Of a DNA stretch of 64,000 bases, positions 1 to 64,000 are shown in pieces. The position numbers and the translations under genes were made by a program. The DNA is from a virus. Taxonomy: Duplodnaviria > Caudoviricetes. The notes below the pieces were generated by a model, which was not told the origin of the DNA, searched no databases, and saw only the letters and a list, made by a program, of their open reading frames with translations. The stretch lies in the IMG/VR virus record IMGVR_UViG_3300021431_000107, positions 1 through 64,000 of that record; one strand, written 5' to 3'. Every line of letters starts with the position of its first letter. Position 1 is the first letter of the stretch.

Positions 1-46
1 ATGGTAGGAGGGGGTAGTTGTAAAAAAGACCCCCCCCATAGCCCTT
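1..46. other. C8 tract (30-37) with complementary G-run; possible terminus/packaging-region signal
   Basis: ggagggggtag...gacccccccc just past the last gene of the RNAP operon; role is inference only, and the window edge truncates the context. Confidence 0.2.
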
Positions 47-304
47 TTAGCCCTCTACCTTGATGTATTTAACCTTGTTTTCTGTGAGAATTCCAATAAT
101 ATTGTACTTAATGATCTCATCAATGGCTTCATTTATTAATTGGTCGTTAAGTTCATCACTAAAATCATCACTAGTTAAAGCAATTCTTGCTAAATACGAA
201 CAAGTGAAGTAACCTTTCTCTTTCTCATCGAATTCTTGCCATTGTTCGAAGTGAGTTAAAGGATTGTAAGGATTGTCAGAAGTTGACAGCATAATTTCTT
301 TCAT
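47..304 (-). CDS. Small phage protein translationally coupled to the RNAP gene
   Basis: GGAGG SD overlapping the RNAP stop; LSTSDNPYNPLTHFEQW...GYFTCSYLARIA. Confidence 0.7.
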   Translation of the reverse strand: MKEIMLSTSDNPYNPLTHFEQWQEFDEKEKGYFTCSYLARIALTSDDFSDELNDQLINEAIDEIIKYNIIGILTENKVKYIKVEG

Positions 305-309
305 TGATA

Positions 310-3300
310 TCAACCTCCATTTACAATTTTACTAACAGCAGAAGCAGAGAGACCAAACTGAGCAGCAATGTCAGCCTGAGTAACACCGTTTTGTTTGGCA
401 AGGGCTCTAATTGATGCGGCTACCGCGCTACTAATTTCATTCGCTTGTCTTGGCGTTGCACGTTTCTTAAGTTCATCAGCATCTGTATTCTCAAGAATCT
501 TCTTTAACTTCGAATCAGATATAGCACGAGCTTGAATAGCTTCCCATTCACGATCAGTTATCTCTATACGCTTCTTACTTGCTCCTACAAGTTCTCGTGC
601 TGCTCGAAGACACTGGCCTCTATATTTCTTCTTCTTGTCCGCATCTTCCTTGATTTCAGGATTAGACTCCAGTATGGACCTGAATCTAGCAGTACCGATA
701 GCTTGAGCCTGTCTTTCACGGGGAGAGTTCTTAAGAGCAATAGCAAGATCGGCATCGAGCTGCTTAACTTCTTCAGCATACTCCCGTGCCGCCTGTGGGT
801 CCCTCTTAAGCTTTGGCGTGTTAACCATTTCTCTTCTTGCTTCGTTTGCAAGAGCTTTCATATCGTTTGCATAGTTTGCATATACCACTTCGACTGGATG
901 AGGATTGGACTTAGAAGACATAAGGTTCCTAGCGTCAGTCTCGTATTTCATACGGGGGGCTTTCTCTTTAACTTCTACCTCTATCCGTCTGTTGGGGTCT
1001 GCCTGGGTTGGAGACTTCTTCATATAGGTCTCCTTCTCTTGCTTCCATATCCTCTCTCCAGTACGGGGGTCTATTCCATAGTAAGACTTACCATTAGGGT
1101 CGTCTTTCGTAGTCTCCTTCCCATCTGCCGTAAGATAGATGGTCCCCGGTTTCCTTGGAGTATCATAGCTAGGATTCTTAGCCTTAGTCATGATCGTCTG
1201 AGCCCCTCCACCAGACTGATACTTGGCTTTAAGTTCGGCAATCCTGTTATCCTTATAACACTGCTTATAGTCCAGATAGTGTTTATTAGCATCGATAACC
1301 ACCATGGCATACTTAACGGCCCTCGTCATCTCATCTTCCGTGAGATTTAGACCCCCCTCTCCGGATCCAAGGGCAGTCATATCTGCAATGAGATTAGTAA
1401 TCCTCCCCATCTCCATACCCTTATTCTTAGCCGTCATATATCGCTTATCAATAATCTTCCCATTAGCGTCATGCTTAAGCGACTCGGGTGCTCCGGGTAT
1501 TTTATATGACTTACTATCAAATCCAATAAGCCCCTCCAGTCTTGGTTTGTTTTTGATTCCAGAAGTTTTAACAGGAATGGCAACAACAGTGTCTCCGTCA
1601 AAGTCGGCACCTGATAAGGTCTCTGCTGTATAAGCATCAATGCCAATAGCATCAGGCGCATTCCTCATGAACGACTTGGCTTCAGCGTTATTCTTGTTAT
1701 TTCTAACGATAGGAATCTCGAACTTACCTTCATGCGGATACCTAATAAGCGCAAGGGTCTCTCCGTGCTCATAGTTGGGGGCATAACATTCATGAACCCC
1801 ATCAGAACCGATTTTGAGCGTAGTAAGAGGCATGATTACATGGGCCATCTGATTGTTGAACGCTTTTGCCTTTAGATGAATAGCAGATGCATCACAATCG
1901 TCGGCGAATGATTCAAGAAGCTGCCTCTTAAGAGTCGGATTAGTAAGGTTTTTGAGCTCGTTGTACTCTTCAAGCTTCTCTTTATAAGTGAGGTCAAGCT
2001 GTTTCTTTACGATCGGAACGTTCTGTTTTGCAAGAACCTGAGATGAAATGGTTTTCTTCCATTCAAGCCAGTCTCCCTGGTCATTGACTTTATTAATCAC
2101 CCTAAGTTGATCAGTCTTGTTTCCATTTTGATCAAGACAGAAAGACTGTCCACCAGCATCAAGCGGTTTGATTGTCGCTCCAAATGGATTATCGGCTATA
2201 ATATTGCCATTGATATCCCGTTCCATCTTTTTGAACACATCGTATTTGTCAGTTCCGACCTTCTTATTAGTGTTATAGACGACATCATAACCCTCTGGAA
2301 TGTCATCTGAATAATGGGCCATCCCTTTCATATAATGTGTTCCGTCTACAGCAATTCGAACCTGTGAATACATGGATCTTCCAAGCGAAATATCCTCAAC
2401 ACCTCGTCTAAGCTCAATAGTTCCGTCTTTCTCAGCTCCACCTGAGCCATCAGGATTCGTGTAATTGATGTAAACCCTTTTTGAGTCAATAGATTTCGGA
2501 GGAAGCATTCTCTGAATCTCGAGCCCATCGCCCTCAACATACGAAGTAAGCGGCTTAATAAGAGACGGATCATCTTTTAGCCGTTTCCAGTCGCCTTTTG
2601 CATCGTCGGTAGGTTCTCCAACAGTCGTTATAGTCGTATACTTACCAGGATTTCCAAGCTGCTCGACCTGAATATAATACTGTTTATACCCTTCCGCTTT
2701 TAGCATCTCAATTGCAGTTTTCATTCGCTCTCTTGAAATGTTCTTTTCAAGTTCTGCGCCCGGACCAACGTCAATGAAGTGCTTCGTTTTGAGCTCTTCC
2801 TTGATCATCTCGGCAACATTACGAGTTTTATCATATTTGATCTGCTTATCGTTTTTGAGATAGTTACGAACAGTACCTTCAGAGATGTCAAGTTGCTTAG
2901 CAATCTCAGTATTATTCATGGTCTTATGCATCTCAGGAATTTTGTTTGCATAGTAAACTTGTCTACGCTCTTTTTCCATCGATACGTGAGCTCTTAATTC
3001 AGCTGTCGACTTAAAACCAAGTTCTTTTGCAATTTCTGTTTCAGTAAGTCCATGAGCTTTTAACTCTTTTCTTGTTTTATCCAGCGGAATGTTTTCTCTT
3101 AACTCAGCAACCGATTTATATCCCAAAGCTTCTGCTATCTGTTGTTCAGTAAAACCCTTGGCCTTTAGTTCTCGTCTTCTTGCAACGTAACCAATAAGAT
3201 GCTGTCCAGGATTTTCACCAGAGCCCCATGCAAATCTTCCGGATCCAGGACCAGGAGGATCATCATCATGTCCAACACCATGATGAGCAAGATAATCGTC

Positions 3301-3396
3301 AAACGCTAACTCATTAAGGCTCTCAATCTCTTCTTTTGAAAGTTCGTTTAAGAATACGATCTCATCTAAATCTTTCTCGTAATCTGAAGAAGGCAT
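310..3396 (-). CDS. Single-subunit two-barrel RNA polymerase (YonO / cellular-RdRP-like) with N- and C-terminal HTH units
   Basis: LSGADFDGDTV catalytic loop preceded by LIRYPH (RxP); HTH-like units KGFTEQQIAEALG, HGLTETEIAKELG, MNNTEIAKQLDISEGTVRNY, GVTQADIAAQFGLSASAVSKI. Confidence 0.85.
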   Translation of the reverse strand: MPSSDYEKDLDEIVFLNELSKEEIESLNELAFDDYLAHHGVGHDDDPPGPGSGRFAWGSGENPGQHLIGYVARRRELKAKGFTEQQIAEALGYKSVAELRENIPLDKTRKELKAHGLTETEIAKELGFKSTAELRAHVSMEKERRQVYYANKIPEMHKTMNNTEIAKQLDISEGTVRNYLKNDKQIKYDKTRNVAEMIKEELKTKHFIDVGPGAELEKNISRERMKTAIEMLKAEGYKQYYIQVEQLGNPGKYTTITTVGEPTDDAKGDWKRLKDDPSLIKPLTSYVEGDGLEIQRMLPPKSIDSKRVYINYTNPDGSGGAEKDGTIELRRGVEDISLGRSMYSQVRIAVDGTHYMKGMAHYSDDIPEGYDVVYNTNKKVGTDKYDVFKKMERDINGNIIADNPFGATIKPLDAGGQSFCLDQNGNKTDQLRVINKVNDQGDWLEWKKTISSQVLAKQNVPIVKKQLDLTYKEKLEEYNELKNLTNPTLKRQLLESFADDCDASAIHLKAKAFNNQMAHVIMPLTTLKIGSDGVHECYAPNYEHGETLALIRYPHEGKFEIPIVRNNKNNAEAKSFMRNAPDAIGIDAYTAETLSGADFDGDTVVAIPVKTSGIKNKPRLEGLIGFDSKSYKIPGAPESLKHDANGKIIDKRYMTAKNKGMEMGRITNLIADMTALGSGEGGLNLTEDEMTRAVKYAMVVIDANKHYLDYKQCYKDNRIAELKAKYQSGGGAQTIMTKAKNPSYDTPRKPGTIYLTADGKETTKDDPNGKSYYGIDPRTGERIWKQEKETYMKKSPTQADPNRRIEVEVKEKAPRMKYETDARNLMSSKSNPHPVEVVYANYANDMKALANEARREMVNTPKLKRDPQAAREYAEEVKQLDADLAIALKNSPRERQAQAIGTARFRSILESNPEIKEDADKKKKYRGQCLRAARELVGASKKRIEITDREWEAIQARAISDSKLKKILENTDADELKKRATPRQANEISSAVAASIRALAKQNGVTQADIAAQFGLSASAVSKIVNGG

Positions 3397-3401
3397 AACT
3401 T

Positions 3402-4031
3402 TTATCTCCCTTCAAAGTCGGATAATACAGAATTGAATTCAACAATTTGATCAATGATTGGAAACAAGATTTCACTATCCGGTTCAGCAAGCATAATCTC
3501 GCCATCTTGATAAATTCTGAATTCAAGCTTTTCGATCTGCGACGGTTTGACTTTGTAATCAAGACAAAAGAATGCCGCATAGTTTTCGAGCTGCATAAAA
3601 GAAGCCGGCATTAAACCGGTCTTTAAATCTGAGATTCTAAGAACATTGTCTCGCCAAGAGATGGCATCGGCTGTTCCATAGAAATCGTCAGAATAATAAA
3701 GTGTCACTTCTGGATCCATTCGAAACCCAATTACATCATTCACATAATTCATAAGGTTTGGGAAAAGTCTTTCGATATCAACGGCAGACGGCGGAAATCC
3801 GTTCTCAACAATCAGGTATCTGAGGACTCCTCTCTTATCACCTTTCTGAATCTTGAAATGATACTTAATATTTTGAGCAGCGTATTCATGAAGCTTGGTT
3901 CCGATTGCTGAAGCATAGCTGCTCTCTTTACTCTGAATCAATTTTTCAATGTCATAGTTTCGCCAAGCATACTTACTGGCTCCACAAAATGCATGAGTGT
4001 TTTTAAGTCTCGAATAGTCTTTCCAAATCAT
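3402..4031 (-). CDS. PD-(D/E)XK exonuclease (RecB/Cas4-like fold)
   Basis: GTKLHEY, GTADAI, ISDLKTG, QLENY motifs. Confidence 0.75.
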   Translation of the reverse strand: MIWKDYSRLKNTHAFCGASKYAWRNYDIEKLIQSKESSYASAIGTKLHEYAAQNIKYHFKIQKGDKRGVLRYLIVENGFPPSAVDIERLFPNLMNYVNDVIGFRMDPEVTLYYSDDFYGTADAISWRDNVLRISDLKTGLMPASFMQLENYAAFFCLDYKVKPSQIEKLEFRIYQDGEIMLAEPDSEILFPIIDQIVEFNSVLSDFEGR

Positions 4032-4293
4032 TGATTACATCCTCCTTGTTTTCAGGGAAAATAAAAGAAGCATATGACATTTCGTTCATATGCTCCACTC
4101 TGTAATCTTGATTGGGCCGATGCGAAGCGCTCGCATTCTTCTTGACCTCAAGTGCCGCCCACTTATCTTTGTAAAGAATAAGCAGGTCTGGCGCACCCTG
4201 CATTTGTCTTGGATCGGTTTTCCAAACGATTGAACCAGGAAACCTTTCTTTCAACTCTTTTTTCAGTTTCTTCTGGAATTCGCTCTCAACCAT
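4003..4293 (-). CDS. VRR-NUC / Holliday-junction resolvase-like nuclease
   Basis: ESEFQKKL...GAPDLLIL...ALEVK; GGAGGTGA SD before ATG at 4293. Confidence 0.8.
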   Translation of the reverse strand: MVESEFQKKLKKELKERFPGSIVWKTDPRQMQGAPDLLILYKDKWAALEVKKNASASHRPNQDYRVEHMNEMSYASFIFPENKEDVINDLERLFET

Positions 4294-4314
4294 TTTGATC
4301 ACCTCCCAAGGCAA

Positions 4315-4350
4315 AGAAATAAAGAAAGATGGGCGTACTCTAGCCCTCTC
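4315..4350 (-). terminator. Intrinsic terminator-like hairpin after the helicase gene
   Basis: GGGC-UAGAGUAC-GCCC (4331-4346) followed by AUCUUUCUUUAUUUCUUU on the minus strand. Confidence 0.55.
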
Positions 4351-4374
4351 CCTCTATTATACGCATTGTAATTT

Positions 4375-5649
4375 TTACGAATTTTGAACACTTGCAAAGG
4401 CCCTTTCATTGAAGTTCTTCTTGTCTCTTAGAGCTCTAGCTATCGCTTGATCTATTGGAGCTGCTGACTTAAGATGAAAATAAAAAAGAGAATCGTAAGG
4501 TGTGTTCATCCTATCGATTCTCCCAGCCGCCTGAATAGTCATGCGATAACTATAGCTCTGTGAATAGAATATAATTGTATCTGTTGTGATGCAGTTCCAT
4601 CCTTCACAACCTGCAGCGTACTGAACACAGTAAACCCAAGCGTCTCCTTCTGGAAGAGGCTCATGCTTCTGTCCATTCCACTCGGCGATTTTGAGCGGTT
4701 CCTCTTTTCTTCCATCGGAGTCGATAGTAAGAAGCTTCAAGTTTCCAATTCGCTCTTTAATTAGATCAAGCTCATAAGTGTAATTGTAAAATATAATTAC
4801 TTTCTTCTGCGCTGTTACAATTCTCTCGACTGCATCGAGTCTACTTGGATCTGAGTTAACAACCTTCCTAAGAAGATAACAAAGCTTACCGGTTTCTTCA
4901 ATTGGCACATTGTCGTATGGATCCCATCTGTCTCTAAAAATTGTTCTGTACAGTATCTTGTCATACTGTATTTCACAGTTTTTATGAAACTGTTCTGCCT
5001 TCTTCTTGTACTTCATTCGAATAAGAATATCACGGCGATGATTCATAAGTTTCCCGGTATTTATGTATCTATCAATTTTCGGATAGTTTGTGTATGGGCT
5101 AAAGATACAATGCTGAGAATTAAAGTCAGATTTATTTCTATAAAACCCGTTTGCAATAAACACAGGAATGTAGTCACTCCATGTATCACCTGGAGTTGCG
5201 GAAAGCAGGATCCACTGATTCTTCCTAGTGATTTTGAGAAACGCTTTCGTCCAAGCACCGTAACCACTAACTCGCTGCTCATCAAATATGAAGAAAGCAC
5301 CATAGACATTCACATACTTCTTTATATTGTTCCATGAGTCAACAGTTACTTTTATGTTACAGATACTTTTATTTTGATCTTCACAAATCATGAACGGGAT
5401 GCATTCCTTAAGCCACTCTTTATCGTCTCGCTTCTTTGCGGTTGTTATGATGTAAAGATCCCGAGGAGCTGTTGGCGCTCCCCAAGATCCTTCGGAATTA
5501 ATTTCCATTTTCCCATCACAGACTTTCAAGTAATAGTAAGCAAGAGCAGTCCTAGATTTACCGGTGCCAACATCACCACAAAGAATTGCCCCATTCTTAA
5601 GTTTCTCAATTGCCTTAAGCTGATGAGAATATAGATCCATTTTAATCAC
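4375..5649 (-). CDS. SF2 (SNF2/DEAD-like) helicase
   Basis: GDVGTGKS Walker A, FIFDEQ Walker B, LLSATP, QAAGRIDR motif VI. Confidence 0.85.
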   Translation of the reverse strand: MIKMDLYSHQLKAIEKLKNGAILCGDVGTGKSRTALAYYYLKVCDGKMEINSEGSWGAPTAPRDLYIITTAKKRDDKEWLKECIPFMICEDQNKSICNIKVTVDSWNNIKKYVNVYGAFFIFDEQRVSGYGAWTKAFLKITRKNQWILLSATPGDTWSDYIPVFIANGFYRNKSDFNSQHCIFSPYTNYPKIDRYINTGKLMNHRRDILIRMKYKKKAEQFHKNCEIQYDKILYRTIFRDRWDPYDNVPIEETGKLCYLLRKVVNSDPSRLDAVERIVTAQKKVIIFYNYTYELDLIKERIGNLKLLTIDSDGRKEEPLKIAEWNGQKHEPLPEGDAWVYCVQYAAGCEGWNCITTDTIIFYSQSYSYRMTIQAAGRIDRMNTPYDSLFYFHLKSAAPIDQAIARALRDKKNFNERAFASVQNS

Positions 5650-6146
5650 CCTTCAAAAATGTTTTTATACTTATCTCTGATCGGATTTCCTCTAAACTGA
5701 TTCTCGGCTCTGATTTCGTCCTGCTCTTCCTGGCTCATAAGATGAGCAATCAGAGTGTCAAGATAGACAGTGACACCAGATCTCCCCATTCTTTCATAAG
5801 TAGATCCATGCACATGAATCTCAGCACCTTTGATCCAGGCGCTATCGAGATTTTGAACAGTAGCCTCGGTAAGAACAACTGCGTTTCCGTCAGGTGTAAT
5901 CATCGCGATATCCGGAGAGCCAAATCTATAGCTTACCTTAACATTCATGTACATCCTCGGACCTTCGTCCTCGTTTCTCGGTTCCTGTCTCCAAATAGAG
6001 ACTCCATCGTTGATCAGTTTCTGAGCAAGATCATGATCCTCAATCTCGATAGCGAACTGCCTGTTATCAGGACCGAACTTGCTACCTGCGAAATCTCTAG
6101 AAACCAGTCTTACATCTGCAAAATCCATATCAAATACTCGTGCCAT
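5646..6146 (-). CDS. Putative single-stranded DNA-binding protein
   Basis: Sits between helicase and polymerase; beta-rich with RDFAG...RQFAIEI and VTVYLDTL pattern typical of phage SSBs. Confidence 0.5.
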   Translation of the reverse strand: MARVFDMDFADVRLVSRDFAGSKFGPDNRQFAIEIEDHDLAQKLINDGVSIWRQEPRNEDEGPRMYMNVKVSYRFGSPDIAMITPDGNAVVLTEATVQNLDSAWIKGAEIHVHGSTYERMGRSGVTVYLDTLIAHLMSQEEQDEIRAENQFRGNPIRDKYKNIFEG

Positions 6147-6166
6147 AATAATTTTCTCCTTTCGTC

Positions 6167-9100
6167 TTATAAAAATGGTACTTCTTCATCATCTGTTTCT
6201 GGAATGTTCATAAATGACATGTCAACATACTTTCCTTCAGCAGTAAACGCTTCCAAGTCTCCGTATTTTGAGATCTTCTCGACAGCCTTATCAACAAGTT
6301 TCGTATAATAACTTCTGTCTATATCATCTTCTTTATGAAGACTCAGCACCGTATCAGACTCAAGCCACCTAAAGCCTTTAGAAGATTCAGCTGAAGCATA
6401 TCCGCCTTTGCCGTCATCACGATATAATATTCCACCACCGCATCCTTCTTTTATTGGTGTGAACTTGCCTGTCTTACCAATGAACACATAATCATGTTCT
6501 CCTTCTGGTAAATTCTCGTTCATATCCAAATAGAATGCAGTAGAAGTATTTTTAGTTTCGCACATGTCATCGAATTCAATCGGTTCATGCGAGAACAGTG
6601 TTTTGAACACATACGGAACCTGGAACTGCTTTCCTGTTGCGTCCCATTTTCCAGCCATGTCCTCATTTACGTCTTCATCCGTATACTTACACACATAGAC
6701 AGCATCATTTACAAGGCATATCCTATCGAACCTATGCTCAACCTCAAACGTATATCCAAACTTCTTACCGTATTCATAAATGTAATTCCTGATATTGTCG
6801 TCTGGATCTAGGACCTTTATGGAGTCCGTTTTGCAATGGAGTACCTTGTATCCTTGTTCCTTTACGTTTAGCATAAGATCAATCATAAATAGGGCACCAC
6901 GCTTGGCAACCCAGTTATCTTTATTCCTTGGATCACGAAGTTTATTTGTAAATTTGGCTGCCGTTAATCCATACACACTATTGATTGCTATTTTTAGTGC
7001 ATACGATAAATCCTTAGCATCCTTATCGCTGTTCAAGTATTTTGAGAGCGCCGGATACTGTTCACGAATCTTATCGTATTCCTTATGCTTTATCATAAGT
7101 CTAAGATCAAGAAGCCTATTGAAATTCGGAGTAAACTTACCAAATCCGTTCTTAGCCTTTATAGTACTTGGATGATGTGATGCACTATCATCAGATTCTG
7201 AAAGTCCATACATGCCTTCTTCTGCATAAACGAATCCGCCTTCTCCTGGATCATAGCCTCTGTAAATGGATTTGCCAGAAATGATGACGTCTTTAGAAAC
7301 GTATCTTTCTGGATCAATACCATTTTGATCATACTCGTATCCTGGAAACTCTTCAGAAAGATCTGGATACACAAAATACTTCTGTGGATCTTTCTCATCT
7401 CCAACAATCAGTCTGGTTGTAAGATCATTCGTGCTGTCATTAAGATTACTGCCAGGACCGACCAACATATTGTTCAGATCAACCAGAATATTTCTAGCTT
7501 TCCATGCTGCCTGACCTGCCTCACACTCAAACACTGCTTCGGTTGCAAGTACATCATTCTCGCAATAAGAAGCAAGTGCAGGCCATTCACTTTCGTCAAT
7601 CGGTTCATCCCAAGGACGATTGAATTCTTGATGAGGGATTTTGAGCCGAATTTCCCACTTCTTAAGGCCTATCTTTTCTGGCATGAAATCAAGGATATCG
7701 GAATACGATAAGTTCTTTGCTTCACGATATTTGGCTTTGCTATTCTTATCATTAATGATCGCCTTTGAAATCAAGAATACTTCGTATGGTGTCTTACCAA
7801 GCCAAATGGCATAAGCAATATGGTTATCATACCCTTTGTTATTGAATCCAATGATCTTCTTCTTTGAATGCCCATCAAGGCCAAAGAACTCGGCAATATA
7901 CTGAGGTGTCGGATTAAACACCTTCATTACCTTGTTCTCTTTTCCTCTATACTTCCAGCACAGAAGATTCATGTTTGGCTTAACTTCGAAGTCAAAGAAT
8001 ATAATTGGATCGTCAGGATTGTAACCATCGTCATATGACCCTTCTTCAATAGAAGCCATCTTCATTTCAGCTATCTTAGCTACAAGTTTATCATTTTGAT
8101 CCTTTGTAGCCTCAATAGTGTAAATGAGGATTGTCTGCTTCATATCAGAAAGGTCATAAATAAGCCCTGCATCATAAGCCTTCTTAAAGATGTCAAAGAG
8201 CTCGGCAACTCTTTCAGGACACGGTGGCTGGTCAAGTACTTTCTGAATATAATACCTAACAGCACTCTCATCTTCTACAGCTTTCCCATCTATCAATAGC
8301 TTTCCTCCTTTCAATGAAACCTTCTCGATAGACTTAGACTTGAACTTCATAAATCCGAATTTCTTCTTGCAATACTCCGACTGATGAGTTGATTTTGAAC
8401 AGAAGTCCTCCACTTCTTCTTTCATATCACTTAGATCATAAATAAGACCGGATTCATAAGCTCTTTCAAGAACCTCATAAATCCAGTCTACATTTGATCT
8501 TGTATCAGCATGTATCTCTTTTGCAAGGCATCGTTTTATGGTAGTTCTAAGACCGTTAACAGTTATTGGAACATTATCAACGACCGGCTTCTTCTCTTTT
8601 AGTGGCAATCCTGTTGAAATATGATTAACAGGAATGCTATTGCACCGAGTCAAAATCCTTCTGTGAGAGTTATTCCCTGTAGACACCTTAACTTCAATGT
8701 TCTCGTCGTAAATCCGTGACAGTTCATTCGGATCTCCATCGTAAATATAATAGAGGTGAATGCCACAACCAGACTTTGATATTTCGGCATAAGTCTTTGG
8801 AAACTTATTAGCTGCTTTAAGATTGAGTTCAAGGCTCTTGTTGCCTTCTGCATCTTTTAAATCAAAGTCGATTTTGATCACGTCTTCCGGAAGCTTGAAC
8901 CAATGAAGTTCTCTGCAGTCTACGTCACATAGTCTCGTCCTGCATTCATCCCAGCTGCAACATGGTCCTCCTTTCTTCGTCGCTTGCTGCGCAGGTGTGT
9001 TTGGATATAATAAGTTAAGTTGTGATACATCTGAATCCAAAGACTCTTCAGTAAGCCAATTACCGGTTGCTTCTGATTCATACTTACTAAACGGATTATC

Positions 9101-10498
9101 AAATCCTGCAACCTTAGCGATTTTGAGACCAACAAAAACATTAGATAAGTTCTTCTGCCCATTCCATTTGGTCTTCTTATATTCCTCAAAGTATCCTTTA
9201 ACCTGTTCAGTAAATTTAAACATGTCCACGCCACGTATTCCGCTTTGTTCACAGTATCCTACGTAATCGTTATAAAGATCGTTTCTCGTAATAAACGGCT
9301 TTGAAGTATAAGTTCCCAAATTATCGAACAGAAAATTACGAATATAATTGGTTTTGTTAATCATCTCTTCTGGAGAATAGGTATCATAATAATTCTTGCC
9401 AAGTATTTTGAACACATCCAGGCAATGCTTTGCAATACCTCCAATCTCAAACGGTAATTTGGATACAAGTGCATAATACTCTTTCCCAGGTATCTTATCA
9501 CCAGAAGGATATACATCTAAGAGTCTTCTTGTTATGCCGAGTCTTGTGTCATGAATATCGACTGTGTCGTTTGTAGCAAGAAACAGCATAGCATTTGATT
9601 TGATAGTATACTGCTGCTTTCCCTTTTCATTAATCATTACGTCCTTATGGGAAATAATTTCGTTAATGATTGGGGATTCGATCCTATAAAGACTACCATC
9701 ATCTTGAATAGCAATAAGAGGGTTGTCCTTAAAAGCAGCTGTAGCGAACTGACTAGTCTTATTCACAAGCTCTTCTGCTACAAACACAGACCAGTATCCA
9801 CTAAAAATCATTTTGATCAGGTCAAGTATTGTTGACTTACCGCTTCCAGGATCACCATAAAGAACAAGCATCTTCTCGATTTTCTTTGACTCGCCAGATA
9901 ACACGGCGCCTATACACCATTCAATCTTCTGCCTATTCTCTTCGGTGTATAAAACACTCATAAGTTTTTCATATGCCTCAACTGGCCCATCGTCAGACAA
10001 GTTGTACATAAGCCTTTTGCTTCTGTGCATTTCCGGTGTTACTGTTTCGTCCTTGAAGGTTAACTCTGTATCAAGTTGGACATAGTTATGATTAGGCGGA
10101 AGATTACTGAACCAGATGTTGAATTCTTTAAGTCTGTTTGTAGTACTATCGTCAAGGTATTCTGCTTCAACTCGTGTTATGACTAATCCATCTGAATCGA
10201 TATAGTCTCCTTTAGAATCTTTCTCGAAGTGCTTTTCAATGTAGCGAGTTATTTCTCGGTCAATAAAAGGAACGACATCTGACTCGTCAGTTGACCACAT
10301 TCCAGTATCTCTGTCCAGGATAGCATAAAATTTGCCACCTTTTTTCATTATATCTTTTCCGGAGGCTTTATATGCAGAGTATACAGCAGTAACTGCATGC
10401 TTACCGCCTTTGCCTTTAATTTCTTTCTTTACTTGCTTTACTTGTACAAAGCTTCGCATCTCATTTTTCTGCCTCCTTTCACTGCTATTTTTGAACAT
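6167..10498 (-). CDS. Fused SF3 helicase - AEP primase - 3'-5' exonuclease - family B DNA polymerase
   Basis: GDPGSGKST / IAIQDD / LFLATN (SF3); KIDFDLKD and SKSGCGIHLYY (AEP); FFDFE, GFNNKGYD, YCENDV (Exo I-III); DDSASHHPS, KIAINSVYG, KTDSI (PolB A/B/C); likely start near 10464. Confidence 0.85.
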   Translation of the reverse strand: MFKNSSERRQKNEMRSFVQVKQVKKEIKGKGGKHAVTAVYSAYKASGKDIMKKGGKFYAILDRDTGMWSTDESDVVPFIDREITRYIEKHFEKDSKGDYIDSDGLVITRVEAEYLDDSTTNRLKEFNIWFSNLPPNHNYVQLDTELTFKDETVTPEMHRSKRLMYNLSDDGPVEAYEKLMSVLYTEENRQKIEWCIGAVLSGESKKIEKMLVLYGDPGSGKSTILDLIKMIFSGYWSVFVAEELVNKTSQFATAAFKDNPLIAIQDDGSLYRIESPIINEIISHKDVMINEKGKQQYTIKSNAMLFLATNDTVDIHDTRLGITRRLLDVYPSGDKIPGKEYYALVSKLPFEIGGIAKHCLDVFKILGKNYYDTYSPEEMINKTNYIRNFLFDNLGTYTSKPFITRNDLYNDYVGYCEQSGIRGVDMFKFTEQVKGYFEEYKKTKWNGQKNLSNVFVGLKIAKVAGFDNPFSKYESEATGNWLTEESLDSDVSQLNLLYPNTPAQQATKKGGPCCSWDECRTRLCDVDCRELHWFKLPEDVIKIDFDLKDAEGNKSLELNLKAANKFPKTYAEISKSGCGIHLYYIYDGDPNELSRIYDENIEVKVSTGNNSHRRILTRCNSIPVNHISTGLPLKEKKPVVDNVPITVNGLRTTIKRCLAKEIHADTRSNVDWIYEVLERAYESGLIYDLSDMKEEVEDFCSKSTHQSEYCKKKFGFMKFKSKSIEKVSLKGGKLLIDGKAVEDESAVRYYIQKVLDQPPCPERVAELFDIFKKAYDAGLIYDLSDMKQTILIYTIEATKDQNDKLVAKIAEMKMASIEEGSYDDGYNPDDPIIFFDFEVKPNMNLLCWKYRGKENKVMKVFNPTPQYIAEFFGLDGHSKKKIIGFNNKGYDNHIAYAIWLGKTPYEVFLISKAIINDKNSKAKYREAKNLSYSDILDFMPEKIGLKKWEIRLKIPHQEFNRPWDEPIDESEWPALASYCENDVLATEAVFECEAGQAAWKARNILVDLNNMLVGPGSNLNDSTNDLTTRLIVGDEKDPQKYFVYPDLSEEFPGYEYDQNGIDPERYVSKDVIISGKSIYRGYDPGEGGFVYAEEGMYGLSESDDSASHHPSTIKAKNGFGKFTPNFNRLLDLRLMIKHKEYDKIREQYPALSKYLNSDKDAKDLSYALKIAINSVYGLTAAKFTNKLRDPRNKDNWVAKRGALFMIDLMLNVKEQGYKVLHCKTDSIKVLDPDDNIRNYIYEYGKKFGYTFEVEHRFDRICLVNDAVYVCKYTDEDVNEDMAGKWDATGKQFQVPYVFKTLFSHEPIEFDDMCETKNTSTAFYLDMNENLPEGEHDYVFIGKTGKFTPIKEGCGGGILYRDDGKGGYASAESSKGFRWLESDTVLSLHKEDDIDRSYYTKLVDKAVEKISKYGDLEAFTAEGKYVDMSFMNIPETDDEEVPFL

Positions 10499-10764
10499 AA
10501 AATGGCTGACATTTTCACGGAAAAAATATTTTTGAATTTTGAAGCAGCTTTTCTACTCTTTTTCAATATTTTTCATTTTTTAAAATAATCTACTAATAAG
10601 TTAAAAAATCCATTCAAAATTCAAAACGCGAAAACCCAGTATTTATGCGGGTTTGCGGGCTTTTTTCATTGAATCAAATTTTCGATTTTTAATTTTTGTG
10701 GGCAATATATTAAATCTTTTTTTGACCCACAAAAATCGAGGACTTCAATTTTGATTCAAAAATA
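10499..10764. other. Putative replication origin: AT-rich with nested inverted repeats
   Basis: Non-coding; IRs 10530-10543/10613-10626 (14 bp), 10692-10702/10726-10736 (11 bp), 10669-10678/10750-10759 (10 bp); directly upstream of the replisome gene. Confidence 0.5.
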
Positions 10765-11004
10765 TTAGCCCGTTTTGGACTCATTTTTTATCTCATTAAA
10801 GTAATCAACTTTTGGAAATTTTTCCAGCTGATAATGTACCGAAAGTCTCATACATTCAGACATTGAAAGACCAGCTTTTTCCGATAATTCCTGAAGCTCT
10901 TTCCACTCTTCATCGTTCATTCTAACCCGAATGGCATGAGCTTTTGCTTCATTTTGATTCTTTGGCGGACGACCTCTTTTACGCACCTTATTACTTTCGT
11001 TCAT
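10765..11004 (-). CDS. Ribbon-helix-helix DNA-binding protein with AT-hook-like RGRP
   Basis: RKRGRPPK...IRVRMNDEEWKELQELSEKAGLSMSECMR. Confidence 0.7.
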   Translation of the reverse strand: MNESNKVRKRGRPPKNQNEAKAHAIRVRMNDEEWKELQELSEKAGLSMSECMRLSVHYQLEKFPKVDYFNEIKNESKTG

Positions 11005-11050
11005 AGTGACTCATCCCCAATGCACTCGCCTCTTTTTCTTCCTATCTCTA

Positions 11051-11242
11051 TCATTCTCCTTTCTTTTTCTTTCCGAACCCAGTGAGAAGAGATCTCATGA
11101 AGCCTGCTCTAGTCATTTTATTTTGAGTAGACAGTTCAGTGAGTCTGTCCCATTCACCGGCAGTAAACCTGATAGTGAGCCTATGTTCTCGAATATCTTC
11201 AGGCCCTTTCACAGGTCTCCCACGTCTTCTTTTATTTTCCAT
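11051..11242 (-). CDS. Ribbon-helix-helix protein, paralog of the adjacent gene
   Basis: RRRGRPVK...LTIRFTAGEWDRLTELSTQNKMTRAGFMR; SD-led ATG at 11242. Confidence 0.65.
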   Translation of the reverse strand: MENKRRRGRPVKGPEDIREHRLTIRFTAGEWDRLTELSTQNKMTRAGFMRSLLTGFGKKKKGE

Positions 11243-11267
11243 CTTTCTCCTCCTTTCACGACAGCAT

Positions 11268-11834
11268 TCAAATATAATTCTCTGAAAGATACCCACACAT
11301 CTGAAGCCAAATCTCCACCTTTCTCTGGTCCCTATGAGACTTACGAAGAGGAAACGGCGACCCCTTTCCATTCCGTTGATACACCCTGTCAAGCCAAATT
11401 CCAATCTGCTGACGGACATAACCGGAACTAAAATTATCGTCCGTACATCTCATGAGATCAAGATTATCAATCATAATCCAGAACCATTTTGAAGCATCAG
11501 GTTCATCCCCTTCACCCATGATATCTATGTCGCATCTAAGCGACAAACCTATAAGCATCTCAAGAACTGAACACTTAATCCCAGGCGTGTAATAAAGGTC
11601 AGGAATATTGTTTTCATCCATATAAATCCACCGAAGCTTCTCTCCATCAAACGCCCTGTTTTCGTCCCTCTCAATAGACCATGTGAATTCGATTGAGTGA
11701 AGTTCATTAAGTAGTAGTGAGTAGTTATAATATGGTTCAGCATACCCATCTACTTTTTCAAGCAGCCATTGGTAATAGTCAAACTTTCTCCATCCAACTG
11801 ATGCCTTATCTTCTCTTCTACGAGTCATATTCAT
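11268..11834 (-). CDS. Phage protein of unknown function
   Basis: 188-aa ORF with AGGAGGTG SD; Trp-rich. Confidence 0.7.
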   Translation of the reverse strand: MNMTRRREDKASVGWRKFDYYQWLLEKVDGYAEPYYNYSLLLNELHSIEFTWSIERDENRAFDGEKLRWIYMDENNIPDLYYTPGIKCSVLEMLIGLSLRCDIDIMGEGDEPDASKWFWIMIDNLDLMRCTDDNFSSGYVRQQIGIWLDRVYQRNGKGSPFPLRKSHRDQRKVEIWLQMCGYLSENYI

Positions 11835-11924
11835 AGATCACCTCCTTCCTTTTAGTGAAATATAATCGAACAATATGCTCTAAACTTTAGCCACACTACG
11901 CTGCGACAGCCCTTAGTGAATTCA

Positions 11925-12104
11925 TCAATCCGCCTGTCCTCTTGACATCTCAGACACTATCTTCTGGCACGAAGCAACAGCCGCAGCATAACCATTTAAC
12001 CATGCCTGCAGTTCAAGAATCGTCATCTCCGACGGTATGTCATCCGACGAAATAGTATGAGACTCGATCCTCTTCATAATCTCTACGTAACCCATATCAG
12101 TCAT
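11925..12104 (-). CDS. Hypothetical protein
   Basis: MTDMGYVEIM start within a TTCAAAATG junction. Confidence 0.5.
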   Translation of the reverse strand: MTDMGYVEIMKRIESHTISSDDIPSEMTILELQAWLNGYAAAVASCQKIVSEMSRGQAD

Positions 12105-12441
12105 TTTGAACCACCCACTTCCCTTCTTGAGTCTCTTCAATAACAATCCTCTTCCACGTTCCAGGAGACATGATCTGTTCCCACTCGCACCATCCTTTCG
12201 CTGATGCAAGCCACTGTAAATCAGAAACTTCTTCCTCATTATGAACATTCACATACCATGAGTTCAGATATGCCGAGTCATCAAGTATATCTTTATAATT
12301 CTCAATCTGATACTTTTCAAACGCCTCATCTTGAAACACAATCCTCATGAGCCCCGGATGCTCAAGAAAATCTTCATAAGCTTCACAGTCCCATCTATCC
12401 TCAAACTCCGTACCATCATTAGCGTAAAAAACAGCCCTCAT
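12097..12441 (-). CDS. Hypothetical acidic protein
   Basis: 114-aa ORF overlapping its neighbours. Confidence 0.6.
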   Translation of the reverse strand: MRAVFYANDGTEFEDRWDCEAYEDFLEHPGLMRIVFQDEAFEKYQIENYKDILDDSAYLNSWYVNVHNEEEVSDLQWLASAKGWCEWEQIMSPGTWKRIVIEETQEGKWVVQND

Positions 12442-12716
12442 ACTATCTTCTCCTTTCGTTTGGCTTTATCCTTTTCAGCCATCTCAAGCACCCGATCAAT
12501 TAAACCGTCAACAATATCCGGACGATCTTTTAATAGCCCATTAAACTCATCTAGATCATCGAACCATATACATTTATATGCCCCTGTGCCCCTATGCCAA
12601 ATAATGAAATGATAACGATACTTGCCGTAATCCGCATCAAACACAGGTTCCTCAAGCTGAAGTGCAATCTCAGGACCGTACTTTTCACGGATTCTTTCAT
12701 CATAAATTAGCGCCAT
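12438..12716 (-). CDS. Hypothetical protein
   Basis: GGAGGAGGTTCAAAATG start. Confidence 0.6.
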   Translation of the reverse strand: MALIYDERIREKYGPEIALQLEEPVFDADYGKYRYHFIIWHRGTGAYKCIWFDDLDEFNGLLKDRPDIVDGLIDRVLEMAEKDKAKRKEKIV

Positions 12717-12756
12717 TTTGAACCTCCTCCCAAGTCCAATAAACCATCACAACAAT

Positions 12757-13206
12757 TCACGGCTGCAATCTACGAATCACTTCCTCCACAATATCATCCA
12801 CATCCGCTTTAGTGAAATAATCAACTCCTTTAAGCGGAACAATAGACCTGTCAGTTGTAAACGTGTCCCCATTTGTATACTGAATGGAAAGAGTACCATT
12901 AACATTAAGCCACGCTCTTGCTACACCATTTCCACGAGGACCTTCTATGCCTCTTTCACCACGAAGACTTTTAAGCCAATCCGATTTTGAACCTACGAAT
13001 CCTTCCTCACACGCCACATCATACGCTGAATACCCACGAAGCTTCTCTCCATCGAGAGTCCCAGTGAGCGTAGACAACTCTCCAGACAACTCCCCAACCA
13101 GTCCATTTTGATCAGAAGAAAGCGTGCCAGACAGAGTGAAAGAAGGAGAAAGCACTGTTCCCTTTAAGTAACGATCAATTCCATCAGCCATATTAGTCCA
13201 CCTCAT
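12757..13206 (-). CDS. Short collagen-like / tail-fibre-associated module protein
   Basis: GYSAYDVACEEGFVGSKSDWLKSLRGERGIEGPRGNG pattern typical of tail-fibre linkers. Confidence 0.55.
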   Translation of the reverse strand: MRWTNMADGIDRYLKGTVLSPSFTLSGTLSSDQNGLVGELSGELSTLTGTLDGEKLRGYSAYDVACEEGFVGSKSDWLKSLRGERGIEGPRGNGVARAWLNVNGTLSIQYTNGDTFTTDRSIVPLKGVDYFTKADVDDIVEEVIRRLQP

Positions 13207-13531
13207 CCGTCACGAAGAACTTACCCCTGTCAATGAAAGTATCCACAGTCCCATTAGCCATAGTGATCTGAACGTCATACGCATAAGGCTCATCACGAGC
13301 AAGCAGCAACTTTGTATCTTCCGCCTCAAGTCTTAAATGCAGCGTCTCATTCGGAATCACCTTGAATATAATAGGCTCCTCTGTCGGCTTAAATGTCTTC
13401 TTGAGCGCAAACCGAATTACATCACCTTCTGCAGGAACAAAGTCTTCCCCACCTTTAGTTTTAATTGAAACGTTTGTATCAAGGGTATCGCCCCTAGTGA
13501 TAGTGATTACATTATCTTCAATCTTTACCAT
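13193..13531 (-). CDS. BppU-N-like (baseplate-type Ig-like) small protein
   Basis: ITITRGDT...GDVIRFALKK...YAYDVQITMANGTVDTFI. Confidence 0.5.
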   Translation of the reverse strand: MVKIEDNVITITRGDTLDTNVSIKTKGGEDFVPAEGDVIRFALKKTFKPTEEPIIFKVIPNETLHLRLEAEDTKLLLARDEPYAYDVQITMANGTVDTFIDRGKFFVTDEVD

Positions 13532-14075
13532 TTTGATCCTCCTCATCAAGCTTCTTTTTCATTCTATCCAGAATCTCTTCAACCTGTTTCCTAGTATTCT
13601 CGTGAAGAATCATTGTCTTCTTATGGTCCTCATACCACTTGAATATCTCTCTTTTATCACCAGACTTCCAACTGAAACTCCACCAGTCAGCAATCATCTC
13701 CATCATATACTGAGGTTCCATTTCAATTGGAATATAATTCTTACCGTCTACACCTTCACCAGACGGATCATCTTCCATAAGAACCCAGTACTGCCAGTGA
13801 TGCGGATTATTGTGAATATGATGAAGCCATGCTTTATTAAATGCCTCTTTTACCCGATACGACCTGCCTTCCGGACCAGGATAAAAGTAAGCATCATAAG
13901 CATCATACTCAGCCGCCCCAAACTTTGAATCATCATGCATGGTGATAGACCAGTAAGGATCCCACGGAACCTGAACAAAGTTGAAGAATTCAGGCAGGTT
14001 ATCCTGAAGCCACTGATACGCCTCAATAACTCCATTCACGTGATTATAGAGGTAATCATTGTAGTCTTTACTCAT
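13518..14075 (-). CDS. HD-superfamily metal-dependent hydrolase (DUF5662-like)
   Basis: H..HDDSK...WLHHIHNNPHHWQYW...EMIADWWS. Confidence 0.65.
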   Translation of the reverse strand: MSKDYNDYLYNHVNGVIEAYQWLQDNLPEFFNFVQVPWDPYWSITMHDDSKFGAAEYDAYDAYFYPGPEGRSYRVKEAFNKAWLHHIHNNPHHWQYWVLMEDDPSGEGVDGKNYIPIEMEPQYMMEMIADWWSFSWKSGDKREIFKWYEDHKKTMILHENTRKQVEEILDRMKKKLDEEDQNGKD

Positions 14076-15232
14076 TTTGAACCTCCTCTCCGCTGCACCA
14101 TGCATAAATTGTATTGAAGTCATGGTAGGTCTTATTTACCGAGACATTAGGAGCATCTGTTCCATCATTAAGGCAAGGAATATGAATCGTAATATCAACA
14201 GCACTAAGACCACTCATCTTTCCAACGATATCTTCGGCATTCGCAATAAGAATATGGCAATAATTTTGCAGCGCTCTGATATAGCGGGTTTTATCAACCG
14301 AAGTTTCTTCATTCTCGATACTCATTTTGAACCTGCCTCCTCTTTTTTCTTCCTAAGAACCATCTTAGCCCGTTCTGTACCAAGCGCATCAATGAACTCT
14401 TCAACTCCATTCCTCTGATACTCTCTATGAATACATGTAAAGTCATCAAACGCCTCGTGCCACCGATCGTCTCCTTCAATCTTCGACCCATATATATCAG
14501 TAACAGCCTTATAGATCTGATTGGAGCACTCAAGTATCGATTCCATGTCAGTGCTTTTCTGAACAAGAAGAATATAATAAACAAAAGCAAGCCTACGAGT
14601 TACCTGATCTCTCTTTTTCTTTGAAATCCACACAACTTATCACCTCTCACTCCATAACCTTCTCTAGACCATCAGCACAGAAGAACTCAGGATCCGGATC
14701 ATTTAAACACGGACACTCGGATCTAAGATGGTGTTCGCAGTCCTTACAATGAACCACGCGTCTAAACTCTATGCTTCTAAGAATCTCTTCCATATCAGTG
14801 ATAGCTATGCCCGAAAATTCACCAATTTCTACACGACTTCCATCTGACATCGTAGCGAATAACTGATAATCTTTTTTATTCTCAGTCCCCATTTTGAACA
14901 CCTCTTTTCACTGCATTAAACTCAAGCACTCCTTCATACTCAGGTTCATACTTCCAGATTTCATGAGCACCAAGGACAATCCATGCCTGATCTTCTCCGC
15001 CCATTAAGAGCACCTGTTCATCCGTCCACTTATCGAGCCTAACCATGTAAAGATTAGGCTTATAAAGACCTACGATTACGCCAGATTCAATTCCATTAGC
15101 AGAGCCACGAGAACCAGTCTTTATGTGATCGCCCATTTTGAACGAGCTATTGCCCCATGCGTATCTTCCTTCTCTATGAATCTTTTCTTTAATAATCGTC
15201 TTCATACGATCCATAAACTTTGGCAACTTCAT
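14068..15232 (-). CDS. Run of four small hypothetical genes (14068-14325, 14322-14633, 14647-14892, 14882-15232)
   Basis: Overlapping SD-led ORFs; 14647-14892 ends in CxxC...C...C. Confidence 0.55.
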
Positions 15233-15959
15233 AATCCGTCCCCCTATTAATGTTTCTTACATAAATAACTTCTTCATCGTCGTTGTCCGCATACCCGAAT
15301 TTAGTGAGCGCGTCACCGATATAAGCTTCTACATCATCGACAATCTCACCATCCTCAGTTGAAAGCACCCCATCTTCCGTGTGATAGTAAAGTGTTACTT
15401 TATCGTGAAACTCATACTCATCAAATTCAGAAGCTCTGATAATCTTAGGTTTAGCTTTATCTCCCTGATTCCGTTCAAGCATCTCCTGAATACGGCGATT
15501 ATGGCGAGACAGAACATCTTCCGCATCCGTCTCAGGATCAATATCCGTATCATCAGGATCAATAGGTTCAGAAGGCGCCTCCCTTTCCGCCATCATTTTT
15601 GGATACTCTTTCTGATAAAACGACGTGTAATCAATTGCCCCAGCTCTATGATTACCAGTGTCACCAACACCACCGCTTACCTCTACTTCACAAGACGACT
15701 GCTCGCTTTTATCATTCTTCTCACCGTCCCTAATCTCCTGATCTGATGAGTAGTTAAGCTGAGAAAGAAGTTCACCTGCTTCATCTTTTGCCCGAAGTTC
15801 ATCTACATACTCCTGCATAGATTTAACACGCTCGTCTGCAATTACTTCCCATTTATTAACAGTCAGACGATAAGTAATAAGAGCAGCTGTAGAACCTCCT
15901 ACAGCCGCCCCGAATAAGAACGTAATAAACCCTTTAACGAAACCCTTACCACTAGCCAT
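15189..15959 (-). CDS. Acidic protein with N-terminal membrane anchor
   Basis: GFITFLFGAAVGGSTAALITY followed by a D/E-rich body. Confidence 0.65.
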   Translation of the reverse strand: MASGKGFVKGFITFLFGAAVGGSTAALITYRLTVNKWEVIADERVKSMQEYVDELRAKDEAGELLSQLNYSSDQEIRDGEKNDKSEQSSCEVEVSGGVGDTGNHRAGAIDYTSFYQKEYPKMMAEREAPSEPIDPDDTDIDPETDAEDVLSRHNRRIQEMLERNQGDKAKPKIIRASEFDEYEFHDKVTLYYHTEDGVLSTEDGEIVDDVEAYIGDALTKFGYADNDDEEVIYVRNINRGTDYEVAKVYGSYEDDY

Positions 15960-15964
15960 TTTGA

Positions 15965-17098
15965 TCACACATCCCTTCTAAGTGTCATGTCTTCAGTAAA
16001 AGGCATGTCGCTACTGTCTTTCGGCTGAGGTCTCATACCCATCTTATTAGCCAGTTTCTCTTCTTCCTTTTTCTTAAGAATCGCATAGACATTACCATGA
16101 ATATTTGGAGAAAGGATAACAGTTTCATTTAGATACCCGGCAAGGAACCGATTGTTAATAGCATCATGAATACCAAGATCAACACGAGGACCGCAGCCTT
16201 TAACCCATCCTTCAATCATGGCTTCAGGATTTTCGACAGGTCCATCTTCCTTGTTATTTCTAGTCATTCCAAGAGCATCATATACATCGTTGAGAACTGC
16301 CCATCCGCGAGAGTAAACAAGGTCTTCGATATAATTTTCAGCCGCTTCAAGAGTCGGAAGATCATACATCTTTCTTCCTTTATAAATAGGAGAGGTCTGC
16401 CTAGAAAATGTGATGAAGTGGTCATGGTAGATATTTTGAGCAGCGATTTCAGAAGCTTCAAGAGGCACCTTTTTCTTTACTTTATAAGTCTCGCCGTTAT
16501 CCGGATCCTCTTCCTCAACTTCCACTTCTTTATAGCCATATTTGCACATTCTATGGCTCTCTTCACCGTTTAATTCGATATTACGCTGTTCATAGGCTCT
16601 ACAATACTCCTGTAAGCTCGTATATGCCCCTGTAAGCGCGTTTATCATGCCACCTTGAATGTTCTTAACAGCGACGAATGAGCCCATAGAAATGGCAAAT
16701 AGACCGCCTGGAAGGGCAAATAATTTAAAGCCGCGAATAAGTGTCACACCATACTCATGACGCACTGCACGGTTGATTTCCTTCCTGGTACGAGTGACAT
16801 ACGCCTTCTCAACATCTACATCTGGAAGGAACTCACCATTTTGATCAATACACTCAGGATCCACAACTACTTCCGCTTTTGCAGCTTCTACTCTATCCTC
16901 ATGATCCGCAACCAACATGTCAAGCTTACGTCCTGCAAATACAGCAGACACAATGGCAGCACCGCCAGTTACAATACCAACGACCATAAGAATCTCAGGA
17001 CTCTTCTCTTTAAGCTTAAGTCCGTTCATCCCAAGCATCTTACTCGCCTGCAAAGACCCTTTCTTTAAAAATCCCTTGATAGCATTCTCAGCTTTCAT
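15965..17098 (-). CDS. DUF6353-like membrane-anchored phage protein (paralog 1)
   Basis: EKSPEILMVVGIVTGGAAIVSAV TM segment; VLNDVYDALG C-terminal motif. Confidence 0.55.
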   Translation of the reverse strand: MKAENAIKGFLKKGSLQASKMLGMNGLKLKEKSPEILMVVGIVTGGAAIVSAVFAGRKLDMLVADHEDRVEAAKAEVVVDPECIDQNGEFLPDVDVEKAYVTRTRKEINRAVRHEYGVTLIRGFKLFALPGGLFAISMGSFVAVKNIQGGMINALTGAYTSLQEYCRAYEQRNIELNGEESHRMCKYGYKEVEVEEEDPDNGETYKVKKKVPLEASEIAAQNIYHDHFITFSRQTSPIYKGRKMYDLPTLEAAENYIEDLVYSRGWAVLNDVYDALGMTRNNKEDGPVENPEAMIEGWVKGCGPRVDLGIHDAINNRFLAGYLNETVILSPNIHGNVYAILKKKEEEKLANKMGMRPQPKDSSDMPFTEDMTLRRDV

Positions 17099-17164
17099 TC
17101 TGTTTCCTCCTTGAATTAGTTTTTATTTTGAAATGCCTAACACGAAAAGAAGAAGCCCATGCAT

Positions 17165-17437
17165 TTAGCACGAGCTTCTTTCGTCTAATTTGTACGTTTC
17201 ATACAGCTCCTTATACTGTTCGATAGCATCCATTGTTTCCTGGTTCAGACAGTAATTAAGTTGTTCTGTCAAGTTCTCTGCAGCTTTGAGCATTTTACCG
17301 AGATGTGACATAATCAAATTATATGCCTCATCAATAGACAGCATATTTTTGTTATACCCAATCCAGTAAACACGGCCCATTTCGTAATGCCACATGAGTC
17401 TTAACTTTTCGACTTGCGTTCTAATCCAGTTTTTCAT
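17165..17437 (-). CDS. Hypothetical protein in its own promoter-terminator cassette
   Basis: Motif at 17478, GGAGG SD, hairpin 17151-17177. Confidence 0.6.
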   Translation of the reverse strand: MKNWIRTQVEKLRLMWHYEMGRVYWIGYNKNMLSIDEAYNLIMSHLGKMLKAAENLTEQLNYCLNQETMDAIEQYKELYETYKLDERSSC

Positions 17438-17504
17438 AGATCCATCCTCCTTTTATTGAAACCATATAATCTGTTTCACTAAAGGCACTGCATTTTTTAC
17501 GAGT

Positions 17505-18432
17505 TCACTCAATTAACTCTAATTCGCTTTCTTCTTTAAGAATCTCATCTAACTTTATTCTGTCTGCATTCTTAATGATCGAATCAAACATAATTTCGTC
17601 AACCTCATCATCTGTCATGTTCTCAAAGGCATTTATTACTCGACCCAAAATTTCAGGATCTTTTTTACTGGCCGCTTTTATTACAGAACTCATGATAAGT
17701 GATACCATAGAAACAAAACCACTTGTCGGTCGACCATCTTTAATAACGGCCATTTTCATTTTCGTCATTGTTTTATCTCCTTTAGTGAAATTATAAGTTT
17801 CTGAGTTCACTTGTTCCACTTGATTAACAATGTAATAGAATAGGCCATGTCCTCTCTTTAAAGGCTCATATTTCTCTTTGTCTATTTTGGAAAGAGCTCT
17901 AGTAATACCTTGTAGATGCATTGAAATTTCTTTCTTTTTCTTCCCGAACGTTCCCTTTGGAACTTTTAGGCATACTTTAAAGTATTTATAGCCACGATGG
18001 ATACCGTTGTCACATCCCCCATCAATAATAGGTTTAGAGAGTACCGCTCCATGCCTGGATAATAGGTTTACACTTGCTTTTAAGCATGCCGTTTCGATGT
18101 CCATTGCTATATCATCGGTTATAATAACGTGCTTCATAAATCTCATAGTAACAACAAAGCATTCTAATTCTGCATTTTTATCGACAGGCTCCGAAACACA
18201 ATACTCGAAATCACTTGGCTTCAAATTCATGAAATCAAGCCCATTAGCTGTTCTCATTGCCATCTTTTCCACCTTTCCAACTCTTATAAGCATCCGTTTC
18301 TTTGGCGAGAAGCTTAATAGCACCCCAGAGTCTTTCTCTTTCTTCAAGAAGCTCTTTCATACCCATTTTGAGATTCCTGATATCTTCTGATTGCCTCCTA
18401 ACTACAGCCTCCAGATCACTGTACTTCCCCAT
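17505..18432 (-). CDS. Hypothetical proteins (17505-18347, with an internal SD-led start near 17768, and 18244-18432)
   Basis: ORF track; the overlap suggests the true start of the long ORF is near 18294. Confidence 0.45.
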
Positions 18433-19102
18433 CTTCTTTTCCTTTCTCTTTATAAATTACTTTTGCATACAGCTCCTGTACTTTCCAGTACTTGTCTCTT
18501 CTAGAACCAACGAAATCTTCTTTCTTATCAAGTTCATGAGCTTTATCAAGATACCATTTTGCCTTTCTGATATCTTCCTGGCCATTCTTATTCTTATACC
18601 GCCAAAGATACTTGAAAGCATTCACAATAGCATAGTCAAAGACGACTTCAGGACCAAATACCGTCTCCATGATATCGATACATTCAAGCGAGCATCCATC
18701 AGCATAATGAGACGGGTGGTTGACGTTATCTTTTTCTTCCTTTTCCCTATCAAGCTCTTTTGAAACCTTTGCCGCATATGCCCAAGAATCTTCCCCTCCA
18801 AACCAGTCCCTTGCTCTTTGAAATCTTTCACATGAGTCTTCTTTTACACAATGCTGGCCTTCTGCTTTTGGGAGTGGATACTTATTACCAAATATGTCAC
18901 GGCTTTCGAAACCGGAACCATCAGAAAAATCAATGCATCCATCACATACATCTTTCATTTTGATCTCCTTTGTCTTATTGAATCTTCCACACGTGCTTTC
19001 TTTTCTGCAATGGTATTCGTAACTATCTGTGTCTATACGATGCTTCATATAAATATCAGTATAAGTATCAGCCATAGAACATCCAGAACAAGCATCATTC
19101 AT
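18416..19102 (-). CDS. Two Cys-rich modules fused to a DUF3310 domain
   Basis: DNVNHPSHY...ECIDIM...NAFKYLWRYKNKNGQEDIRKAKWYL; N-terminal CxxC...HCxKExxCxRF twice. Confidence 0.75.
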   Translation of the reverse strand: MNDACSGCSMADTYTDIYMKHRIDTDSYEYHCRKESTCGRFNKTKEIKMKDVCDGCIDFSDGSGFESRDIFGNKYPLPKAEGQHCVKEDSCERFQRARDWFGGEDSWAYAAKVSKELDREKEEKDNVNHPSHYADGCSLECIDIMETVFGPEVVFDYAIVNAFKYLWRYKNKNGQEDIRKAKWYLDKAHELDKKEDFVGSRRDKYWKVQELYAKVIYKEKGKEDGEVQ

Positions 19103-19541
19103 TTTGAACCCTCCCTTGCTCTTTATAGGCTTTAGGTAATGGCATCCATGCTAATACTTCTTTGTCTGTAAGTGCACCAAATTCTGACCGCCATTCAATC
19201 TTTCCGCTTCTTGGATCAGCAGACCTTTTTGCTTTGATTACCTCCTGTTCGTAACCTTTAATTTTAAAAGCCTTCTTAGTGATAAGCACATCACGCCCTT
19301 CTTCCGGTGGCTGTTCATCAACATTACAAGGAGTCCACTGCTGTTCTAGCTGTACGGATGGAATTGACTCAAGTTGCTCTTTGTATGCAATCAGTGATGC
19401 TCTTTCGATTTTAAAGGCATATTCATCCATCTTCGAAGGTACGACCTTTAAATAACTAAGTGCCTTATCACAGTGGTTGATTTGTTCGTTAAGCAAATCA
19501 AGAGCATCCTCTCGTCTGATAAGGTCATTCATCCTGCTCAC
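19095..19541 (-). CDS. DUF551-like protein
   Basis: DLIRREDAL...QWTPC...PPEE..DVLIT...VLAWMPLPKAY. Confidence 0.65.
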   Translation of the reverse strand: MSRMNDLIRREDALDLLNEQINHCDKALSYLKVVPSKMDEYAFKIERASLIAYKEQLESIPSVQLEQQWTPCNVDEQPPEEGRDVLITKKAFKIKGYEQEVIKAKRSADPRSGKIEWRSEFGALTDKEVLAWMPLPKAYKEQGRVQNE

Positions 19542-19878
19542 CTCCTCGGTACGGTTTAGGTAACGGCATCCATGCGAGAACTTCCGATTGCTTTAGCTCT
19601 GTATTAAATATGCAATCAAACCACGTTCCTTTTGCATAATTGACTGGGACGATTCTCAATTCTTCCGAATTGCCAACTGTAACAAGAATATCAGCATTTT
19701 CTTCCGGTGGCTGTTCATTACCATTGCAAGGAGTCCACTGCTGTGCGGATGGCAAATGATTAATTATCCATTTGATTTCTTCTTGCTCATCTTTTGAATC
19801 ACCAAACCACGAGTTCATCAATTTACACAGCACATCAATTGCTGCCTGCCTACTGATTAAATCATCCATCCTGTTCAC
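19525..19878 (-). CDS. DUF551-like protein (paralog)
   Basis: DLISRQAAID...QWTPC...PPEE...VLAWMPLPKPY. Confidence 0.65.
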   Translation of the reverse strand: MNRMDDLISRQAAIDVLCKLMNSWFGDSKDEQEEIKWIINHLPSAQQWTPCNGNEQPPEENADILVTVGNSEELRIVPVNYAKGTWFDCIFNTELKQSEVLAWMPLPKPYRGGEQDE

Positions 19879-20516
19879 CTCTCATAAACGATCTCAAGCG
19901 GCTCAATCACATTTGGCAATGTCATGCCCATATGTATTCCATATAACTCAATGAAGCACCACAACTGAAATTCCGTATATCCGTTTTCATCTTCTCTCGG
20001 GAACATTGGTTTGCATATCTCTCTTCCTGCGACCTGGTTTATCCTGTCGTATTGGTGGTAATATATTTCTTTACCCCAGTCGGTCAGTTTTACCTTGATA
20101 GGTTCGTTGAGATTGATTCGGATAGGTTCTGACTGTGAGGACATCGAATCATTAAATGCCTGTCTTGAGCCATTCATTTCTTCTTCATCTTTCTTCTCAT
20201 TCATTTTGATCTCCTTTGCCTTCTTGAATCTTTCACATGTGCTTTCTTTCCTGCAGTGATTTATCCATGTGGTAGAAGGATAGCCAATATGACCTGGATT
20301 TACTACAAACTGCTGCTCAATGTACGTATCTTTGTCAGTACATCCATAACAGGCATCGGTCCTTATAAACTCCTTTACCTTATTGAATCTTTCACATGCG
20401 CTTTCTTTTCTGCATTTATGCTCCCATACTCTACGATACGCTCCGTTTCCATCATGAATTAGATAAGATTCTAAATTCATATCTGCATCTTTACATCCGC
20501 AGCAAGAATCATTCAT
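19875..20516 (-). CDS. Two Cys-rich modules plus a C-terminal domain
   Basis: MNDSCCGC...KCRKESACERF; DACYGC...HCRKESTCERF. Confidence 0.65.
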   Translation of the reverse strand: MNDSCCGCKDADMNLESYLIHDGNGAYRRVWEHKCRKESACERFNKVKEFIRTDACYGCTDKDTYIEQQFVVNPGHIGYPSTTWINHCRKESTCERFKKAKEIKMNEKKDEEEMNGSRQAFNDSMSSQSEPIRINLNEPIKVKLTDWGKEIYYHQYDRINQVAGREICKPMFPREDENGYTEFQLWCFIELYGIHMGMTLPNVIEPLEIVYER

Positions 20517-20742
20517 TTTGATCTCCTTCCGTTGAAACGACAGTTGTGCCATTCTCTAACGACTCAGATATCCTATTTCTTTCCATCATGAGCATACGCA
20601 TACATGCAGATTCCTTAGTGCATCTGATATCCCACATGTTTCTTACCAATTTGTTGTTTCCATAATACGCACTAGGACTAAGTTCAAGATCAGCACAAGG
20701 ACAATCCTCACAAATGCCTGTCATTTTGATCTCTACTGCCAT
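20509..20742 (-). CDS. Stand-alone Cys-rich module protein
   Basis: GICEDC...RCTKESACMRM. Confidence 0.55.
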   Translation of the reverse strand: MAVEIKMTGICEDCPCADLELSPSAYYGNNKLVRNMWDIRCTKESACMRMLMMERNRISESLENGTTVVSTEGDQNE

Positions 20743-20852
20743 TTTCTTCTCCTTTCCTTAAGATGAGAAAAAGAGAGCGACACTCACTTCGTTCGTAAGG
20801 CGCTCCAAAGAAAAGAGAGCCACTGTACAAATTACAGCAGCTCCATTCAGAC

Positions 20853-23800
20853 TTATTTGTTCCTTTCGTAAAGCATCAAATAAAGCATATAGCTTGCAAT
20901 AGAAGGCATTGGGAGCCTTATCATGCTCTTATCAATTTTGATTTGCTTCTCTTTCTTCTTTTCTTCAGCCATATTGTTCTCCTTTCTTGAAAACAAATCT
21001 ATAGTCTCACTATAAGAGCTGGAATTTTTACGAGAATCATCACTCATCCTGTTCACCATACGCACATTCATTACAATGAATTATTGGATGTTTCAACGCC
21101 TCTAATCCTAATCTATAGACCTCTGCTTTATCAACATAATCGGAACAATCTTTAGTACATGGACAATTACCTAAACCTTTCAATGTACAGCAATCAATAC
21201 TTGCTCCCATATCATGTTCACAATGATAATGAATGCAATCTGTTCTTATATTAGATTTATAATCACACTGACAATACATTATTCGACACCCCACAATATA
21301 TAATTCATTTACTCTTTTTCCATCATTAGCATGGCATCTGCACAATCACGGTAGTCGATTGGTTTGACTTCGGGCTGTGCTACCGATAATGTATCAATCG
21401 CACCCTGTCTACTGATTGAATCATCCGTCACTTCACCTCCGTATCAATTACCCGTCCACAATATTGGCGGATTTCTCAGTTTTATAGCAACTGTCGATGT
21501 TACGAAATCGAGAAAAAGAGAGCACCTGCAATAACTTCTACAGATGCTCTCATTTCGAGTTACTTATTCATGCTCATCCATATTTTCATGTTCTTTCCAT
21601 TCTTCAAATTCGTTCCAGTTACTTATGGACTCGAAAGCATAATCAGTATAAATTGTTCCTTTGTTAACAGGATGTGTAAGCATTGCCTTTTGTTCGTCCA
21701 GCTTGACTTTGGTTATACTGATCCCATCAATTAAGTTTCGTAGCTTATCGTTGTCATCAAGACACTTAAGTTTAAGATCTCTTACAACAGTTTTCGCCTT
21801 CTCTTCAGATGAGAACATACCAACCAAACATGGTAATACTCTCCACTCATATTCCTCGTCATCGTATATCCCATAACTAACAACCCATACATATCTCTCG
21901 TTTTCCATAGTTTCTCCTCCTATAGTGAAAATATGATCCATAAGTTTCTCATTATAGGAGCTGTTTATATTACGAAACCACCCATACTTCTTTATTTATA
22001 CTTTTATACTTCTTCATAATTTCCTTTACTCCAAGAACCTCTTTTGCCCTCTTATAGTCAAGACCACCTTCTACTGTGCTTGCCTTTTCAAGAACAATTG
22101 TATACCGGACAAGAGCACCCATTTCCTCACGAATCTCATCTACACTCTCATCTTTTGCGTGTTCATACGCTTCATGAACATTCTCAAAGGCGTTGCTAAC
22201 CTTTCCAAGTTCAATCATGATAGCCCTCTTTGAAATCTTGGTTTTTGGTTCTTCCCCTTCTTTAAACTTATAGTATCTCTCAGGTCTATAGTTTTTAAAG
22301 TTGTTTACTCCATAAAGTACAAGTGAAAGTTTGCTTTTCATAAATTAATACCTCCTAAATATTTAATTTCTTCATTTTGAGCACTGCTATCTTCTTCCTC
22401 TTCACCAGGCTCATCCTCGTCTCCAAGTTCCCTCATTTGACTCAGCATTCTATTGAGTTCCGATATAATAGTTGAAGTCATACTGCCATCTGCCAGAGAT
22501 TCAAGAACATCTATCACAATCTCTGAATCATAAGTTACATCGTTTCTATCACGAAACTTAAAATTGATAAGTAAGTCTCCTCCAGCTACTGGTCTATAAG
22601 ATATAAGGTAGTCTTCTTCTCCTTCAACAATATCGCTGTCTGCCAGCCATTTCTTTACAGCGTACTCAATAGTTTCCAAATATAATGCATGCGGTTCATC
22701 TGTAATCATTTCTGCTCCAATTCTCTTTACATACTAAGACACAGGGAAAGTCTGAAGATACCATTTTGAGAAGATAATTAGTATCAGTTTCACTAAGCTC
22801 TATATCATACCAGTCATAGTCGGAATCATTCGCTGTTGGAGACGCCATTACTGTTATCTCATTCCTGTTATCCCCTAAATACTCAAGACTTATTGTCATT
22901 AAATCAGCTTCATCCTGATACTTTTCTGGAAGGTATTTCTTTGGCCCAGTGAAATATAATGTTGTGGAACCATGATACAAATTAAAGTAAGTATCCTCGT
23001 ATTTGAATTCCTTTACATTAATCCCATCCGCCATAAGATCACTTCCTCCTATGTCTTAAATTGTGATTCCTCATTCTGCTGACTCTGTATCTGATATCGT
23101 CATCAATCATTTTGAGAGCAGATTTAGAATCTCTAACCAAATCAAGTTGCTCCTTGTAAGAACGGTACTTTTCACATGACGAGTGACACGCCATATGTCT
23201 ATCAGCACAATCCTTACAAGGAGCTATGATACTTACATGAACCGCTTTAGCATTAACCTTTATTTCTTTCCCTCGGTTAATACCTTCATCCATTACTTCT
23301 CCTTAAACTTATCAGCAATCGACGAGTAGATAGTGCCCACATTCTCAAGCTGATTGTTGTAGTTATCCAGAATCAAATCCATGTCGTCTTTAAGCTTCTC
23401 CATGATAAGGTCTTTGGCATCGTCCTTAACCTCCTCACGAAGCTCATGAATATCGATCTTCATGATCTGTTTCTTAAGTTCCTTCGAGACTTCTTTTGAA
23501 ATCTCAGAGTACCTATTTTGAACAGCATCACGAACCTGACGAGTTACATCATCGCGGATGGCTACGGTCGTATCATCTACAGCACGACGAACAGCAGCAG
23601 TTACTGCTTCATCTGCAGCATCACGAGCAGCACGATCAATGATAGCCTGAGAGACCTGAACCGAAGACTTATTCTTGAGATCCCGAACAGCAATCCCAAG
23701 CTTATCAGATACTCTGCCAATTTTGATACTGGATCTAATGCCGAAGAGTAACGCCACTCCTACTCCTGCAATCATACCCCATCCAATGAGATCTGCCTTC

Positions 23801-24104
23801 GTGATAGTGATACCGTCTTTCTTGGTTTCCTTAGTTTCAACGACCTGCTCTTCTCTTCTTTCCATAGTGTCTTCTCCTTTCATTTTGATACAGTTGCCAC
23901 TTATACTAATCACTGCATTTCGGTCATCATATGCTCGATATGCTGTACAGAATCAAGCATTTTCTTAGTATTGGCCATATTCTTAGCTGTTAACGGACCA
24001 ATTGTAATAAGCGATCCCAACGCCATGCTAAGTAATCCTACAAGAATCATCGAAAGATACTCATTTTCCTTATTCACATAGTTCGTGCTATCCATATTAT
24101 CCAT
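20853..24104 (-). CDS. Small hypothetical genes (20853-20972, 21040-21345 Cys-rich, 21564-21908, 21970-22341, 22338-22709, 22696-23034, 23039-23293 CxxC, 23293-23865 TM plus coiled coil, 23910-24104 TM)
   Basis: Contiguous SD-led ORFs; no recognisable catalytic motifs. Confidence 0.55.
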
Positions 24105-24105
24105 A

Positions 24106-24366
24106 TTATTCCTCTTCTCCTTCTTTATGCCTTCCAGAGTAACTCTTCCTTAAATCCACAGGTCTAATGTTTACGTCTCTCACATACTGCCGATCCCCTA
24201 TGTATACAGGATCTGGAATCTTTCCACGATACGACCATTGCCTCACTGTGATAGGCGTTACGTTAAACTTTTTAGCGAGAACTTCAGCTTTCACATACCC
24301 ATTCTCAGCCATGAACCCATCGAAATCAGATACTATAGCATTAAATTGCTCTTTTGAAACAATCAT
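24106..24366 (-). CDS. HTH DNA-binding protein (excisionase/MerR-like)
   Basis: AEVLAKKFNVTPITVRQWSYRGKIP. Confidence 0.65.
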   Translation of the reverse strand: MIVSKEQFNAIVSDFDGFMAENGYVKAEVLAKKFNVTPITVRQWSYRGKIPDPVYIGDRQYVRDVNIRPVDLRKSYSGRHKEGEEE

Positions 24367-24623
24367 ATAGTCTCATCACCTCCTTTCACTACTTTATTCT
24401 CTTTCTCGAACTCACTTAATTCAGTGAAAGCCTCATCTGGCCTATTTGTTCTATAGCCCCTTTTGAGACAACTACGCCCACCATCCGCAGCACACTGACC
24501 GCAACGACACCAGACCATATCATGAGCTCTTTTCGACTCCACGATATCTCCGCATCTCTTACACTGAATCTTATTCACCAGTATTCTGTTGTTTGTATAG
24601 TATTTCATGATTTTAAGCCACAC
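24363..24623 (-). CDS. Small zinc-binding protein
   Basis: CKRCGDIVES...WCRCGQCAADGG. Confidence 0.6.
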   Translation of the reverse strand: MWLKIMKYYTNNRILVNKIQCKRCGDIVESKRAHDMVWCRCGQCAADGGRSCLKRGYRTNRPDEAFTELSEFEKENKVVKGGDETI

Positions 24624-24665
24624 TCTAGTCTAGTGGAATATCTTCGCTAACACTCAGATCGTCCA

Positions 24666-25355
24666 TCAATCTAACGGAACAGGCTTCGGTAAAGTCAGGA
24701 TGTACCCTCCAGCAGATGAGTCATACACCACCTGCACTCCGACAAAATCGAACCAACCGAAGTTAAAGTCTTCCTTTGAAGGTGTTACACCCACCAGTTG
24801 ATAATAGTCCGCAGTAGTCGCCGCGTTGTATTTCCTTGCGATTGCGATGAGCTCTGTGAGGACCGCTTCTGCTTTTCCGAATGAAGGGATCGATACACGG
24901 CGAATACTAGTAACAGGATCCCGAGCAGTATTAGCATTTCTATTATTGCCATAATAACTATAACCACCGTCATTGCCATAGTAAGAAACATAGTTCACCT
25001 TCTGACCATTATAGGTTCCTTTCCTGTTACCTTTATCGGTTTTCCCAAAGAAGAAGATTTCGGCTGCTGCAGTAATATTCTCAACGAGGTACTCCTTCAC
25101 TTTACGAATTGAGTCCCGAAGGAAGTCTTTTGCTCTTGGCTTGATGTAGTCGTCAACAATGGAGTCTTTGATATTATCCATGTCCTCTTCAAAGAAAATG
25201 GAAGCGGCTTTCTGTAACTTACTTTTTTCAACAACTTTTCCTTCTGTTATTGCCTGATGAACGTGGACCCGTGATGGATCCACATTATCAGGAATATTGC
25301 CAGTGCTGCTCTTATTTTGAGCGCCATCAAGCTTGGGCATTTCTCTTTTTGCCAT
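24666..25355 (-). CDS. Phage protein of unknown function
   Basis: 229-aa ORF with SD; ends ADYYQLVG...FGW...LPKPVPLD. Confidence 0.65.
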   Translation of the reverse strand: MAKREMPKLDGAQNKSSTGNIPDNVDPSRVHVHQAITEGKVVEKSKLQKAASIFFEEDMDNIKDSIVDDYIKPRAKDFLRDSIRKVKEYLVENITAAAEIFFFGKTDKGNRKGTYNGQKVNYVSYYGNDGGYSYYGNNRNANTARDPVTSIRRVSIPSFGKAEAVLTELIAIARKYNAATTADYYQLVGVTPSKEDFNFGWFDFVGVQVVYDSSAGGYILTLPKPVPLD

Positions 25356-25928
25356 TTACTTTCCTACCTCCTCCAGTGAAATTAATAGGTCTATGAGAAT
25401 TAACGTTCACTCCCTGAGCCAGACACTCATCACAAGGGTACTCATTCTCTGCTTTCTTTTTGTGAACACATTTCTTGCAATAATTCTCGAAATAGACCTC
25501 TTTGTATTTATCGCCCATTATTCGTCATCCACCTCCGTGAAAGTAACAGAATCATCAGTTTCTTCTCCATCAACCTTTTCCTCTTTATTTTGAGCAGAAT
25601 CACTCATACTTCCAGCGATTCCTTTAACTGTGGAATACACAATAGATCCAACCTCCTCACAGGTAGCAACGGCTTTATATGAAACAGAGAACCCGAGGAA
25701 ACTAAAACCGATTTTGAGAGCCGCTGCACCAATCGACGTGAAAGCTGTTTTATCAGTGATTGATAACACCTCACGAGCTACATCGTACATTGCCTTTCCA
25801 CCTGCGACACCTACTGCTACCTTGATAAGATCCTTTGTGCTTTTCTTCATAGTTCTTTTCTCCTTTTCATGAAATATAATTTGATTGTAGCCTAACATAG
25901 TGAGTTCCATATTCAGTTTTTTATTCAT
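25327..25928 (-). CDS. Cys-rich small protein (25327-25518) and hydrophobic protein (25518-25928)
   Basis: CKKCVH...PCDECL; hydrophobic Gly/Ala-rich stretch. Confidence 0.55.
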
Positions 25929-26289
25929 CTACCCCAAGTTCCACAAAGACCTTTTGAATCTTCGGAAACTGTAGTGCAAAATAATCCACCATCTCTTCGT
26001 TATCAGCCCAATGAGATGCGGAACTACTATTTCCATAAAGTCCGGATTCAAATAAAAAAGCATGAATCACTTCATGCCTTAATGTTCGCTTCTTCTGAAC
26101 TTCCAAATCCTGAAGAAGACAATCTCTTTCTTTTTGCTCCTCTGTCATGTTCATAGAATCCACTACAATCTTCCTTACTGACGGATCTGCATAACCGTCA
26201 CATTCTTTTAAACGCTTATCTTCCCATTCTGTACCCTCATAGATAGTCCAGTCAGATCCTAAAATGTCAGCAATTCCTAAAGCTTTCAA
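25921..26289 (-). CDS. HEXXH zinc metallopeptidase-like protein
   Basis: TLRHEVIHAFLFESG...NEEMVDYFA. Confidence 0.55.
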   Translation of the reverse strand: MKALGIADILGSDWTIYEGTEWEDKRLKECDGYADPSVRKIVVDSMNMTEEQKERDCLLQDLEVQKKRTLRHEVIHAFLFESGLYGNSSSASHWADNEEMVDYFALQFPKIQKVFVELGVDE

Positions 26290-26803
26290 TTCTATCCTCC
26301 ATCTTCATATTATCAGTTTCAAGTAATACTACTTCACCCATTTTGAGCGATTCTGGAACATTAATGACCCTCTGATTAGTCGATCCAGCCCATGGATATG
26401 AAATGTCACGAAGTTCTTCTTTATACTCACCATCTACAAGCACATTTACAAAATTCATGATTTCCAAATCCTTTACTTCTTCCCAAAGATAACCTGTGTA
26501 CATCCAGACATCTTTCTTTGGAAACAACACGCACATCTCAACCAAGAGATCCAGCACGTCTTCTCTATTTCCAGGATATAATGGATCGCCTCCAGATAGA
26601 GTGATGCCTGAAATGTAGTCACGAGATAAGTAACTAAACAGTTCATGTCTTGCTCCAACGTCAAACGGTAATCCATCGTTCGGATCCCATGTTACTGGAT
26701 TCTGGCATCCTTTGCAGTAGTGATTACATCCAGATAGCCATAGAACGACTCTGAGCCCGGTTCCATTACTCATATCGTCCTTAGTTATGTTATGATACCT
26801 CAT
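26267..26803 (-). CDS. nrdG: Anaerobic ribonucleotide reductase activase (radical SAM)
   Basis: NGTGLRVVLWLSGCNHYCKGCQNPVTWD; GITLSGGDPL; DGEY...WAGSTNQRVI. Confidence 0.9.
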   Translation of the reverse strand: MRYHNITKDDMSNGTGLRVVLWLSGCNHYCKGCQNPVTWDPNDGLPFDVGARHELFSYLSRDYISGITLSGGDPLYPGNREDVLDLLVEMCVLFPKKDVWMYTGYLWEEVKDLEIMNFVNVLVDGEYKEELRDISYPWAGSTNQRVINVPESLKMGEVVLLETDNMKMEDRIESFRNC

Positions 26804-27489
26804 TTTGAAACACCCTCGTCTTGATCAATGATACTATCGAAGTACGGAAGCTCACGAACCATCACATTACAGAACTCTCTCCATTCATCAAGCTTATGAT
26901 GAGATCTCTGATTCACGATATTCGCAACATTCTCGTAATTCATCGTCACGGTTCGAAGCTGGTTATACGACGATGGAAGCATCTGAATCATCTGCCACCA
27001 GTCCTCTTTCTTTTCTTCAGCATTATCATGATTATCTGATAAATATAATTCACGATCAGCGTTTAAGCAGGTGATAATGTCCTTAAAGAACTCCAGGTTA
27101 TCGAAATAGAGATGCTCAGTTGAAAAGTCCTCAAGACAAAACTCTTTAGCAGCAATCTTATGCATGGTGGATGTTGAGTTAGTGGTTACGTTTATGCGAT
27201 ACTGGTCAGCTTGTTTCCACCAGTAAAGAGGCGCCGTAATATCCATTGAAACAAAAATCTGTCTCATGAACTTACGGTGTTCTGTACCTGCTTTATAAAG
27301 TTTCTGCATGAGTGATAAGTCATTAGGACCAATACACAACCCACAAGAATTATTTTTACAAATTCCTGGACAACTCCCATTCGCATAGCACTTGATGGTA
27401 TCGCTCTTCCACCAACTTTGCAGAGGAGACCTCATACCTCTGATTGCATGTTCAAACCCCCATGTTTCAATCCTCTCTATTTTGATCAT
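26800..27489 (-). CDS. Divergent flavin-dependent thymidylate synthase (ThyX)-like protein
   Basis: HRKFMRQI...APLYWWKQADQYRINVTTNSTSTMH...LPSSYNQLRTVTMNY...HHKLDEWREFC; canonical RHR not present. Confidence 0.5.
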   Translation of the reverse strand: MIKIERIETWGFEHAIRGMRSPLQSWWKSDTIKCYANGSCPGICKNNSCGLCIGPNDLSLMQKLYKAGTEHRKFMRQIFVSMDITAPLYWWKQADQYRINVTTNSTSTMHKIAAKEFCLEDFSTEHLYFDNLEFFKDIITCLNADRELYLSDNHDNAEEKKEDWWQMIQMLPSSYNQLRTVTMNYENVANIVNQRSHHKLDEWREFCNVMVRELPYFDSIIDQDEGVSK

Positions 27490-30400
27490 CTGATTCCTCC
27501 TTTAGAAGCTCAAAGCAATTAATAGTACCAACATACTCGATGAACTCAGTAATTGCATTAAGCTCTCCCACACTAACTGTCAGTTCATTGTTGCTACTAT
27601 GATACGAAATGCAAACAGCATCATCCTGGTGATTAACGTAACTATTATGTCCGTTCTCATCCACGAAAAGATTCACATAGAACAAATCACAATCAGTTCC
27701 TCTTGAAAGAATATAATACTGAGTTTTCGTATCTTCCTCGTATCCGTACTCTTTAAGCTCCCATCCGTATTCCTGAATGGCCTTGTATATTTCACGGCTG
27801 CATGCTCTTACCTCGTCTGTTAAGAATGGATATATTACTTCAAATTTATTCATTTTGAACTCTCCTCCTTCACAATCTCAAGCACAGTCTTACTGAAACT
27901 CTCATCAACCGTGTCAAGTGCCTGACCACAGTCAGAACACATGTACGTATGACTCCAGGCATACGGCCTACTACCTTGTTCATCTGTCACTCGCTCAAAC
28001 AGTACCGAACCGCACACAGGACATGTGAGATAGTAGTTTCCATCAAACTCTTTATTTTTATTCACAAGGATCGGTCTCTTAGGTGTGATACGCTTAACCG
28101 CTTCAATCGCAATCTCAAGAGCATCATAAGCCTTCTCTGAAATCTCAGGTTCCCAAGGCTCCGGTTCCTGGAGATGCATTAGCATAAGAATAGCCTCTTC
28201 ATTTGTCATTTTGAGCTCCTTTCCTTTCACTTTCTCTCGTAAGGTACTCCAAAACAAAAGGAGCACCTGTATCATTTACAGATGCCCCTGTCCCCGGTTA
28301 ATAAGTTACTTTTCGGAAGTCTCACTTACGACTTCTGAAACAGTCTCAGCAATCTCCGGAACCTTTTCCGCAATCTGGGGAACAGTTCCAGCTCCTCCGC
28401 CGGGAAGAACAATATCATCCTTTCCGAAGACCTTTCCGATGACGCCCATTGCCAGCGTCCCACCCAAGATCCCGTACACAGTACAGGCGATCTTAGAAGT
28501 GGCCGCCTTCTTGACGCCACGGACAGCCTTCTTAAAGAAGCCATCCTTCTTCTCAGCAGGAGTTTCCGGTTTATTGTTCTCCTGATTCTGGTTTTCCAGT
28601 TCCTGATCGTTGTTTCTGATTTCTTCATTTGCCATAATAAAAATCCTCCTTTTAAAATAAATGTCTTATTAACATGTCATTATATGCCTTGCATTTTTTA
28701 CGAATCTGTTGTTAAACAGAACGTTACGTAATGTGTAATCTAGTCACTATTTATCTTGAGCATGTCCGCATTTCCTCATCTGATAAAGCTGATACATGCT
28801 ACTCTTTCCAAGTCTCCTTGGCCCAAAGCTAATCTGAGCCATTGTCGTAGAAAATGCATCCTTTTCACTGATCTGATCAGCAAGTTTCTGAATCGAGCTA
28901 AGAGATGCAAATACTGCTGCCGCGTCTTTCATTCTTTCTCCTCTTCTTTCCATCCATTTTGAACCCAGTTTGGAGCCATCTTGTAAACCGTATACCCAAA
29001 GCCGCCACAAACATCACACTTTACGTCTTTATATGCAGCTTCATACACAAATCCAGAATCAGGTAAACCACTTGGATAGCCGTTATACTCAACCTTCACA
29101 TATCCACGTCCGTTGCATTTAGGGCATTCATGTGTTCTATTTCCTTTAATAGCAGTGAATATACTCGATAAAGTGGCTCCAGGACCGTATTTTTCGATCA
29201 TTTGCTTTATTGTATATGCTTCACTACATTTAGGTTCATACCATCCAATCATCTTATTCTCCTCCCGTTGTTTCAAAGCATCGTTTTGAGTAACTTAGTT
29301 GCTTCCTCGATTCCACGACATGTATAATCAAAGTCGTCACAGTTATCACATTTCCTCATCCTGCCTTTCAGTAATCCATTTATCAAATAGCTTTTCGCAT
29401 GAGTCACAAAGATTAATTTCCTTAGAATAAAGGCTTACTTGAGGATACTTAATGATTCTATAAGTAGGAATTTTTGCTGTTCCATGATTATTTGGTATTA
29501 CCGATCCGCATTTGTCACATACTTTTTTAATCATACGATTACCTCACTTCAAATCGTCGTCATCAGGGATCTGTCTAACTGTAGTTTTGGCCTTCTCAAG
29601 GAGCTTATCATGGTCGGCTAACTCCATTTTGAGATCGTCAATCTGTTCCTGAAGCCTCTCGATGTACGCTGCTGTCTCTGAAGGCACTGCTGGATCGCTT
29701 CTCTTTATGTGATTTAAAAAGTTTTTCCAGTTTCTACCCTGAAAATTGATGGATTTTGCCATATTTTTCACCATCCTTTCTTAAGATCCGGGATAGAATC
29801 AGCAAAGTCAGCACCTTCAAACCGATAAATCACCCTATCATCAGAAAGAGCCTCTTTAATTTTTCTTGCACGATAAGAAACACGCTTAAAAAATCCATCT
29901 GACGGAACCCTTTCGTTAGCTTTAACGAACCTTCTGCAGTTACAAACAGGACAAGTGTACGCATATCCTGTAGGTTCCCATGATCCAGACGTATTCATGA
30001 AGCCAATCGGACGAAATTCAGACTCTTTTCCTCGTATGAGAGAGTCGCAATGCCCGCAAACGACCTCAAATCTCCTCTGAAAGTGCCTTCCATTGCCATT
30101 TTTAAGTGTTCTCATCCTCTTTTTCCTCCTTATTCACGCTGTTTTCAGTACATCTTGTTCTACATAGTCTATTCGTATCGAATAAATACAGATCTTCAAT
30201 GTACAAATACTGACAACTCATGCATTTTTCTTTTTCAATCGCCTCTTTTTCATCATCCAACGCCTGTCGCCACCTTGCCAAACCTTGAAATATGCGTTCT
30301 CCAGCCCAAATTCCCTTCATTTTGAGCATCAGAACGGTGTTTTTCTCTAAATTTCTTGAGTTTTAGCCCATCTTGTACTGTTGAAACCACATCAATTAGT

Positions 30401-30890
30401 CCAATCAGTACTAAAAACACTGTCATGATAACCCCTATGTACTTCATTTAAAGCTCCTCCTCTTCCTTTTTATCCAGATTCTTATGTACTTTTTCGTTCT
30501 TAATCCATGCCTGATAAGGACGAATCAGCATATAAATAGCCGTGATTAGAACAATAGCACCAAACGTATAGTCATGATTTAGGTTCCAGGCACCTGCAAC
30601 GTATAAAATAGTAAACATACAGATGATATATTTAATCAGATTCATAGTTCACCTCCCATCTCCTTGTATTTTTCACCTAGCATTTTAAATAGCTTAAGCT
30701 CATAGTCCTCATCTTTCGGTGAGATAGTAAACGACGCCTTCTTGAATTTCCCATCGATTGTCCCATGCATACCGATTTCAAAGACTTCTCTCGTCTCAGA
30801 GAAATGAATCTGAATAGTAAGAGCAGGATAATTCATAAGAAACTCGAACAATACAAGCTCAAGTTCTACAGTCATTTTGTTACTTGCCAT
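27467..30890 (-). CDS. Small hypothetical genes, several zinc-finger-like (27850-28209, 28929-29276 DnaJ-type CxxCxGxG twice, 29346-29534, 29768-30115) and TM-bearing (28306-28635, 30253-30447, 30448-30645)
   Basis: ORF track, SD sites, Cys spacing and hydrophobic runs. Confidence 0.55.
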
Positions 30891-30969
30891 TTTGAGATCC
30901 TTTCGTTTCACTACAGAAAAAGAGAGACCCATCTTAATAGACAGGTCCCTCTGATGTTACTAGTGTCCT

Positions 30970-31827
30970 TCACGGTTTGACTGTTGGTCTGCCACTCCAG
31001 TCTAGAACTGTAACAGATATCTGATTTATCTTCGCTGTATTATACAAATGCGGTACAAGTGCAGAGGTCATTGATAACCCTCCAAATATAAATGCTTCTG
31101 CACATCCTACTTGTGGTAGACACATCTCCGCCAAGAACTCATTGTAAGTGAAGAACGGTTCCTGTCCAGATGCCAGTCTGGTATTCATATAATTACATAC
31201 TTCCATTATTGTCTTTTCATCAGATCGGAAAACCATCCCGGTCATATGGTCATAAAATACCTGTGATCCTCCACGAGCTTGAATTATTCCATCTGGCCAA
31301 TACTCGCCAACTTCGAAAAATGGATAGTCTCTTTCTACCTTATTTTGAGCAGCCTTCTCTTGAATCTCCTGCATCTTCTCCTCTCCGACTTCCTCTTTAG
31401 TCGCCTTGAAGAGATCCTGATACATTGCATCTGATACTATTGCTGCTTCATGCCATTTTGAGATAGCCTTACCAGCGTACACGGCCATTCCAATGTTGAA
31501 CCCTGCGGTTGCTGTTGCACAGATTACTACAGGAGCCGATACAACTACGAGTTCCTTAAGTGTGTGCCTTGTTGTCTTCTTTCTCTCCTCTGCCTTTTCC
31601 TCATCAGTGAGAAATGGATCATCATTTATCTCCTCGATTTCATGTCTCTTCTCCTCAAGAATCCTGTCAACTTTCGGTCTAGCCCTCCATGTGAGAACTA
31701 CAGTAGCCGCAAGTCCAATAGTGGACCCGATTACTGTTGTAGCAGTAGAGTGCTCCATCGCTTTCGCAAATATAACGTCTGCACCCTTTTTGATTGTTGA
31801 TGGTTTGAAGATGTCTAAGAATCCCAT
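30970..31827 (-). CDS. DUF6353-like membrane-anchored protein (paralog 2)
   Basis: STATTVIGSTIGLAATVVLTWRARPK; FFTYNEFLAEMCLP. Confidence 0.55.
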   Translation of the reverse strand: MGFLDIFKPSTIKKGADVIFAKAMEHSTATTVIGSTIGLAATVVLTWRARPKVDRILEEKRHEIEEINDDPFLTDEEKAEERKKTTRHTLKELVVVSAPVVICATATAGFNIGMAVYAGKAISKWHEAAIVSDAMYQDLFKATKEEVGEEKMQEIQEKAAQNKVERDYPFFEVGEYWPDGIIQARGGSQVFYDHMTGMVFRSDEKTIMEVCNYMNTRLASGQEPFFTYNEFLAEMCLPQVGCAEAFIFGGLSMTSALVPHLYNTAKINQISVTVLDWSGRPTVKP

Positions 31828-31863
31828 AAGTTTCTCCTTTCTCTTCTGTGTGTACTTGTTTCC

Positions 31864-31995
31864 TAAAAAAAAGAAGAAGGATTATTTACTTCGTCAAACC
31901 TTTCGCATCTTTTCCGGCATTGAGAACTTTCCAAAACGTTTTCACGTGTCTCAACCCTGATGCAAGTTCAGGTTATTAGAAGTAATATAATCCCT
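31864..31995 (-). ncRNA. Candidate rod-shaped phage sRNA (about 130 nt)
   Basis: Promoter motif 32000-32024; arms 31979-31999 and 31873-31892 pair (20 bp, one G-U, one bulge); inner stems AACCU/AGGUU, UUGCAUC/GAUGCGA, UUGAGA/UCUCAA, ACGU-GAAA-ACGU; followed by a U-tract. Confidence 0.6.
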
Positions 31996-32069
31996 CTTCA
32001 CTATACCCTCTGTAGTTTTTACGAGTTGCTGTACACTGACACGTTCTCTTTGTTCACGTATAGTTCATG

Positions 32070-32864
32070 CTATTCGCTATAAATCATGTCTTCTGGATTT
32101 TGAGTTGTCGGATCTACCTGATAGAATAGACACAGCGCTTCCATTCCAGTATCATCTGTATAGATATCCATGCACTTTTCAATCCAAGGACCTCCATAAT
32201 ACGACCAACAGTAGTCCTGAGATTCATTCTCCCAGTTCCATCCGATCTTATCACCAAGAGGTTTTGGTACTCCACCGATCATTTTGATGATGAAGTTGAG
32301 TCGAACGTCAAAGTCTTTAGCAAGCTTCTCATTTGCAGCAAGAAGAGCCCAGGCAATTCTTTCAGTTGACGTAACAATATACTGATCAGTATAAGGTTCG
32401 TAAACGAGAATCTTACCTGTCCCCTCACGAACTTCTCTGTACTGAGACGCTGTTGGCTTCTCTTTGCTTCTTTTAATCTGCTCCTTTACGGTTTCTTCAC
32501 GAATCTCATTCGCTTTCTCTTCTCCTACTACATCTTCCATCTTTTTATCGAGACCTACGAACTTATCTTTCCACATAGCAGCTACACCGGCAAGAGCTAC
32601 TTCTTTCCCAACGTGTATCCTATCAGACCCAATGATAGCTCCAATAGTTAAAGTAGCAGATAGTCCAGCTTTCCAGTAGCATTTTACATACTGCTTAATT
32701 TTCTCTTTAGTATCAAGATCCGGATCAATAGTCACATACGCCTGAACACCTGCCTTTGATGAGAGATAAGCAGTTGTTCCAACTCCAACACATGCGGCTG
32801 CTGCACAGATACTTCCTGATTTGTCCTTTAACAGGTTGAGTAAATTATCTATTTTGAACTTCAT
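32070..32864 (-). CDS. DUF6353-like membrane-anchored protein (paralog 3)
   Basis: DKSGSICAAAACVGVGTTAYLSSKA; VYEPYTDQY; IGWN. Confidence 0.55.
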   Translation of the reverse strand: MKFKIDNLLNLLKDKSGSICAAAACVGVGTTAYLSSKAGVQAYVTIDPDLDTKEKIKQYVKCYWKAGLSATLTIGAIIGSDRIHVGKEVALAGVAAMWKDKFVGLDKKMEDVVGEEKANEIREETVKEQIKRSKEKPTASQYREVREGTGKILVYEPYTDQYIVTSTERIAWALLAANEKLAKDFDVRLNFIIKMIGGVPKPLGDKIGWNWENESQDYCWSYYGGPWIEKCMDIYTDDTGMEALCLFYQVDPTTQNPEDMIYSE

Positions 32865-33015
32865 TCAGATTCCTCCTCATCGTATTTGAGATATGGTTTA
32901 ACGGTGCAGGTGTATGTATTAAGAAGATCAGTTAAACCATCAATTGCTGTTAGACAAGCCTTGATTCGTCTACTTGTATTTTCTCCAGTAATCTCATGCA
33001 GTGCTATATCGTTGG

Positions 33016-33872
33016 CTATATGCATTTGAAATTACCTTCTTTTTTATACGTGATATACGTGACCCACTTATCAATGACTGCTACTAATTCACGATACATA
33101 TCATTGTAAAATACTTTATCGTCATTAAGTGAAGCATTTCTTATAATGCGAATTTGTTTGTTCTTGTCGACTTTGATTTCATAGTTAGCAAAAATAAAGT
33201 CGCATATCATTTTAAGACTGTCGTCGATCTTCCAAATAGGACTGTGTGACATCTTTAACGCCTTCAGATTGTAAAAGCCCTTATTACAAAAATCTTTTTC
33301 TAAAAGTGTGCATAATTTTTTCGCCTGATACTCAGTGAAACAAACATTGCACTTGTATATTATATCGTTTTGCCTTACTTCTTTCTCTTCTTTAATTTTC
33401 TGCTCAAGAGCGATCAGTTCTTTGTCAGAAAAAGTTGTCAAATCAATCATTTTGAACCTCCTTTACTTTTATACATAATCCACTTGTCAATAACTGTCAG
33501 CATCTCCTGATACATATCGTTGTAGTCTTCTTTGTCATCAATTAAGAGACGAGAACCGTTTCTTCGAATCTTTTGATGTCCATATTTATCAGGGGCCATT
33601 TCAAAGTTATCGAAAACATAATCACAAATAATAAGAAGATATTTACTGATTGCATGAATCGGTTCATAGATATTATAGTTACTCTGCTTTACATCCACAC
33701 CATGCTCTTTAAGAACCTTAGTGAAATACTCTGTCATATCTTTATACTGCTCTTCTGATGGATGAATATTAGATTTATAGAGAAGTCCTCCCTGTCTCTT
33801 TTCTTTCTCTTCTTTGATCTTCTTCTCAAGATCAATCAGTTCTTTGTCAGTGAAAGCAGTTAAATCAGTCAT
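33016..33872 (-). CDS. Tandem paralog pair (33016-33450, 33447-33872)
   Basis: MIDLTTFSDKELIALEQKIKEEKE vs MTDLTAFTDKELIDLEKKIKEEKE; both end YNDMYxExxxVIDKW. Confidence 0.75.
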
Positions 33873-34239
33873 TTTGATCCTCCTCTTCGTCGTATTCGTC
33901 AATCTCACTAAACAGTCCGCCTACTTCTTCAATGCCTTCATACTCCGGTTTTACTCTGTTTGCCATCGATTCGTAATTTGACGGATAAATACAATCTTTG
34001 AGTTCGCACTCCTCATAGTAATCATCGATCTCGCAAGGTATGCCAACTTCGTCAAGAAGATACTTCGAAGGTTCAGAATATCCACAATATGCACACTCTG
34101 GATAGAATTCTGGATTATTCCACCTTTCAAATCCGTGTAAAGCGATTCTTTTAGCCCTCTCATAGTCCTTTTCATCTTCTACCTTAACGACAAAGCCAAT
34201 TCCTGGATTCGTATCACTAACAACGGCAAATGCTTTCAT
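33865..34239 (-). CDS. Hypothetical acidic protein
   Basis: GGAGGTTCAAAATG start. Confidence 0.6.
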   Translation of the reverse strand: MKAFAVVSDTNPGIGFVVKVEDEKDYERAKRIALHGFERWNNPEFYPECAYCGYSEPSKYLLDEVGIPCEIDDYYEECELKDCIYPSNYESMANRVKPEYEGIEEVGGLFSEIDEYDEEEDQND

Positions 34240-34250
34240 TTTGAACCTCC

Positions 34251-34499
34251 TTATCGATAAAGCCTAAAGATCCTGAGTTCCTCATCTGAAAACCCATCAA
34301 GATCTCCAACATCCAGTAAGATAAGCACCAAATCACGAATACTAAAAGACCCACGAGTAATCTTGTTGTTAAGAAGATTCACTGAGATGCCAAGAATCTT
34401 TGCCACGTCTTCTTTTGAATAATTCTGCATTTCCATTATCTTCTTAATGAGTAGTGTATCTGGTCTGTCACTAAATCTCTGAAACGTTGATTCGGTCAT
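34251..34499 (-). CDS. XRE-like HTH protein
   Basis: SKEDVAKILGISVNLLNNKITRG. Confidence 0.6.
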   Translation of the reverse strand: MTESTFQRFSDRPDTLLIKKIMEMQNYSKEDVAKILGISVNLLNNKITRGSFSIRDLVLILLDVGDLDGFSDEELRIFRLYR

Positions 34500-34583
34500 T
34501 TTGATCTCCTTTCACTAACCGTCAGTAATTGGAAAAAGAAAGAGGGACTGTGAACCTTCTTGTCACAATCCCTCTGCCTCAAA

Positions 34584-36007
34584 CTACTTAAGAAGTCCCA
34601 GATCGGCTAAGATCTGTGTGTAGGACTCGCCGTTATTAAACCTACGATCAACCTCAATCTGCTCATGACGAGTAAGAGGTCTTCTCGATAATACGTGTCT
34701 GCCCAGTCTGGTATCATAGAAGTCGACCAGCCTTCTTGTATCTTCAGCTCTTGTCTGCCGGTACTTAAACGCTTTATTACCAAGCGAAGTAACGGCTCCA
34801 ATGATAGCCATAGATTCAATAGGATGCTCAATCCCCCATTTTACCAGGTCATTGGCTTTCTGCTTTACTTTATCGAGCTTCTCCTTCCATTTCCGTTTCT
34901 GAGCCTCCATTTTGAAGTCATTAATGTCAACGGTTTTATTCTCCTCCATTTTTGATCTCCTTTCTTGAAACATCTAATAGTTCCATTATAGGAGTTGTTT
35001 TTGTTACGAGTTAACGATTATCGATCCTCTTTCCAGTGCAAAGTCTTTAGCCATTTTGAAGTCTCTTTCCGACAGAACATAGTGATTATTTTCCAGTCCG
35101 AAGATTGCTCCAAGACGACAGGCAACTTTGTCAATGCACTTAGGATAGATAGCACTCATGAACAGAGCTTCTCCTTTACTATCAGGTTTTACAAGAACTT
35201 CATGTGTCTCTTCAAGAAAACCAATCATGATATCGTCGTTGGAAGTTTTCTTAACCTGAGTAATAAGTCCATCTCTTTTGCAAGCAGATACAATACCTGC
35301 GATACAAAGTGCTGCTCCACCAATAATAGCTGCATAATCTTCAAATGTTCTTTTCATACCATCTTCTCCTTTCTCCTGTGCATATTAAGCCAGACATACA
35401 TCTGTGTCCGCAATCGCGCTAGAAGGGTAAGCGTCATTTTCGGCAAAGGTAATCTCCATCGCTTTTCCGAAAGGCGCACGATAAATGCGTATGGTATCGA
35501 ATACCCAATCTCGCTTAAAGGCATCATATGGGCAATTCTCTCTAGCTTCCTTTATAGCAAGATTAGCCGCTTCTTCTGATGGAAATATGCCGAACAAGTA
35601 TGTTTCTGTATCATCGTCCTTGATTCCGAATGGAAAACTATCGATAGTAACAACAAAAACATCTTTCATCATTTTGATCTTCTCCTTTTCATTCTCTCCA
35701 GAAATATAAGAGTCATTTAACATCACGGTTATACCCTATCTTCACAACAATACAGCAACCGTTCTCTTATAATTCGATTCATATAACTCATTTCTTCAAA
35801 CGAGGGGGATGATTGTTTTGATGCAATTTCCAGCGATTTCACGTACTCCTCCATAACATCATGATATTCTGCATATGAATTATTCTCTAAACGATTCCGC
35901 ACTTGTTTTTCAGTGGCTGGTATGTAAAAATCTTCTCTCATTGAAGCAATGCATCCACCGTCACCGCAGTAACAGGTACAACATGGTTTATCATTTGTTC
36001 CGCACAT
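34584..36007 (-). CDS. Small genes 34584-34949 (TM), 35004-35357 (TM), 35385-35672, 35729-36007 (Cys-rich)
   Basis: SD-led ORFs; promoter motif at 34985. Confidence 0.55.
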
Positions 36008-36023
36008 TTTTACCTCCTTTCAA

Positions 36024-36794
36024 TCATCTAGAACACATCATTTTAAAGCATTCCTCGTAGATATCTGCCTTCTGTTTCGTGAGTGCCATCTCCATGTCTG
36101 CTTCCGTGTAGATAGCATTAGGATTTGTAGCGGTCTCAACTACTTTCTCAGGAACCTTAACTTCAACAATCTTCTCAACCGGCTCAATACCGAGGAAAGA
36201 AGAAAGCTCATTCCTGATATCAGTGAGCATGGAAAGAGGAATATTCCAGCTTCTCTCAATGAAGTACTTGAGCGGCTTGTAGTAAAGTTTATGACAGGAG
36301 CTAATATTTCCATCTACATCGTTAGTGAAATATGGAGTACAAATAGCAAACGAGTCAGTCCACTCAACGGAAAGGATGATATACTTTTCAGTGGTTCCAT
36401 TACTTGACTTCACATCCCATACCTGTCCAGGAGCAAACTCTACTGTCTTCTTAAACTCAACTTTCTTAGGTTCAACATTGTTAATTGCCTTTGATGCTGT
36501 CAGATCCATATATCCCTCGTCGTTTCTATAATCTGGATATCTCGTTGATGCTACAACGATCTTCTCCTCTTTCTTAGGTGCTGGTATGTAATAGATCGCT
36601 CCACGTTCTTTAGCAATGCTTTCAGGATACTGCTGTTCGAGATTGTCTATGTCTCTATACAGCGTGTTATAAGAGATACTGAAAAGATTGAGTAAATCCT
36701 TTACTTTAAACTTTTTACCAGGATCTTCCTTAAGAATCTCATACAGCATCTGGCATCTTTCGTTAGCTTTTTCAACCTGAATAGTGTTCCCCAT
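36024..36794 (-). CDS. N-terminal winged-HTH protein with a second C-terminal domain
   Basis: FKVKDLLNLFSISYNTLYRDIDNL; RNDEGYMDLTASKAI; PGQVWDV. Confidence 0.6.
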   Translation of the reverse strand: MGNTIQVEKANERCQMLYEILKEDPGKKFKVKDLLNLFSISYNTLYRDIDNLEQQYPESIAKERGAIYYIPAPKKEEKIVVASTRYPDYRNDEGYMDLTASKAINNVEPKKVEFKKTVEFAPGQVWDVKSSNGTTEKYIILSVEWTDSFAICTPYFTNDVDGNISSCHKLYYKPLKYFIERSWNIPLSMLTDIRNELSSFLGIEPVEKIVEVKVPEKVVETATNPNAIYTEADMEMALTKQKADIYEECFKMMCSR

Positions 36795-37139
36795 TTTGAA
36801 TCCTCCCTTTTGAAATACGTTGCTTTGTGATATATGAGAGAAAAAAAGAAGGAGTCCATGTTAAGACTCCTTTTTCCTCCTTTCTTTAAATAACTCACTG
36901 CCAAATCCGACGGTCATGATGACCACGAACAGCATGCCAACAGCTGCTCGAAACCAGAATACGAATGGCTCGGTAACGTACTCATCAGCCCATCTGCCAA
37001 TTTCCGTCCCGAATGCCATCATAAACAGGCTCCACATAGTTAACATAAAAGTTCTGTTCATATCTTCGTCCTCCTTGATATAAGTTGATTTAATCTATCA
37101 TTATAGGAACTGAATTTTTTACGATTAGTTCACTACGTT

Positions 37140-37648
37140 CACACGGTCAAACTCGCAGACTCGTTTAACACGAAAAAGAAAGAGGCAACACTCATTACAT
37201 TCGTAAACGCCTATAAGAAAAGAAAGAGGCATTGAAGCCTCTCTCCGAAATGCTCTTTTATCGATTTTATCCACGCTCGCTGAACAATATATAAAGTCCA
37301 ACGGCGATGAGAATACATCCTAATAAAGTCATTCCGCAGATTCCTCCTTTGCCTCTTCTCTTTTAAGCGTTACGTACCGCTTCTTGAACGGGTTTTTAAT
37401 GAGTTTACGAGTTTCCTCAATCTCCTTCTCCAAATGTTTGGAGTCTGCAGTCGAGTATCCTGTAATATAACCCAGGACCCACTGTGCAAATCCAAATACG
37501 AGAATTCCGATGATACCTGCTACATTTCTCATCTTTCGTCTCCTTTCATAAAAACGTGTTAACGTATCCATTATAGGAGTTGATTTTTTTACGAAGATGT
37601 TCACTCCGCTCACACGGTCAAACTCGCAGACTCGTTTAACACGAAAAA
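37140..37648. repeat. 38-bp identical direct repeat (37140-37177 and 37611-37648), with variants at about 38668-38702 and 43725-43760
   Basis: cacacggtcaaactcgcagactcgtttaacacgaaaaa occurs twice, each time just upstream of a promoter motif. Confidence 0.85.
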
Positions 37649-38341
37649 AGAAAAAGCGACGCTCACTATCGTTCATAAGGTCTTTGAAAAAGAAAAGCCC
37701 TGGAAGTGCATAATAGCTACTCCCAGAGCCTTTATATTACCAGAGATCGTGAGCATCTTTAATAAGCTCAATCCAGTCCTCCATGTTAATAGTTCCCTGT
37801 TTCTCAAGTTTATCGTGTATCAAGATACGCAGCGTCTTGGACTCGTCGCAGTACTTGATGGCTTTCTGATAGTCATCGTTCGTGCGCCAGTACATAGCAA
37901 GAACGCTAAGTTCTAATACCACAAAAATGATAATTATAGTTCCTAACATATTGATTTCCTCCTTTAAAATAATCTATATTAAAAAAGAAGCTCACAATCT
38001 TCTCATAATATGCATTGTAAAGTTTACGATACGATAGGCAAAAATAGGAGCAGCTGTACAATTTGCTGCTCCGTCCTCCTTTCACATCATCCTTTGGATC
38101 TCTTCAATCTGATCCATCATCCTCTTGTTACTTCCGAGAAACATCTCGGTTAAATCGCTGAGTTCCTGACTGATATTATCCAGTCTCTGCTGGACATCAA
38201 TCATGTGCTCACGTTTAATCATAGAGTTGCTCTTTTTCACCTGATTTGATTTCTTCAACATTTTTAAATCCTCCTTATAGAACATAATGTGCTTATATCT
38301 CTATAATAGGAGGTGTAAATATTACGAATTGCTATATCTCG

Positions 38342-38622
38342 AAAGAAAAAAAACAGATTGTAGAGAATCCGTTCAACTTCCTTTTCCTTCAAAAGCTTAA
38401 TCTTTTTCAAGATCCTTCATCAATCTACAATAACCATAGGTGATTAGCCCTTAGGTCACTGTAATCAACAGTCTGCCTGGTAATATCCATTTTATCGATC
38501 GTCACATCGTCATATGCGGATATCTTACATTTTCGGTGCATCCAACCGCGACCTCGTTCTAGCTCACAGATTTGACTAATAATCTGCCGGTCCTTAACAT
38601 TCATATGATGAATATTACCTTT
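38342..38622 (-). ncRNA. Candidate multi-stem structured ncRNA (about 280 nt)
   Basis: Promoter motif 38629-38653, terminal U8 tract; stems 38608-38619/38479-38490 (12 bp), CAUAUG pair, GCAGAUU/AAUCUGU, CGGU/ACCG, ACUGU/ACAGU, 38424-38431/38357-38364 (8 bp), GAUCUU-GAAA-AAGAUU; only a weak-SD 59-codon ORF. Confidence 0.55.
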
Positions 38623-38740
38623 ATCTTCATTATAAGTGATGTAATTTTTACGATTGCTCAGTACCCTCGCACGGTCAAACTCGTTCCTCGTTTAACACGA
38701 AAATAAGAAGCCACTGTATATTTCACAGTGGCCTCATCTA

Positions 38741-38917
38741 TCACTCCTTTCTTTTCTTGAAACAGTATCCGATAATGGCTCCAATAACCAGTACCGGAAA
38801 CAGAATGGCAAAGATAGTTAAAGCAATCGGCCAAATGGCAGCCAAGATGCCTACAACAAGCGGCAGTGCAATCAGCGCCATAAGAGCGAGTGCCATAACA
38901 ATGATCATCTTAATCAT
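38741..38917 (-). CDS. 58-aa hydrophobic membrane protein (not in ORF track)
   Basis: GGAGGAG SD; MIKMIIVMALALMALIALPLVVGILAAIWPIALTIFAILFPVLVIGAIIGYCFKKRKE; own promoter and terminator. Confidence 0.7.
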   Translation of the reverse strand: MIKMIIVMALALMALIALPLVVGILAAIWPIALTIFAILFPVLVIGAIIGYCFKKRKE

Positions 38918-39032
38918 AATTGTCTCCTCCTTTATTTTGAGTAGTTATCGTTTACATTTCTTTCCATTATAGGAACTGTTTTTATTTCGAAAGAGAGAAG
39001 CCACTGTTTCATTTACAGTAGCTTCATGTCTT

Positions 39033-39134
39033 TTAAAACATCATACTTGCAACCCCATTGATAGTTGCGTTTGCAATACAAATCTGGGCGAAGGTTCCTC
39101 CAAAGAACCATCCACCGATATATCCAAACAACAT
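39033..39134 (-). CDS. 33-aa hydrophobic peptide (not in ORF track)
   Basis: GGAGG SD; MLFGYIGGWFFGGTFAQICIANATINGVASMMF; promoter motif at 39168. Confidence 0.55.
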   Translation of the reverse strand: MLFGYIGGWFFGGTFAQICIANATINGVASMMF

Positions 39135-42100
39135 CTCAATTCCTCCTTTTTATTGGGTTTTATTTCTATAATAGGAGGTGTAAATTTTACGAAAAAAGAG
39201 GACCAAGATTTCTCTTGATCCCCCAAATTGTGCTATGATCTGTTCCCCTGTATTATGTCGATTGCAGAAGCAACGAGCAATGCCACAGCGAGAACAATCT
39301 CAACAATCTCGGTCTTTCTCATCTTCGTCCTCCTTTTCCTTTTGAGTAATGCCACGTTTATTAAGTCTCCTTTCTACCGCCCGATCAATGGCGATGTCCT
39401 GCTGTTTCTTCGATACCTGGCCTCCAAGCCAACCAAGTATCAAGCCAAGAATAGTAAGACCCATTCCGCCATTAATAAGCTCTTTAAATTTTTCTTTCAT
39501 AATTTTCCTCCTTTTTAAAAACGTGATTACTATTTCACTATACGGCTTGAAAAAAATACGAGAGCCACTGTATTATCCACAGCAGCTCCCATTTTGAGTT
39601 AGAGTAACTTTTCCGCGATATAATCTGCCATGTCCAAAGTGTTCATTTCTTTATAGAAGTTTTCACGAAAGTCAATCACCGTTTCAGGTATATGCGTGTT
39701 ATTCATGACTGTCATAGCTTCCGGAAAGTTGTCTTCTATGGTCTTAAGTGTTGAATTTGATCCGATCGCTCCAACGTCATCAATCACATCATGGATGTTA
39801 CGCATCACTTTAAATTTGTGACTAGTAACACCGACCGTGTAACCGATTCCTGCTGTTACTGCTCCGATTAAAATTGCTCCACCATAAACAGTCAACTCTA
39901 CCGTATGATCGTCAACCCACTTCCTGATTTTGCCTTTTTCTTTCTTATTTTCCATAAATATCTCCTTTCATTTTAAGATATCGCTTACAAGTTCCTCACT
40001 ATAAGGACTGTATTTAATGCGAGCTCGTTTCACTCGCCATCTCTTACTAAGTTCGAGAAGAAAAGAACAGAAGCCACTGTATTATATACAGCAGCCTCTG
40101 TTGTCAAATTATTTGATACTAAGTTTAGGATTCTGACCGAGTCCCATCTTGCTCACAAACCATCCATTCCGATCCGCATAGATTGCAAGACACGTACCTG
40201 CGAATCCAAGACCCGCTACTGCAAGTCTCGACCCGTTCTCAGTTACGATCTTTACGAGTTCACCTTTCTGACGCTTCTTGGCTGCGGTCGCTTCGTTTTC
40301 AACTTTCTCCTTTTCGAGTTTCAGATTCTCCTCTTCAAGGTCCAGCCTCTTCTGATCCATCTGAAGCTTAGAATCACTCATTTCCCTTTCGGAATCCAGT
40401 TTCTTCTGCTCCATCTCGATCTTAGAAGAGCTAATCTCCTTTTCAGAGTCCATCCGTCTCTCTTCAAGCTCAAGTTTCTCACGATCGACCTCAATCTTTT
40501 CGCGTTCGATATCGGCTTTCTCGCTATCCGTTACCATCTTCATGAGAGTGTCAAGATCTTTGATAGCGTTGTATCTATCGTCGGATCCCAGCTCCATGTG
40601 CTTGATCTTTGCAAGATCGTTATTAATGATTTCGTTTACAAGGATTTTTGTTTCTACAGTCATACAAATTCCTCCTTATTACAAATCAAACAATTTGCTT
40701 CACTATACGACTTGTTTTTTATGCGAATTTGGAATACAATAAACTTGCAAAACACCAAAGAGGGTCTACTTTTCGAGTTTAATCTTGAGATAGATCCTCT
40801 TCCTTTTTGGAAGCTTAGACAGGTCCTCCGATACTTCAATTCTATACGTATCCTTTTCAATATCGGTCTTGTCGATAACAAGCGTTCCAGCATTTGGTGA
40901 TTTAATGATATGCCAAACCGATACAAAGATCGATCCAAAGATATTCCCTAAAATAAAAGCTCCAACATAAAACCAAATCATTTTGAGACCTCCTTTCATA
41001 AAAAAAAGAGACCGCATTTAAGCGATCCCTCTTACTCTTTTCCACTCGTAACGTCCATACATAGATTCATGTACTCCATCGACATAAATCTCGTAACCGC
41101 AGCCATACGGACTCATTGACTTCAGTAAGAACAGATGATCAAGCTCCTTCTTTGGAACAAGACCTCTAAACATAACGATATCTTCTTTATCGACTCTATA
41201 AAGATGCCTCGTCCAGTTTTCAAGATCGTCGATTAACTGTTCCATCATACAGTCCTTTTTGTCCAGGACTACAGCTACGTAGTTAAATCTCAAATCGTAC
41301 ATAAAAATCTCCTTTGAAATAAAGTTATAAGTTTCTATTATACGAAGTGGTTTTATTACGAAAAAAAAGAAGCACCTGTATTTCTACAGATGCTTCTGAG
41401 TACCTAGTTTTCTCTTTCAAGTCTGTTTTTCAGAATGGAGAGAGATCTAATGCTTTCATTGAATTTCTTAGCCTTCTGTTCACAGTTCTCATCCATTGCC
41501 CGATGCATAAGTTTCGTATAGTTCTGGATAAGACTGTTCACGAACTCTAATGTCTCAAAAGTTTCTACATTTTTACTCATGTCATTCCTCCTATAATATA
41601 ACTTGATTTACTAGTTCCTATTATAGGAGTTGTAATTTTTTCGCATTACCATCTCACATCATCTTCGTCTCTGTCATAGTAAGGTCTACCGGTTCTAAGT
41701 TCAAACTCGTAGTCCTCACCGGCTTGTATATCCCCTGCAGTTATCTCCATGGCACATTTACCGCACATATTACCTTCTGGCCACTCCTCATCGTAATCTG
41801 TGTCATAGTCACTAAACTCATCATTGTACATTTCCCTTGCTTCGTCAACATCAAATCGTTTCCCACAATGAATACACTTTGCCATTTTGAGACCTCCTTT
41901 TATAGATGTATAACTGGTTCTATAAAGAAGATATCATAGAAAAAGAAAAGGGACAAGACTTGACTTTCTCATCCCTTTTCAGTATAATGCGCGCTGCTTT
42001 TTTAGTAGTTAAACTTATTTAATCCCTTAAAGAACTTCCAATCCTTACTGAATCCCTTTGGCTTCTCAAGACTCCCAGACAAGATAGAGAACGCATAAAA

Positions 42101-45100
42101 CGTCATTTCTACCATTTTCCTGTGATTAATTCTATCTATAAGTCTAGAATGCTTCACAACAAACTGGTATACAGCTTCATCCGTTACTCTTACGTCAGGA
42201 AAATCTGCGTAATTTGTCAACTCGTACCTAAGAGCTTTAATGATTTTACCCATAAGTTTCCTCCTTTTTAAAAACATAACATTTTGCATCATTATACGAA
42301 TTGAATTTATTACGATACAGCTCAGTCCATTCTCGTACCAAACGAAAAAGAAATAGCCCCTGTTAAGAGGCCATCTCTCCTATAATTTCATGATACATCT
42401 CATCGAGTTCTTTAAATTCAGATTCAGACACATAGCATCTAAACTGCATGCCAACGAGATCGTCTTTTCTCTTGATGAAACGAATGCTATAAGCCACACG
42501 AAGTACCTCGCATACCTTAGAGAATCGTTCGATTTCATCATGAGTTGCAAGAACGAAATCCCACACGATGCACCGTCTTTTACTCTGCTTAATCATGTCT
42601 CTTCTCCCTTCAAGTTAGAACAATTTGTATCATTATATCCGGTGTAAATAGTTCGAAGGTATTTTGAGAAAAAAAAGAAGACGCAGATTACTCTGCATCC
42701 TCATGAGCCGAACGGATAATCCGGCGAATTGAATCGTCGCTATATCCGCAAGACTCACAAAGACCTGCGTAGTAATCCACGTCCTCTTCGAACCCCTCAT
42801 GGCCGAGGGTACGACCATAGAGATTCTCAGCAGCGACCCTAAGCCGCAATCTGAGGTTACTCATACTTGTCACCTCCTTTCCCTCGGTATATATTAGTAG
42901 GTTCCTATACTATGCATTGTAAATTTTACGATACGATAGTAAAAACAAGAAGCCACTGTAATAGCTACAGCAGCCTCTGTTTTGAGTTATTTAATCAATA
43001 CTTTCACGTAAGGAATTCCATCGTCATCGCCAATTTCGATCCACCATTTATCGACCTCAGCAGTATCATATCCGGAGAAGGTTCTTGCAATCTTATCTGC
43101 TGGAAATGTTCCAATCCAGCACGTATGATTAGCCAGGATTATGTCTTTCTCCACGATCGATATTACTAAGTCCTTATCTTTCAATGTTACCACAAGATCC
43201 TTAAGTTTCATAACGTTTCCTCCTTCATTTAAGTATGTTAATAACTTATCATTATATGTATTGTTTTTATTACGAAAAAAAAGAAGCGTCGCTCATGTTA
43301 TTCGCTACGTCCTCAAAAGAAAAAGAGGCCCTGTAAAAGCAGCCTCTTGATGCAGTCAAATAGCATACTTGTCAAGCAGTCTCTTTAAGTCCTCCTTTTC
43401 CCTCTGAAGCTCACCAATCTGCTTCTCAAGGCTATTGATTTCCATGCTCTTCTTAACATTCTCACGGCGATAATATGAGACATCATTGTCACGATCCTGC
43501 AGTCTGATACGAAGTCCTTCAAGAAACCTATTGATCTCAACAATCTCATTGAAATCATCAGCTTCTCCGTCTCCGTAAGTCAGCAGCATAACGTGCTTCT
43601 TGATCTCCTCAAACATATCAACCTGAGCAGTGTTATTCAGTTCTTCCATTTTGAATCTCCTTTCTTAAATCAATTGATTGCTTCATTAAAGCAGTTGTTT
43701 TTATTTCGAACACGCTCAGTCCCCTCGCACCGCCAAACTCTCTTTGTTCGTTTAGCTGAAAAGAAAGAGGCAGATGTTACTCTGCCCCTATGGAACTTAC
43801 TCGAATGATGATAAATCCCATACATGATACGGGGAAATATGCATCTCAATGCCAAGTTCTTCCTTGAAGTAGTTTTCAATTACTTCTGTTATTTTGTCGT
43901 TCTTGGCAAGAGGTAATGCTATTTCGCTGTATTCTTTATATAGTTTCAATACCTCTTCATCTGTAAGTCCGGTAGGTAAAGTAACATAGCCCCTTACTTC
44001 TTCTAGTGATTTCTTAATTACTTTGTTCAACTTCTTCTCTAGCTTTTCAGTAATTTTAACTCCTCCAGGATAGCAGTTGTGTAACCTCATAAAAATCACT
44101 CCTTTCACTATAAGGGCTGTATAAAATGCGAAAAAGAAAGAGCCCTTGTTAGGACTCAATCTCTTCCAGCTGAATTTCATTTAGCTTTAATTCTTCCATT
44201 TTCATATGAACTTCACGAATCTCTTCCTCTTCTGCATTACAGAAGTCGTATGTTGCATGCACCGTGCATAGACTTTCATATTCTATTGTAAGTTTACTTA
44301 TATAGCTATGAACGATATCACAGTGTTTACCCTTCCCTAGCGTTATAAGCGCATCCATTAGATCTGGCGAAGTCATTTCACTTCCCATAATTTCTCTTTT
44401 TTGTGCGTTTTTACATGCTTCAAAGTGTGAAGTATAAACTTTCACTATAGCGTTCATAGCTTTTTCAATCGAATCGCATACAATAACGATAGCCATTTCG
44501 TGTGCATGAATATTCCAACTTGGTCTGTCCACCTTAGAGTACATCGTTACTTGATACATCATATGATTTTCTCCTTTCGTTAGCTAATGTAGCTGTTTCA
44601 CTATAGCCACTGTATAAAATTCGAAAAAGAGAACCAGTTGCAATAACTGATTCTCTAAGTAATCATGGGTATATCATGTCCACGAATGCCGACTGAATAA
44701 GTTTACCCATCGTTGCTTTGTCGTCTAACCATAACATAATATGATCACTCCTTTCTATTTTAGGGACTGTATTTTATGCGAAAAGAAAGACCAGTTGCAA
44801 TAACTGATCCTTCCATTTTGAAAGTTATCCCCATCTAGTCCATACAGTATCTCCATAGGGAGATGTTACCTCTTCAAGGCCCCATTTCTTGCGGAGCTTG
44901 TTCCAAAAGAGTCCAGGCATTTCCACTCTGATAAGTACGATGTCATATACATTCTTTCCAGTCGCCGATTCAACTATCGATGATTGCTCGACGCCGGTTA
45001 CTTTTCCACCGCACTCTTCAAGAGCTTTAGCTACCTCTTTTACGTTAGTTCCATGTCCGAACATAAGTGTCCTTGTTTCTGTTTTCAGCTCCCTAAAGAT

Positions 45101-45595
45101 ATTGTTAATAAACGCCATAGTAATTCCTCCTTTCGCTTTTCATTAAAGGAGTTGTATAAATTGCGAAAAAGAAAGAGCACCTGTAATAGATGCTCCTCTT
45201 GCATGATATTATCGTTCCAACAGTTTATTTAATTCAGTCTCCTCGACATAGTAAGATATTTTATAGCTCTCTCCCCATCCTTTCAAAACACATCTGTAAG
45301 TCGCTTCATAAGTTTCGCAGTCATTGTCATTTGTAACATTGAGCTCACTAACTTTAGATACGGCAACACTATCAGTAATTTTTTTATAGTGTTGCTTAAT
45401 TATTTCTTTAGCGTTCTCAAAGTTATCACCTACACCAATAACATCTTTACCATAGTCCTTATAAGTGTCTTCATATATGTCTTCTTCCATCCAGTACTTC
45501 ACTACTAAATATACTTTATTCATACATCTTCTCCTTTCATTAAAAAGCTAATTGGTTTCACTATAAGCACTGTATAAAATTCGAGGACCGACCAT

Positions 45596-45952
45596 TCAGC
45601 CGATCCCCTTTCTCTTTGATAGCATATAGAAAAACTCTCGAAGGCACCACTCACAAATAGCTTTTTCTCTATCAGAAGAACATACCTGTCCAATGCTTAC
45701 ATCCTCTGTAACGATCTTCAGAATTTTCTCCCCAGGGAATTTTCCGATATCGAATGCTGTCGTCTCGATCAGCTTTACAGCGTGTTTTAGGTCATGTAGA
45801 GAAGATGCGACTCTTCCTGTTTCATCAGAAGAGGCTGTACCAGTTTGATCGAAGCCCTCCTTAGACAGTCTCTCGATCTCTTCCTTCATATCATGGTACT
45901 GAAGGCAAAAGTGCTTAAGCTCCCTGTACCTATGGACTGGTAGATCGTACAT
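45596..45952 (-). CDS. Possible ArpU/RinA-like transcriptional activator
   Basis: HRYRELKHFCLQY...ILKIVTEDVS...REFFYMLS resembles my recollection of that family; lies in the switch operon. Confidence 0.4.
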   Translation of the reverse strand: MYDLPVHRYRELKHFCLQYHDMKEEIERLSKEGFDQTGTASSDETGRVASSLHDLKHAVKLIETTAFDIGKFPGEKILKIVTEDVSIGQVCSSDREKAICEWCLREFFYMLSKRKGIG

Positions 45953-46197
45953 TACTTACCCCTCCATACGAAGCCCGTTTCTTCATATAGTCTCTTTGGT
46001 GAGATATAGTAGTTGATCCGACCAAGCCTCGAATCCATTTCACGAATATCTGTGACTTCTTTCCCTCGTCTTGTTGCTTTACCGATCGGAAGCCATCCAG
46101 ATATTATTCCAGCTCGAACCCAGGAAGGATCTTTACCGTAGACTCTTGCAGCAACTGACACTGGAACTGAACCGACTTCTCTTACATCCTGATTCAT
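45952..46197 (-). CDS. Excisionase-like winged-helix protein
   Basis: VPVSVAARVYGKDPSWVRAGII...YYISPKRL; near the integrase. Confidence 0.5.
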   Translation of the reverse strand: MNQDVREVGSVPVSVAARVYGKDPSWVRAGIISGWLPIGKATRRGKEVTDIREMDSRLGRINYYISPKRLYEETGFVWRGK

Positions 46198-46394
46198 AAG
46201 ATACCTCCGATCCAGTATCCGATAGAGATACCTGTCTTATTTTGAATTTTCGAAAGAGTTCTGATAGATGGATTTGTCTTTCCTTCTTTCCATTTGCCTA
46301 CAGCTCCATTTCCGAGACTGCACTTCTCCTCAAACTCTTTAACGGTTAACTTCTCCTCCTCACAGTACCTTAAAACCCTATCGTAGATGTCCAT
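46194..46394 (-). CDS. XRE-family HTH repressor/Cro
   Basis: LTVKEFEEKCSLGNGAVGKWKEGKTNPSIRTLSKI. Confidence 0.85.
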   Translation of the reverse strand: MDIYDRVLRYCEEEKLTVKEFEEKCSLGNGAVGKWKEGKTNPSIRTLSKIQNKTGISIGYWIGGIL

Positions 46395-46443
46395 TTTTTT
46401 CTCTTCCTCCTATTTAATTTTTAATTTTTTATAGGAGAAACCC

Positions 46444-46472
46444 TTGACAAGTGTTAGAAAGTAATCTAAAAT
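46444..46472 (+). promoter_or_regulatory. Sigma-A promoter toward the integrase
   Basis: TTGACA-17 bp-TAAAAT. Confidence 0.8.
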
Positions 46473-46548
46473 AGGATTTGCTTAGGATCCATATTATAGA
46501 ATGCCCTATATATACCCGTCTGGTTTCTCCTTTGAAGCTTCAAGATGG

Positions 46549-46577
46549 ATTATATAGGGTTTCTTGGCGTTCGTCAA
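46549..46577 (-). promoter_or_regulatory. Sigma-A promoter toward the XRE/xis/activator operon
   Basis: TTGACG-17 bp-TATAAT on the minus strand. Confidence 0.8.
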
Positions 46578-46624
46578 TATCTAAAATCCACGAAACTAAG
46601 AAAAATTAATAGGAGGTGTAAAAA

Positions 46625-47842
46625 TTGTTAACTGAATGCCCAGAATGTAATAATATGGTATCTACTAAAGCTGTGTCTTGTCCTAGATGCGGCTACCCAC
46701 TTAAAGAAACCGCTATCACTCACCCAAGGTCTAACAGCAAAAAGAAACGCATGAGACTTCCAAATGGCTTTGGACGAATCACTTATCTTAAAGGACGTCA
46801 TTTACGAAAACCCTATCGAGTAATGGTATCCACCGGGAAAGACGACTTCGGTAAACCTATAGGAAAGCTACTTAAACCAGAAGCCTATTTTGAGACGTAT
46901 AACGAAGCATATGCAGCTCTAATCAAATACCACGATAACCCGTACGAGTATGACAGTGACATGACTGTTAACGAGCTATATGAGAAGTGGTTTGAAGCAC
47001 ATAAACCATCAGTATCCTCATCAAGACAATACGGAATTAAAGCGGCGTACGACTATTGTATCGATATAATTGGCAGTAGATTCGTTCGTGAAATAAAGGC
47101 TCCTGACATAAGAAGACTTCTTGATAAACCGGTTAAAGTACGTTCTGGAGTAGTTACAGAAGCATCTGATAATGTTAAAAAGAATATAAAGTATGTTCTT
47201 TCAATGATGTTTGATTACGCCGTTGAGTACGGATACGCGGATCGAAATGTCGTACGAGATGTAAGAACTGGACTCCCAGATCAGGAAGCAGAGAACCCTC
47301 ATATTTCGTATTCAAAAGAAGAGCTTGAGATACTCTGGAAGAACGCTGGAAAGTCTCTTATAGTCGATATGATACTCGTCCAGTGCTATATGGGGTGGAG
47401 ACCTAATGAGATGTGTAACCTTCTTTTATCGAATGTAAATATGACAGATTACACGATAAAAGGAGGATCTAAAACTAAAGCTGGTAAAGAGCGTAAAGTC
47501 CCTATTCACAGTAGGATAAGACCGCTCATTCAGTCTCACTATAACGAATCTATTTTGAGCAACGGAACTTATCTATTTGTGATAGGCGATAAGAGAAAGA
47601 GACAGATTACGTATCAGATTCTTAAGACGAGATACAAGGAATGCTTTATGGAACTTGGAATAAACGAGTCTCATAGGCTCCATGATGGAAGAAAGACTTT
47701 TGTCACTTTAGCAAAAGAAGCAGGCGTAGATGAGTACGCAATTAAGCTTATCGTAGGACATGCTATTTCTGACATTACAGAGAGGGTCTATACAGAGAGA
47801 TCAATTAAGTGGCTTCATAGTGAGATCAGTAAAATCAAGTAA
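46625..47842 (+). CDS. int: Tyrosine integrase with N-terminal zinc ribbon
   Basis: GWRPNE (R), HRLHDGRKT (HxxR), VGHA...TERVY (H, Y); CPEC...CPRC at the N-terminus; AGGAGGTG SD with TTG start. Confidence 0.92.
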   Translation: MLTECPECNNMVSTKAVSCPRCGYPLKETAITHPRSNSKKKRMRLPNGFGRITYLKGRHLRKPYRVMVSTGKDDFGKPIGKLLKPEAYFETYNEAYAALIKYHDNPYEYDSDMTVNELYEKWFEAHKPSVSSSRQYGIKAAYDYCIDIIGSRFVREIKAPDIRRLLDKPVKVRSGVVTEASDNVKKNIKYVLSMMFDYAVEYGYADRNVVRDVRTGLPDQEAENPHISYSKEELEILWKNAGKSLIVDMILVQCYMGWRPNEMCNLLLSNVNMTDYTIKGGSKTKAGKERKVPIHSRIRPLIQSHYNESILSNGTYLFVIGDKRKRQITYQILKTRYKECFMELGINESHRLHDGRKTFVTLAKEAGVDEYAIKLIVGHAISDITERVYTERSIKWLHSEISKIK

Positions 47843-47889
47843 AAAAAAAATAAAGCCGCTGTAATAATTATCTTTCCCACGTAAAGAAA

Positions 47890-48120
47890 AAATGCGCCAG
47901 TGTACGAGTAGTGTACTAATGACGCACTTTTTCTTACATTTTTCTTCATCGAGTGACCTCTTGAAACCCGCATAAATACTTGGTTTTCTTAATTTTAGCC
48001 ACTCTTTGAAATTAGGGAAAGGAAAGAGTTAGTAGCTGAAATAGCCTAATTTACTGGATTCTAAGCATAAAGAGTGTACTAATGGTGTATTAGTGGAGAG
48101 CATCTTAGTACACTCTTTTA
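47890..48120. other. Putative intact attP
   Basis: Non-coding, right after int; paired 11-bp arm-type repeats agtgtacgagt/agtgtactaat (47899-47920) and agtgtactaat/ggtgtattagt (48073-48094) plus an inverted copy (48105-48116); central IR actcttt...aaagagt (48001-48029). Confidence 0.6.
48069..48118 (-). terminator. 14-bp hairpin terminating the tail operon (overlaps att arm repeats)
   Basis: aaagagtgtactaa / ttagtacactcttt, 10 nt past the tailspike stop. Confidence 0.5.
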
Positions 48121-48128
48121 GAATTTAT

Positions 48129-49673
48129 TTACTGGATCTTCGTTAATCCGCTGCTGCTGTTTAATGTCTCTCTAATTACTTCGTTATCTCCGCCGTCGTT
48201 AGATCTCCGTCTAATCAATGAATAATCTATACAATTATACTGTAGTGACGTTATACTATCGACGGTTACATAGACCGCCATTTGAGAAGAAGTTTGAGGC
48301 AACTTAATGTAAATAATCGTACCAATAGTAGAATCGTATTTGTAGTAAAAATCGAAAAACGTCTCTGAGCCCCTCTCAATAGAGAAAGCAGTTTGTGATG
48401 AACCGAACTTACCCATTTTAATTGTTGCCCAGTCTCCATAATCGGTAAGAACTGCTAGGCGTGCGTTTCCTCTTTTATTATTTAACTGTGGAAATTTAGC
48501 TATTTCTACATATAAATCTTCCGTTGTGCTATTAACCAGTTTTAAAGTATAATTAGCTGTACGGGTTCGTCCACTTCTATACGGACTGAATTTATCGGCA
48601 TTGGCGATATTTATATCATAATCACCTACCATAACCACATTCGTAAAAGTACAATTAACGGCAACACGATTATGTAGCCTTGAAACATGAGACGGGGATT
48701 CAGAATTGCCCTTATAATTAATATATCCGCCATTTATCTCAATACGGCTATACTGATTATCTGTAAATACAACTGAACCTTCGTACTGACTGCATCCATC
48801 ATTAGTAGAGTCTTCAGTAAAAAAGAAATTATCTATAAAAATACACGATCCATTACCACCAGCATATAATACATTATAAGCAGTATCTATGTAGATATTT
48901 GTCGCTAGTAATCTAGCACCGTTTTGGCACATAATACCTTTACTAGCAGACCACTCATTATTACTGTCACTTCCGCTTATGCATCCACACCATATATGCA
49001 CATTTGACATGTAGGCTATATGGTTATTTAGGCAAATACCGGACGAACATCCCATTACTTCGATGTTTGACATTCTGCAGTCACCGACATTTCCTGAAAT
49101 TTCAATTCCAATAGAAACCGGATTAAAAATAGCTGTACCAAATACACTACAATTATCGATAAAAGTGCTTCTCGAAGCTAAACTCTGCGTAGTATTTTCG
49201 ACAAGTATGCCATGTGAAGAAACATTCGTTACGTTCACATTATGGACTTTATTATACTGTCTGGTGTCATGAACATGTATTCCTATCTCGCCTTCGTTTA
49301 GCTTAAGATTAAGATTCTCTATGTTAACATTGTTTGTTCCACTTATGTAAATAAGAGCATCCGAAGAGTCCATATCCGATACGAGCCAAGTAAACTTTTC
49401 ACTAACCGCATTTTTTCTACTGTATCCAGCACCATAAATAGGATTTTTTACGTTAATTGTGTGGCTAACTTTATAAATCCCAGCTGGAAAATACAACGAA
49501 TAGTTCTCAGTAGCGGCATTGATAATAGAGGAACAATCCTCAGATCCGTCATTTTTCACACCCAGCGATAAAACATTCACTGGTTCTGAGAAGGCAACTT
49601 TCCTAGCGGCACTATCCACAATCTCATACGTCACCCCACCCGCTGTTAGTGTTGACATCTGTTCATTAGGCAT
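48129..49673 (-). CDS. Tailspike / polysaccharide depolymerase (pectin-lyase-like beta-helix)
   Basis: VNVLSLGVKNDGSEDCSSIINAA...LYFPAGIYKV cap; repeated NV/I-x-I beta-helix rungs. Confidence 0.75.
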   Translation of the reverse strand: MPNEQMSTLTAGGVTYEIVDSAARKVAFSEPVNVLSLGVKNDGSEDCSSIINAATENYSLYFPAGIYKVSHTINVKNPIYGAGYSRKNAVSEKFTWLVSDMDSSDALIYISGTNNVNIENLNLKLNEGEIGIHVHDTRQYNKVHNVNVTNVSSHGILVENTTQSLASRSTFIDNCSVFGTAIFNPVSIGIEISGNVGDCRMSNIEVMGCSSGICLNNHIAYMSNVHIWCGCISGSDSNNEWSASKGIMCQNGARLLATNIYIDTAYNVLYAGGNGSCIFIDNFFFTEDSTNDGCSQYEGSVVFTDNQYSRIEINGGYINYKGNSESPSHVSRLHNRVAVNCTFTNVVMVGDYDINIANADKFSPYRSGRTRTANYTLKLVNSTTEDLYVEIAKFPQLNNKRGNARLAVLTDYGDWATIKMGKFGSSQTAFSIERGSETFFDFYYKYDSTIGTIIYIKLPQTSSQMAVYVTVDSITSLQYNCIDYSLIRRRSNDGGDNEVIRETLNSSSGLTKIQ

Positions 49674-49738
49674 ATTGTTTCCTCCTTTTGAGTCTTTGAA
49701 TTCGTTTTATTTTGAAGTTTTTTAAAGTTTTTTAGAAG

Positions 49739-49814
49739 TAGGTAGAGTTACTGTGCTTGTTACCATAGGCGCTTCCATCATTCACCTATAGTAACGCAGC
49801 AGTAACTCTACCTA
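49739..49814 (-). other. Long (about 29 bp) imperfect hairpin between the two tailspike genes
   Basis: 15-bp perfect outer arms 49739-49753/49800-49814; the inner stem needs a G-U pair available only on the minus strand. Confidence 0.75.
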
Positions 49815-49850
49815 AAAATCTCCCCAGGTTTTGAGGCCATGAGGAGATTG
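49815..49850 (-). terminator. Intrinsic terminator after the 819-aa tail gene
   Basis: AAUCUCCUCA...UGGGGAGAUUUUU. Confidence 0.55.
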
Positions 49851-49854
49851 AGTG

Positions 49855-52314
49855 TTAAATGGCGGTCATTGTGGCTTTCTGGGATATCTTTATCACGCCG
49901 TTAATATCTGTTCGGATCATGTATAAGTCTCCACCGCTTCCACCAATAAAGTCAACAGCATCGGAAGCAATGATAAACAAATTACCTTTGAATATAGACG
50001 ACACTTTTGAGTTAGTAATCATACTTGTAACCGGTTCGGTAAGATACACCATATACGTTTTTCTAACGTCAAGCATGCTCAGAGTATTAGAGAAATTACT
50101 GACGTCATCTATAATTATGCATTCTCCAGATTTCTTAGCGGTTATTTTTGACAAGGTTGCTTCACTGTCTAGTGTTTTTCTGCCGAACACACGAATGGAA
50201 GAATAATTCAAAAGTCCAGCGGAATACGTAGCACTTAATACTTTTATTTTTCCATGCATTACATCGCTAGAGTACTTTTTCCTATACACAATCACAATAT
50301 TATTTGCTTGATTGTAACTAAAGAAATAGTCAGCAGTTCCACCATCCTGCTGTTTTAATATTTTTAAATTCCCGATAGAATCCGTCGATAGATAAAAAGA
50401 AATAATATCATTTCCCGTCGAACTAAACTCAAACGATATTTTATTCTGTGGCCTTAAAACCGCCCTAGCTATTTCTATATAAGTATTAGCGCCTCCATAA
50501 TCACTGAAACTAAACTCTTTGTCTTCTATATACGAAGTAACCGGAAATCGTTTTGCATCTGCGTCAGATACTAAATCATCGTTTTCAGAAATGATTAATT
50601 TAACATTTCTAAACGAAACCGTGTTAGTCATAATGGTTTCTGTTCTTTCTCCAAAGAATCCAGAAAGGCCATTAATGAATATATTTTTTTCTAAAGAATC
50701 TCCTCTAACGTACACAAACTGACCATCATATGATGATGAACCTTCCATGGATCCATCCATCCACACAAGGACATTCGTTAAATTAATTGACGCTCCTCTC
50801 CAGGCTTCTATATAATGATGACTGCTGTCTATATAAACATTAGTTCCATTAAGAATGACTGACTCAATTATATCAGTAGAGCAATCAATACCGACAGTAG
50901 TAGACCACCAGTCGTCAGTATCTTCCTCAGACCTACATCCAGTCCAAATATGAAGATTTGCTATATAAAGAAGATTTACTTTTTGCCAAATTCCTTTTTT
51001 TACTCCAAGAATTTCCGTATTGGTGATCCGCGAATCTAAGGCGTTCCTGTCTATTAGAATACCCGTTGAATTAACATACCTATAGCTACCGTATAAGGTA
51101 CAGTTATCGATAAACACTAATCTGCTTGTCGTAACTGTTGGACAGCACCATATTCCATATGCGTTACCGATATCCTTGATGCCAACATGATGAATAGAAA
51201 GCGCTTCTTTATCACTAGTTTGTATTATGATTCCAGATTCGTCTCCTCCAGAAAGTTTAATATCAATGTTGTCGATTTCTATACCGCGTAAAAGATTCGA
51301 ACCGGATCCTTTTCCGACGACTCGTATTACGGCTGTGCTTGAAGTAGCGTTTGCAATATTGCTTTTAAAAACAGTAAAAGTCGGATCGATATTAAACCTT
51401 CTATTGTATCCAGCACCATGAATGGAATGAACTAATCTTAATTCATTGTCGATGCGATAAATTCCAGCGGGAAAGTATAAGGAATGATTTTGAGTAGCAG
51501 AATTAATAATCGACGAACAGTCAACAGAGCCATCATTTTTGACGCCAAGTGTCAAAACGTTAACCGGCTCTATTCTTTCATCAATGCCTACACCGACTAA
51601 CTCCACTCTACCTTCACCATCACTCACGACATCGGCAAGGAGTTCACCGACTTCTCCATCGATCGTGACATTACCATGCCCATCGTTAGTCACATGAGCG
51701 TTAATACCCTGAGCATCAAAGGAGTTGCCATACGCATGCCAAGTAAGTACGTTTCCTTCCTGACCAGTTACAGGTACATCAGATACCAGTCTCTGCACGT
51801 TCTCTTTAAGCTGTCCAATTTCAGTGTTAGATCCAACGAACTCAACATTACCCTGATTATCATCCTCAATGTCAAACGTCGTCTCAACACCGTGCTCATC
51901 GAGGTAAGTATCGACGGCATCCTCAATAGCTTCCGGATCCAATCCATCATCCCATCTGGTAGTACCGTCTCCATTTGTTACAAGTAACTGACCGTTTTCA
52001 CCATATGTTACATAATCCCTTTCATTTCTCGGCCAGTTAACTTTAGTGTTACTGATAACAAGAACAGTAGTTTCAGCATTTGTAGCTTTAGTATCCGCAG
52101 CATTAGCATTATTGTTAGCAGACCGAGCATAAATGTTAGCATCGTTTGCTGTAGCGTTAGCTTGATTTGCTGTTTCTAATGCATCAAAAGCTTCTTCAGC
52201 ACTAGTTTCCGAAACTTCATTTATCTTTTCAATGGCATCGTGGATACTTCCTCTAACCTCTTCGCCATAGACAGCATCCATTATAGCCTGTAATTCAGTT
52301 GAAATATCCGCCAT
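49855..52314 (-). CDS. Tail fibre/tailspike with N-terminal attachment domain and beta-helix depolymerase
   Basis: MADISTELQAIMDAVYGEEVRGSIHDAI N-terminus; NANA coiled region; VNVLTLGVKNDGSVDCSSIINSA...LYFPAGIYRI. Confidence 0.8.
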   Translation of the reverse strand: MADISTELQAIMDAVYGEEVRGSIHDAIEKINEVSETSAEEAFDALETANQANATANDANIYARSANNNANAADTKATNAETTVLVISNTKVNWPRNERDYVTYGENGQLLVTNGDGTTRWDDGLDPEAIEDAVDTYLDEHGVETTFDIEDDNQGNVEFVGSNTEIGQLKENVQRLVSDVPVTGQEGNVLTWHAYGNSFDAQGINAHVTNDGHGNVTIDGEVGELLADVVSDGEGRVELVGVGIDERIEPVNVLTLGVKNDGSVDCSSIINSATQNHSLYFPAGIYRIDNELRLVHSIHGAGYNRRFNIDPTFTVFKSNIANATSSTAVIRVVGKGSGSNLLRGIEIDNIDIKLSGGDESGIIIQTSDKEALSIHHVGIKDIGNAYGIWCCPTVTTSRLVFIDNCTLYGSYRYVNSTGILIDRNALDSRITNTEILGVKKGIWQKVNLLYIANLHIWTGCRSEEDTDDWWSTTVGIDCSTDIIESVILNGTNVYIDSSHHYIEAWRGASINLTNVLVWMDGSMEGSSSYDGQFVYVRGDSLEKNIFINGLSGFFGERTETIMTNTVSFRNVKLIISENDDLVSDADAKRFPVTSYIEDKEFSFSDYGGANTYIEIARAVLRPQNKISFEFSSTGNDIISFYLSTDSIGNLKILKQQDGGTADYFFSYNQANNIVIVYRKKYSSDVMHGKIKVLSATYSAGLLNYSSIRVFGRKTLDSEATLSKITAKKSGECIIIDDVSNFSNTLSMLDVRKTYMVYLTEPVTSMITNSKVSSIFKGNLFIIASDAVDFIGGSGGDLYMIRTDINGVIKISQKATMTAI

Positions 52315-52315
52315 A

Positions 52316-53860
52316 TTATTCTCCTCCTACTGGTGTCCAGGACATTGAACAGGTTAGAACAGAACCTGCCGGTGTAGTTCCTGAAGTATTCCATCTTCCG
52401 ATGCAAATATATATACGGTTCTGTTCGTCTGGACCTGGATTATCTGCCGAAGGCACATCTACGAAATACTTAGCAGTACCATTAACCATAGTAGCTGATC
52501 CCTCGACTGCATATTTAGGAGCATTTGCCGCATCTATTGCAAAGTAAATGGCCCCTGCATCCGCCTGCCATTCTGTTGCTTTAGTACACGTCATTTTGAA
52601 TTCCAGATGACATTGACCGGTTTGATAATAGAACTTCCCGTCGTTAACCGTATAATCGTCATAACCATATTCAGTGTTAGCAAAGTCCCAGTCGATTTCA
52701 AGATCTGTTATTGGCGTCGGCTCCGTAGCACCATATTTACCTATAGCGTCGATCTTTTTAGATGAAAGAACCTGTTTACCTGTAAAGCTACTTTCAGGAC
52801 TCTGCCCAAATGTATATGTACTGTTCGCTGGGTTACAAAGATCCATATTTATGCCACTACAAATATACGCATTGTCCATCTTATGGATCGGAGAGATAAC
52901 ACGAGTGTAATGTCCTATCTTGATTTCTCCAGCATCTACATCAATAAGACTTAAGTCGAATGCAGAGATATCAATCGTAATATTGTTTTTGCTCAAACTC
53001 TCTTCCAGAAATCTCTTGCCTTTTTTCATAAGATCAGATGCCTTTTCGATATCAGAAAAAGTCTCCTGATGGTATATTCGGCCAAACGTGTTTATCCATG
53101 TAGATTTCTCAGGTTCTACATAATCCTTATTGTTATTTACTTTCCTAATCGTTAAATTGTCTTTTCCAATAGGAATAAGTACCGTATAGATTTGAGAAGC
53201 GTCAATGTATTCCGTTAGATCAAGTAAATTTTCACCGAATACTATGTTTTGAGTAGATGTTAGAGTATCTTCAGCTCTTTTATTAGAAAGATAATAAATC
53301 GTCTTAAGGTCATTTCCACCAAGATACATTATTCCGCCTATATCATTGTTATTAAGGAAATTAGACTGAATATAATCAAAAGTATTCTCATAGGCGCCAA
53401 CAGGAAACTTCCTTTTCGTTGAAGAGATGCCATCGACCACAAAAGAAAACTGTTTGGCAGATGCGCTCATCTGAGTATTGTGCTTTTGTATAAGATCTTT
53501 AAAAAACGCATCAGGAGCATAAGAGACTGTATCGTATTTTGTACTCTGAGGTCTTACTACTGAATCACAAAGAACGGACAGCATCCCCTCGCATTTATAA
53601 GTACATCGTCCGATAAAGTCTCTTGAAGAATCTAATATTCTGCCCTTCCAAATAAGCTCATTGTCTTTAAACACTCTTACGATTGACTTAAGTTTTTTCA
53701 TCAATCCATTTTGAACGCCAACATTATTAGGAGGAAGTGTAATGGATAACTGACCTGACGAGTTTATGGTCAAGTTGAGTGTTGCAGCAATAGCGATAAA
53801 GTCTCGATAATGCGTACCACTCATATGTATTGTCTCGCCATCAACGGTAATTTTATACAT
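52316..53860 (-). CDS. Baseplate hub / Tal-like minor tail protein
   Basis: Follows Dit; GRILDS, IVFGENLLDL, PIGKDNLTI..VNNNKDYV pattern. Confidence 0.75.
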   Translation of the reverse strand: MYKITVDGETIHMSGTHYRDFIAIAATLNLTINSSGQLSITLPPNNVGVQNGLMKKLKSIVRVFKDNELIWKGRILDSSRDFIGRCTYKCEGMLSVLCDSVVRPQSTKYDTVSYAPDAFFKDLIQKHNTQMSASAKQFSFVVDGISSTKRKFPVGAYENTFDYIQSNFLNNNDIGGIMYLGGNDLKTIYYLSNKRAEDTLTSTQNIVFGENLLDLTEYIDASQIYTVLIPIGKDNLTIRKVNNNKDYVEPEKSTWINTFGRIYHQETFSDIEKASDLMKKGKRFLEESLSKNNITIDISAFDLSLIDVDAGEIKIGHYTRVISPIHKMDNAYICSGINMDLCNPANSTYTFGQSPESSFTGKQVLSSKKIDAIGKYGATEPTPITDLEIDWDFANTEYGYDDYTVNDGKFYYQTGQCHLEFKMTCTKATEWQADAGAIYFAIDAANAPKYAVEGSATMVNGTAKYFVDVPSADNPGPDEQNRIYICIGRWNTSGTTPAGSVLTCSMSWTPVGGE

Positions 53861-54783
53861 TAGAGTCTTCCTCCTCTGAAATCGATTTGAACCTTAACCT
53901 CAGACCCAGGAGCTTCTCCATCGAAAGGTATATTAATGCCAATCACATTCATGCCTTCCTGTAGCTCAACATCATAAAACCTATACGAGTGTTGTTTTGT
54001 ATCGGTAAGAAGTACAGATCTTTGTTTAATCGGTATCGGATCGTCTGCAGGGTCATCTGCTGGATCGTAGTTAGCAATTCTAACATCCGCCTTACCAGAA
54101 ACGAGTTTTGTAGCCTGAAAAATGAATCTCGGAGTAATCGGCATTGACCTATTCGGAATTCTGACATAGTGGACAGTATCTTCAGGACCAACAGTAAATT
54201 CGAAATCTTGTCTTCTTCTAACGACACCGTCAATAAATGAGAACGGATCCCAAAGCCAATCGTCAAGGCTGCTAAGAATCTCATACTTATACGGTTCGAA
54301 AGTATAATCGAAAGTGATCTTAGACCATGTCTTATCTGACTTCCACTGATTGACAGAGAGCCTCCCACGATAGAAGTACTCCCTGTCATCATCAAGAATC
54401 ACTTTCACTTTCCGACCATGCATATAGTCCATGATTTCTGAATATCTTGAGTTCCAGACTCCGTATTTACTCCAAGTCTGGTCTCTTCTATTTTCAGAAA
54501 GGATGGATTTACCATTTAAGACATAGAACTCAATGGAACCTGTCCTATCGCTGTAGACCGGATAGGGAGTTAGTGCTTCCGTAGCATCGATGGATCCATT
54601 AGCTCCAGGGAGATCAATATAGTTTGTCTTTGGTGCAGGAGGTGAAAATACAATCCTTGAAGTAGGCATAAGATGCCAGTTATCAAATGTATTTATCCCG
54701 TTAAACTTCTGCTCTAGAAAATTAGAGAAGATATCTACGTTATCCGGAATAATCTGCATCGAATGATTTGACATTATGCCCAC
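53860..54783 (-). CDS. Distal tail protein (Dit)
   Basis: Follows TMP; PKTNYIDLPGANGSIDATEAL, DDREYFYRGR, YTFEPYKY. Confidence 0.8.
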   Translation of the reverse strand: MGIMSNHSMQIIPDNVDIFSNFLEQKFNGINTFDNWHLMPTSRIVFSPPAPKTNYIDLPGANGSIDATEALTPYPVYSDRTGSIEFYVLNGKSILSENRRDQTWSKYGVWNSRYSEIMDYMHGRKVKVILDDDREYFYRGRLSVNQWKSDKTWSKITFDYTFEPYKYEILSSLDDWLWDPFSFIDGVVRRRQDFEFTVGPEDTVHYVRIPNRSMPITPRFIFQATKLVSGKADVRIANYDPADDPADDPIPIKQRSVLLTDTKQHSYRFYDVELQEGMNVIGINIPFDGEAPGSEVKVQIDFRGGRL

Positions 54784-57700
54784 CTCTCTTTAAGTTTCTG
54801 TACCGTTCCAAGTTCTTTATCAATCCCACCAGAAATAGAACCAACTAGTGCTCCAGAATCCATTACCATCTGCATGTTAGTCATAGCCTGTCCAAGAGTA
54901 TTAAGGTCTCCTCTAATACCCTGAACTACAGCGAACATATCATTGTTGTTTCCAGCGCCCATAGCAGCAGGATTCATGTATGTTCCAGGATACATAGATC
55001 TCGCATAAGCAAGACCACCAAGTCCATACGTAGACCCACCGAGCATAGAGTTAATAGAACCCACTCCATTTTGAATATTTGACAAATCCATAACAGGAGT
55101 GATTCTTGGATCCACATCCATGGCGTTCTCAATGACAGAACCGACATACTGATAGACGGATGTTAAGTTATTTAAGATCTCCATACCAGCATTTTCAGCT
55201 GCAGCATTAAGATCACCGAAAGACTCTTGCATAGTTCCTACTACTGAAGCACCAACAGAAGTAGCGGCGTTCGTTGCAAGGTACAGATTCTTCGTTAGAC
55301 CATTAGCAAGACCTTCATCTAAGAATCTACCTGTTCTTTCAGTTGCTTTGGACGGTGACGCTACTTCAGCTGCCTTGTTTATGGCATTCTTGGCATCGTT
55401 ACCAACCTTCGAACCTGCGGATGTTGCAATAGATGCATTCTTTGATAGACCATTAGCAAGTCCCTGGACTAGATTCTTTCCTGCTGATTCAAACTGAGCT
55501 GCATATGAAGTAAGCACGAACTTCATCTGATTACAAATGGTTCTGATTTTGCCTTGAAGAATCGGACCATATGCAACAATAGCACGTCCAACAGCGCTCA
55601 TAGTCACACGAACACCGGGCGATACTGTAGATGGTCCAAGAGTTGAAAGAGCCGTATTAGCAGATTCAAGAGCTGTAAGAACAAACGTCGGTATATCAGT
55701 TCCTGAGAATGTGGTATCTGTTTCAAACGCCGATCTGACGCCAAGAATAAGCTGCTCACCCATGGACTTACCTGTAGTCATTAAGGGTCCTTCTCCGCCT
55801 TCGCTGCCAGTTGATGCAAATCCAGCCATAATCGTAGCAAGACCGCCGCCTTCGTTTCCAGCTTCTCCAGCGGCTTCTTTAATACCTTCCACAAAGCGTT
55901 CCCAAAGAGTCTTACCTCCGTTTTTAATGTCTTCGGTAAGGTTTTCATCTCCCCACATTGTAGAGAAGTATTCGAAGATACCTTCGAGTTCACCTGTAAG
56001 TGCGTTAGCGGCTGCTCCAGCTTGTGTCGCGTCGTAGTTCATTAGTTCATCTGAAAACATGCCAAACAGTGAAAGAATATCCTGAACCCTATTAAGCATG
56101 GACTCGACGTCGCTCATGTTCTCGATTCCGCCAAGTGTATTTGAGAAATTGACCATAGAAGTGCCAAACGATTCAATATTTGTTCCAAGAGTGATAAGTG
56201 TGTTATCGCCAACCAACTTTCCAAGAACCGTATCATAGTCATGCATATTCGGTACACTATCGGCAAGGGCAGTGATGATTTTACCCGCGGTTTCAGAGTT
56301 CTCAATAGCCTTCGTATCGAGGGAATCACCTCCGACTACTTTTCCGTATTCGACCATAGCTTCACCGAAGCTTTTAAGACCCGTAGCAAGTGCTTCGAAC
56401 GAATTAGATCCAAAGAACTGCCCCGCTATCGTGTTGACAAGTCTAATGTTTGGAATTGCATTAGCAAAGTCAGTAATAATACCAACCGCTTTCGATGATT
56501 GCTCTACTGCAGACGAATTAAGCTGGGATACAATCCAGGAATAGGCAACCATTGCCTGAGCAAATGGAACTAGACCAGTAGCAAGTGCGGTTAAACTGTT
56601 GTCGCCGATTAGTTTACCAAGAATCGAATCGCTTCCATGTATAGTAGGAGCCGCATTTGCATATTGCATAACAGAGTTAACGGCGAGAGAAGTGCCGATC
56701 ACTGCCCCAACATTCATACCTGAAATCTCATTGGAGTAGGCAACCATATAAACCGCAAATGCAACGGCTTCTTTACCAAATGTGATGAGGCTACTATCTC
56801 CTGTGAAGAGATCCATAAGTCCACCGACTTCAGGAACGTCGTTTGCATATTTAGTGACTGTGCTTATAGCCTGAGAGGTCTTGTTTATCGTCTCTTCATT
56901 AACCCCTTGAATCTTTTCCGAGTACATTCCCATGAGCACAGCGAAGACGTTTAAGTCTTCACCAAAGCTTATAAGAGAACTGTCTCCTTTTCCAAGGAAA
57001 TTATTGATAAGATTGTCCATGGTGTTCTTATCAGACATGTCAACAAGATCTTTTAAGAATCCCATTAAATTCTTAAAGCCAGCAAATGATGGACCGTCTC
57101 CTGTCGCAAGTGTACCTAAGCTCGCTACAAAATCAGACAGCTTTTGACCAACTTGAGGTAAATTCTCAGTAAGTCCGGTTAAAGAACCACCGATAAGTCC
57201 GCCAAAGAAGCCGCCTATCATCTGTCCAAATTCAGTAGTTATAGCAGTAAGTATTCTACCTATCATATGAAGGCCTGTCTCTGCTTTTTCAATCTGTTCT
57301 TCGCTGATATTGTCGCCAACCAGGTACCCAACAACTCCAGCAATACCAGTTATAAGAGCAGTTACTGCTGCTATATCTATCACACCAAGTGCCGATGCCG
57401 CTAACCCGCCAAGACCAGAATGACCAAGAGTCTGACATAGTAGAGTAATGCCACCCATAACGCCAAGAAGCAGAGATATTGATGCGCTAACCTTAAGCAT
57501 CTTATCCGCATCAATATTTTGATCGCTTGTAAATAGATAAAGAATAGCGGCAATCTCACCGAGCACAAGTCCCATGAGAACGATACCTGCTATCATAGAT
57601 GCTCCGCCGCCCTTCATCTGGCCAGAAGCTGCCATCATAAGAGCGAACGCACCCATAAGAATTGTCATGACTGTTGTAACGGCAGCTAACTTATCAGTTG

Positions 57701-60700
57701 GGAGGAGAGAAAGAGCTACTACAGCAAGAGCTATGGTTCCGATAGCTAATGTCATTGCTAGAATAGGTCCTAGCTTGGCATCTTTCGTGTTCTTGGAAAG
57801 TTCCATCATGGCTCCAAGAACGAAAGCTATTACAGTGACAGCGACAAGACCTTTTGTAAGCTGTCCTTTGCCAAGTTTTCCTAGTCTCTTAACAGACATA
57901 CCAACGAGCATAATTGTGGCAGCAAGAGAAAGCATGATGAGAGCCTGTTTAGCTGAGAACTTATCTTTCCCCATGACTTTGGTTATGCCAGCCATTATAG
58001 CCATAGCAGCCATAAGAACCATCATACAGCCTAAAATACCGGCAAGTCCTTTCGCTATCTGCTCCCACTTCATATCACCGATGGACTTAAGAGTATGAGC
58101 AAGGATTGCAATAGCGGCAGCAAAAGCACCGAACATCATTGCTGATCCTGCTTTCTTAAGGAATTTATTCACACCGTCCTTGATGCCCATGAGGAACTCA
58201 CCGAGCTGGTCTGCATAAGCTCCTTTTATGCTGCCACTTCCACCTCCAAGTACTCCAAATGATCCTAGGACTCCGAGAAGAAGTGCAATAGCACCAGTAA
58301 TAACAGCAATGCCAGCGGCAGCGACTTTAAGCTGATCCCATGAAAGCTGACCAAGAGCCCATAAAGCAGCTGCGAAGATACCAACTGCAACAGCGGTCTT
58401 AAGAAGAGCTGTGGCTTTAAGGTTCTTTTTATAAGCTGTTCCTATTTCTGTAAGGCTGGTGGTTAATGTCTGAATAGAAGAACTAACGGATTTAAAGATA
58501 CCGCCGAAGGATTCGATAACGCCCTTTACACTGTCGACAGTACCCTTAACGCTATCAAGAACTTCTCCGCCTTTCTTGGCCCAGTCAAGAAGATTCCAGA
58601 AAGATTTGATTGCTTTAAGGGCAGTGAAGTTACCAACAGCAATCTGAATCCATTTGCCGACTTCCTTGAATGTAGGAGACATCTCTTTAAGCCATGCCAT
58701 GAATTCATCAAGTTTAGCTTTACCTCCAGAAACAAGATCTCCTCCAAAGCCTTTAGCCGCTGTAGCGAAGTTTCCAAAAGCTTCACCTGTATCTGAAATC
58801 TGTGTGCTGGCATTTTCACCGAATATTTTGAAAAATTCAACGATCGCATCTTTAGCTTTACCAAGAAGATCCGTCACTGTAGAAAGACCGTCCTGAAAGC
58901 TCGTAGATTCAAAGAAGCCTTTAATAGAAGCTCCAATTGTGCCCTTTCCGAATCCTCCTTCTCCACCTTTAAAGATTCCCTTAATAGATTCTTTAAGCTT
59001 CGATATGTGATCAAGAATCCAGTTAATCTTATCACTAACTGATTTGGCAAAGGAATCGGCATCTAACGTCGGAAGTTTAATCTCAGTTCCTTTGAACTTC
59101 TCAATCAAATCCAAAACCTTCTGAATCGCCTGATCCTTAAGTTCAATAACCTGCCTCTTAATCTCTCCGAAAATGACCGTCAATCTACGAAAAGCACTGG
59201 TTTGTTTAAACTCAGCCATGAAGCCCTGAGTACTTTCTTTAGCTTGAGTCAGAACTGAGCCAACTTTAGACCAGCCGCTCTTCATAACATCGATGACGGT
59301 TCCACCAACTTTGCCAGCACCCTTAAGAACTGTATTGAATCTTCCCATCGCGTTGTTGATTTTTGTCTGAGCCTTTTCGAAGATCTTATTCTGCTTAATC
59401 CACGCATCGACTTTTATCAACCAATCGCCAATAGCTGCACCCGCAGTAAGTAACCACCTGCCAATAGTTTTAAGCGCCTCAATAAACCCAGCCGCGGCGC
59501 CTTTAACGAAAGCACTAACCCCGCCAACTACAATGTTGATAGCGGCTCCAAAACCGGCAAGAGCTTTTCTTCCTTTGGCTATGGCGAAGTTCATATCAAT
59601 ATTTCGCTTAAACTGCTGAAACGAATCAGACGCGAATTTAATGGTTTCGCCCATCGTGGTTTGAGCTTCGGTTAACTTATCGAATAATGTTGCTTTCTTT
59701 TCAACAGCATCGGCGGCTTTTTCAGTAGCTTTGGCGCCTTCTTCCTCAGCTACTTCATATCTAAATGAGCATCCAAGAAGTTCATTAACTTTATTTTGAA
59801 CTCTCTCATAAGAAGCTCCAATGCCTTCAAGAGCTTTTCTTCTGTCTTCACCGTTTCCGAATTCACCAGAAATAACTCGATGAGCAAGTTCGTCGACAGA
59901 CTCTATACTTTCAGTAACTTTTTCGACAGTCTCAGTAGCTTTTTCTCCAACACTGACTACTGGCTCAAAGAATCCAATGATGGTTTCAATTATCCCATTA
60001 ATAAAATCAATAGCCTGAGCGACTTTTGATGAAATCGTACTGGCAAAGTCAATAATCCAATTAAAAGCCTTGGTCCCCTCTTCTGATTTAGGCGCTCCAA
60101 ATATAGTGGTAAAAAGCTTAGTTATGTTTTCCGTAAGACGAGTGAAATTATCGTAAATGCCTTTTTCTTTCATCGTTGCTTTGATTCCGTTAAAGACATC
60201 TTTAAGCCGATTGAAAATCGGAATTGCCATCTGACGGATCGGAGTTACGAAATCAGCACCAATTCGACCAATAGCTGCTTTCATGTTGGCCATTGAACCT
60301 TCAAAAGTTTTATTGGCGTCTTTAGCATGATCGCCGAACGCTTCTTGCATCGCATTAGCAAACATGTCGAAGCTGATTTCACCTTTTGACACCATTTCAC
60401 GGATTTCCGCTTCAGATTTATGTAACTGTTCACCAAGTGTAGCAGGAACATTAAGACCTTTAGCCGCCAACTGATTCAGCTGGTCTCCCATCAGCCTACC
60501 TTGACCGGCAACTGTTGTGAATATACGACCAATATCGCCATATTCAGCGTTTGTCATTGCTGCTACACCCGATACGCCTTTCAGATACTTTTCCATCTGA
60601 GCGGCGTCTTTAATGCCTGTCGCATAAAACGAAGATGCTATTTTCGCAGCTTCATCATATCCGTACGCAGTATCTTGTACTGAATTTGAAATGGCTTCAT

Positions 60701-61166
60701 CAAGTTCTTCAACGTTAGCTCCAAGGCCTTCGAGCTGGAACTTAGCCTGGTCGATGTTCGTTGCCCTTGTCCAACCTTTTGTTTTTGCAAGATTAATCGT
60801 TTCGCCAAGCAATTTGAACGGCTTAACTACAAAATTAGCAACCTGCATCGGAAACTGCGCTATTGGCCTTGCTAGTTCCTCAAAGAACGCTTTCTTAACA
60901 GTATTCTTGAAACTGATAAGATAATCAACGGACGATTTAAGTGACTTATTTAAAGCGTCGACAGGTATACTCTTAATCCCCTTATTTAGTGGCTCAAATG
61001 AGGTATTCTTAATCGACTTGTCAAGATCCGCAAAGCCCTTAGTTGCGTCATCGAACTTCATAGCATCATTGAGCTTCTGGATGGTTTTAATAGATGACTC
61101 GGCGTTCTTTTCAAGATCGCTACTGTCAAGCTTCATTTCTAGTATTCTCTGTTCAACATCAGCCAT
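54774..61166 (-). CDS. Tape measure protein
   Basis: 2130 aa, Ala/Gly-rich helical; TMP-type domain (SVQDTAYGYDEAAKIAS...GRLMGDQLNQL); hydrophobic middle; repeats such as GDSSLISFG / GDNSLTALA / GDNTLITLG. Confidence 0.92.
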   Translation of the reverse strand: MADVEQRILEMKLDSSDLEKNAESSIKTIQKLNDAMKFDDATKGFADLDKSIKNTSFEPLNKGIKSIPVDALNKSLKSSVDYLISFKNTVKKAFFEELARPIAQFPMQVANFVVKPFKLLGETINLAKTKGWTRATNIDQAKFQLEGLGANVEELDEAISNSVQDTAYGYDEAAKIASSFYATGIKDAAQMEKYLKGVSGVAAMTNAEYGDIGRIFTTVAGQGRLMGDQLNQLAAKGLNVPATLGEQLHKSEAEIREMVSKGEISFDMFANAMQEAFGDHAKDANKTFEGSMANMKAAIGRIGADFVTPIRQMAIPIFNRLKDVFNGIKATMKEKGIYDNFTRLTENITKLFTTIFGAPKSEEGTKAFNWIIDFASTISSKVAQAIDFINGIIETIIGFFEPVVSVGEKATETVEKVTESIESVDELAHRVISGEFGNGEDRRKALEGIGASYERVQNKVNELLGCSFRYEVAEEEGAKATEKAADAVEKKATLFDKLTEAQTTMGETIKFASDSFQQFKRNIDMNFAIAKGRKALAGFGAAINIVVGGVSAFVKGAAAGFIEALKTIGRWLLTAGAAIGDWLIKVDAWIKQNKIFEKAQTKINNAMGRFNTVLKGAGKVGGTVIDVMKSGWSKVGSVLTQAKESTQGFMAEFKQTSAFRRLTVIFGEIKRQVIELKDQAIQKVLDLIEKFKGTEIKLPTLDADSFAKSVSDKINWILDHISKLKESIKGIFKGGEGGFGKGTIGASIKGFFESTSFQDGLSTVTDLLGKAKDAIVEFFKIFGENASTQISDTGEAFGNFATAAKGFGGDLVSGGKAKLDEFMAWLKEMSPTFKEVGKWIQIAVGNFTALKAIKSFWNLLDWAKKGGEVLDSVKGTVDSVKGVIESFGGIFKSVSSSIQTLTTSLTEIGTAYKKNLKATALLKTAVAVGIFAAALWALGQLSWDQLKVAAAGIAVITGAIALLLGVLGSFGVLGGGSGSIKGAYADQLGEFLMGIKDGVNKFLKKAGSAMMFGAFAAAIAILAHTLKSIGDMKWEQIAKGLAGILGCMMVLMAAMAIMAGITKVMGKDKFSAKQALIMLSLAATIMLVGMSVKRLGKLGKGQLTKGLVAVTVIAFVLGAMMELSKNTKDAKLGPILAMTLAIGTIALAVVALSLLPTDKLAAVTTVMTILMGAFALMMAASGQMKGGGASMIAGIVLMGLVLGEIAAILYLFTSDQNIDADKMLKVSASISLLLGVMGGITLLCQTLGHSGLGGLAASALGVIDIAAVTALITGIAGVVGYLVGDNISEEQIEKAETGLHMIGRILTAITTEFGQMIGGFFGGLIGGSLTGLTENLPQVGQKLSDFVASLGTLATGDGPSFAGFKNLMGFLKDLVDMSDKNTMDNLINNFLGKGDSSLISFGEDLNVFAVLMGMYSEKIQGVNEETINKTSQAISTVTKYANDVPEVGGLMDLFTGDSSLITFGKEAVAFAVYMVAYSNEISGMNVGAVIGTSLAVNSVMQYANAAPTIHGSDSILGKLIGDNSLTALATGLVPFAQAMVAYSWIVSQLNSSAVEQSSKAVGIITDFANAIPNIRLVNTIAGQFFGSNSFEALATGLKSFGEAMVEYGKVVGGDSLDTKAIENSETAGKIITALADSVPNMHDYDTVLGKLVGDNTLITLGTNIESFGTSMVNFSNTLGGIENMSDVESMLNRVQDILSLFGMFSDELMNYDATQAGAAANALTGELEGIFEYFSTMWGDENLTEDIKNGGKTLWERFVEGIKEAAGEAGNEGGGLATIMAGFASTGSEGGEGPLMTTGKSMGEQLILGVRSAFETDTTFSGTDIPTFVLTALESANTALSTLGPSTVSPGVRVTMSAVGRAIVAYGPILQGKIRTICNQMKFVLTSYAAQFESAGKNLVQGLANGLSKNASIATSAGSKVGNDAKNAINKAAEVASPSKATERTGRFLDEGLANGLTKNLYLATNAATSVGASVVGTMQESFGDLNAAAENAGMEILNNLTSVYQYVGSVIENAMDVDPRITPVMDLSNIQNGVGSINSMLGGSTYGLGGLAYARSMYPGTYMNPAAMGAGNNNDMFAVVQGIRGDLNTLGQAMTNMQMVMDSGALVGSISGGIDKELGTVQKLKERWA

Positions 61167-61551
61167 CTCTTGTCACCTCCCTGAAAAGCTCATCTGCCAT
61201 CTTCTGAAAAATAGGTTCCATAGCAGGATTGATATAGTCTATACCTTGGACATAGCCTCCGCCTCTTGTGCCGTGTCCATACTGAATAAGAACAGCAACA
61301 TTAGCCCATTTGTTAACATTACTGTTACTCCAAATAATAGAGAGGGTGTTTTCGGCATTATTAAGATAGAGATTATAGCTCCAAGACTCCGCTGTTTTAC
61401 CAGTTCTTCTTGGAGTAGCTGCTCTAAGTGCCTCTACACCCTCTTCTCCATATTTTGCTACTTTTTCAATGAATGCCTTTTCACTGATTCTGTTTAAGAG
61501 GCTGACAGTCTTTTTAAAGTCTCCCTTTTGAGTGATCTTAATTCTTGGCAT
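61159..61551 (-). CDS. HK97-gp10-like tail/neck component
   Basis: ATPRRTGKTAESW, IQYGHGTRGGGYVQGIDYINPA. Confidence 0.7.
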   Translation of the reverse strand: MPRIKITQKGDFKKTVSLLNRISEKAFIEKVAKYGEEGVEALRAATPRRTGKTAESWSYNLYLNNAENTLSIIWSNSNVNKWANVAVLIQYGHGTRGGGYVQGIDYINPAMEPIFQKMADELFREVTRDG

Positions 61552-61558
61552 AAGTCAC

Positions 61559-62098
61559 TCACCTCCTGTGACCTCTTAATCTGCTTTCGTTTATAGATCT
61601 CTGATAAGCAGCTGCTTCAGCTCTAGACATCTTCTTATTACCTTCACTTTTTATAGCAAAGATTCTAATGAGAGTAATAAGTCTATTTAAGTGCCACTTC
61701 TCAAACTCTACAGGTATTCCATACATAATCATGTTGTAGTAGATGAGTTCACTGGTTATGATCTCCCTACTCGGCTTCATATTTCCTCTCTGATTAAATG
61801 TAGTGGCAGTCATAGGATCTCCGATGTACTCGTTGATCTCCTGCATAACTGAAATCGGAAGAACACTGTAGACAAGTTCATTGACTTTATTAATCGTCAT
61901 GCATTTCACATAGTCTAAAAGTTCTTCACCTGTTTTATCTTCGTCTGTAAGAAACGGCTTTTTCCATTTTTGCTCCCATTTTGAAATTGAGACCAAGGAA
62001 TGCTCAATGATAAGAGTTTGTTCTTTTATAGAAATAAACTCATTAGTTTCGGAATTCCATAGGTCATCCATTGCTGGAATTACTATCTTTTTAGGCAT
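61559..62098 (-). CDS. Tail assembly chaperone (second)
   Basis: LEHSL-like EHSLVSISKWEQKWKKPF; position upstream of TMP. Confidence 0.55.
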   Translation of the reverse strand: MPKKIVIPAMDDLWNSETNEFISIKEQTLIIEHSLVSISKWEQKWKKPFLTDEDKTGEELLDYVKCMTINKVNELVYSVLPISVMQEINEYIGDPMTATTFNQRGNMKPSREIITSELIYYNMIMYGIPVEFEKWHLNRLITLIRIFAIKSEGNKKMSRAEAAAYQRSINESRLRGHRR

Positions 62099-62118
62099 TC
62101 CTATACATCTCCAATCTA

Positions 62119-62556
62119 TTAGAATTCGCTTGACTGAATGGCTTCCACTGTTTCTTTAAGCTCAGTATTCTCCTGCAGCGTCTCCTGGAGCTTACCGGAC
62201 GGAATACCAATAGCATTCTCAAGAAACTTATCAACGAAGCCATCCTCGTTCTCAAGGAATTTAAGGAACAGTTCAGAGTATGCATCCGATGCTGCGAACT
62301 CCCGCGTAAATCTATCGGACTTCTCGAACTTGTTCTCTGCATTTCGTCTTCCATATGACTTAAGGATCAGTTTCTTAAAGACCTGGACAATATCAGACAC
62401 TTCCGGATCGTCTTTAAGTCTTTCAAGGAACGCATCAAAACCACCAGGAATCTCATAGTTAAGTTCAGCGATTTCACCCTTAGTCAAGTTGAAATAAAAA
62501 TCTTTCGTTTTCTCTGTACCATCATAAGTGGTATAAGTAATCGGAAGCTTAAACAT
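62119..62556 (-). CDS. Tail assembly chaperone
   Basis: ITYTTYDG...FYFNLTKGEI; immediately after the major tail gene. Confidence 0.6.
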   Translation of the reverse strand: MFKLPITYTTYDGTEKTKDFYFNLTKGEIAELNYEIPGGFDAFLERLKDDPEVSDIVQVFKKLILKSYGRRNAENKFEKSDRFTREFAASDAYSELFLKFLENEDGFVDKFLENAIGIPSGKLQETLQENTELKETVEAIQSSEF

Positions 62557-62638
62557 AGTGTCGTTCTCCTTTCAACTATCTTTCACCAATATTAGAGGGG
62601 CCACTGTGATTAGCAGCCCCTCATAGAATCAATCACTC

Positions 62639-63310
62639 TCAGGTAAGCTTGGTAATTACCTCATCCGGAAGCGGAAGACGAGAAGCTGCAGTCGTGGAGC
62701 CATAAAGGATCTCTTCGAATTCAGTGAGTTTCGTTTTCTGTTCAGGAGTCGTAAACATGGTAGAATCAATGATCAGATGAGCAGTCGGCTTATGACCAGT
62801 TACGTTAACAGGAGTCGTAGTAAGCTCCCAGCTAAGCGTAATGGCATCCGGAGAGTCGTTAATCGTCTGATAAGATCTCTCGGACGGAGAAGCAGTAGCG
62901 CCATAGATAAGATGAATCTTATAGCCATAGTTGGTACCGGCTACATCATTACCAATAGTTGTCACATAAGAAAAGCCAAAGGATCTTCTACCCTGCTGAT
63001 TGATGATAACGCCAGGCTGTACCTCAGCGGAACCATCACAGACATAGAATTCTCTCGGGCACTGATATGCTTCAATAGTAGCGCCGAATTCCTCGGCAGA
63101 ACGAAGAGAAGCATATTTAATATCGTCAGCCCAAAGAGCGGTCTCTTCTGCACCGGAGTTACTTTCGGTAACGGCAGTAAGTCCATTCCAAGCAACGCCT
63201 TCGCCATACTGACCCTGGTCAGTGGTCACGAACAGAACGCCCTTTTTAGTACCAGTTTCAAACTTTTTATTTCCAGTATCATCCCATACAAGAGCATTAG
63301 GCATAGTCAT
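62639..63310 (-). CDS. Major tail protein
   Basis: LVWDDTG..FETGTKKGVL...GVAWNGLTAVTES...EEFGATIEAY...SPSERSYQTINDSPDAITLSWE. Confidence 0.85.
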   Translation of the reverse strand: MTMPNALVWDDTGNKKFETGTKKGVLFVTTDQGQYGEGVAWNGLTAVTESNSGAEETALWADDIKYASLRSAEEFGATIEAYQCPREFYVCDGSAEVQPGVIINQQGRRSFGFSYVTTIGNDVAGTNYGYKIHLIYGATASPSERSYQTINDSPDAITLSWELTTTPVNVTGHKPTAHLIIDSTMFTTPEQKTKLTEFEEILYGSTTAASRLPLPDEVITKLT

Positions 63311-63342
63311 TTCCTCCTTGAAATTAAGTTTCTATTATTCAG

Positions 63343-63639
63343 TTAGAGATACAGTATAAAAACAGTGTGATAAAGGTTTTCAGTTGAAAACACCCGGTCC
63401 ATCTTGCACATCGGAAGTTTTGCTACTTCTTCAGGAATTGTGCTGTCAGGATCGTGATCAATCACTGTAATCGTGTAACTGTATGTGAATCTATAAGGGA
63501 GATCATTAGCAAACAGAGTGTCGCCAGATCTCCTCTCATAGATGATGCATGGGTAATCTATCTCATGTCCCGAAGGAGGTTGATAGTACACATGATCGCA
63601 AATAGCATGAAGCCATTCACTGAGTTTTAGTCTGCTCAT
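63343..63639 (-). CDS. Tail terminator / completion protein
   Basis: VYYQPP...YPCIIY...YTITVIDHDPDS. Confidence 0.75.
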   Translation of the reverse strand: MSRLKLSEWLHAICDHVYYQPPSGHEIDYPCIIYERRSGDTLFANDLPYRFTYSYTITVIDHDPDSTIPEEVAKLPMCKMDRVFSTENLYHTVFILYL

Positions 63640-63946
63640 GATAAACCCCTCCAAAGGACAATATCAGTCTTGGATAAGCAACCTCAACATCAGTCACTTT
63701 CCATTTTGTTCCCATGTAAGTTGCATAGCGGATCTGATGAAAATTATGCAAAGCATACGGATCCGCCAGAATGCTTATTCGATTGCTGATAACTAAGTCA
63801 TCGTTTAGATGCTCCGTTCCCTGCCATCTGCTTGTGTTTTTAAGCACGTCACCAATAGCAGGCTTCTCAACAATCACTTCTTTAAGAACGTCGGGTGCGG
63901 TTTCTTTAAACTCAGCATATCCGACGGTCCCCGCATACTTAGCCAT
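63617..63946 (-). CDS. Head-closure / head-tail adaptor protein
   Basis: MAKYAGTVGY...ISILADPYA...GTKWKVTDVEVAYPRLILSFGG. Confidence 0.7.
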   Translation of the reverse strand: MAKYAGTVGYAEFKETAPDVLKEVIVEKPAIGDVLKNTSRWQGTEHLNDDLVISNRISILADPYALHNFHQIRYATYMGTKWKVTDVEVAYPRLILSFGGVYHEQTKTQ

Positions 63947-64000
63947 AACTAACTCATCTCCGCATTTTGAAATTTATCAGCCTTCGGTAGTACCATTAGA

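Follow-up and report, generated by a model that had tools for sequence, protein, structure and literature searches.

The one characterised relative of the phage RNA polymerase considered here, YonO of the Bacillus prophage SPbeta, has no HTH modules and serves just one late operon, which it transcribes from one start site. SPbeta also carries SPBRE, a repeated element in its early promoter regions to which the master repressor MrpR binds. For the polymerases of phage P23-45, promoters were assigned from the co-occurrence of motif and polymerase among relatives. Here we describe a promoter-like motif in a gut phage of the Caudoviricetes (IMGVR_UViG_3300021431_000107, genome of 82,740 bp), for which the window is the stretch of 64,000 nucleotides at positions 1 to 64,000. 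A first-pass annotation had reported 30 copies of a private, non-sigma-A promoter in this window and offered two readers for it: host sigma-A polymerase with a phage activator, or the phage polymerase itself.

The core pattern TCGNANNNNNNNCANNNNNTANNNT is matched exactly 27 times in the window (25 times on the minus strand), against a chance expectation of 0.66 on average and 3 at most (100 dinucleotide-preserving shuffles). Five further minus-strand sites differ from it at one core position, giving a total of 30 that spans 4356 to 45584 on this strand. Scored by leave-one-out with a 30-column weight matrix, 29 of these reach about 21-38 bits, and one degenerate copy (21481..21505), which has A in place of T25 and no purine run, is marginal at 8.1 bits, inside the shuffled-sequence range. 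No other position on the minus strand of the whole genome exceeded 8 bits, the plus strand gave one single match of 9 bits, and the best scores in shuffled genomes averaged ~9 bits. Pattern and matrix scans together therefore recover the reported co-oriented array as 29 strong copies and a marginal one, and the absence of sites from 45.6-82.7 kb agrees with the reported lack of the motif in the tail module (48-64 kb).

On the transcribed strand, the consensus TCGyA-N7-CA-N3-C-N-TATAAT-GARA (~30 bp) comprises TCGyA, a G-free A/T-rich stretch of six or seven bases, (t)ACA, N3, C, N, TATAAT and GARA. The near-invariance claimed for TCG, A5 and C13A14 held among the 30 sites, where all three are invariant or nearly so; the hexamer counts are T 30/30, A 27, T 28, A 26, A/G 21/9 and T 29. 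Position 18 is C in 25/30 sites, and positions 26-29 are nearly all purines, a feature absent from the earlier annotation. The four bases 5' of TCG show no conservation and hence no -35, in line with the reported lack of TTGACA; TGn is absent as well, position -14 being C and not the G of TGn. The motif has no internal complementarity, its AT-rich box is followed by purines, and its strand bias is strict. No description of it was found in the papers searched, and a search of RNA runs gave none that contains this DNA.

As judged from sequence, nearly all early and middle transcription units of this phage most likely begin with a motif promoter. An SD-led start codon lies 16-62 nt downstream of every site except 32000 and 38629, which head ORF-free units. 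Many motif-headed units consist of a single small gene closed by a hairpin/U-tract terminator, and 36-48.2 kb is rich in terminator-like hairpins with T-runs (21, against 6.3 expected). In the direction of transcription (weight-matrix scores in brackets), the array opens with 45560..45584 (31.9 bits), which overlaps the terminator (45608..45583) of a sigma-A-driven first operon. It continues with 45142..45166 (34.2 bits; gene 45118..44825), 44757..44781 (30.4 bits; hexamer TAAAAT, AGAAAGGAG directly 3', short ORF), 44600..44624 (32.4 bits; gene 44562..44149), 44107..44131 (32.1 bits; hexamer followed at once by the SD GAAAGGAG), 43685..43709 (32.4 bits; gene 43649..43356), 43251..43275 (33.1 bits; ORF starting near 43211), 42907..42931 (25.7 bits; gene 42864..42688, terminator upstream), 42632..42656 (27.3 bits; ORF starting near 42591), 42291..42315 (33.3 bits; gene 42253..42002), 41620..41644 (31.5 bits; GCG for TCG, gene 41580..41404), 41337..41361 (32.2 bits; gene 41302..41018, terminator 41397..41368 adjoining upstream) and 40702..40726 (32.7 bits; gene 40663..40109).

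Next come 39998..40022 (32.2 bits; gene 39955..39599), 39537..39561 (27.9 bits; gene 39500..39300, overlapped by the upstream terminator), 39168..39192 (33.9 bits; small gene 39134..39033, terminator hairpin adjoining upstream), 38966..38990 (38.1 bits; gene 38917..38741), 38629..38653 (30.0 bits; unit without a convincing ORF), 38303..38327 (33.3 bits; gene 38261..38082), 38005..38029 (28.3 bits; gene 37949..37737), 37570..37594 (33.3 bits; gene 37532..37329), 37100..37124 (35.5 bits; gene 37061..36861), 34985..35009 (36.7 bits; gene 34949..34584), 32000..32024 (29.9 bits), 28679..28703 (31.1 bits; gene 28635..28306), 21951..21975 (38.8 bits; gene 21908..21564), 21009..21033 (33.8 bits; SD and ATG ~40 nt on) and 17478..17502 (34.0 bits; 40 nt 5' of the 90-aa gene 17437..17165). 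The last site, 4356..4380 (35.9 bits), points into the nuclease-polymerase operon as first described: it stands 62 nt upstream of genes for a 96-aa endonuclease, a DUF2800 nuclease, the RNA polymerase and an 85-aa protein, and this operon continues over the joined genome ends into the late (structural) genes.

The unit of site 32000 is a predicted rod-like RNA of ~130 nt (31862..31999, minus strand), whose terminal helix of 13 bp runs from the base immediately 3' of the site's TATAGT to a U8 tract; the fold of this RNA (MFE -44.6 kcal/mol, z = -5.9) is matched by 0/200 shuffles. The unit of site 38629 is a candidate non-coding RNA of ~280 nt (fold z = -3.4).

These units bear on where transcription starts. 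Among 96 SD-led units, 10-11, distributed over this phage (G000), its relatives G001, G004, G006 and G008, and phage 1706, have an SD that begins 0-4 nt 3' of the hexamer and a start codon 14-21 nt from it. At site 44107 the SD occupies 44106..44099 and the ATG of a 97-aa gene is at 44090; a gap of only 16 nt between hexamer and start codon implies that the 5' end of the RNA is the base adjoining the hexamer or one beside it. In 1706, AGAAAGAAGGT is immediately 3' of TATAGT in five units. In ReqiPoco6, GAGA is directly 3' of the hexamer and CCCC occupies +5 to +8 at 10/12 sites, which is a poor sigma-type start. The SDs at 0-4 nt argue for a start right after the hexamer and not 6-8 nt downstream, as with sigma-A, and the terminal helix of the rod-like RNA indicates that the bases directly 3' of the hexamer are transcribed. 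From these two lines of evidence the start is probably immediately downstream of the hexamer; the earlier prediction of a start 6-8 nt on is then the wrong one, and the hexamer, although described as -10-like, is probably not a -10 element. With no -35, no TGn and such SD positions, the motif's predicted geometry is at odds with sigma-70.

The motif recurs, co-oriented and with the same geometry, in IMG/VR relatives and in phages of Rhodococcus, Streptomyces, Gordonia, Arthrobacter, Curtobacterium and Lactococcus. Strict matches number 10-18 per complete IMG/VR genome, 4-13 per fragment, 12 in ReqiPoco6, 10 in Scarif, 7 in Duffington, 22 in Qui and 3 in Yotsuba; the core ACA-N5-TATART-RRRA occurs 4 times in Mudcat, 8 in P092, 8 in CHPC971 and 9 in 1706, and matches in relatives are nearly always on the coding strand. 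Lachnospiraceae/Butyribacter genomes (2-3.6 Mb) have 1-2 strict matches each, phage-like contigs of one MAG excepted. Across 108 sites from six genomes, conservation is 90% or more at each of TCG, A5, C13A14, T20A21T22 and T25. A motif site precedes the homologue of the 96-aa gene, in the position of site 4356, in G001, G004, G006 and G008, and in ReqiPoco6 the strict-pattern site 71139 heads a larger right-end block containing this homologue. The proposed private promoter class is thus supported and extends to the whole phage family.

The polymerase was present in every genome where it was sought, including 5/5 IMG/VR genomes tested (41-46% identity); the isolated phages were themselves found by way of the polymerase (34-41% identity), have hosts among Actinobacteria and Firmicutes, and range in GC from 34 to 59%. 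Since the same promoter occurs in relatives with hosts in two phyla, all with one polymerase, it is most likely the polymerase's own. In this single-chain two-barrel enzyme (310..3396, minus strand; 1028 aa; phrog_4291, E = 5e-285), a disordered tag (aa 36-66) and three HTH units lie N-terminally, DFDGD occupies aa 598-602 and one more HTH lies at the C-terminus; the HTH units at its two ends include sigma-region-4-like ones. Its AlphaFold model is confident (pLDDT 82) and has QDE-1 as top Foldseek match (E = 3e-8), other top matches being P74-26 gp62, a PDB entry titled 'Phage P32 gp64', P23-45 gp96 and the crAss phi14:2 virion polymerase. The polymerase homologue of 1706, orf75, is labelled 'structural protein' in GenBank, and the tag, H-x-G...SGR[YF]xxGSG, is found on the polymerase of each of the seven genomes inspected and, in this phage, also on three proteins of the head module; the polymerase operon is also contiguous with the late genes. 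Judging from the GenBank label and the shared tag, the polymerase is probably delivered with the virion.

Host sigma-A appears limited to divergent canonical promoters at 46.4-46.6 kb. One, TTGACG-17-TATAAT (46549..46577, minus strand, 11/12 match), stands alone on the coding strand as a strong canonical promoter and drives the first operon (45596..46394, minus strand), which lacks the motif and encodes an XRE-type HTH protein (46394..46194, 66 aa), an 81-aa protein (phrog_6058) and the 118-aa protein (phrog_11237, 45596-45952) that the first-pass annotation had put forward as activator. The other, TTGACA-17-TAAAAT (46444..46472, plus strand, 11/12 match), faces a tyrosine integrase with an N-terminal zinc ribbon (46625..47842, plus strand; Pfam PF00589 and PF22022) that keeps the catalytic R, K, HxxR, H and Y (alignment to XerC-like 4a8e). 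As the integrase is intact, the phage is probably temperate.

We consider it reasonably probable that the phage polymerase itself reads the motif, the second of the two readers first proposed. Its HTH modules would recognise TCGyA and ACA upstream, and the TATAAT box would serve as melting region, with the start at the G/A directly after it. Packed into the virion via its N-terminal tag, the polymerase would enter with the DNA, so that early transcription could start without a host-read promoter, and a feedback loop would result from its gene lying behind a motif promoter. The integrase/Cro-like switch at 46.4-46.6 kb would be left to host sigma-A polymerase.

Several observations weigh against this reading. 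The hexamer matches the sigma-A -10 consensus perfectly, with T1, A2 and T6 strongest, as sigma region 2 imposes; the terminators that close units are of the classical hairpin/U-tract type, to which bacterial polymerase is suited; and YonO, the one characterised relative, has no HTH modules and works on late genes from one start. In Actinobacteria, -10-only promoters are common, so that host polymerase could fire the sites in the actinophage relatives. The gut scaffold MT835495 encodes the polymerase and matches neither motif pattern. Were the phage polymerase the sole reader of the motif, the intact integrase would raise the problem of how polymerase is first made on prophage induction.

The first of these points would also suit a less likely arrangement, in which TATAAT is a genuine -10 for the host sigma-A holoenzyme and a conserved phage factor at TCGyA...ACA replaces the -35 contact, by sigma appropriation as with T4 MotA/AsiA or as a class II activator, the phage polymerase serving late genes only. 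The sigma-like conservation profile, the terminators and the role of YonO are all compatible with it, a sigma-A-driven first operon (HTH and two proteins of unknown function) precedes the array, and the conserved block is centred near -30, the place of the MotA box in T4 middle promoters. However, no candidate factor is conserved. Among motif-bearing genomes, the 118-aa family was found in G004 only, and weakly in G008; it is absent from G001 and G006 (both complete), ReqiPoco6 and 1706, and the 81-aa protein is likewise missing from most. By tblastn of all proteins of this phage against six genomes, the shared set comprised the structural block, primase-polymerase, helicase, two nucleases, an HNH endonuclease, two small proteins of unknown function (85 and 110 aa) and the polymerase, and no early-region protein. 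Searches for sigma region 2 (Sigma70_r2), MotA and AsiA homologues found none. Canonical promoters on the coding strand are no commoner than chance in any of the six genomes, and G001 and G008, both complete, lack a strong one there from which to make a factor first. One sigma-contacting factor would also need to serve both Actinobacteria and Firmicutes, and a start 7 nt downstream would cut off the SDs at 0-4 nt. The activator alternative as originally stated is weakened accordingly, and that of the phage polymerase favoured.

It is improbable that the host polymerase fires -10-only promoters whose upstream block is the operator of a phage repressor, so that all units are shut together. SPBRE and MrpR offer a precedent in a prophage with a two-barrel polymerase, this phage is probably temperate, and -10-only promoters work in Actinobacteria. 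Yet the sole tyrosine-recombinase-like protein here retains the full set of catalytic residues, which MrpR does not, and the motif is equally present in the lytic-described cluster CC and in virulent 1706, which have no integrase or repressor. SPBRE comprises ~10 copies of a 15-bp element, against 29 copies of 30 bp here in a fixed promoter-like register. Firmicutes sigma-A promoters normally require a -35 or TGn, both absent here, and the SD geometry argues against a sigma-type start. Least credible of all is that the motif is no promoter but a cassette-boundary or recombination sequence, or an RNA processing or translation signal, on the model of the start-associated sequences of cluster K mycobacteriophages: the sites do flank small, rapidly exchanged cassettes that vary among relatives while the motif stays constant, but they follow terminators, precede SD-led genes by 16-62 nt, also lie 5' of a ReqiPoco6 tRNA and of ORF-free RNA units ending in U-tracts, and combine strict strand bias with an AT-rich melting box, then purines, and no internal complementarity.

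If the phage polymerase does read these sites, the motif is a still undescribed promoter of a phage single-chain RNA polymerase. The analogy first drawn with SPbeta, of one late operon behind one promoter, fits site 4356 only and not the 28 early and middle sites, and YonO lacks HTH modules whereas the polymerase of this phage has them at both ends. In its start geometry the motif would resemble T7 promoters, where transcription likewise starts directly after the promoter box.

The repeated 25-mer that the first-pass annotation had reported on the minus strand between 4356 and 45584 proved genuine. Its core, TCG-N-A-N7-CA-N5-TA-N3-T, has 25 exact minus-strand matches against 0.66 expected on both strands, and five more minus-strand sites each carry a single core-position mismatch. 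When a 30-column weight matrix with leave-one-out scoring was run over the whole 82,740-bp genome, a virus record of gut-metagenome origin of which the window is the first 64 kb, 29 sites scored 21-38 bits and one marginal copy (21481) 8 bits; on the minus strand, no position beyond these sites exceeded 8 bits. The motif had been described as missing from the tail module, and its absence in fact extends over the structural half of the genome (45.6-82.7 kb). The four bases 3' of the hexamer at positions 20-25 are nearly always purines, making the consensus longer than the one first proposed. Among the 30 sites, G is never present at positions 4-10, and position 18 is C in 25; this is position -14 in sigma-type numbering, where a TGn element would have its G. 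As expected of a sigma-A -10 element, the hexamer is close to TATAAT (T in 30/30, A in 27, T in 28, A in 26, A or G in 21 and 9, and T in 29). Neither a -35 element nor TGn was found at the 30 sites, in which the columns 5' of TCG are unconserved; the reported lack of TTGACA stands. Only the site at 34985 reaches 10 of 12 canonical sigma-A matches, by chance. Apart from two divergent promoters at 46.4-46.6 kb, the genome has no strong canonical sigma-A promoter; of these two, TTGACG-17-TATAAT points towards an operon for an XRE-HTH, an 81-aa and a 118-aa protein, and TTGACA-17-TAAAAT towards the tyrosine integrase.

Nearly all genes of this phage lie on the minus strand. A start codon led by a Shine-Dalgarno (SD) sequence stands 16-62 nt downstream of every site except two, a hairpin with a T-run lies directly upstream of many, and 36-48.2 kb holds 21 terminator-like sites against 6.3 expected. 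Together, these features indicate that the early region is a chain of one- or two-gene units, each composed of terminator, promoter, ribosome-binding site and gene. Hairpins between the cassettes at 38707-38735, 38997-39025, 39558-39592, 40066-40102, 41368-41397 and 42948-42978 share sequence and shape (GCTRCTGT, loop, ACAGTGGCTTCT, T-run), which leaves two readings: duplication of the cassettes with terminators attached, or a terminator that the phage polymerase recognises by its sequence. The units behind sites 32000 and 38629 are ORF-free and end in U-tracts, and the segments that follow these sites, 31862-31999 (a long rod fold, z = -5.9) and 38335-38628 (~290 nt, z = -3.4), are candidate phage small RNAs without a convincing ORF. 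Site 4356 does head the nuclease-RNAP operon, as first annotated, which encodes a 96-aa endonuclease, a DUF2800 nuclease, the 1028-aa polymerase and an 85-aa protein. The leader after this site (4290-4355) shows a possible hairpin from the second transcribed base followed by a U-rich tract, with a similar look at the equivalent site of the IMG/VR relative G006 and an ambiguous one in relative G008; a role as attenuator or 5' stabiliser that gates the polymerase and the late operon is possible.

In sigma-70-type open complexes, transcription starts ~7 nt downstream of the -10 hexamer. Judging indirectly, from the positions of SD sequences and of one RNA helix, this spacing probably does not apply here. 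In 10-11 of the 96 SD-led units of this phage, the relatives G001, G004, G006 and G008, and Lactococcus phage 1706, the SD begins 0-4 nt past the hexamer and the start codon lies 14-21 nt past it. Within the window, site 44107 is the clear case (TATAGT, GAAAGGAG, ATG 8 nt on, with a terminator just upstream), and in five units of 1706 the near-perfect lactococcal SD AGAAAGAAGGT directly follows TATAGT. The rod RNA of site 32000 (z = -5.9) is closed by a 13-bp helix in which the first 13 bases past the hexamer pair with the 13 bases before a U8 tract, and Rhodococcus phage ReqiPoco6 has CCCC at the sigma-type start positions. Two further transcripts did not contribute as start-site evidence: the first 9 nt of 38335-38628 are unpaired in the predicted fold, and the fold of the 4290-4355 leader has a z of only -1.3. 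Taking the SD positions, the 1706 units, the rod helix and the ReqiPoco6 CCCC together, we infer that transcription starts at the purine immediately 3' of the hexamer. On this placement TATAAT would serve as the melting box (-6 to -1), ACA would occupy -14 to -12 and TCGyA -25 to -21, a layout that would resemble T7-class promoters more closely than sigma promoters.

Pattern scans of relatives, along the lines proposed in the first-pass annotation, found the motif across a polymerase-bearing phage family. Ten IMG/VR records had multiple matches, and with a looser core pattern these carry 10-18 co-oriented sites when complete and 4-13 when fragmentary; the polymerase is encoded in all five of the IMG/VR motif genomes tested, at 41-46% identity. 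The same 25-mer recurs in the same register in Rhodococcus phage ReqiPoco6 (12 sites), Streptomyces phage Scarif (10), Gordonia phage Duffington (7), Arthrobacter phage Qui (22) and Curtobacterium phage Yotsuba (3), while Arthrobacter phage Mudcat and Lactococcus phages P092, CHPC971 and 1706 each have the core ACA-N5-TATART-RRRA 4-9 times with a degenerate TCG block, which in 1706 takes the form yyRCA in place of TCGyA. The full or core motif was present in 10 of 11 polymerase-bearing isolated or assembled phages; one gut scaffold that encodes the polymerase has neither. Over 108 sites from six genomes, conservation reaches 90% or more at each of TCG, A5, C13A14, T20A21T22 and T25, and the polymerases are only 37-46% identical to each other. 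Bacterial genomes contain the motif at chance level. From this comparison of polymerase-bearing phages and bacterial genomes, the motif appears to track the enzyme across hosts. The DNA pattern scan was far more productive than a viral-contig search with the polymerase protein, which returned three fragments only, and Megablast of 36-46 kb against the phage collection gave no match.

ReqiPoco6 has GAGA after the hexamer, as this phage does, and one of its sites lies directly 5' of a tRNA. At 10 of its 12 sites (40.9-50.3 kb of its record, L152) the motif is followed by the same leader, GAGACCCCTAYGAAAGGA and an ATG 5-9 nt on. The annotated starts of gp042, gp049 and gp063 fall at a leader-internal ATG and those of gp044 and gp066 inside the motif, so all five are probably misplaced; two sites near 42.8-43.1 kb have no annotated gene downstream. 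As to hosts, Butyribacter was considered and rejected as a prophage host, since its genome-scan matches are single, at chance level and not prophages. An uncultured Lachnospiraceae metagenome-assembled genome (G014) has seven strict motif matches on CAMVKW010000024.1 (our loci L155/L163) and three on its contig C13; at the level of binning, there is a hint that the Firmicutes branch infects animal-gut Lachnospiraceae.

The polymerase itself (310-3396, minus strand) contains GADFDGD at aa 596-602, a DxDGD metal-binding loop in which D598, D600, G601 and D602 are invariant in 35 homologues, and it matches phrog_4291 at E = 5e-285. Pfam detected HTH motifs only, one sigma-70 region-4-like at ~aa 160-182 and a second at aa 996-1027. 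A PDB sequence search gave no meaningful match, and only the fold search succeeded: an AlphaFold model built on the 35 homologues (pLDDT 82, pTM 0.71) matched QDE-1 (E = 3e-8), P74-26 gp62, a PDB entry titled 'Phage P32 gp64' and RDR2 with a Foldseek probability of 1.0, and more weakly P23-45 gp96, the crAss phi14:2 virion polymerase gp66 and cellular beta-prime subunits. The protein is thus, by its predicted fold, a two-barrel RNA polymerase. A preprint had already proposed as much for the same family via HHpred, calling the polymerase the signature gene of a supercluster of Streptomyces BI, Arthrobacter, Gordonia and Rhodococcus phages together with Lactococcus 1706-like and Faecalibacterium phages (10.1101/842583); the word 'promoter' occurs nowhere in it. 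More than 2,800 homologues are found at E <= 1e-20, mostly annotated just as 'HTH DNA-binding protein', and the enzyme is encoded in roughly 250 isolated genomes and over 2,800 metagenomic contigs.

Because the motif is common to all these genomes, whatever reads its upstream blocks must be conserved in all of them. We compared every protein of this phage with six motif-bearing genomes by tblastn. The conserved set comprises the structural block, a primase-polymerase, a helicase, two nucleases, an HNH endonuclease, 85-aa and 110-aa proteins of unknown function, and the polymerase; no early-region protein was common to the six genomes in this search. Given this set, and the lack of a conserved activator, sigma factor or MotA/AsiA protein detailed below, the polymerase appears from these searches to be the sole conserved protein with DNA-reading modules.

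Several points nevertheless speak against reading by the phage polymerase. The hexamer is identical in look to a sigma-A -10, the terminators are of bacterial type, and YonO, the sole studied relative, serves late genes from a single start. The host polymerase could contribute at sites in actinobacterial hosts, in which -10-only promoters are normal. The intact integrase adds a further difficulty, the making of a prophage's first polymerase on induction; as guesses, transcripts reading through from the sigma-A promoter at 46577 might supply it, or the host enzyme might weakly recognise site 4356. Host RNA polymerase assisted by a phage activator, the other reading offered in the first-pass annotation, fared worse. 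Its candidate activator (45596-45952, 118 aa, phrog_11237) was found only in G004 and weakly in G008, and the family profile misses G001, G006, ReqiPoco6 and 1706. Moreover, the coding strands of the six genomes hold no more strong canonical sigma-A promoters than chance predicts, and G001 and G008 have none; in those two phages time-zero transcription must therefore begin at the motif, which rules out an activator that has to be synthesised first. As for a phage sigma factor, no Sigma70_r2 domain was found in this genome and all region-4-like matches lie within the polymerase, save one in an 82-aa HTH protein (34251-34499), although a very divergent sigma factor may be present. For sigma appropriation of the T4 type, the MotA/AsiA profiles PF09158 and PF09010 were unmatched at E <= 10. 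Finally, an SPBRE/MrpR-type operator, first considered from the SPbeta context, was rejected as the main reading because lytic relatives carry the motif too and because the recombinase, aligned over 46625-47842 to XerC-like 4a8e, keeps R, K, HxxR, H and Y and hence shows no MrpR-type catalytic loss. This integrase also has a zinc ribbon (aa 3-26) ahead of its core-binding and catalytic domains, and a short similar stretch occurs in G001 just before the first motif site.

Should the phage polymerase be the reader of the motif, it would depend on itself for expression, since a motif site precedes its operon, and the first molecules would need another source. The polymerase homologue of 1706, orf75, is labelled 'structural protein' in GenBank, and the labels in ReqiPoco6 and ReqiPepy6 were copied from it. 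Two further 1706 proteins outside the structural block are labelled likewise, which suggests that the 1706 labels rest on experiment. The disordered N-terminus of the polymerase carries a tag, YLxHxG...SGR[YF]xxGSGxxPxQH (aa 36-66, window 3199-3291), which does not vary among 35 homologues and occurs in each of the seven genomes examined, ReqiPoco6 and 1706 included. An N-terminal tag of this kind is also found on head-module genes at genome positions 70724-71827, 68015-68947 and 67269-68009 (6724-7827, 4015-4947 and 3269-4009 of L154, the part of the record beyond 64 kb), which match no PHROG family. The tag is a candidate capsid-targeting or protease-site signal, and the polymerase gene belongs to an operon that continues into the late genes. 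We give roughly an even chance to the polymerase being packaged and injected, as in N4, crAss-like phages and P23-45.

The continuity of that operon follows from the record ends, which are identical over 18 bases (window 1-18 and genome 82723-82740): the record appears to close on itself, as a circle or at a concatemer junction, and the polymerase operon then runs straight into the structural genes. The same gene order is contiguous in G001, whose assembly has direct terminal repeats. A cos/pac region probably lies in the ~300 bp that separate the 85-aa gene from the first late gene; the corresponding position in ReqiPoco6 carries a 3' cos overhang. We also observed that the large terminase is in pieces at genome 68959-70723 (L154:4959-6723), where one ORF of 127 aa aligns with terminase profiles over their C-terminal part alone, another of 113 aa lies upstream, and crude gene calling left 758 bp without an ORF. 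An intron, intein or frameshift could account for this.

Overall, we favour reading of the motif by the phage polymerase; in the boldest form of this view, a single-chain two-barrel polymerase with built-in sigma-4-like HTHs would read a 30-bp TATAAT promoter without sigma, start right after it and ride in the virion by its N-terminal tag, giving a near-host-independent programme whose enzyme and promoter persist nearly unchanged between Actinobacteria and Firmicutes; as a whole we hold this tentatively, at somewhat less than an even chance. If true, enzyme and promoter would make up an orthogonal expression system that can be moved between hosts irrespective of phylum, and would show in a living system how a minimal relative of cellular polymerases recognises a promoter. 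How minimal YonO-type two-barrel polymerases find promoters is a standing question, for which this family supplies a sharply defined 30-bp candidate promoter in over 100 natural versions, an enzyme whose DNA-reading modules can be recognised, and culturable hosts (Lactococcus, Streptomyces, Gordonia and Arthrobacter). Should the assignment hold, a very large family of proteins would gain its first promoter, hundreds of SEA-PHAGES genomes could be re-annotated and the absence of recognisable host promoters in these phages explained, and a compact polymerase-promoter pair usable across Gram-positive phyla would be at hand. Phage-polymerase-specific promoters, two-barrel virion polymerases and the in silico recognition of this polymerase family (10.1101/842583) are already known. 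The literature we searched held no description of the motif, its link to the enzyme, its cross-phylum conservation or its start geometry; the papers on 1706 (2008) and on the Rhodococcus equi phages (2011) could mention promoter-like repeats.

Among known systems, the SPBRE of SPbeta, a 15-bp operator with ~10 sites bound by the catalytically dead recombinase-fold repressor MrpR, is likewise a repeated element in prophage early promoter regions, whereas the motif described here is a 30-bp unit in fixed promoter register, found also in lytic relatives, and the recombinase of this phage is intact. T4 middle promoters (MotA box plus sigma-70 -10) share a good -10-like hexamer, the lack of a -35 and a conserved box near -30. 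They differ in that this phage has no MotA/AsiA homologue, no factor is conserved with the motif, and the ribosome-binding-site geometry argues against a sigma-type start. YonO, like the polymerase studied here, is a single-chain DFDGD two-barrel enzyme of a temperate Firmicutes phage, and its single late operon is paralleled by site 4356, which heads one long operon into the structural genes. However, YonO has no HTH modules and one start site against ~29, and it is not known to be in the virion; the fold matches of the present polymerase were to QDE-1, crAss and the P23-45/P74-26 polymerases. In the paper on YonO, its promoter and any requirement for cofactors are left unresolved.

The P23-45 and crAss-type systems belong to the same fold class by Foldseek. 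In them, a phage-specific early-gene motif was assigned to the polymerase partly via co-occurrence among relatives, and in the model for both, early transcription is begun by an enzyme carried in the virion; P23-45 gp96 is a virion polymerase fused to the tape measure, gp64 is non-virion, and gp66 of crAss-like phi14:2 is a virion polymerase. In contrast, the polymerase described here has its own HTH modules and is not fused to a tape measure, and its putative promoter motif has a sigma-like TATAAT box and is kept across two host phyla. The promoters of T7, T3 and SP6, whose polymerases belong to an unrelated family so that the likeness is architectural only, are similarly 23-30 bp long, near-invariant, strand-specific and present in many copies over the genome. 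They too combine an upstream recognition block with a TATA-type melting box directly before the start, as we place it here, and in both cases the initial transcript would be purine-rich, GGGAGA in T7 and GARA in this phage.

Follow-up and report, generated by a model that had tools for sequence, protein, structure and literature searches.

Between two related genes of a phage genome, a preliminary description drawn from the letters alone had placed a rod-shaped RNA of about 130 nt with its own promoter, and had offered for it the roles of an RNA polymerase (RNAP) decoy akin to 6S RNA, an RNase III substrate or a ligand of a defence protein. This raises two questions. First, is the rod an RNA in its own right, or does it belong to the signals that govern transcription of the genes around it? 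Second, which part of the element is kept when the genome is compared with its relatives? The window, the whole stretch of DNA analysed here, comprises the first 64 kb (64,000 nucleotides) of an 82,740-bp virus record (IMGVR_UViG_3300021431_000107) rated as complete by CheckV.

All genes surrounding the hairpin are encoded on the minus strand. Two paralogous genes flank the intergenic interval 32069..31828. Each of them matches PF19880/DUF6353 (with E values of 2.4e-32 and 9.8e-21) as well as phrog_2152, so the Pfam matches on both sides agree with the earlier placement between two DUF6353-like genes. Read along the minus strand, the interval consists of a 45-nt spacer, the 25-nt promoter motif, the 127-nt hairpin, a run of eight U and 37 nt carrying a Shine-Dalgarno sequence (SD), followed by the ATG at 31827 (Table 1). 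The stop codon of the upstream paralog is 70 nt ahead of the hairpin. The minus strand encodes a third DUF6353 paralog, of 377 aa, at 15965..17098; the gene preceding it has a promoter upstream, at 17502, with the same flanks as promoter 32024. Two adjacent genes at 33016..33908 on the minus strand, encoding 144 and 153 aa, have a common 84-bp stretch that is about 86% identical, and because of this shared stretch they are regarded as tandem paralogs.

Table 1. Positions of the features at the promoter-hairpin locus.
Feature	Position	Strand	Remarks
Promoter motif	32000..32024	minus	TCG box 32024..32022, CA 32012..32011, hexamer TATAGT 32005..32000
Rod-like hairpin, 127 nt, 45 pairs	31873..31999	minus	basal 5' arm 31999..31979 paired with 3' arm 31892..31873
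Run of 8 U	31865..31872	minus	abuts the last hairpin pair (31873); together with the hairpin an intrinsic-terminator-like signal
37-nt spacer with good SD of the downstream gene	31828..31864	minus	no promoter-like site
Downstream DUF6353 gene, 285 aa	30970..31827	minus	opens a tightly packed block reaching about 28747
Upstream DUF6353 paralog, 264 aa	32070..32864	minus	closes the block begun at promoter 35009
19-codon GTG micro-ORF within the rod	31886..31945	minus	judged non-coding: no SD, missing in L006

The minus-strand sequence 31999..31873 folds into a single closed, long imperfect hairpin with a minimum free energy (MFE) of -44.6 kcal/mol, the mean of its shuffled versions being -25.6 kcal/mol (z = -5.28) and an equal or better fold being reached in none of 200 shuffles. 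The rod shape is thereby confirmed, and the pairs of the MFE structure have a mean probability of 0.92. The 161-nt span given in the preliminary description yields z = -4.39 for the minus strand and z = -5.95 for the plus strand. The basal helix contains 20 pairs with one bulged A and one G.U pair (pair 6); it is A+U-rich, the base of the hairpin being at most moderately G+C-rich. Beyond the basal helix there are three more helices with internal loops between them, either small (4x4 and 4x4) or one-sided (7-8 nt), and the apex is formed by a 4-bp stem with a GAAA loop (31947..31936), so that the computed fold reproduces the nested helices, internal loops and GAAA-capped apex described before. 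The size of the fold is 127-135 nt. The only open reading frame inside it had been described as 19 codons with a GTG start and a poor SD, which is indeed the case, the start at 31945 having no SD; with no SD and no counterpart in L006, it was rejected as a peptide gene.

The plus strand folds about as well as the minus strand. The 20-bp basal pairing had been described as having a wobble on the minus strand only; this holds for the basal helix but not for the whole fold, in which three G.U pairs are present on the minus strand and four on the plus strand. Asymmetry of G.U pairs was therefore rejected as evidence for the strand of the RNA, and since these counts fail to separate the strands, the strand was assigned from the context, namely the promoter, the U tract and the direction of the genes. 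A comparison with covariance models gave no match: no Rfam family reaches its gathering score in the window, a permissive search of 31600..32300 (E<=10) returned nothing, including no 6S model, and the riboswitch, T-box and leader families of Rfam have no match in the window. A scan for tRNA and tmRNA was negative as well.

The promoter that had been proposed for this RNA turned out to be better founded than a single site could be, as 32024..32000 is one of about 25 copies of a motif found throughout the phage. The motif, which was recognised starting from a weak second match of the element inside its own genome, consists of a TCG box, 13 bp and a TATAAT-like hexamer, with an invariant CA five bases ahead of the hexamer and no -35 element. 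In a pattern search the copies were co-oriented (minus strand) from 4380 to 45584, with a handful of poor matches elsewhere. Nearly every other copy is followed by an SD and a start codon within 20-50 nt, many copies are preceded by the U tract of a terminator, and two purines stand directly after the hexamer in 25 of the 25 copies. At promoters 44131 and 44781 the SD begins 3-4 nt past the hexamer, and weak terminators are located just upstream. In the middle promoters of T4, the MotA box is 12 +/- 1 bp from the sigma-70 -10 element (PMC2988021). The phage motif is similar to them in having an upstream box 13 bp from a TATAAT-like hexamer and no -35 element, and differs from them in that the sequence of its box is unrelated.

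A gene at 310..3396 (minus strand), located in an operon driven by promoter 4380, encodes a protein of 1028 aa with a DFDGD motif at residue 598 and Pfam hits to sigma-70 region 4/HTH domains at both ends. Judged from its sequence, the product may be a single-chain RNA polymerase of the YonO type that carries its own DNA readers, and such a DFDGD polymerase with HTH domains may read the promoter motif, instead of a MotA/AsiA-type system. Promoter 4380 itself is followed, from the first base past the hexamer, by a 13-bp purine/pyrimidine hairpin and then by a U-rich stretch (4355..4305, minus strand); this hairpin precedes the SD of the helicase-nuclease-polymerase operon, and its fold is not significant against shuffles (z = -1.4). 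Another unit running from a promoter to a U tract, at 38653..38342 on the minus strand, holds a 59-codon ATG open reading frame (38425..38604) and may encode a small protein instead of a non-coding RNA.

Relatives were contigs at several distances, obtained by protein searches with both flanking genes. The long form of the hairpin is present in four assemblies, including another genomic background (L008). The rod is identical in L010; in L011 it is about 98% identical over the aligned interval, and the apical GAAA hairpin is broken. In L008 and L009 it is nearly unchanged, with one C-to-T substitution turning a G-C pair of the basal helix into G.U. The U tract is U6 in L008 and L011 vs U8 in the window. 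Identity between the window and L008 is confined to a block of 370 bp that starts at the promoter and takes in 175 nt of the downstream gene, outside which it drops to 40-70%. Because this block covers coding sequence too, it points to mosaic exchange, not to conservation specific to the RNA, and the near-identical rod in L008 was accordingly rejected as a sign of selection.

The most telling case is L006/L007, an 83-kb relative that shares with the window the promoter and the beginning of the 5' arm, its upstream gene being 94% identical. Here the inner ~100 nt of the rod are missing, and a clean indel of about 107 bp within the loop accounts for the difference from the window; what is left is a 12-bp hairpin with an 8-nt loop and the U tract, the base of the stem being kept. 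The break points of mosaicism between related phages (window 32024 and 31993; L008, L006) coincide with the promoter-hairpin unit, in that the identity block of L008 starts at the promoter and the identity with L006 breaks inside the hairpin, which suggests that the unit serves as a recombination joint. A second copy of the insert was found neither in this genome nor, when the inner 111 nt were compared with it, in a related 88-kb phage. In IMG/VR, exact searches for a 21-mer, a 15-mer and a 16-mer of the element gave chance hits only, a phage DNA database searched in distant mode gave no match to the element, the downstream protein as a query in IMG/VR returned nothing, and a scan of genome contigs with protein alignment revealed no prophage relatives.

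When more distant relatives are included, a common layout becomes apparent. In at least eight sequence-distinct relatives, L006/L007 among them, the hexamer is followed after 0-3 nt by a hairpin, then by a U-rich tract, an SD and the start codon of a DUF6353 gene; in L066/L083/L084, L069, L086, L087/L088/L067, L089 and L090 the ATG comes 35-46 nt after the U-rich tract. Six lineages have the first base of the stem 0 nt past the hexamer and one has it 3 nt past, with energies of -9.8 to -16 kcal/mol, and the U tract is present in all. These hairpins are ordinary terminator-type stems of 8-12 bp, the exceptions being the rod of the window and L069, where the hairpin (1956-2022; -24.8 kcal/mol, z = -5.25) is a 67-nt Y shape whose closing stem of 11 bp bears two inner hairpins. 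The sequences of the stems are unrelated between lineages, their arms being internally complementary: when arms were swapped in folding, cognate arms gave a mean of -13.8 kcal/mol vs -5.3 kcal/mol for non-cognate ones. Pairing is thus kept across differing stems, and the micro-ORF is missing in L006.

The layout is specific. It was found at one of 47 hexamer candidates in this genome, and one true case was found among 18 in L006. The unit accompanies the downstream DUF6353 gene, also in L067, L086 and L087, where the upstream neighbour is not a DUF6353 gene. L003 and L085 are without the layout and have a small ORF in its place; the rod shows no homology to this ORF or to the insert of L069. 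As the relatives share the layout but not the rod, we consider it probable that what is conserved is an intrinsic terminator, or a leader hairpin, coupled to a promoter, with the rod being an expansion of its loop specific to this lineage.

The hairpin of the window has much of what characterises an intrinsic terminator. It is stable, the U8 follows at once after its last pair at 31873, as is the case in all related lineages, and it is located at the end of a co-directional transcription unit. The ordinary terminators of the phage, which are placed ahead of promoters, likewise combine a 5' base rich in purines, a 3' base rich in pyrimidines and a U tract. A compact G+C-rich stem with a short loop is absent from the window, where the hairpin spans 127 nt, and is present in L006, L083, L087, L089 and L090. 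A terminator scan allowing only loops of 3-8 nt misses the hairpin 31999..31873, which is the sole terminator-like site found by our own scan between 36847 and 28259. The locus also has the features of an attenuator or leader, with a promoter upstream, a terminator in the leader and a downstream gene that has no promoter of its own. No promoter-like site was found in 31864..31828, so that expression of the downstream operon depends on polymerases passing the U tract; as the scan found no other terminator between 36847 and 28259, the hairpin both ends the block driven by promoter 35009 and forms part of the leader of the block that follows. A competing helix that could act as an antiterminator is not evident in the computed folds, and no factor was identified.

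How would such a unit work? Transcripts of the upstream block, from promoter 35009, would end at the hairpin, with the full rod as their 3' end, and transcripts from promoter 32024 would begin in or at the 5' arm. The precise start may be placed in two ways. In the first model, transcription would start about 7 nt past the hexamer, in accordance with sigma-70 geometry, and the terminator would stop upstream read-through only, which would explain why the stem abuts the hexamer. With a start at about the seventh base, the relatives lose their short hairpins or retain only weak ones (0 to -7 kcal/mol), whereas the window keeps the rod and 14 basal pairs (-34.1 kcal/mol, z -3.4), followed by a U-rich tail. 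In the second model, the start would be the conserved purine directly after the hexamer, all lineages would form the whole hairpin, and the unit would act as an attenuator, either constitutive or relieved by a factor. In favour of the second model are promoters 44131 and 44781, where the short distance from hexamer to SD mentioned above argues against sigma-70 spacing. Under both models a stable RNA of about 125-135 nt would be released in this lineage and the read-through fraction would express the DUF6353 operon; a discrete RNA of about 130 nt is thus probably made, as far as the modelled unit goes.

Three points count against the terminator reading. The hairpin, with its 127 nt and a base of merely moderate G+C content, far exceeds typical intrinsic terminators; a terminator placed directly behind a promoter is wasteful in the absence of regulation; and the insert may have its own use, since the long form occurs in four assemblies and in the background of L008 as well. 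Several other explanations have to be weighed.

Stem-loops at the 5' end are known to protect Firmicute mRNAs, and the hairpin could likewise shield the DUF6353 operon mRNA from a 5'-exonuclease as a stabilising stem-loop at its 5' end, in which case the U-rich tract would be incidental or a stand-by region for ribosomes. The stem that begins at the first base past the hexamer in six lineages is what one would expect from this, the two purines after the hexamer in all 25 promoters could mark the start site, and promoter 4380 is also directly followed by a 13-bp hairpin. However, a long U-rich tract follows the stem in every lineage and the stems resemble ordinary terminators of the phage, neither of which is needed by a stabiliser. 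We consider this explanation unlikely.

Alternatively, the rod might be an independent trans-acting phage sRNA, transcribed from promoter 32024 and ended at the U8, that acts on a partner of the host or the phage, the terminator being its mere origin. The partner could be RNAP, in the manner of 6S RNA, RNase III or another dsRNA-binding protein for which the rod serves as a sink, or a defence protein. It has its own promoter and a U tract, both of its ends are paired and its fold is very stable; moreover, the long form is nearly unchanged in L008, L010 and L011, the basal substitution in L008 replaces G-C by G.U, and a second lineage, L069, likewise has an enlarged loop in the form of its Y shape. 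Conservation beyond the terminator stem, which would mark a stand-alone sRNA, was however not found: L006/L007, though a close relative, has no inner rod, and plain short hairpins stand in all other lineages. In addition, the change in L011 breaks the apical GAAA hairpin, the identity with L008 belongs to a mosaic block that includes coding sequence, and there are no further copies in this genome or in the related 88-kb phage. Complementarity to translation-start regions is not above that of shuffles either, the best duplex of the rod with 196 such regions of the phage being -33.6 kcal/mol against a shuffle mean of -35.3 kcal/mol, so that no target signal emerged. For the 6S-like decoy in particular, which the preliminary description had put forward, the absence of an Rfam 6S match at E<=10, of a two-sided central bubble and of conservation of the rod all speak against it. 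The proposed RNase III substrate fared better in part, since 20 pairs with one bulge make up the near-continuous helix of about 20 bp that such a substrate calls for; RNase III may thus cut the 20-bp basal helix, on the modelled fold and in this lineage only. As a whole, a trans-acting role for the rod is without positive support, and an independent sRNA is improbable.

A bolder version is that the rod is a true trans-acting RNA born by expansion of the terminator loop and made in bulk from promoter 32024, both of its ends being paired, to act as a decoy, whether for RNAP, for a defence sensor or for an enzyme of the host that binds dsRNA, or, as a related option, that the unit discriminates between polymerases, with host RNAP stopping and the flap-less DFDGD polymerase reading through; we give this only a small chance. 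Least probable is a palindrome that matters at the DNA level and has no RNA role, either a selfish or slippage-derived insertion in the terminator loop or a site of recombination or binding, for although both strands fold equally well, the indel of about 107 bp separating the window from L006 is a clean one within the loop and junctions of mosaicism fall at the element, the insert was not found a second time in this genome, the related phage or IMG/VR (exact 16-mer), and the element lies within a transcribed unit and hence becomes RNA in any case.

The element is therefore best described, under the promoter-coupled terminator or leader hairpin preferred here, as a regulatory junction and not as a new class of RNA. 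Diverse uncultured phages have kept, before one gene family, a promoter directly adjoining the 5' arm of a terminator whose stem co-varies, and this abutment suggests either compact insulation from upstream read-through or a gene-specific attenuator. In two lineages the loop of the terminator is enlarged to a big structured RNA, and a phage sRNA could plausibly begin to evolve in this way. The unit also provides a handle on the transcription start of the unusual promoter class of this phage.

How does the junction compare with known systems? With 6S RNA (RF00013 and relatives) it shares an irregular rod-like RNA with paired ends. Unlike 6S RNA, the rod is only about 135 nt long vs about 180-200 nt, a difference in length already noted in the preliminary description, has no large two-sided bubble and no model match, and is not conserved in close relatives. 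Processing hairpins cut by RNase III are known in phage early transcripts, namely in the early region of T7 and in SP82/SPO1 of Bacillus. They too are long, imperfect intergenic hairpins with internal loops and a near-continuous helix of about 20 bp; they are, however, without a U tract and an abutting promoter, and the stems of the related lineages here, at 8-12 bp, are too short for RNase III.

The PR'-tR' unit of lambda gives rise to a 194-nt "6S" leader transcript and is read through after loading of Q. In both cases a short transcript without coding function results from a promoter with a terminator close behind it, and genes farther downstream are reached only by read-through, with the difference that an accessory gene block lies downstream here instead of the late genes, that no Q-like protein or binding site was identified, and that the terminated RNA would be only 30-45 nt in relatives of this phage. 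The intrinsic terminators of Firmicute phages and their hosts are similar in having a hairpin followed by a U tract, a purine-rich 5' and pyrimidine-rich 3' base, and a position at the end of a gene block. In contrast to their 20-40 nt, the hairpin here measures 127 nt, and the promoter of the next unit is upstream and abuts the 5' arm, whereas promoters of this phage normally follow terminators. What sets it apart from ordinary intrinsic terminators and leaders is thus the unusual size of the hairpin and its unusual position relative to the promoter.

What the first reader, a model, noticed from the sequence alone, without database searches (positions are those of the whole stretch)
38342..38653. 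Promoter-to-U-tract unit encoding a candidate about 280-nt multi-domain ncRNA
Seen: unlike neighbouring cassettes, this unit has no GGAGG-led ORF. The minus-strand RNA can form a 5' multibranch domain closed by GGUAAUAUUCAU/AUGGAUAUUACC, where the G-U pair exists only on this strand. It also has a small ACUGU/ACAGU hairpin and a 3' domain closed by AUUGUAGA/UCUACAAU that contains a GAAA-capped stem and a CUUUU/AAAAG stem. A local alternative pairing AUUCAU/AUGAAU hints at switching. I could not match it to riboswitch, RNase P, tmRNA or group I consensus elements. Inference: a novel phage RNA (protein sponge, RNAP regulator or anti-defence RNA).
Basis: partly seen in the sequence, partly recalled or inferred. 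Interest (0 to 1): 0.8.

Follow-up and report, generated by a model that had tools for sequence, protein, structure and literature searches.

The report
Untranslated promoter-to-terminator cassette in gut phage
One cassette in a gut phage's array of tiny one-gene units has the array's promoter and a weak terminator but no ribosome-binding site and no conserved reading frame, so it most likely makes a roughly 275-nt non-coding RNA whose fold and function remain unproven.

Summary
The unit is real and discrete. It starts at a perfect copy of the array's promoter motif (TCGTAA-N6-CA-N5-TATAAT, 38653-38629, minus strand) and ends at a weak hairpin plus U8 (38374-38346). In related phages the neighbouring cassettes change exactly at these ends.

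It is the only one of 16 such promoters not followed by a strong Shine-Dalgarno ATG. The 59-codon ORF is not a conserved gene:
- Its only relative among billions of proteins is a frameshifted 46-aa form.
- One related contig carries a +1 insertion that cuts the ORF to 26 codons.
- 10 of 13 listed substitutions are non-synonymous, many of them radical.
- The adjacent 58-aa membrane gene shows clear purifying selection.

The proposed fold is only partly right. The 12-bp closing helix, the GAAA-capped hairpin and the alternative 5' hairpin are present. The ACUGU/ACAGU, AUUGUAGA/UCUACAAU and CUUUU/AAAAG pairings are out-competed by other pairings.

Folding energy (z about -2.4) is no better than that of neighbouring real mRNAs. 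Substitutions spare the confident helices (P about 0.02-0.08), and there is one compensatory G-C to C-G swap. This is suggestive, not proof.

There is no Rfam match and no homolog beyond near-identical strains. Verdict: a probable non-coding phage transcript of unknown role and moderate interest.

The parts
38654..38706 (-). Upstream promoter module shared with two other cassettes (conserved blocks TTTTCGTGTTAAACGAG and CGAGTTTGACCGTG)
   Evidence: Three-way alignment with the regions upstream of the promoters at 37594 and 37124. Relatives X3 and X7 lack 21 nt of it. Weak sub-threshold resemblance to Rfam Enterococcus-1.
38629..38653 (-). Promoter motif TCGTAA-N6-CA-N5-TATAAT
   Evidence: One of 16 copies, all on the minus strand. 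X3's three changes here leave CA and TATAAT intact and change TCGTAA to TCGCAA.
38346..38622 (-). Inferred transcript of about 277 nt. The start is inferred about 7 nt after TATAAT and the end at the U-tract.
   Evidence: Inference from the promoter and terminator positions. A 197-nt contig of an RNA library from the same sample covers 38381-38577 at 100% identity.
38596..38616 (-). 5' hairpin of 9 bp with loop CAU, which buries the AUG at 38604
   Evidence: -4.7 kcal/mol. G38598A in X3/X7 turns a U-G pair into U-A, and A38616G in X3 gives G-U.
38479..38619 (-). 5' domain closed by the 12-bp helix 38619-38608/38490-38479. This helix is mutually exclusive with the 5' hairpin and with the local helix 38524-38518/38488-38482.
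   Evidence: Mean pair probability 0.77. Three changes inferred from P0002 keep pairing. U38617C in X3/X4/X7 breaks one pair.
38566..38587 (-). Hairpin GCAGAUU/AAUCUGU, 7 bp
   Evidence: Pair probability 0.86. The only change seen is in the loop (U38579C, inferred from P0002).
38534..38548 (-). Small hairpin CGGU/ACCG inside a hypervariable patch (38532-38564)
   Evidence: X3 has G38547C together with C38535G (compensatory) and A38537G (gives U-G). This was noticed after seeing the data.
38425..38604 (-). 59-codon ORF, judged not to be a conserved gene
38419..38470 (-). Strongest hairpin of the unit (16 bp with internal loops, apical loop GCUAAUCA). Its 5' arm resembles the 3' arm of the array's terminator family.
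   Evidence: -17.7 kcal/mol, z -4.75, 0 of 200 shuffles as good. Pair probability 0.96. Alignment with four terminators. No listed substitution in X3/X4/X7.
38399..38414 (-). GAAA-capped 6-bp hairpin
   Evidence: Pair probability 0.94, z -3.3.
38377..38390 (-). Purine-rich tract GAAGGAAAAGGAAG, which can pair with the U-tract
38346..38374 (-). Weak intrinsic terminator: a 9-bp hairpin followed by U8
   Evidence: -7.0 kcal/mol against -16 to -19 for neighbouring terminators. Not found by the consensus scan. Contigs of X3, X4 and X7 diverge from the window at 38349/38350.

Best explanation
The unit is a self-contained cassette of the phage's early-gene array. It is transcribed from the array's own promoter motif into an untranslated RNA of about 275 nt.

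Shown:
- The promoter motif, the weak hairpin plus U8 and the cassette boundaries.
- The absence of a ribosome-binding site.
- The lack of coding constraint in relatives.

Inferred:
- The RNA itself is the product.
- The most conserved part is the 3' half: the strong hairpin 38470-38419, the GAAA hairpin, the purine tract and the terminator. I take this as the working part, most likely binding a host or phage factor in trans during early infection.
- The 5' half can flip between a long-range 12-bp closure and two local hairpins, and it tolerates a hypervariable patch.
For: - Promoter: a perfect copy of a 25-nt motif found 16 times, only on the minus strand. 15 of the 16 lead to a Shine-Dalgarno site plus ATG, and this one does not.
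- Module boundaries: relatives' contigs diverge at 38349/38350, where X3 reads straight into another motif promoter. The unit stays next to the 58-aa gene in X3 and X7 while the flanking cassettes differ.
- Not coding:
  - The only protein relative in 5.8 billion and 1.8 billion sequence searches is P0002, 46 aa. It is explained exactly by an extra base after codon 43.
  - X3 has a +1 insertion at 38559 that gives a 26-codon ORF.
  - 10 of 13 listed substitutions are non-synonymous, including K>E, R>G, G>R and L>R.
  - The adjacent gene has 8 of 12 synonymous changes and keeps its full length in relatives of 81-91% identity.
  - The codon-frame score is the lowest of 15 small ORFs.
- Nucleotide conservation: X4 differs at 3 of 167 positions in 38350-38516 but at 23 of 289 in 38605-38893 (table 8).
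- Structure: the listed substitutions break 1 of the 57 pairs with probability >=0.5, against 4.7 expected (P 0.02; 0.08 without the protein-inferred changes). There is one G-C to C-G swap in X3.
- Expression: an RNA-library contig from the same sample covers 38381-38577.
Against: - Folding energy is no better than that of neighbouring real coding sequences.
- The full MFE and MEA structures show no sparing of pairs.
- The compensatory pair was noticed after the fact.
- U38617C in three relatives breaks a pair of the closing helix.
- Only near-identical relatives (93-98%) are known, so covariation has little power.
- The difference table hid 74 rows, so conservation figures other than the per-contig totals may be too high.
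- High identity of the 3' half could reflect recent cassette exchange rather than selection.
- The RNA library may contain DNA.
- The window and X7 keep the 59-codon frame open.
- There is no Rfam match even at E<=10.
- No target complementarity was found.
Confidence: 0.5

Rival explanations
1. Non-functional remnant. The unit is cassette debris made by recombination at the array's homologous promoter and terminator modules. On this reading a promoter module is joined to scrambled sequence that is still transcribed but does nothing.
For: - The promoter module is shared with two other cassettes.
- An internal hairpin (38477-38453) looks like a decayed copy of the array's terminator family without its U-tract.
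- The terminator is weak, -7 against -16 to -19 kcal/mol.
- A second X4 contig departs from the window at 38398, inside the unit (table 7).
- There is no coding constraint.
- Folding energy is not distinctive.
- There is a hypervariable patch at 38532-38564 in X3.
Against: - The unit is kept, with promoter and U-tract, in at least four related sequences from different samples and years.
- Its 3' 167 nt differ about four-fold less than the flanking stretch in X4.
- Substitutions tend to spare the confident helices.
- Phage genomes usually lose useless DNA. This last point is general knowledge, not tested here.
Confidence: 0.28
2. Cis-acting leader. The weak terminator lets transcription from this promoter read into the next cassette, so the structured RNA and its two 5' conformations tune expression of the downstream gene.
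For: - The terminator hairpin is only -7 kcal/mol.
- Mutually exclusive 5' pairings exist.
Against: - The next gene has its own motif promoter at 38327.
- In X3 and X7 the cassette downstream of the unit is a different one. The unit is therefore not tied to one downstream gene.
Confidence: 0.1
3. A young, lineage-restricted 59-aa protein gene that is poorly translated and already inactivated in some strains.
For: - The frame is open for 59 codons in the window and in X7.
- Gene callers recorded it in two sources.
- The other cassette genes are orphans too.
Against: - There is no Shine-Dalgarno sequence, whereas every other cassette has one.
- The AUG sits inside a hairpin.
- It has the lowest codon-frame score.
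- There are frameshifts in X3 and P0002, and probably a 1-nt deletion at 38517 in X4.
- Most changes are non-synonymous.
- The M22I change removes the only internal alternative start.
Confidence: 0.08

Closest known systems
Stand-alone small RNAs encoded by phages and prophages, such as the DicF, IpeX and AgvB/AsxR type in enterobacterial prophages (from general knowledge, not tested here)
   Same: It has its own promoter, an intrinsic terminator and no translated ORF. It sits among accessory genes of a temperate phage.
   Different: There is no sequence or Rfam relationship. No seed or target complementarity was found in the phage. It is longer (about 275 nt) and comes from a Firmicute-type phage. 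Function and expression are unproven.
Promoter-early stem-loop (PeSL) cassette arrays of T4-type phages.
   Same: There is a run of one-gene units bounded by similar promoters and terminator stem-loops. Cassettes are present or absent between relatives exactly at those boundaries.
   Different: The promoter motif and phage type are different. PeSL describes the architecture of the array, not a non-coding cassette.
Lambda 6S RNA, the PR'-to-tR' transcript (general knowledge)
   Same: It is a short untranslated transcript running from a phage promoter to a terminator, with genes downstream.
   Different: Here the next gene has its own promoter and the downstream cassette differs between relatives. 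No antiterminator link is shown.
phi29 pRNA and bacterial 6S RNA (Rfam families)
   Same: They are phage or host protein-binding RNAs of similar size.
   Different: No match appears in the Rfam scan at gathering or at E<=10. The predicted fold is not a rod with a central bubble. The phage is a temperate siphovirus-like genome, not phi29-like.

Membership tests
Any Rfam 15 family | Covariance-model score at or above the family's gathering threshold | tested here: not met
   There are 0 matches in the whole window at gathering. At E<=10 on 38250-38750 nothing lies in the body of the unit. The best match is Enterococcus-1, 16.7 bits against a threshold of 71.4, on the upstream terminator and promoter module.
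Stand-alone phage non-coding RNA (generic kind) | Own promoter and own terminator | tested here: met
   Motif promoter at 38653-38629. Hairpin plus U8 at 38374-38346, though weak. These are sequence signals only; neither end is mapped.
Stand-alone phage non-coding RNA (generic kind) | No translated, conserved ORF | tested here: met
   No Shine-Dalgarno sequence, frameshifts in relatives and mostly non-synonymous changes, against a control gene under purifying selection.
Stand-alone phage non-coding RNA (generic kind) | Detected as a discrete transcript | tested here: inconclusive
   One 197-nt contig of an RNA library covers 38381-38577. Contigs give no ends, strand or level, and DNA carry-over is not excluded.
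Stand-alone phage non-coding RNA (generic kind) | Secondary structure conserved with covariation | tested here: inconclusive
   1 pair broken against 4.7 expected (P 0.02, or 0.08 without the inferred changes). One compensatory pair. No signal on the MFE or MEA structure. The relatives are only 93-98% identical and their differences are only partly listed.
Small protein-coding cassette gene of this array | AGGAGG-type ribosome-binding site 7-10 nt before the start codon | tested here: not met
   15 of 16 motif promoters have one and this unit has none.
Small protein-coding cassette gene of this array | Reading frame kept and changes mostly synonymous in relatives | tested here: not met
   X3 has a +1 insertion, P0002 has a frameshift, and 10 of 13 changes are non-synonymous.
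Type I toxin-antitoxin antisense RNA | Extended complementarity to a neighbouring small hydrophobic-peptide mRNA | tested here: not met
   The longest exact complementarity to any other phage transcript is 12-13 nt, at chance level. Duplex energies with four neighbouring mRNAs are no better than with shuffled RNA, z from -0.06 to +1.2.
Riboswitch or cis-regulatory leader | Fixed linkage to a downstream regulated gene | tested here: not met
   The downstream gene has its own promoter, and the downstream cassette differs in X3 and X7.

The most novel reading that the evidence does not exclude
The unit encodes a new class of structured phage RNA, restricted so far to one clade of ruminant and gut temperate phages. 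It would be made with the early host-takeover cassettes. Its conserved 3' domain would bind and neutralise a host factor such as a defence or RNA-processing protein, and the 5' domain would switch between two folds.
Probability: 0.15. Interest if true: 0.6.

Novelty: new member of a known kind. Interest (0 to 1): 0.35.

Why it matters
Arrays of tiny early genes are where phages keep host-takeover and counter-defence functions. Non-coding members of such arrays are rarely recognised, because gene callers annotate any open frame. Here the 59-codon ORF was called in two databases.

Showing that one cassette is RNA-only would add an RNA effector to this toolkit. It would also give a compact test case: about 275 nt, its own promoter, and natural variants that include a hypervariable patch.

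As it stands the value is modest. The element is confined to a few near-identical uncultivated phages, its structure is not statistically established, and no function is indicated.

Tried and rejected
- Relatives' DNA could not be fetched.
  - The search for related loci found nothing with the ORF or its alignment in viral, metagenome and genome contigs.
  - It also found nothing with neighbouring proteins in viral contigs.
  - A 31-nt degenerate pattern of the 5' hairpin found nothing in any of the three collections.
  - blastn and tblastn against 50,697 phage records found nothing useful.
  - As a result, R-scape or RNAalifold-type covariation on real alignments could not be run. I rebuilt variants only from the listed differences and from P0002.
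- Distant relatives do not carry the unit. 34 IMG/VR phages share a DNA polymerase at 39-47% identity. None has the unit by blastn or by a single-sequence covariance model of the 3' domain (best E 0.02 per genome, not significant).
- In the RNA run X2 the rest of 38000-39000 had no cover.
- The z-score as evidence of structure is rejected after the local control.
- CsrA-type GGA enrichment was considered. I counted 7 GGA by eye against about 6.6 expected from composition, which is no enrichment.
- Small ORFs after the purine tract, or starting at the TTG at 38410, were rejected because they have wrong spacing or run through the terminator and the next promoter.
- A start at M22 is rejected because ATG becomes ATA in X3, X7 and P0002.
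- ARAGORN found no tRNA or tmRNA.
- AlphaFold on the single ORF sequence gave pLDDT 49.7, which is uninformative on its own.
- The paper behind the Enterococcus-1 motif does not discuss it in its main text.

Full report
**Context**

The window is the first 64 kb of an 82.7-kb IMG/VR virus record rated complete. The record carries:
- an integrase (46625-47842);
- a primase-polymerase whose nearest named relatives are about 41% identical (Faecalibacterium, Gordonia and Arthrobacter phages);
- a helicase and tail proteins;
- a 1028-aa protein matching the PHROG of YonO-like single-subunit RNA polymerases.

Public runs holding near-identical DNA are gut metagenomes, including goat gut, plus one run labelled as a single organism.

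Between about 36.8 and 45.6 kb all genes lie on the minus strand. They form a dense array of one-gene cassettes, as earlier notes of this scan also recorded.

**The unit is a proper cassette**

A 25-nt motif, TCGTAA-N6-CA-N5-TATAAT, occurs 16 times in the genome, always on the minus strand. The copy at 38653-38629 heads the unit.

About 75 nt including this motif are shared with the cassettes at 37594 and 37124.

Fifteen of the sixteen motifs are followed within about 30-75 nt by an AGGAGG-type site and an ATG. The unit is the exception. Its ATG at 38604 is preceded by agataaaggtaatattcatcat, and the unit contains no GGAG at all.

The unit ends in a 9-bp hairpin followed by U8 (38374-38346). 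At -7.0 kcal/mol this hairpin is far weaker than neighbouring terminators at -16 to -19, and the consensus scan missed it.

Laying contigs of three DNA runs on 38000-39000 shows that relatives depart from the window exactly at 38349/38350. In X3 the U-tract runs straight into another motif promoter. The unit plus the upstream 58-aa gene stay together in X3 and X7 while the flanking cassettes differ.

**The 59-codon ORF is not a conserved gene**

- *Homologs.* A word-indexed search of 5.8 billion proteins and a full HMMER scan of 1.84 billion representatives find only the ORF itself and P0002, 46 aa.
- *Frameshift in P0002.* P0002 is identical in layout up to codon 41 and then reads NIVWTDC-stop. 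Three substitutions and one inserted base in the window's DNA reproduce it exactly, so it is a frameshifted form.
- *Frameshift in X3.* Contig X3 (depth 10.7) has a +1 insertion at 38559, giving a 26-codon ORF.
- *Possible frameshift in X4.* X4's contig end fits a 1-nt deletion of 38517. This is tentative, because the depth is 4.3 and it lies at a contig end.
- *Substitution pattern.* Of 13 listed substitutions in the ORF, 10 are non-synonymous, including K>E, R>G, H>R, G>R, E>G and L>R.
- *Control gene.* In the adjacent 58-aa membrane gene, 8 of 12 substitutions are synonymous and the other four are I/V/A exchanges. Its two database relatives, 91% and 81% identical, keep the full 58 codons.
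- *Codon signature.* The ORF has the lowest codon-frame score of 15 small ORFs: 0.06/0.10, against summed scores of at least 0.38 for the others.
- *Start codon.* Its AUG lies inside a 9-bp hairpin.
- *Other checks.* Pfam and PHROGs give nothing, but that is also true of the real cassette genes, so it does not discriminate. The single-sequence AlphaFold model is unconfident, which I do not count as evidence.

**What the RNA could look like**

Pair probabilities on 38625-38340 give these confident elements:
- the 12-bp closure 38619-38608/38490-38479 (probability 0.77);
- GCAGAUU/AAUCUGU at 38587-38566 (0.86);
- a long hairpin at 38470-38419 (0.96; -17.7 kcal/mol; z -4.75);
- the GAAA-capped hairpin 38414-38399 (0.94);
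- the terminator hairpin (0.88).

The 5' strand of the closure can instead form the local AUG-burying hairpin. Its 3' strand can instead pair with GAUAUCC at 38524-38518. Two exclusive conformations therefore exist on paper, and the MFE and the centroid disagree on which one forms.

All three relatives also change U38391 to C, which would weaken the last of these.

The ACUGU...ACAGUGACC segment aligns with the array's terminator family (...CUGU...ACAGUGGCUUC) but lacks a U-tract. This suggests a relic of cassette recombination.

**Is the structure more than chance?**

Against dinucleotide shuffles:

| Segment | z-score |
|---|---|
| Whole unit, minus strand | -2.4 |
| Body without terminator, minus strand | -2.8 |
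| Plus strand | about -1.0 |

The local control removes the signal. Sixteen real coding sequences of the array give z from -0.3 to -3.3, with a median near -2, and sliding windows behave likewise.

The substitution data are more telling, but thin. Twenty-two distinct substitutions (16 read from contigs, 6 inferred from P0002) break only 1 of the 57 pairs with probability at least 0.5, where random placement breaks 4.7. That gives P = 0.02, or P = 0.08 without the inferred ones. On the full MFE or MEA structures there is no signal.

Changes that keep pairing:
- C38497U, giving G-U;
- G38598A, turning U-G into U-A;
- A38616G, giving G-U;
- the P0002 changes at 38487, 38481 and 38480 in the closure.

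X3's G38547C with C38535G is a full compensatory swap in a small CGGU/ACCG hairpin, but I found it after looking at the data. U38617C, shared by three relatives, breaks one pair of the closure.

**Conservation**

Using per-contig totals, which do not depend on which rows the tool displayed, X4 differs from the window at 3 of 167 positions in 38350-38516 and at 23 of 289 in 38605-38893.

By the listed rows, X3 is 1.6% divergent in 38349-38531. It is 33% divergent in a patch at 38532-38564 and about 11% divergent in the listed part of the neighbouring gene.

There are two caveats. The tool hid 74 rows, and in a mosaic array a recently exchanged cassette would look conserved without selection.

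**Expression**

One 197-nt contig of a metatranscriptomic library from the same sample as the best DNA holder covers 38381-38577 without a mismatch. Contigs give no ends, strand or level, and DNA carry-over is possible. This is a hint only.

**Comparison with known things**

- Rfam gives nothing at gathering thresholds for the whole window and nothing in the unit's body at E<=10.
- There is no tRNA or tmRNA.
- There is no complementarity beyond chance to other phage transcripts. An antisense or type I antitoxin role within the phage is therefore unsupported.
- Distant relatives (DNA polymerase 39-47% identical) lack the unit by blastn and by a covariance model of the 3' domain.

The element belongs to the loose kind 'stand-alone phage-encoded small RNA', set inside a PeSL-like cassette array. 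It is not a member of any curated family.

**Verdict**

I put about 0.8 on the unit being a transcribed cassette with no protein product. Within that:
- about 0.5 overall that the RNA is functional in its own right;
- about 0.28 that it is tolerated debris of cassette shuffling;
- about 0.1 that it is a leader reading through its weak terminator;
- about 0.08 that it is a young protein gene.

The proposed sponge, RNA polymerase or anti-defence roles are untested guesses. Interest is moderate to low (0.35). It would rise if covariation, discrete transcript ends or a phenotype were shown.

Noticed in passing
window 310-3396 (-): A 1028-aa protein matches the PHROG of YonO-like single-subunit RNA polymerases (annotated 'RNA-dependent RNA polymerase', E 5e-285), with helix-turn-helix-like stretches at both ends. 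Whether it reads the TCGTAA-N6-CA-N5-TATAAT promoters is unknown.
   Followed up: no
window, minus strand: 44781, 43275, 42656, 42315, 41361, 39192, 38990, 38653, 38327, 38029, 37594, 37124, 35009, 28703, 21975, 4380: There are sixteen copies of a 25-nt promoter-like motif, all on one strand. It has a canonical TATAAT but no -35 hexamer at the usual spacing. Weak blastn matches suggest similar promoter words in some distant relatives.
   Followed up: partly
window 38635-38745 (-); also upstream of 37594 and 37124: A shared inter-cassette module of about 75 nt gives a sub-threshold match to Rfam Enterococcus-1 (RF02973, 16.7 bits, E 0.7). Its core GUUAAACGAGGAACGAG is nearly identical to the model's consensus. 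That Rfam motif may be related to this kind of phage cassette boundary. The Rfam source paper does not discuss it in its main text.
   Followed up: partly
window 4310-4355 (-) and 37975-38004 (-): Two motif promoters are followed at once by a small hairpin and a T-rich run before the ribosome-binding site of their gene. These are promoter-proximal terminator-like elements and may point to antitermination control. An earlier follow-up at 31864-32024 reported the same theme.
   Followed up: no
window 38707-38735, 38997-39025, 39558-39592, 40066-40102 (-): The terminators of different cassettes share sequence (…CTGT…ACAGTGGCTTC). A decayed copy lies inside the unit at 38453-38477. Together with the shared promoter modules this gives homologous boundaries for cassette exchange.
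   Followed up: partly
window 38000-39000 versus runs X3, X4, X7: Cassette content differs between close relatives. X3 appears to lack the cassette at 38995-39192. X3 and X7 replace the 67-aa gene region (38100-38297) with about 201 other bases. X7 has 369 extra bases between the unit and the next cassette. X3 and X7 lack 21 nt at 38665-38687.
   Followed up: partly
window 36800-45600 (-): Sense-strand coding sequences of the whole array fold better than dinucleotide shuffles (median z about -2). Folding z-scores are therefore a poor discriminator for non-coding RNAs in this genome.
   Followed up: yes
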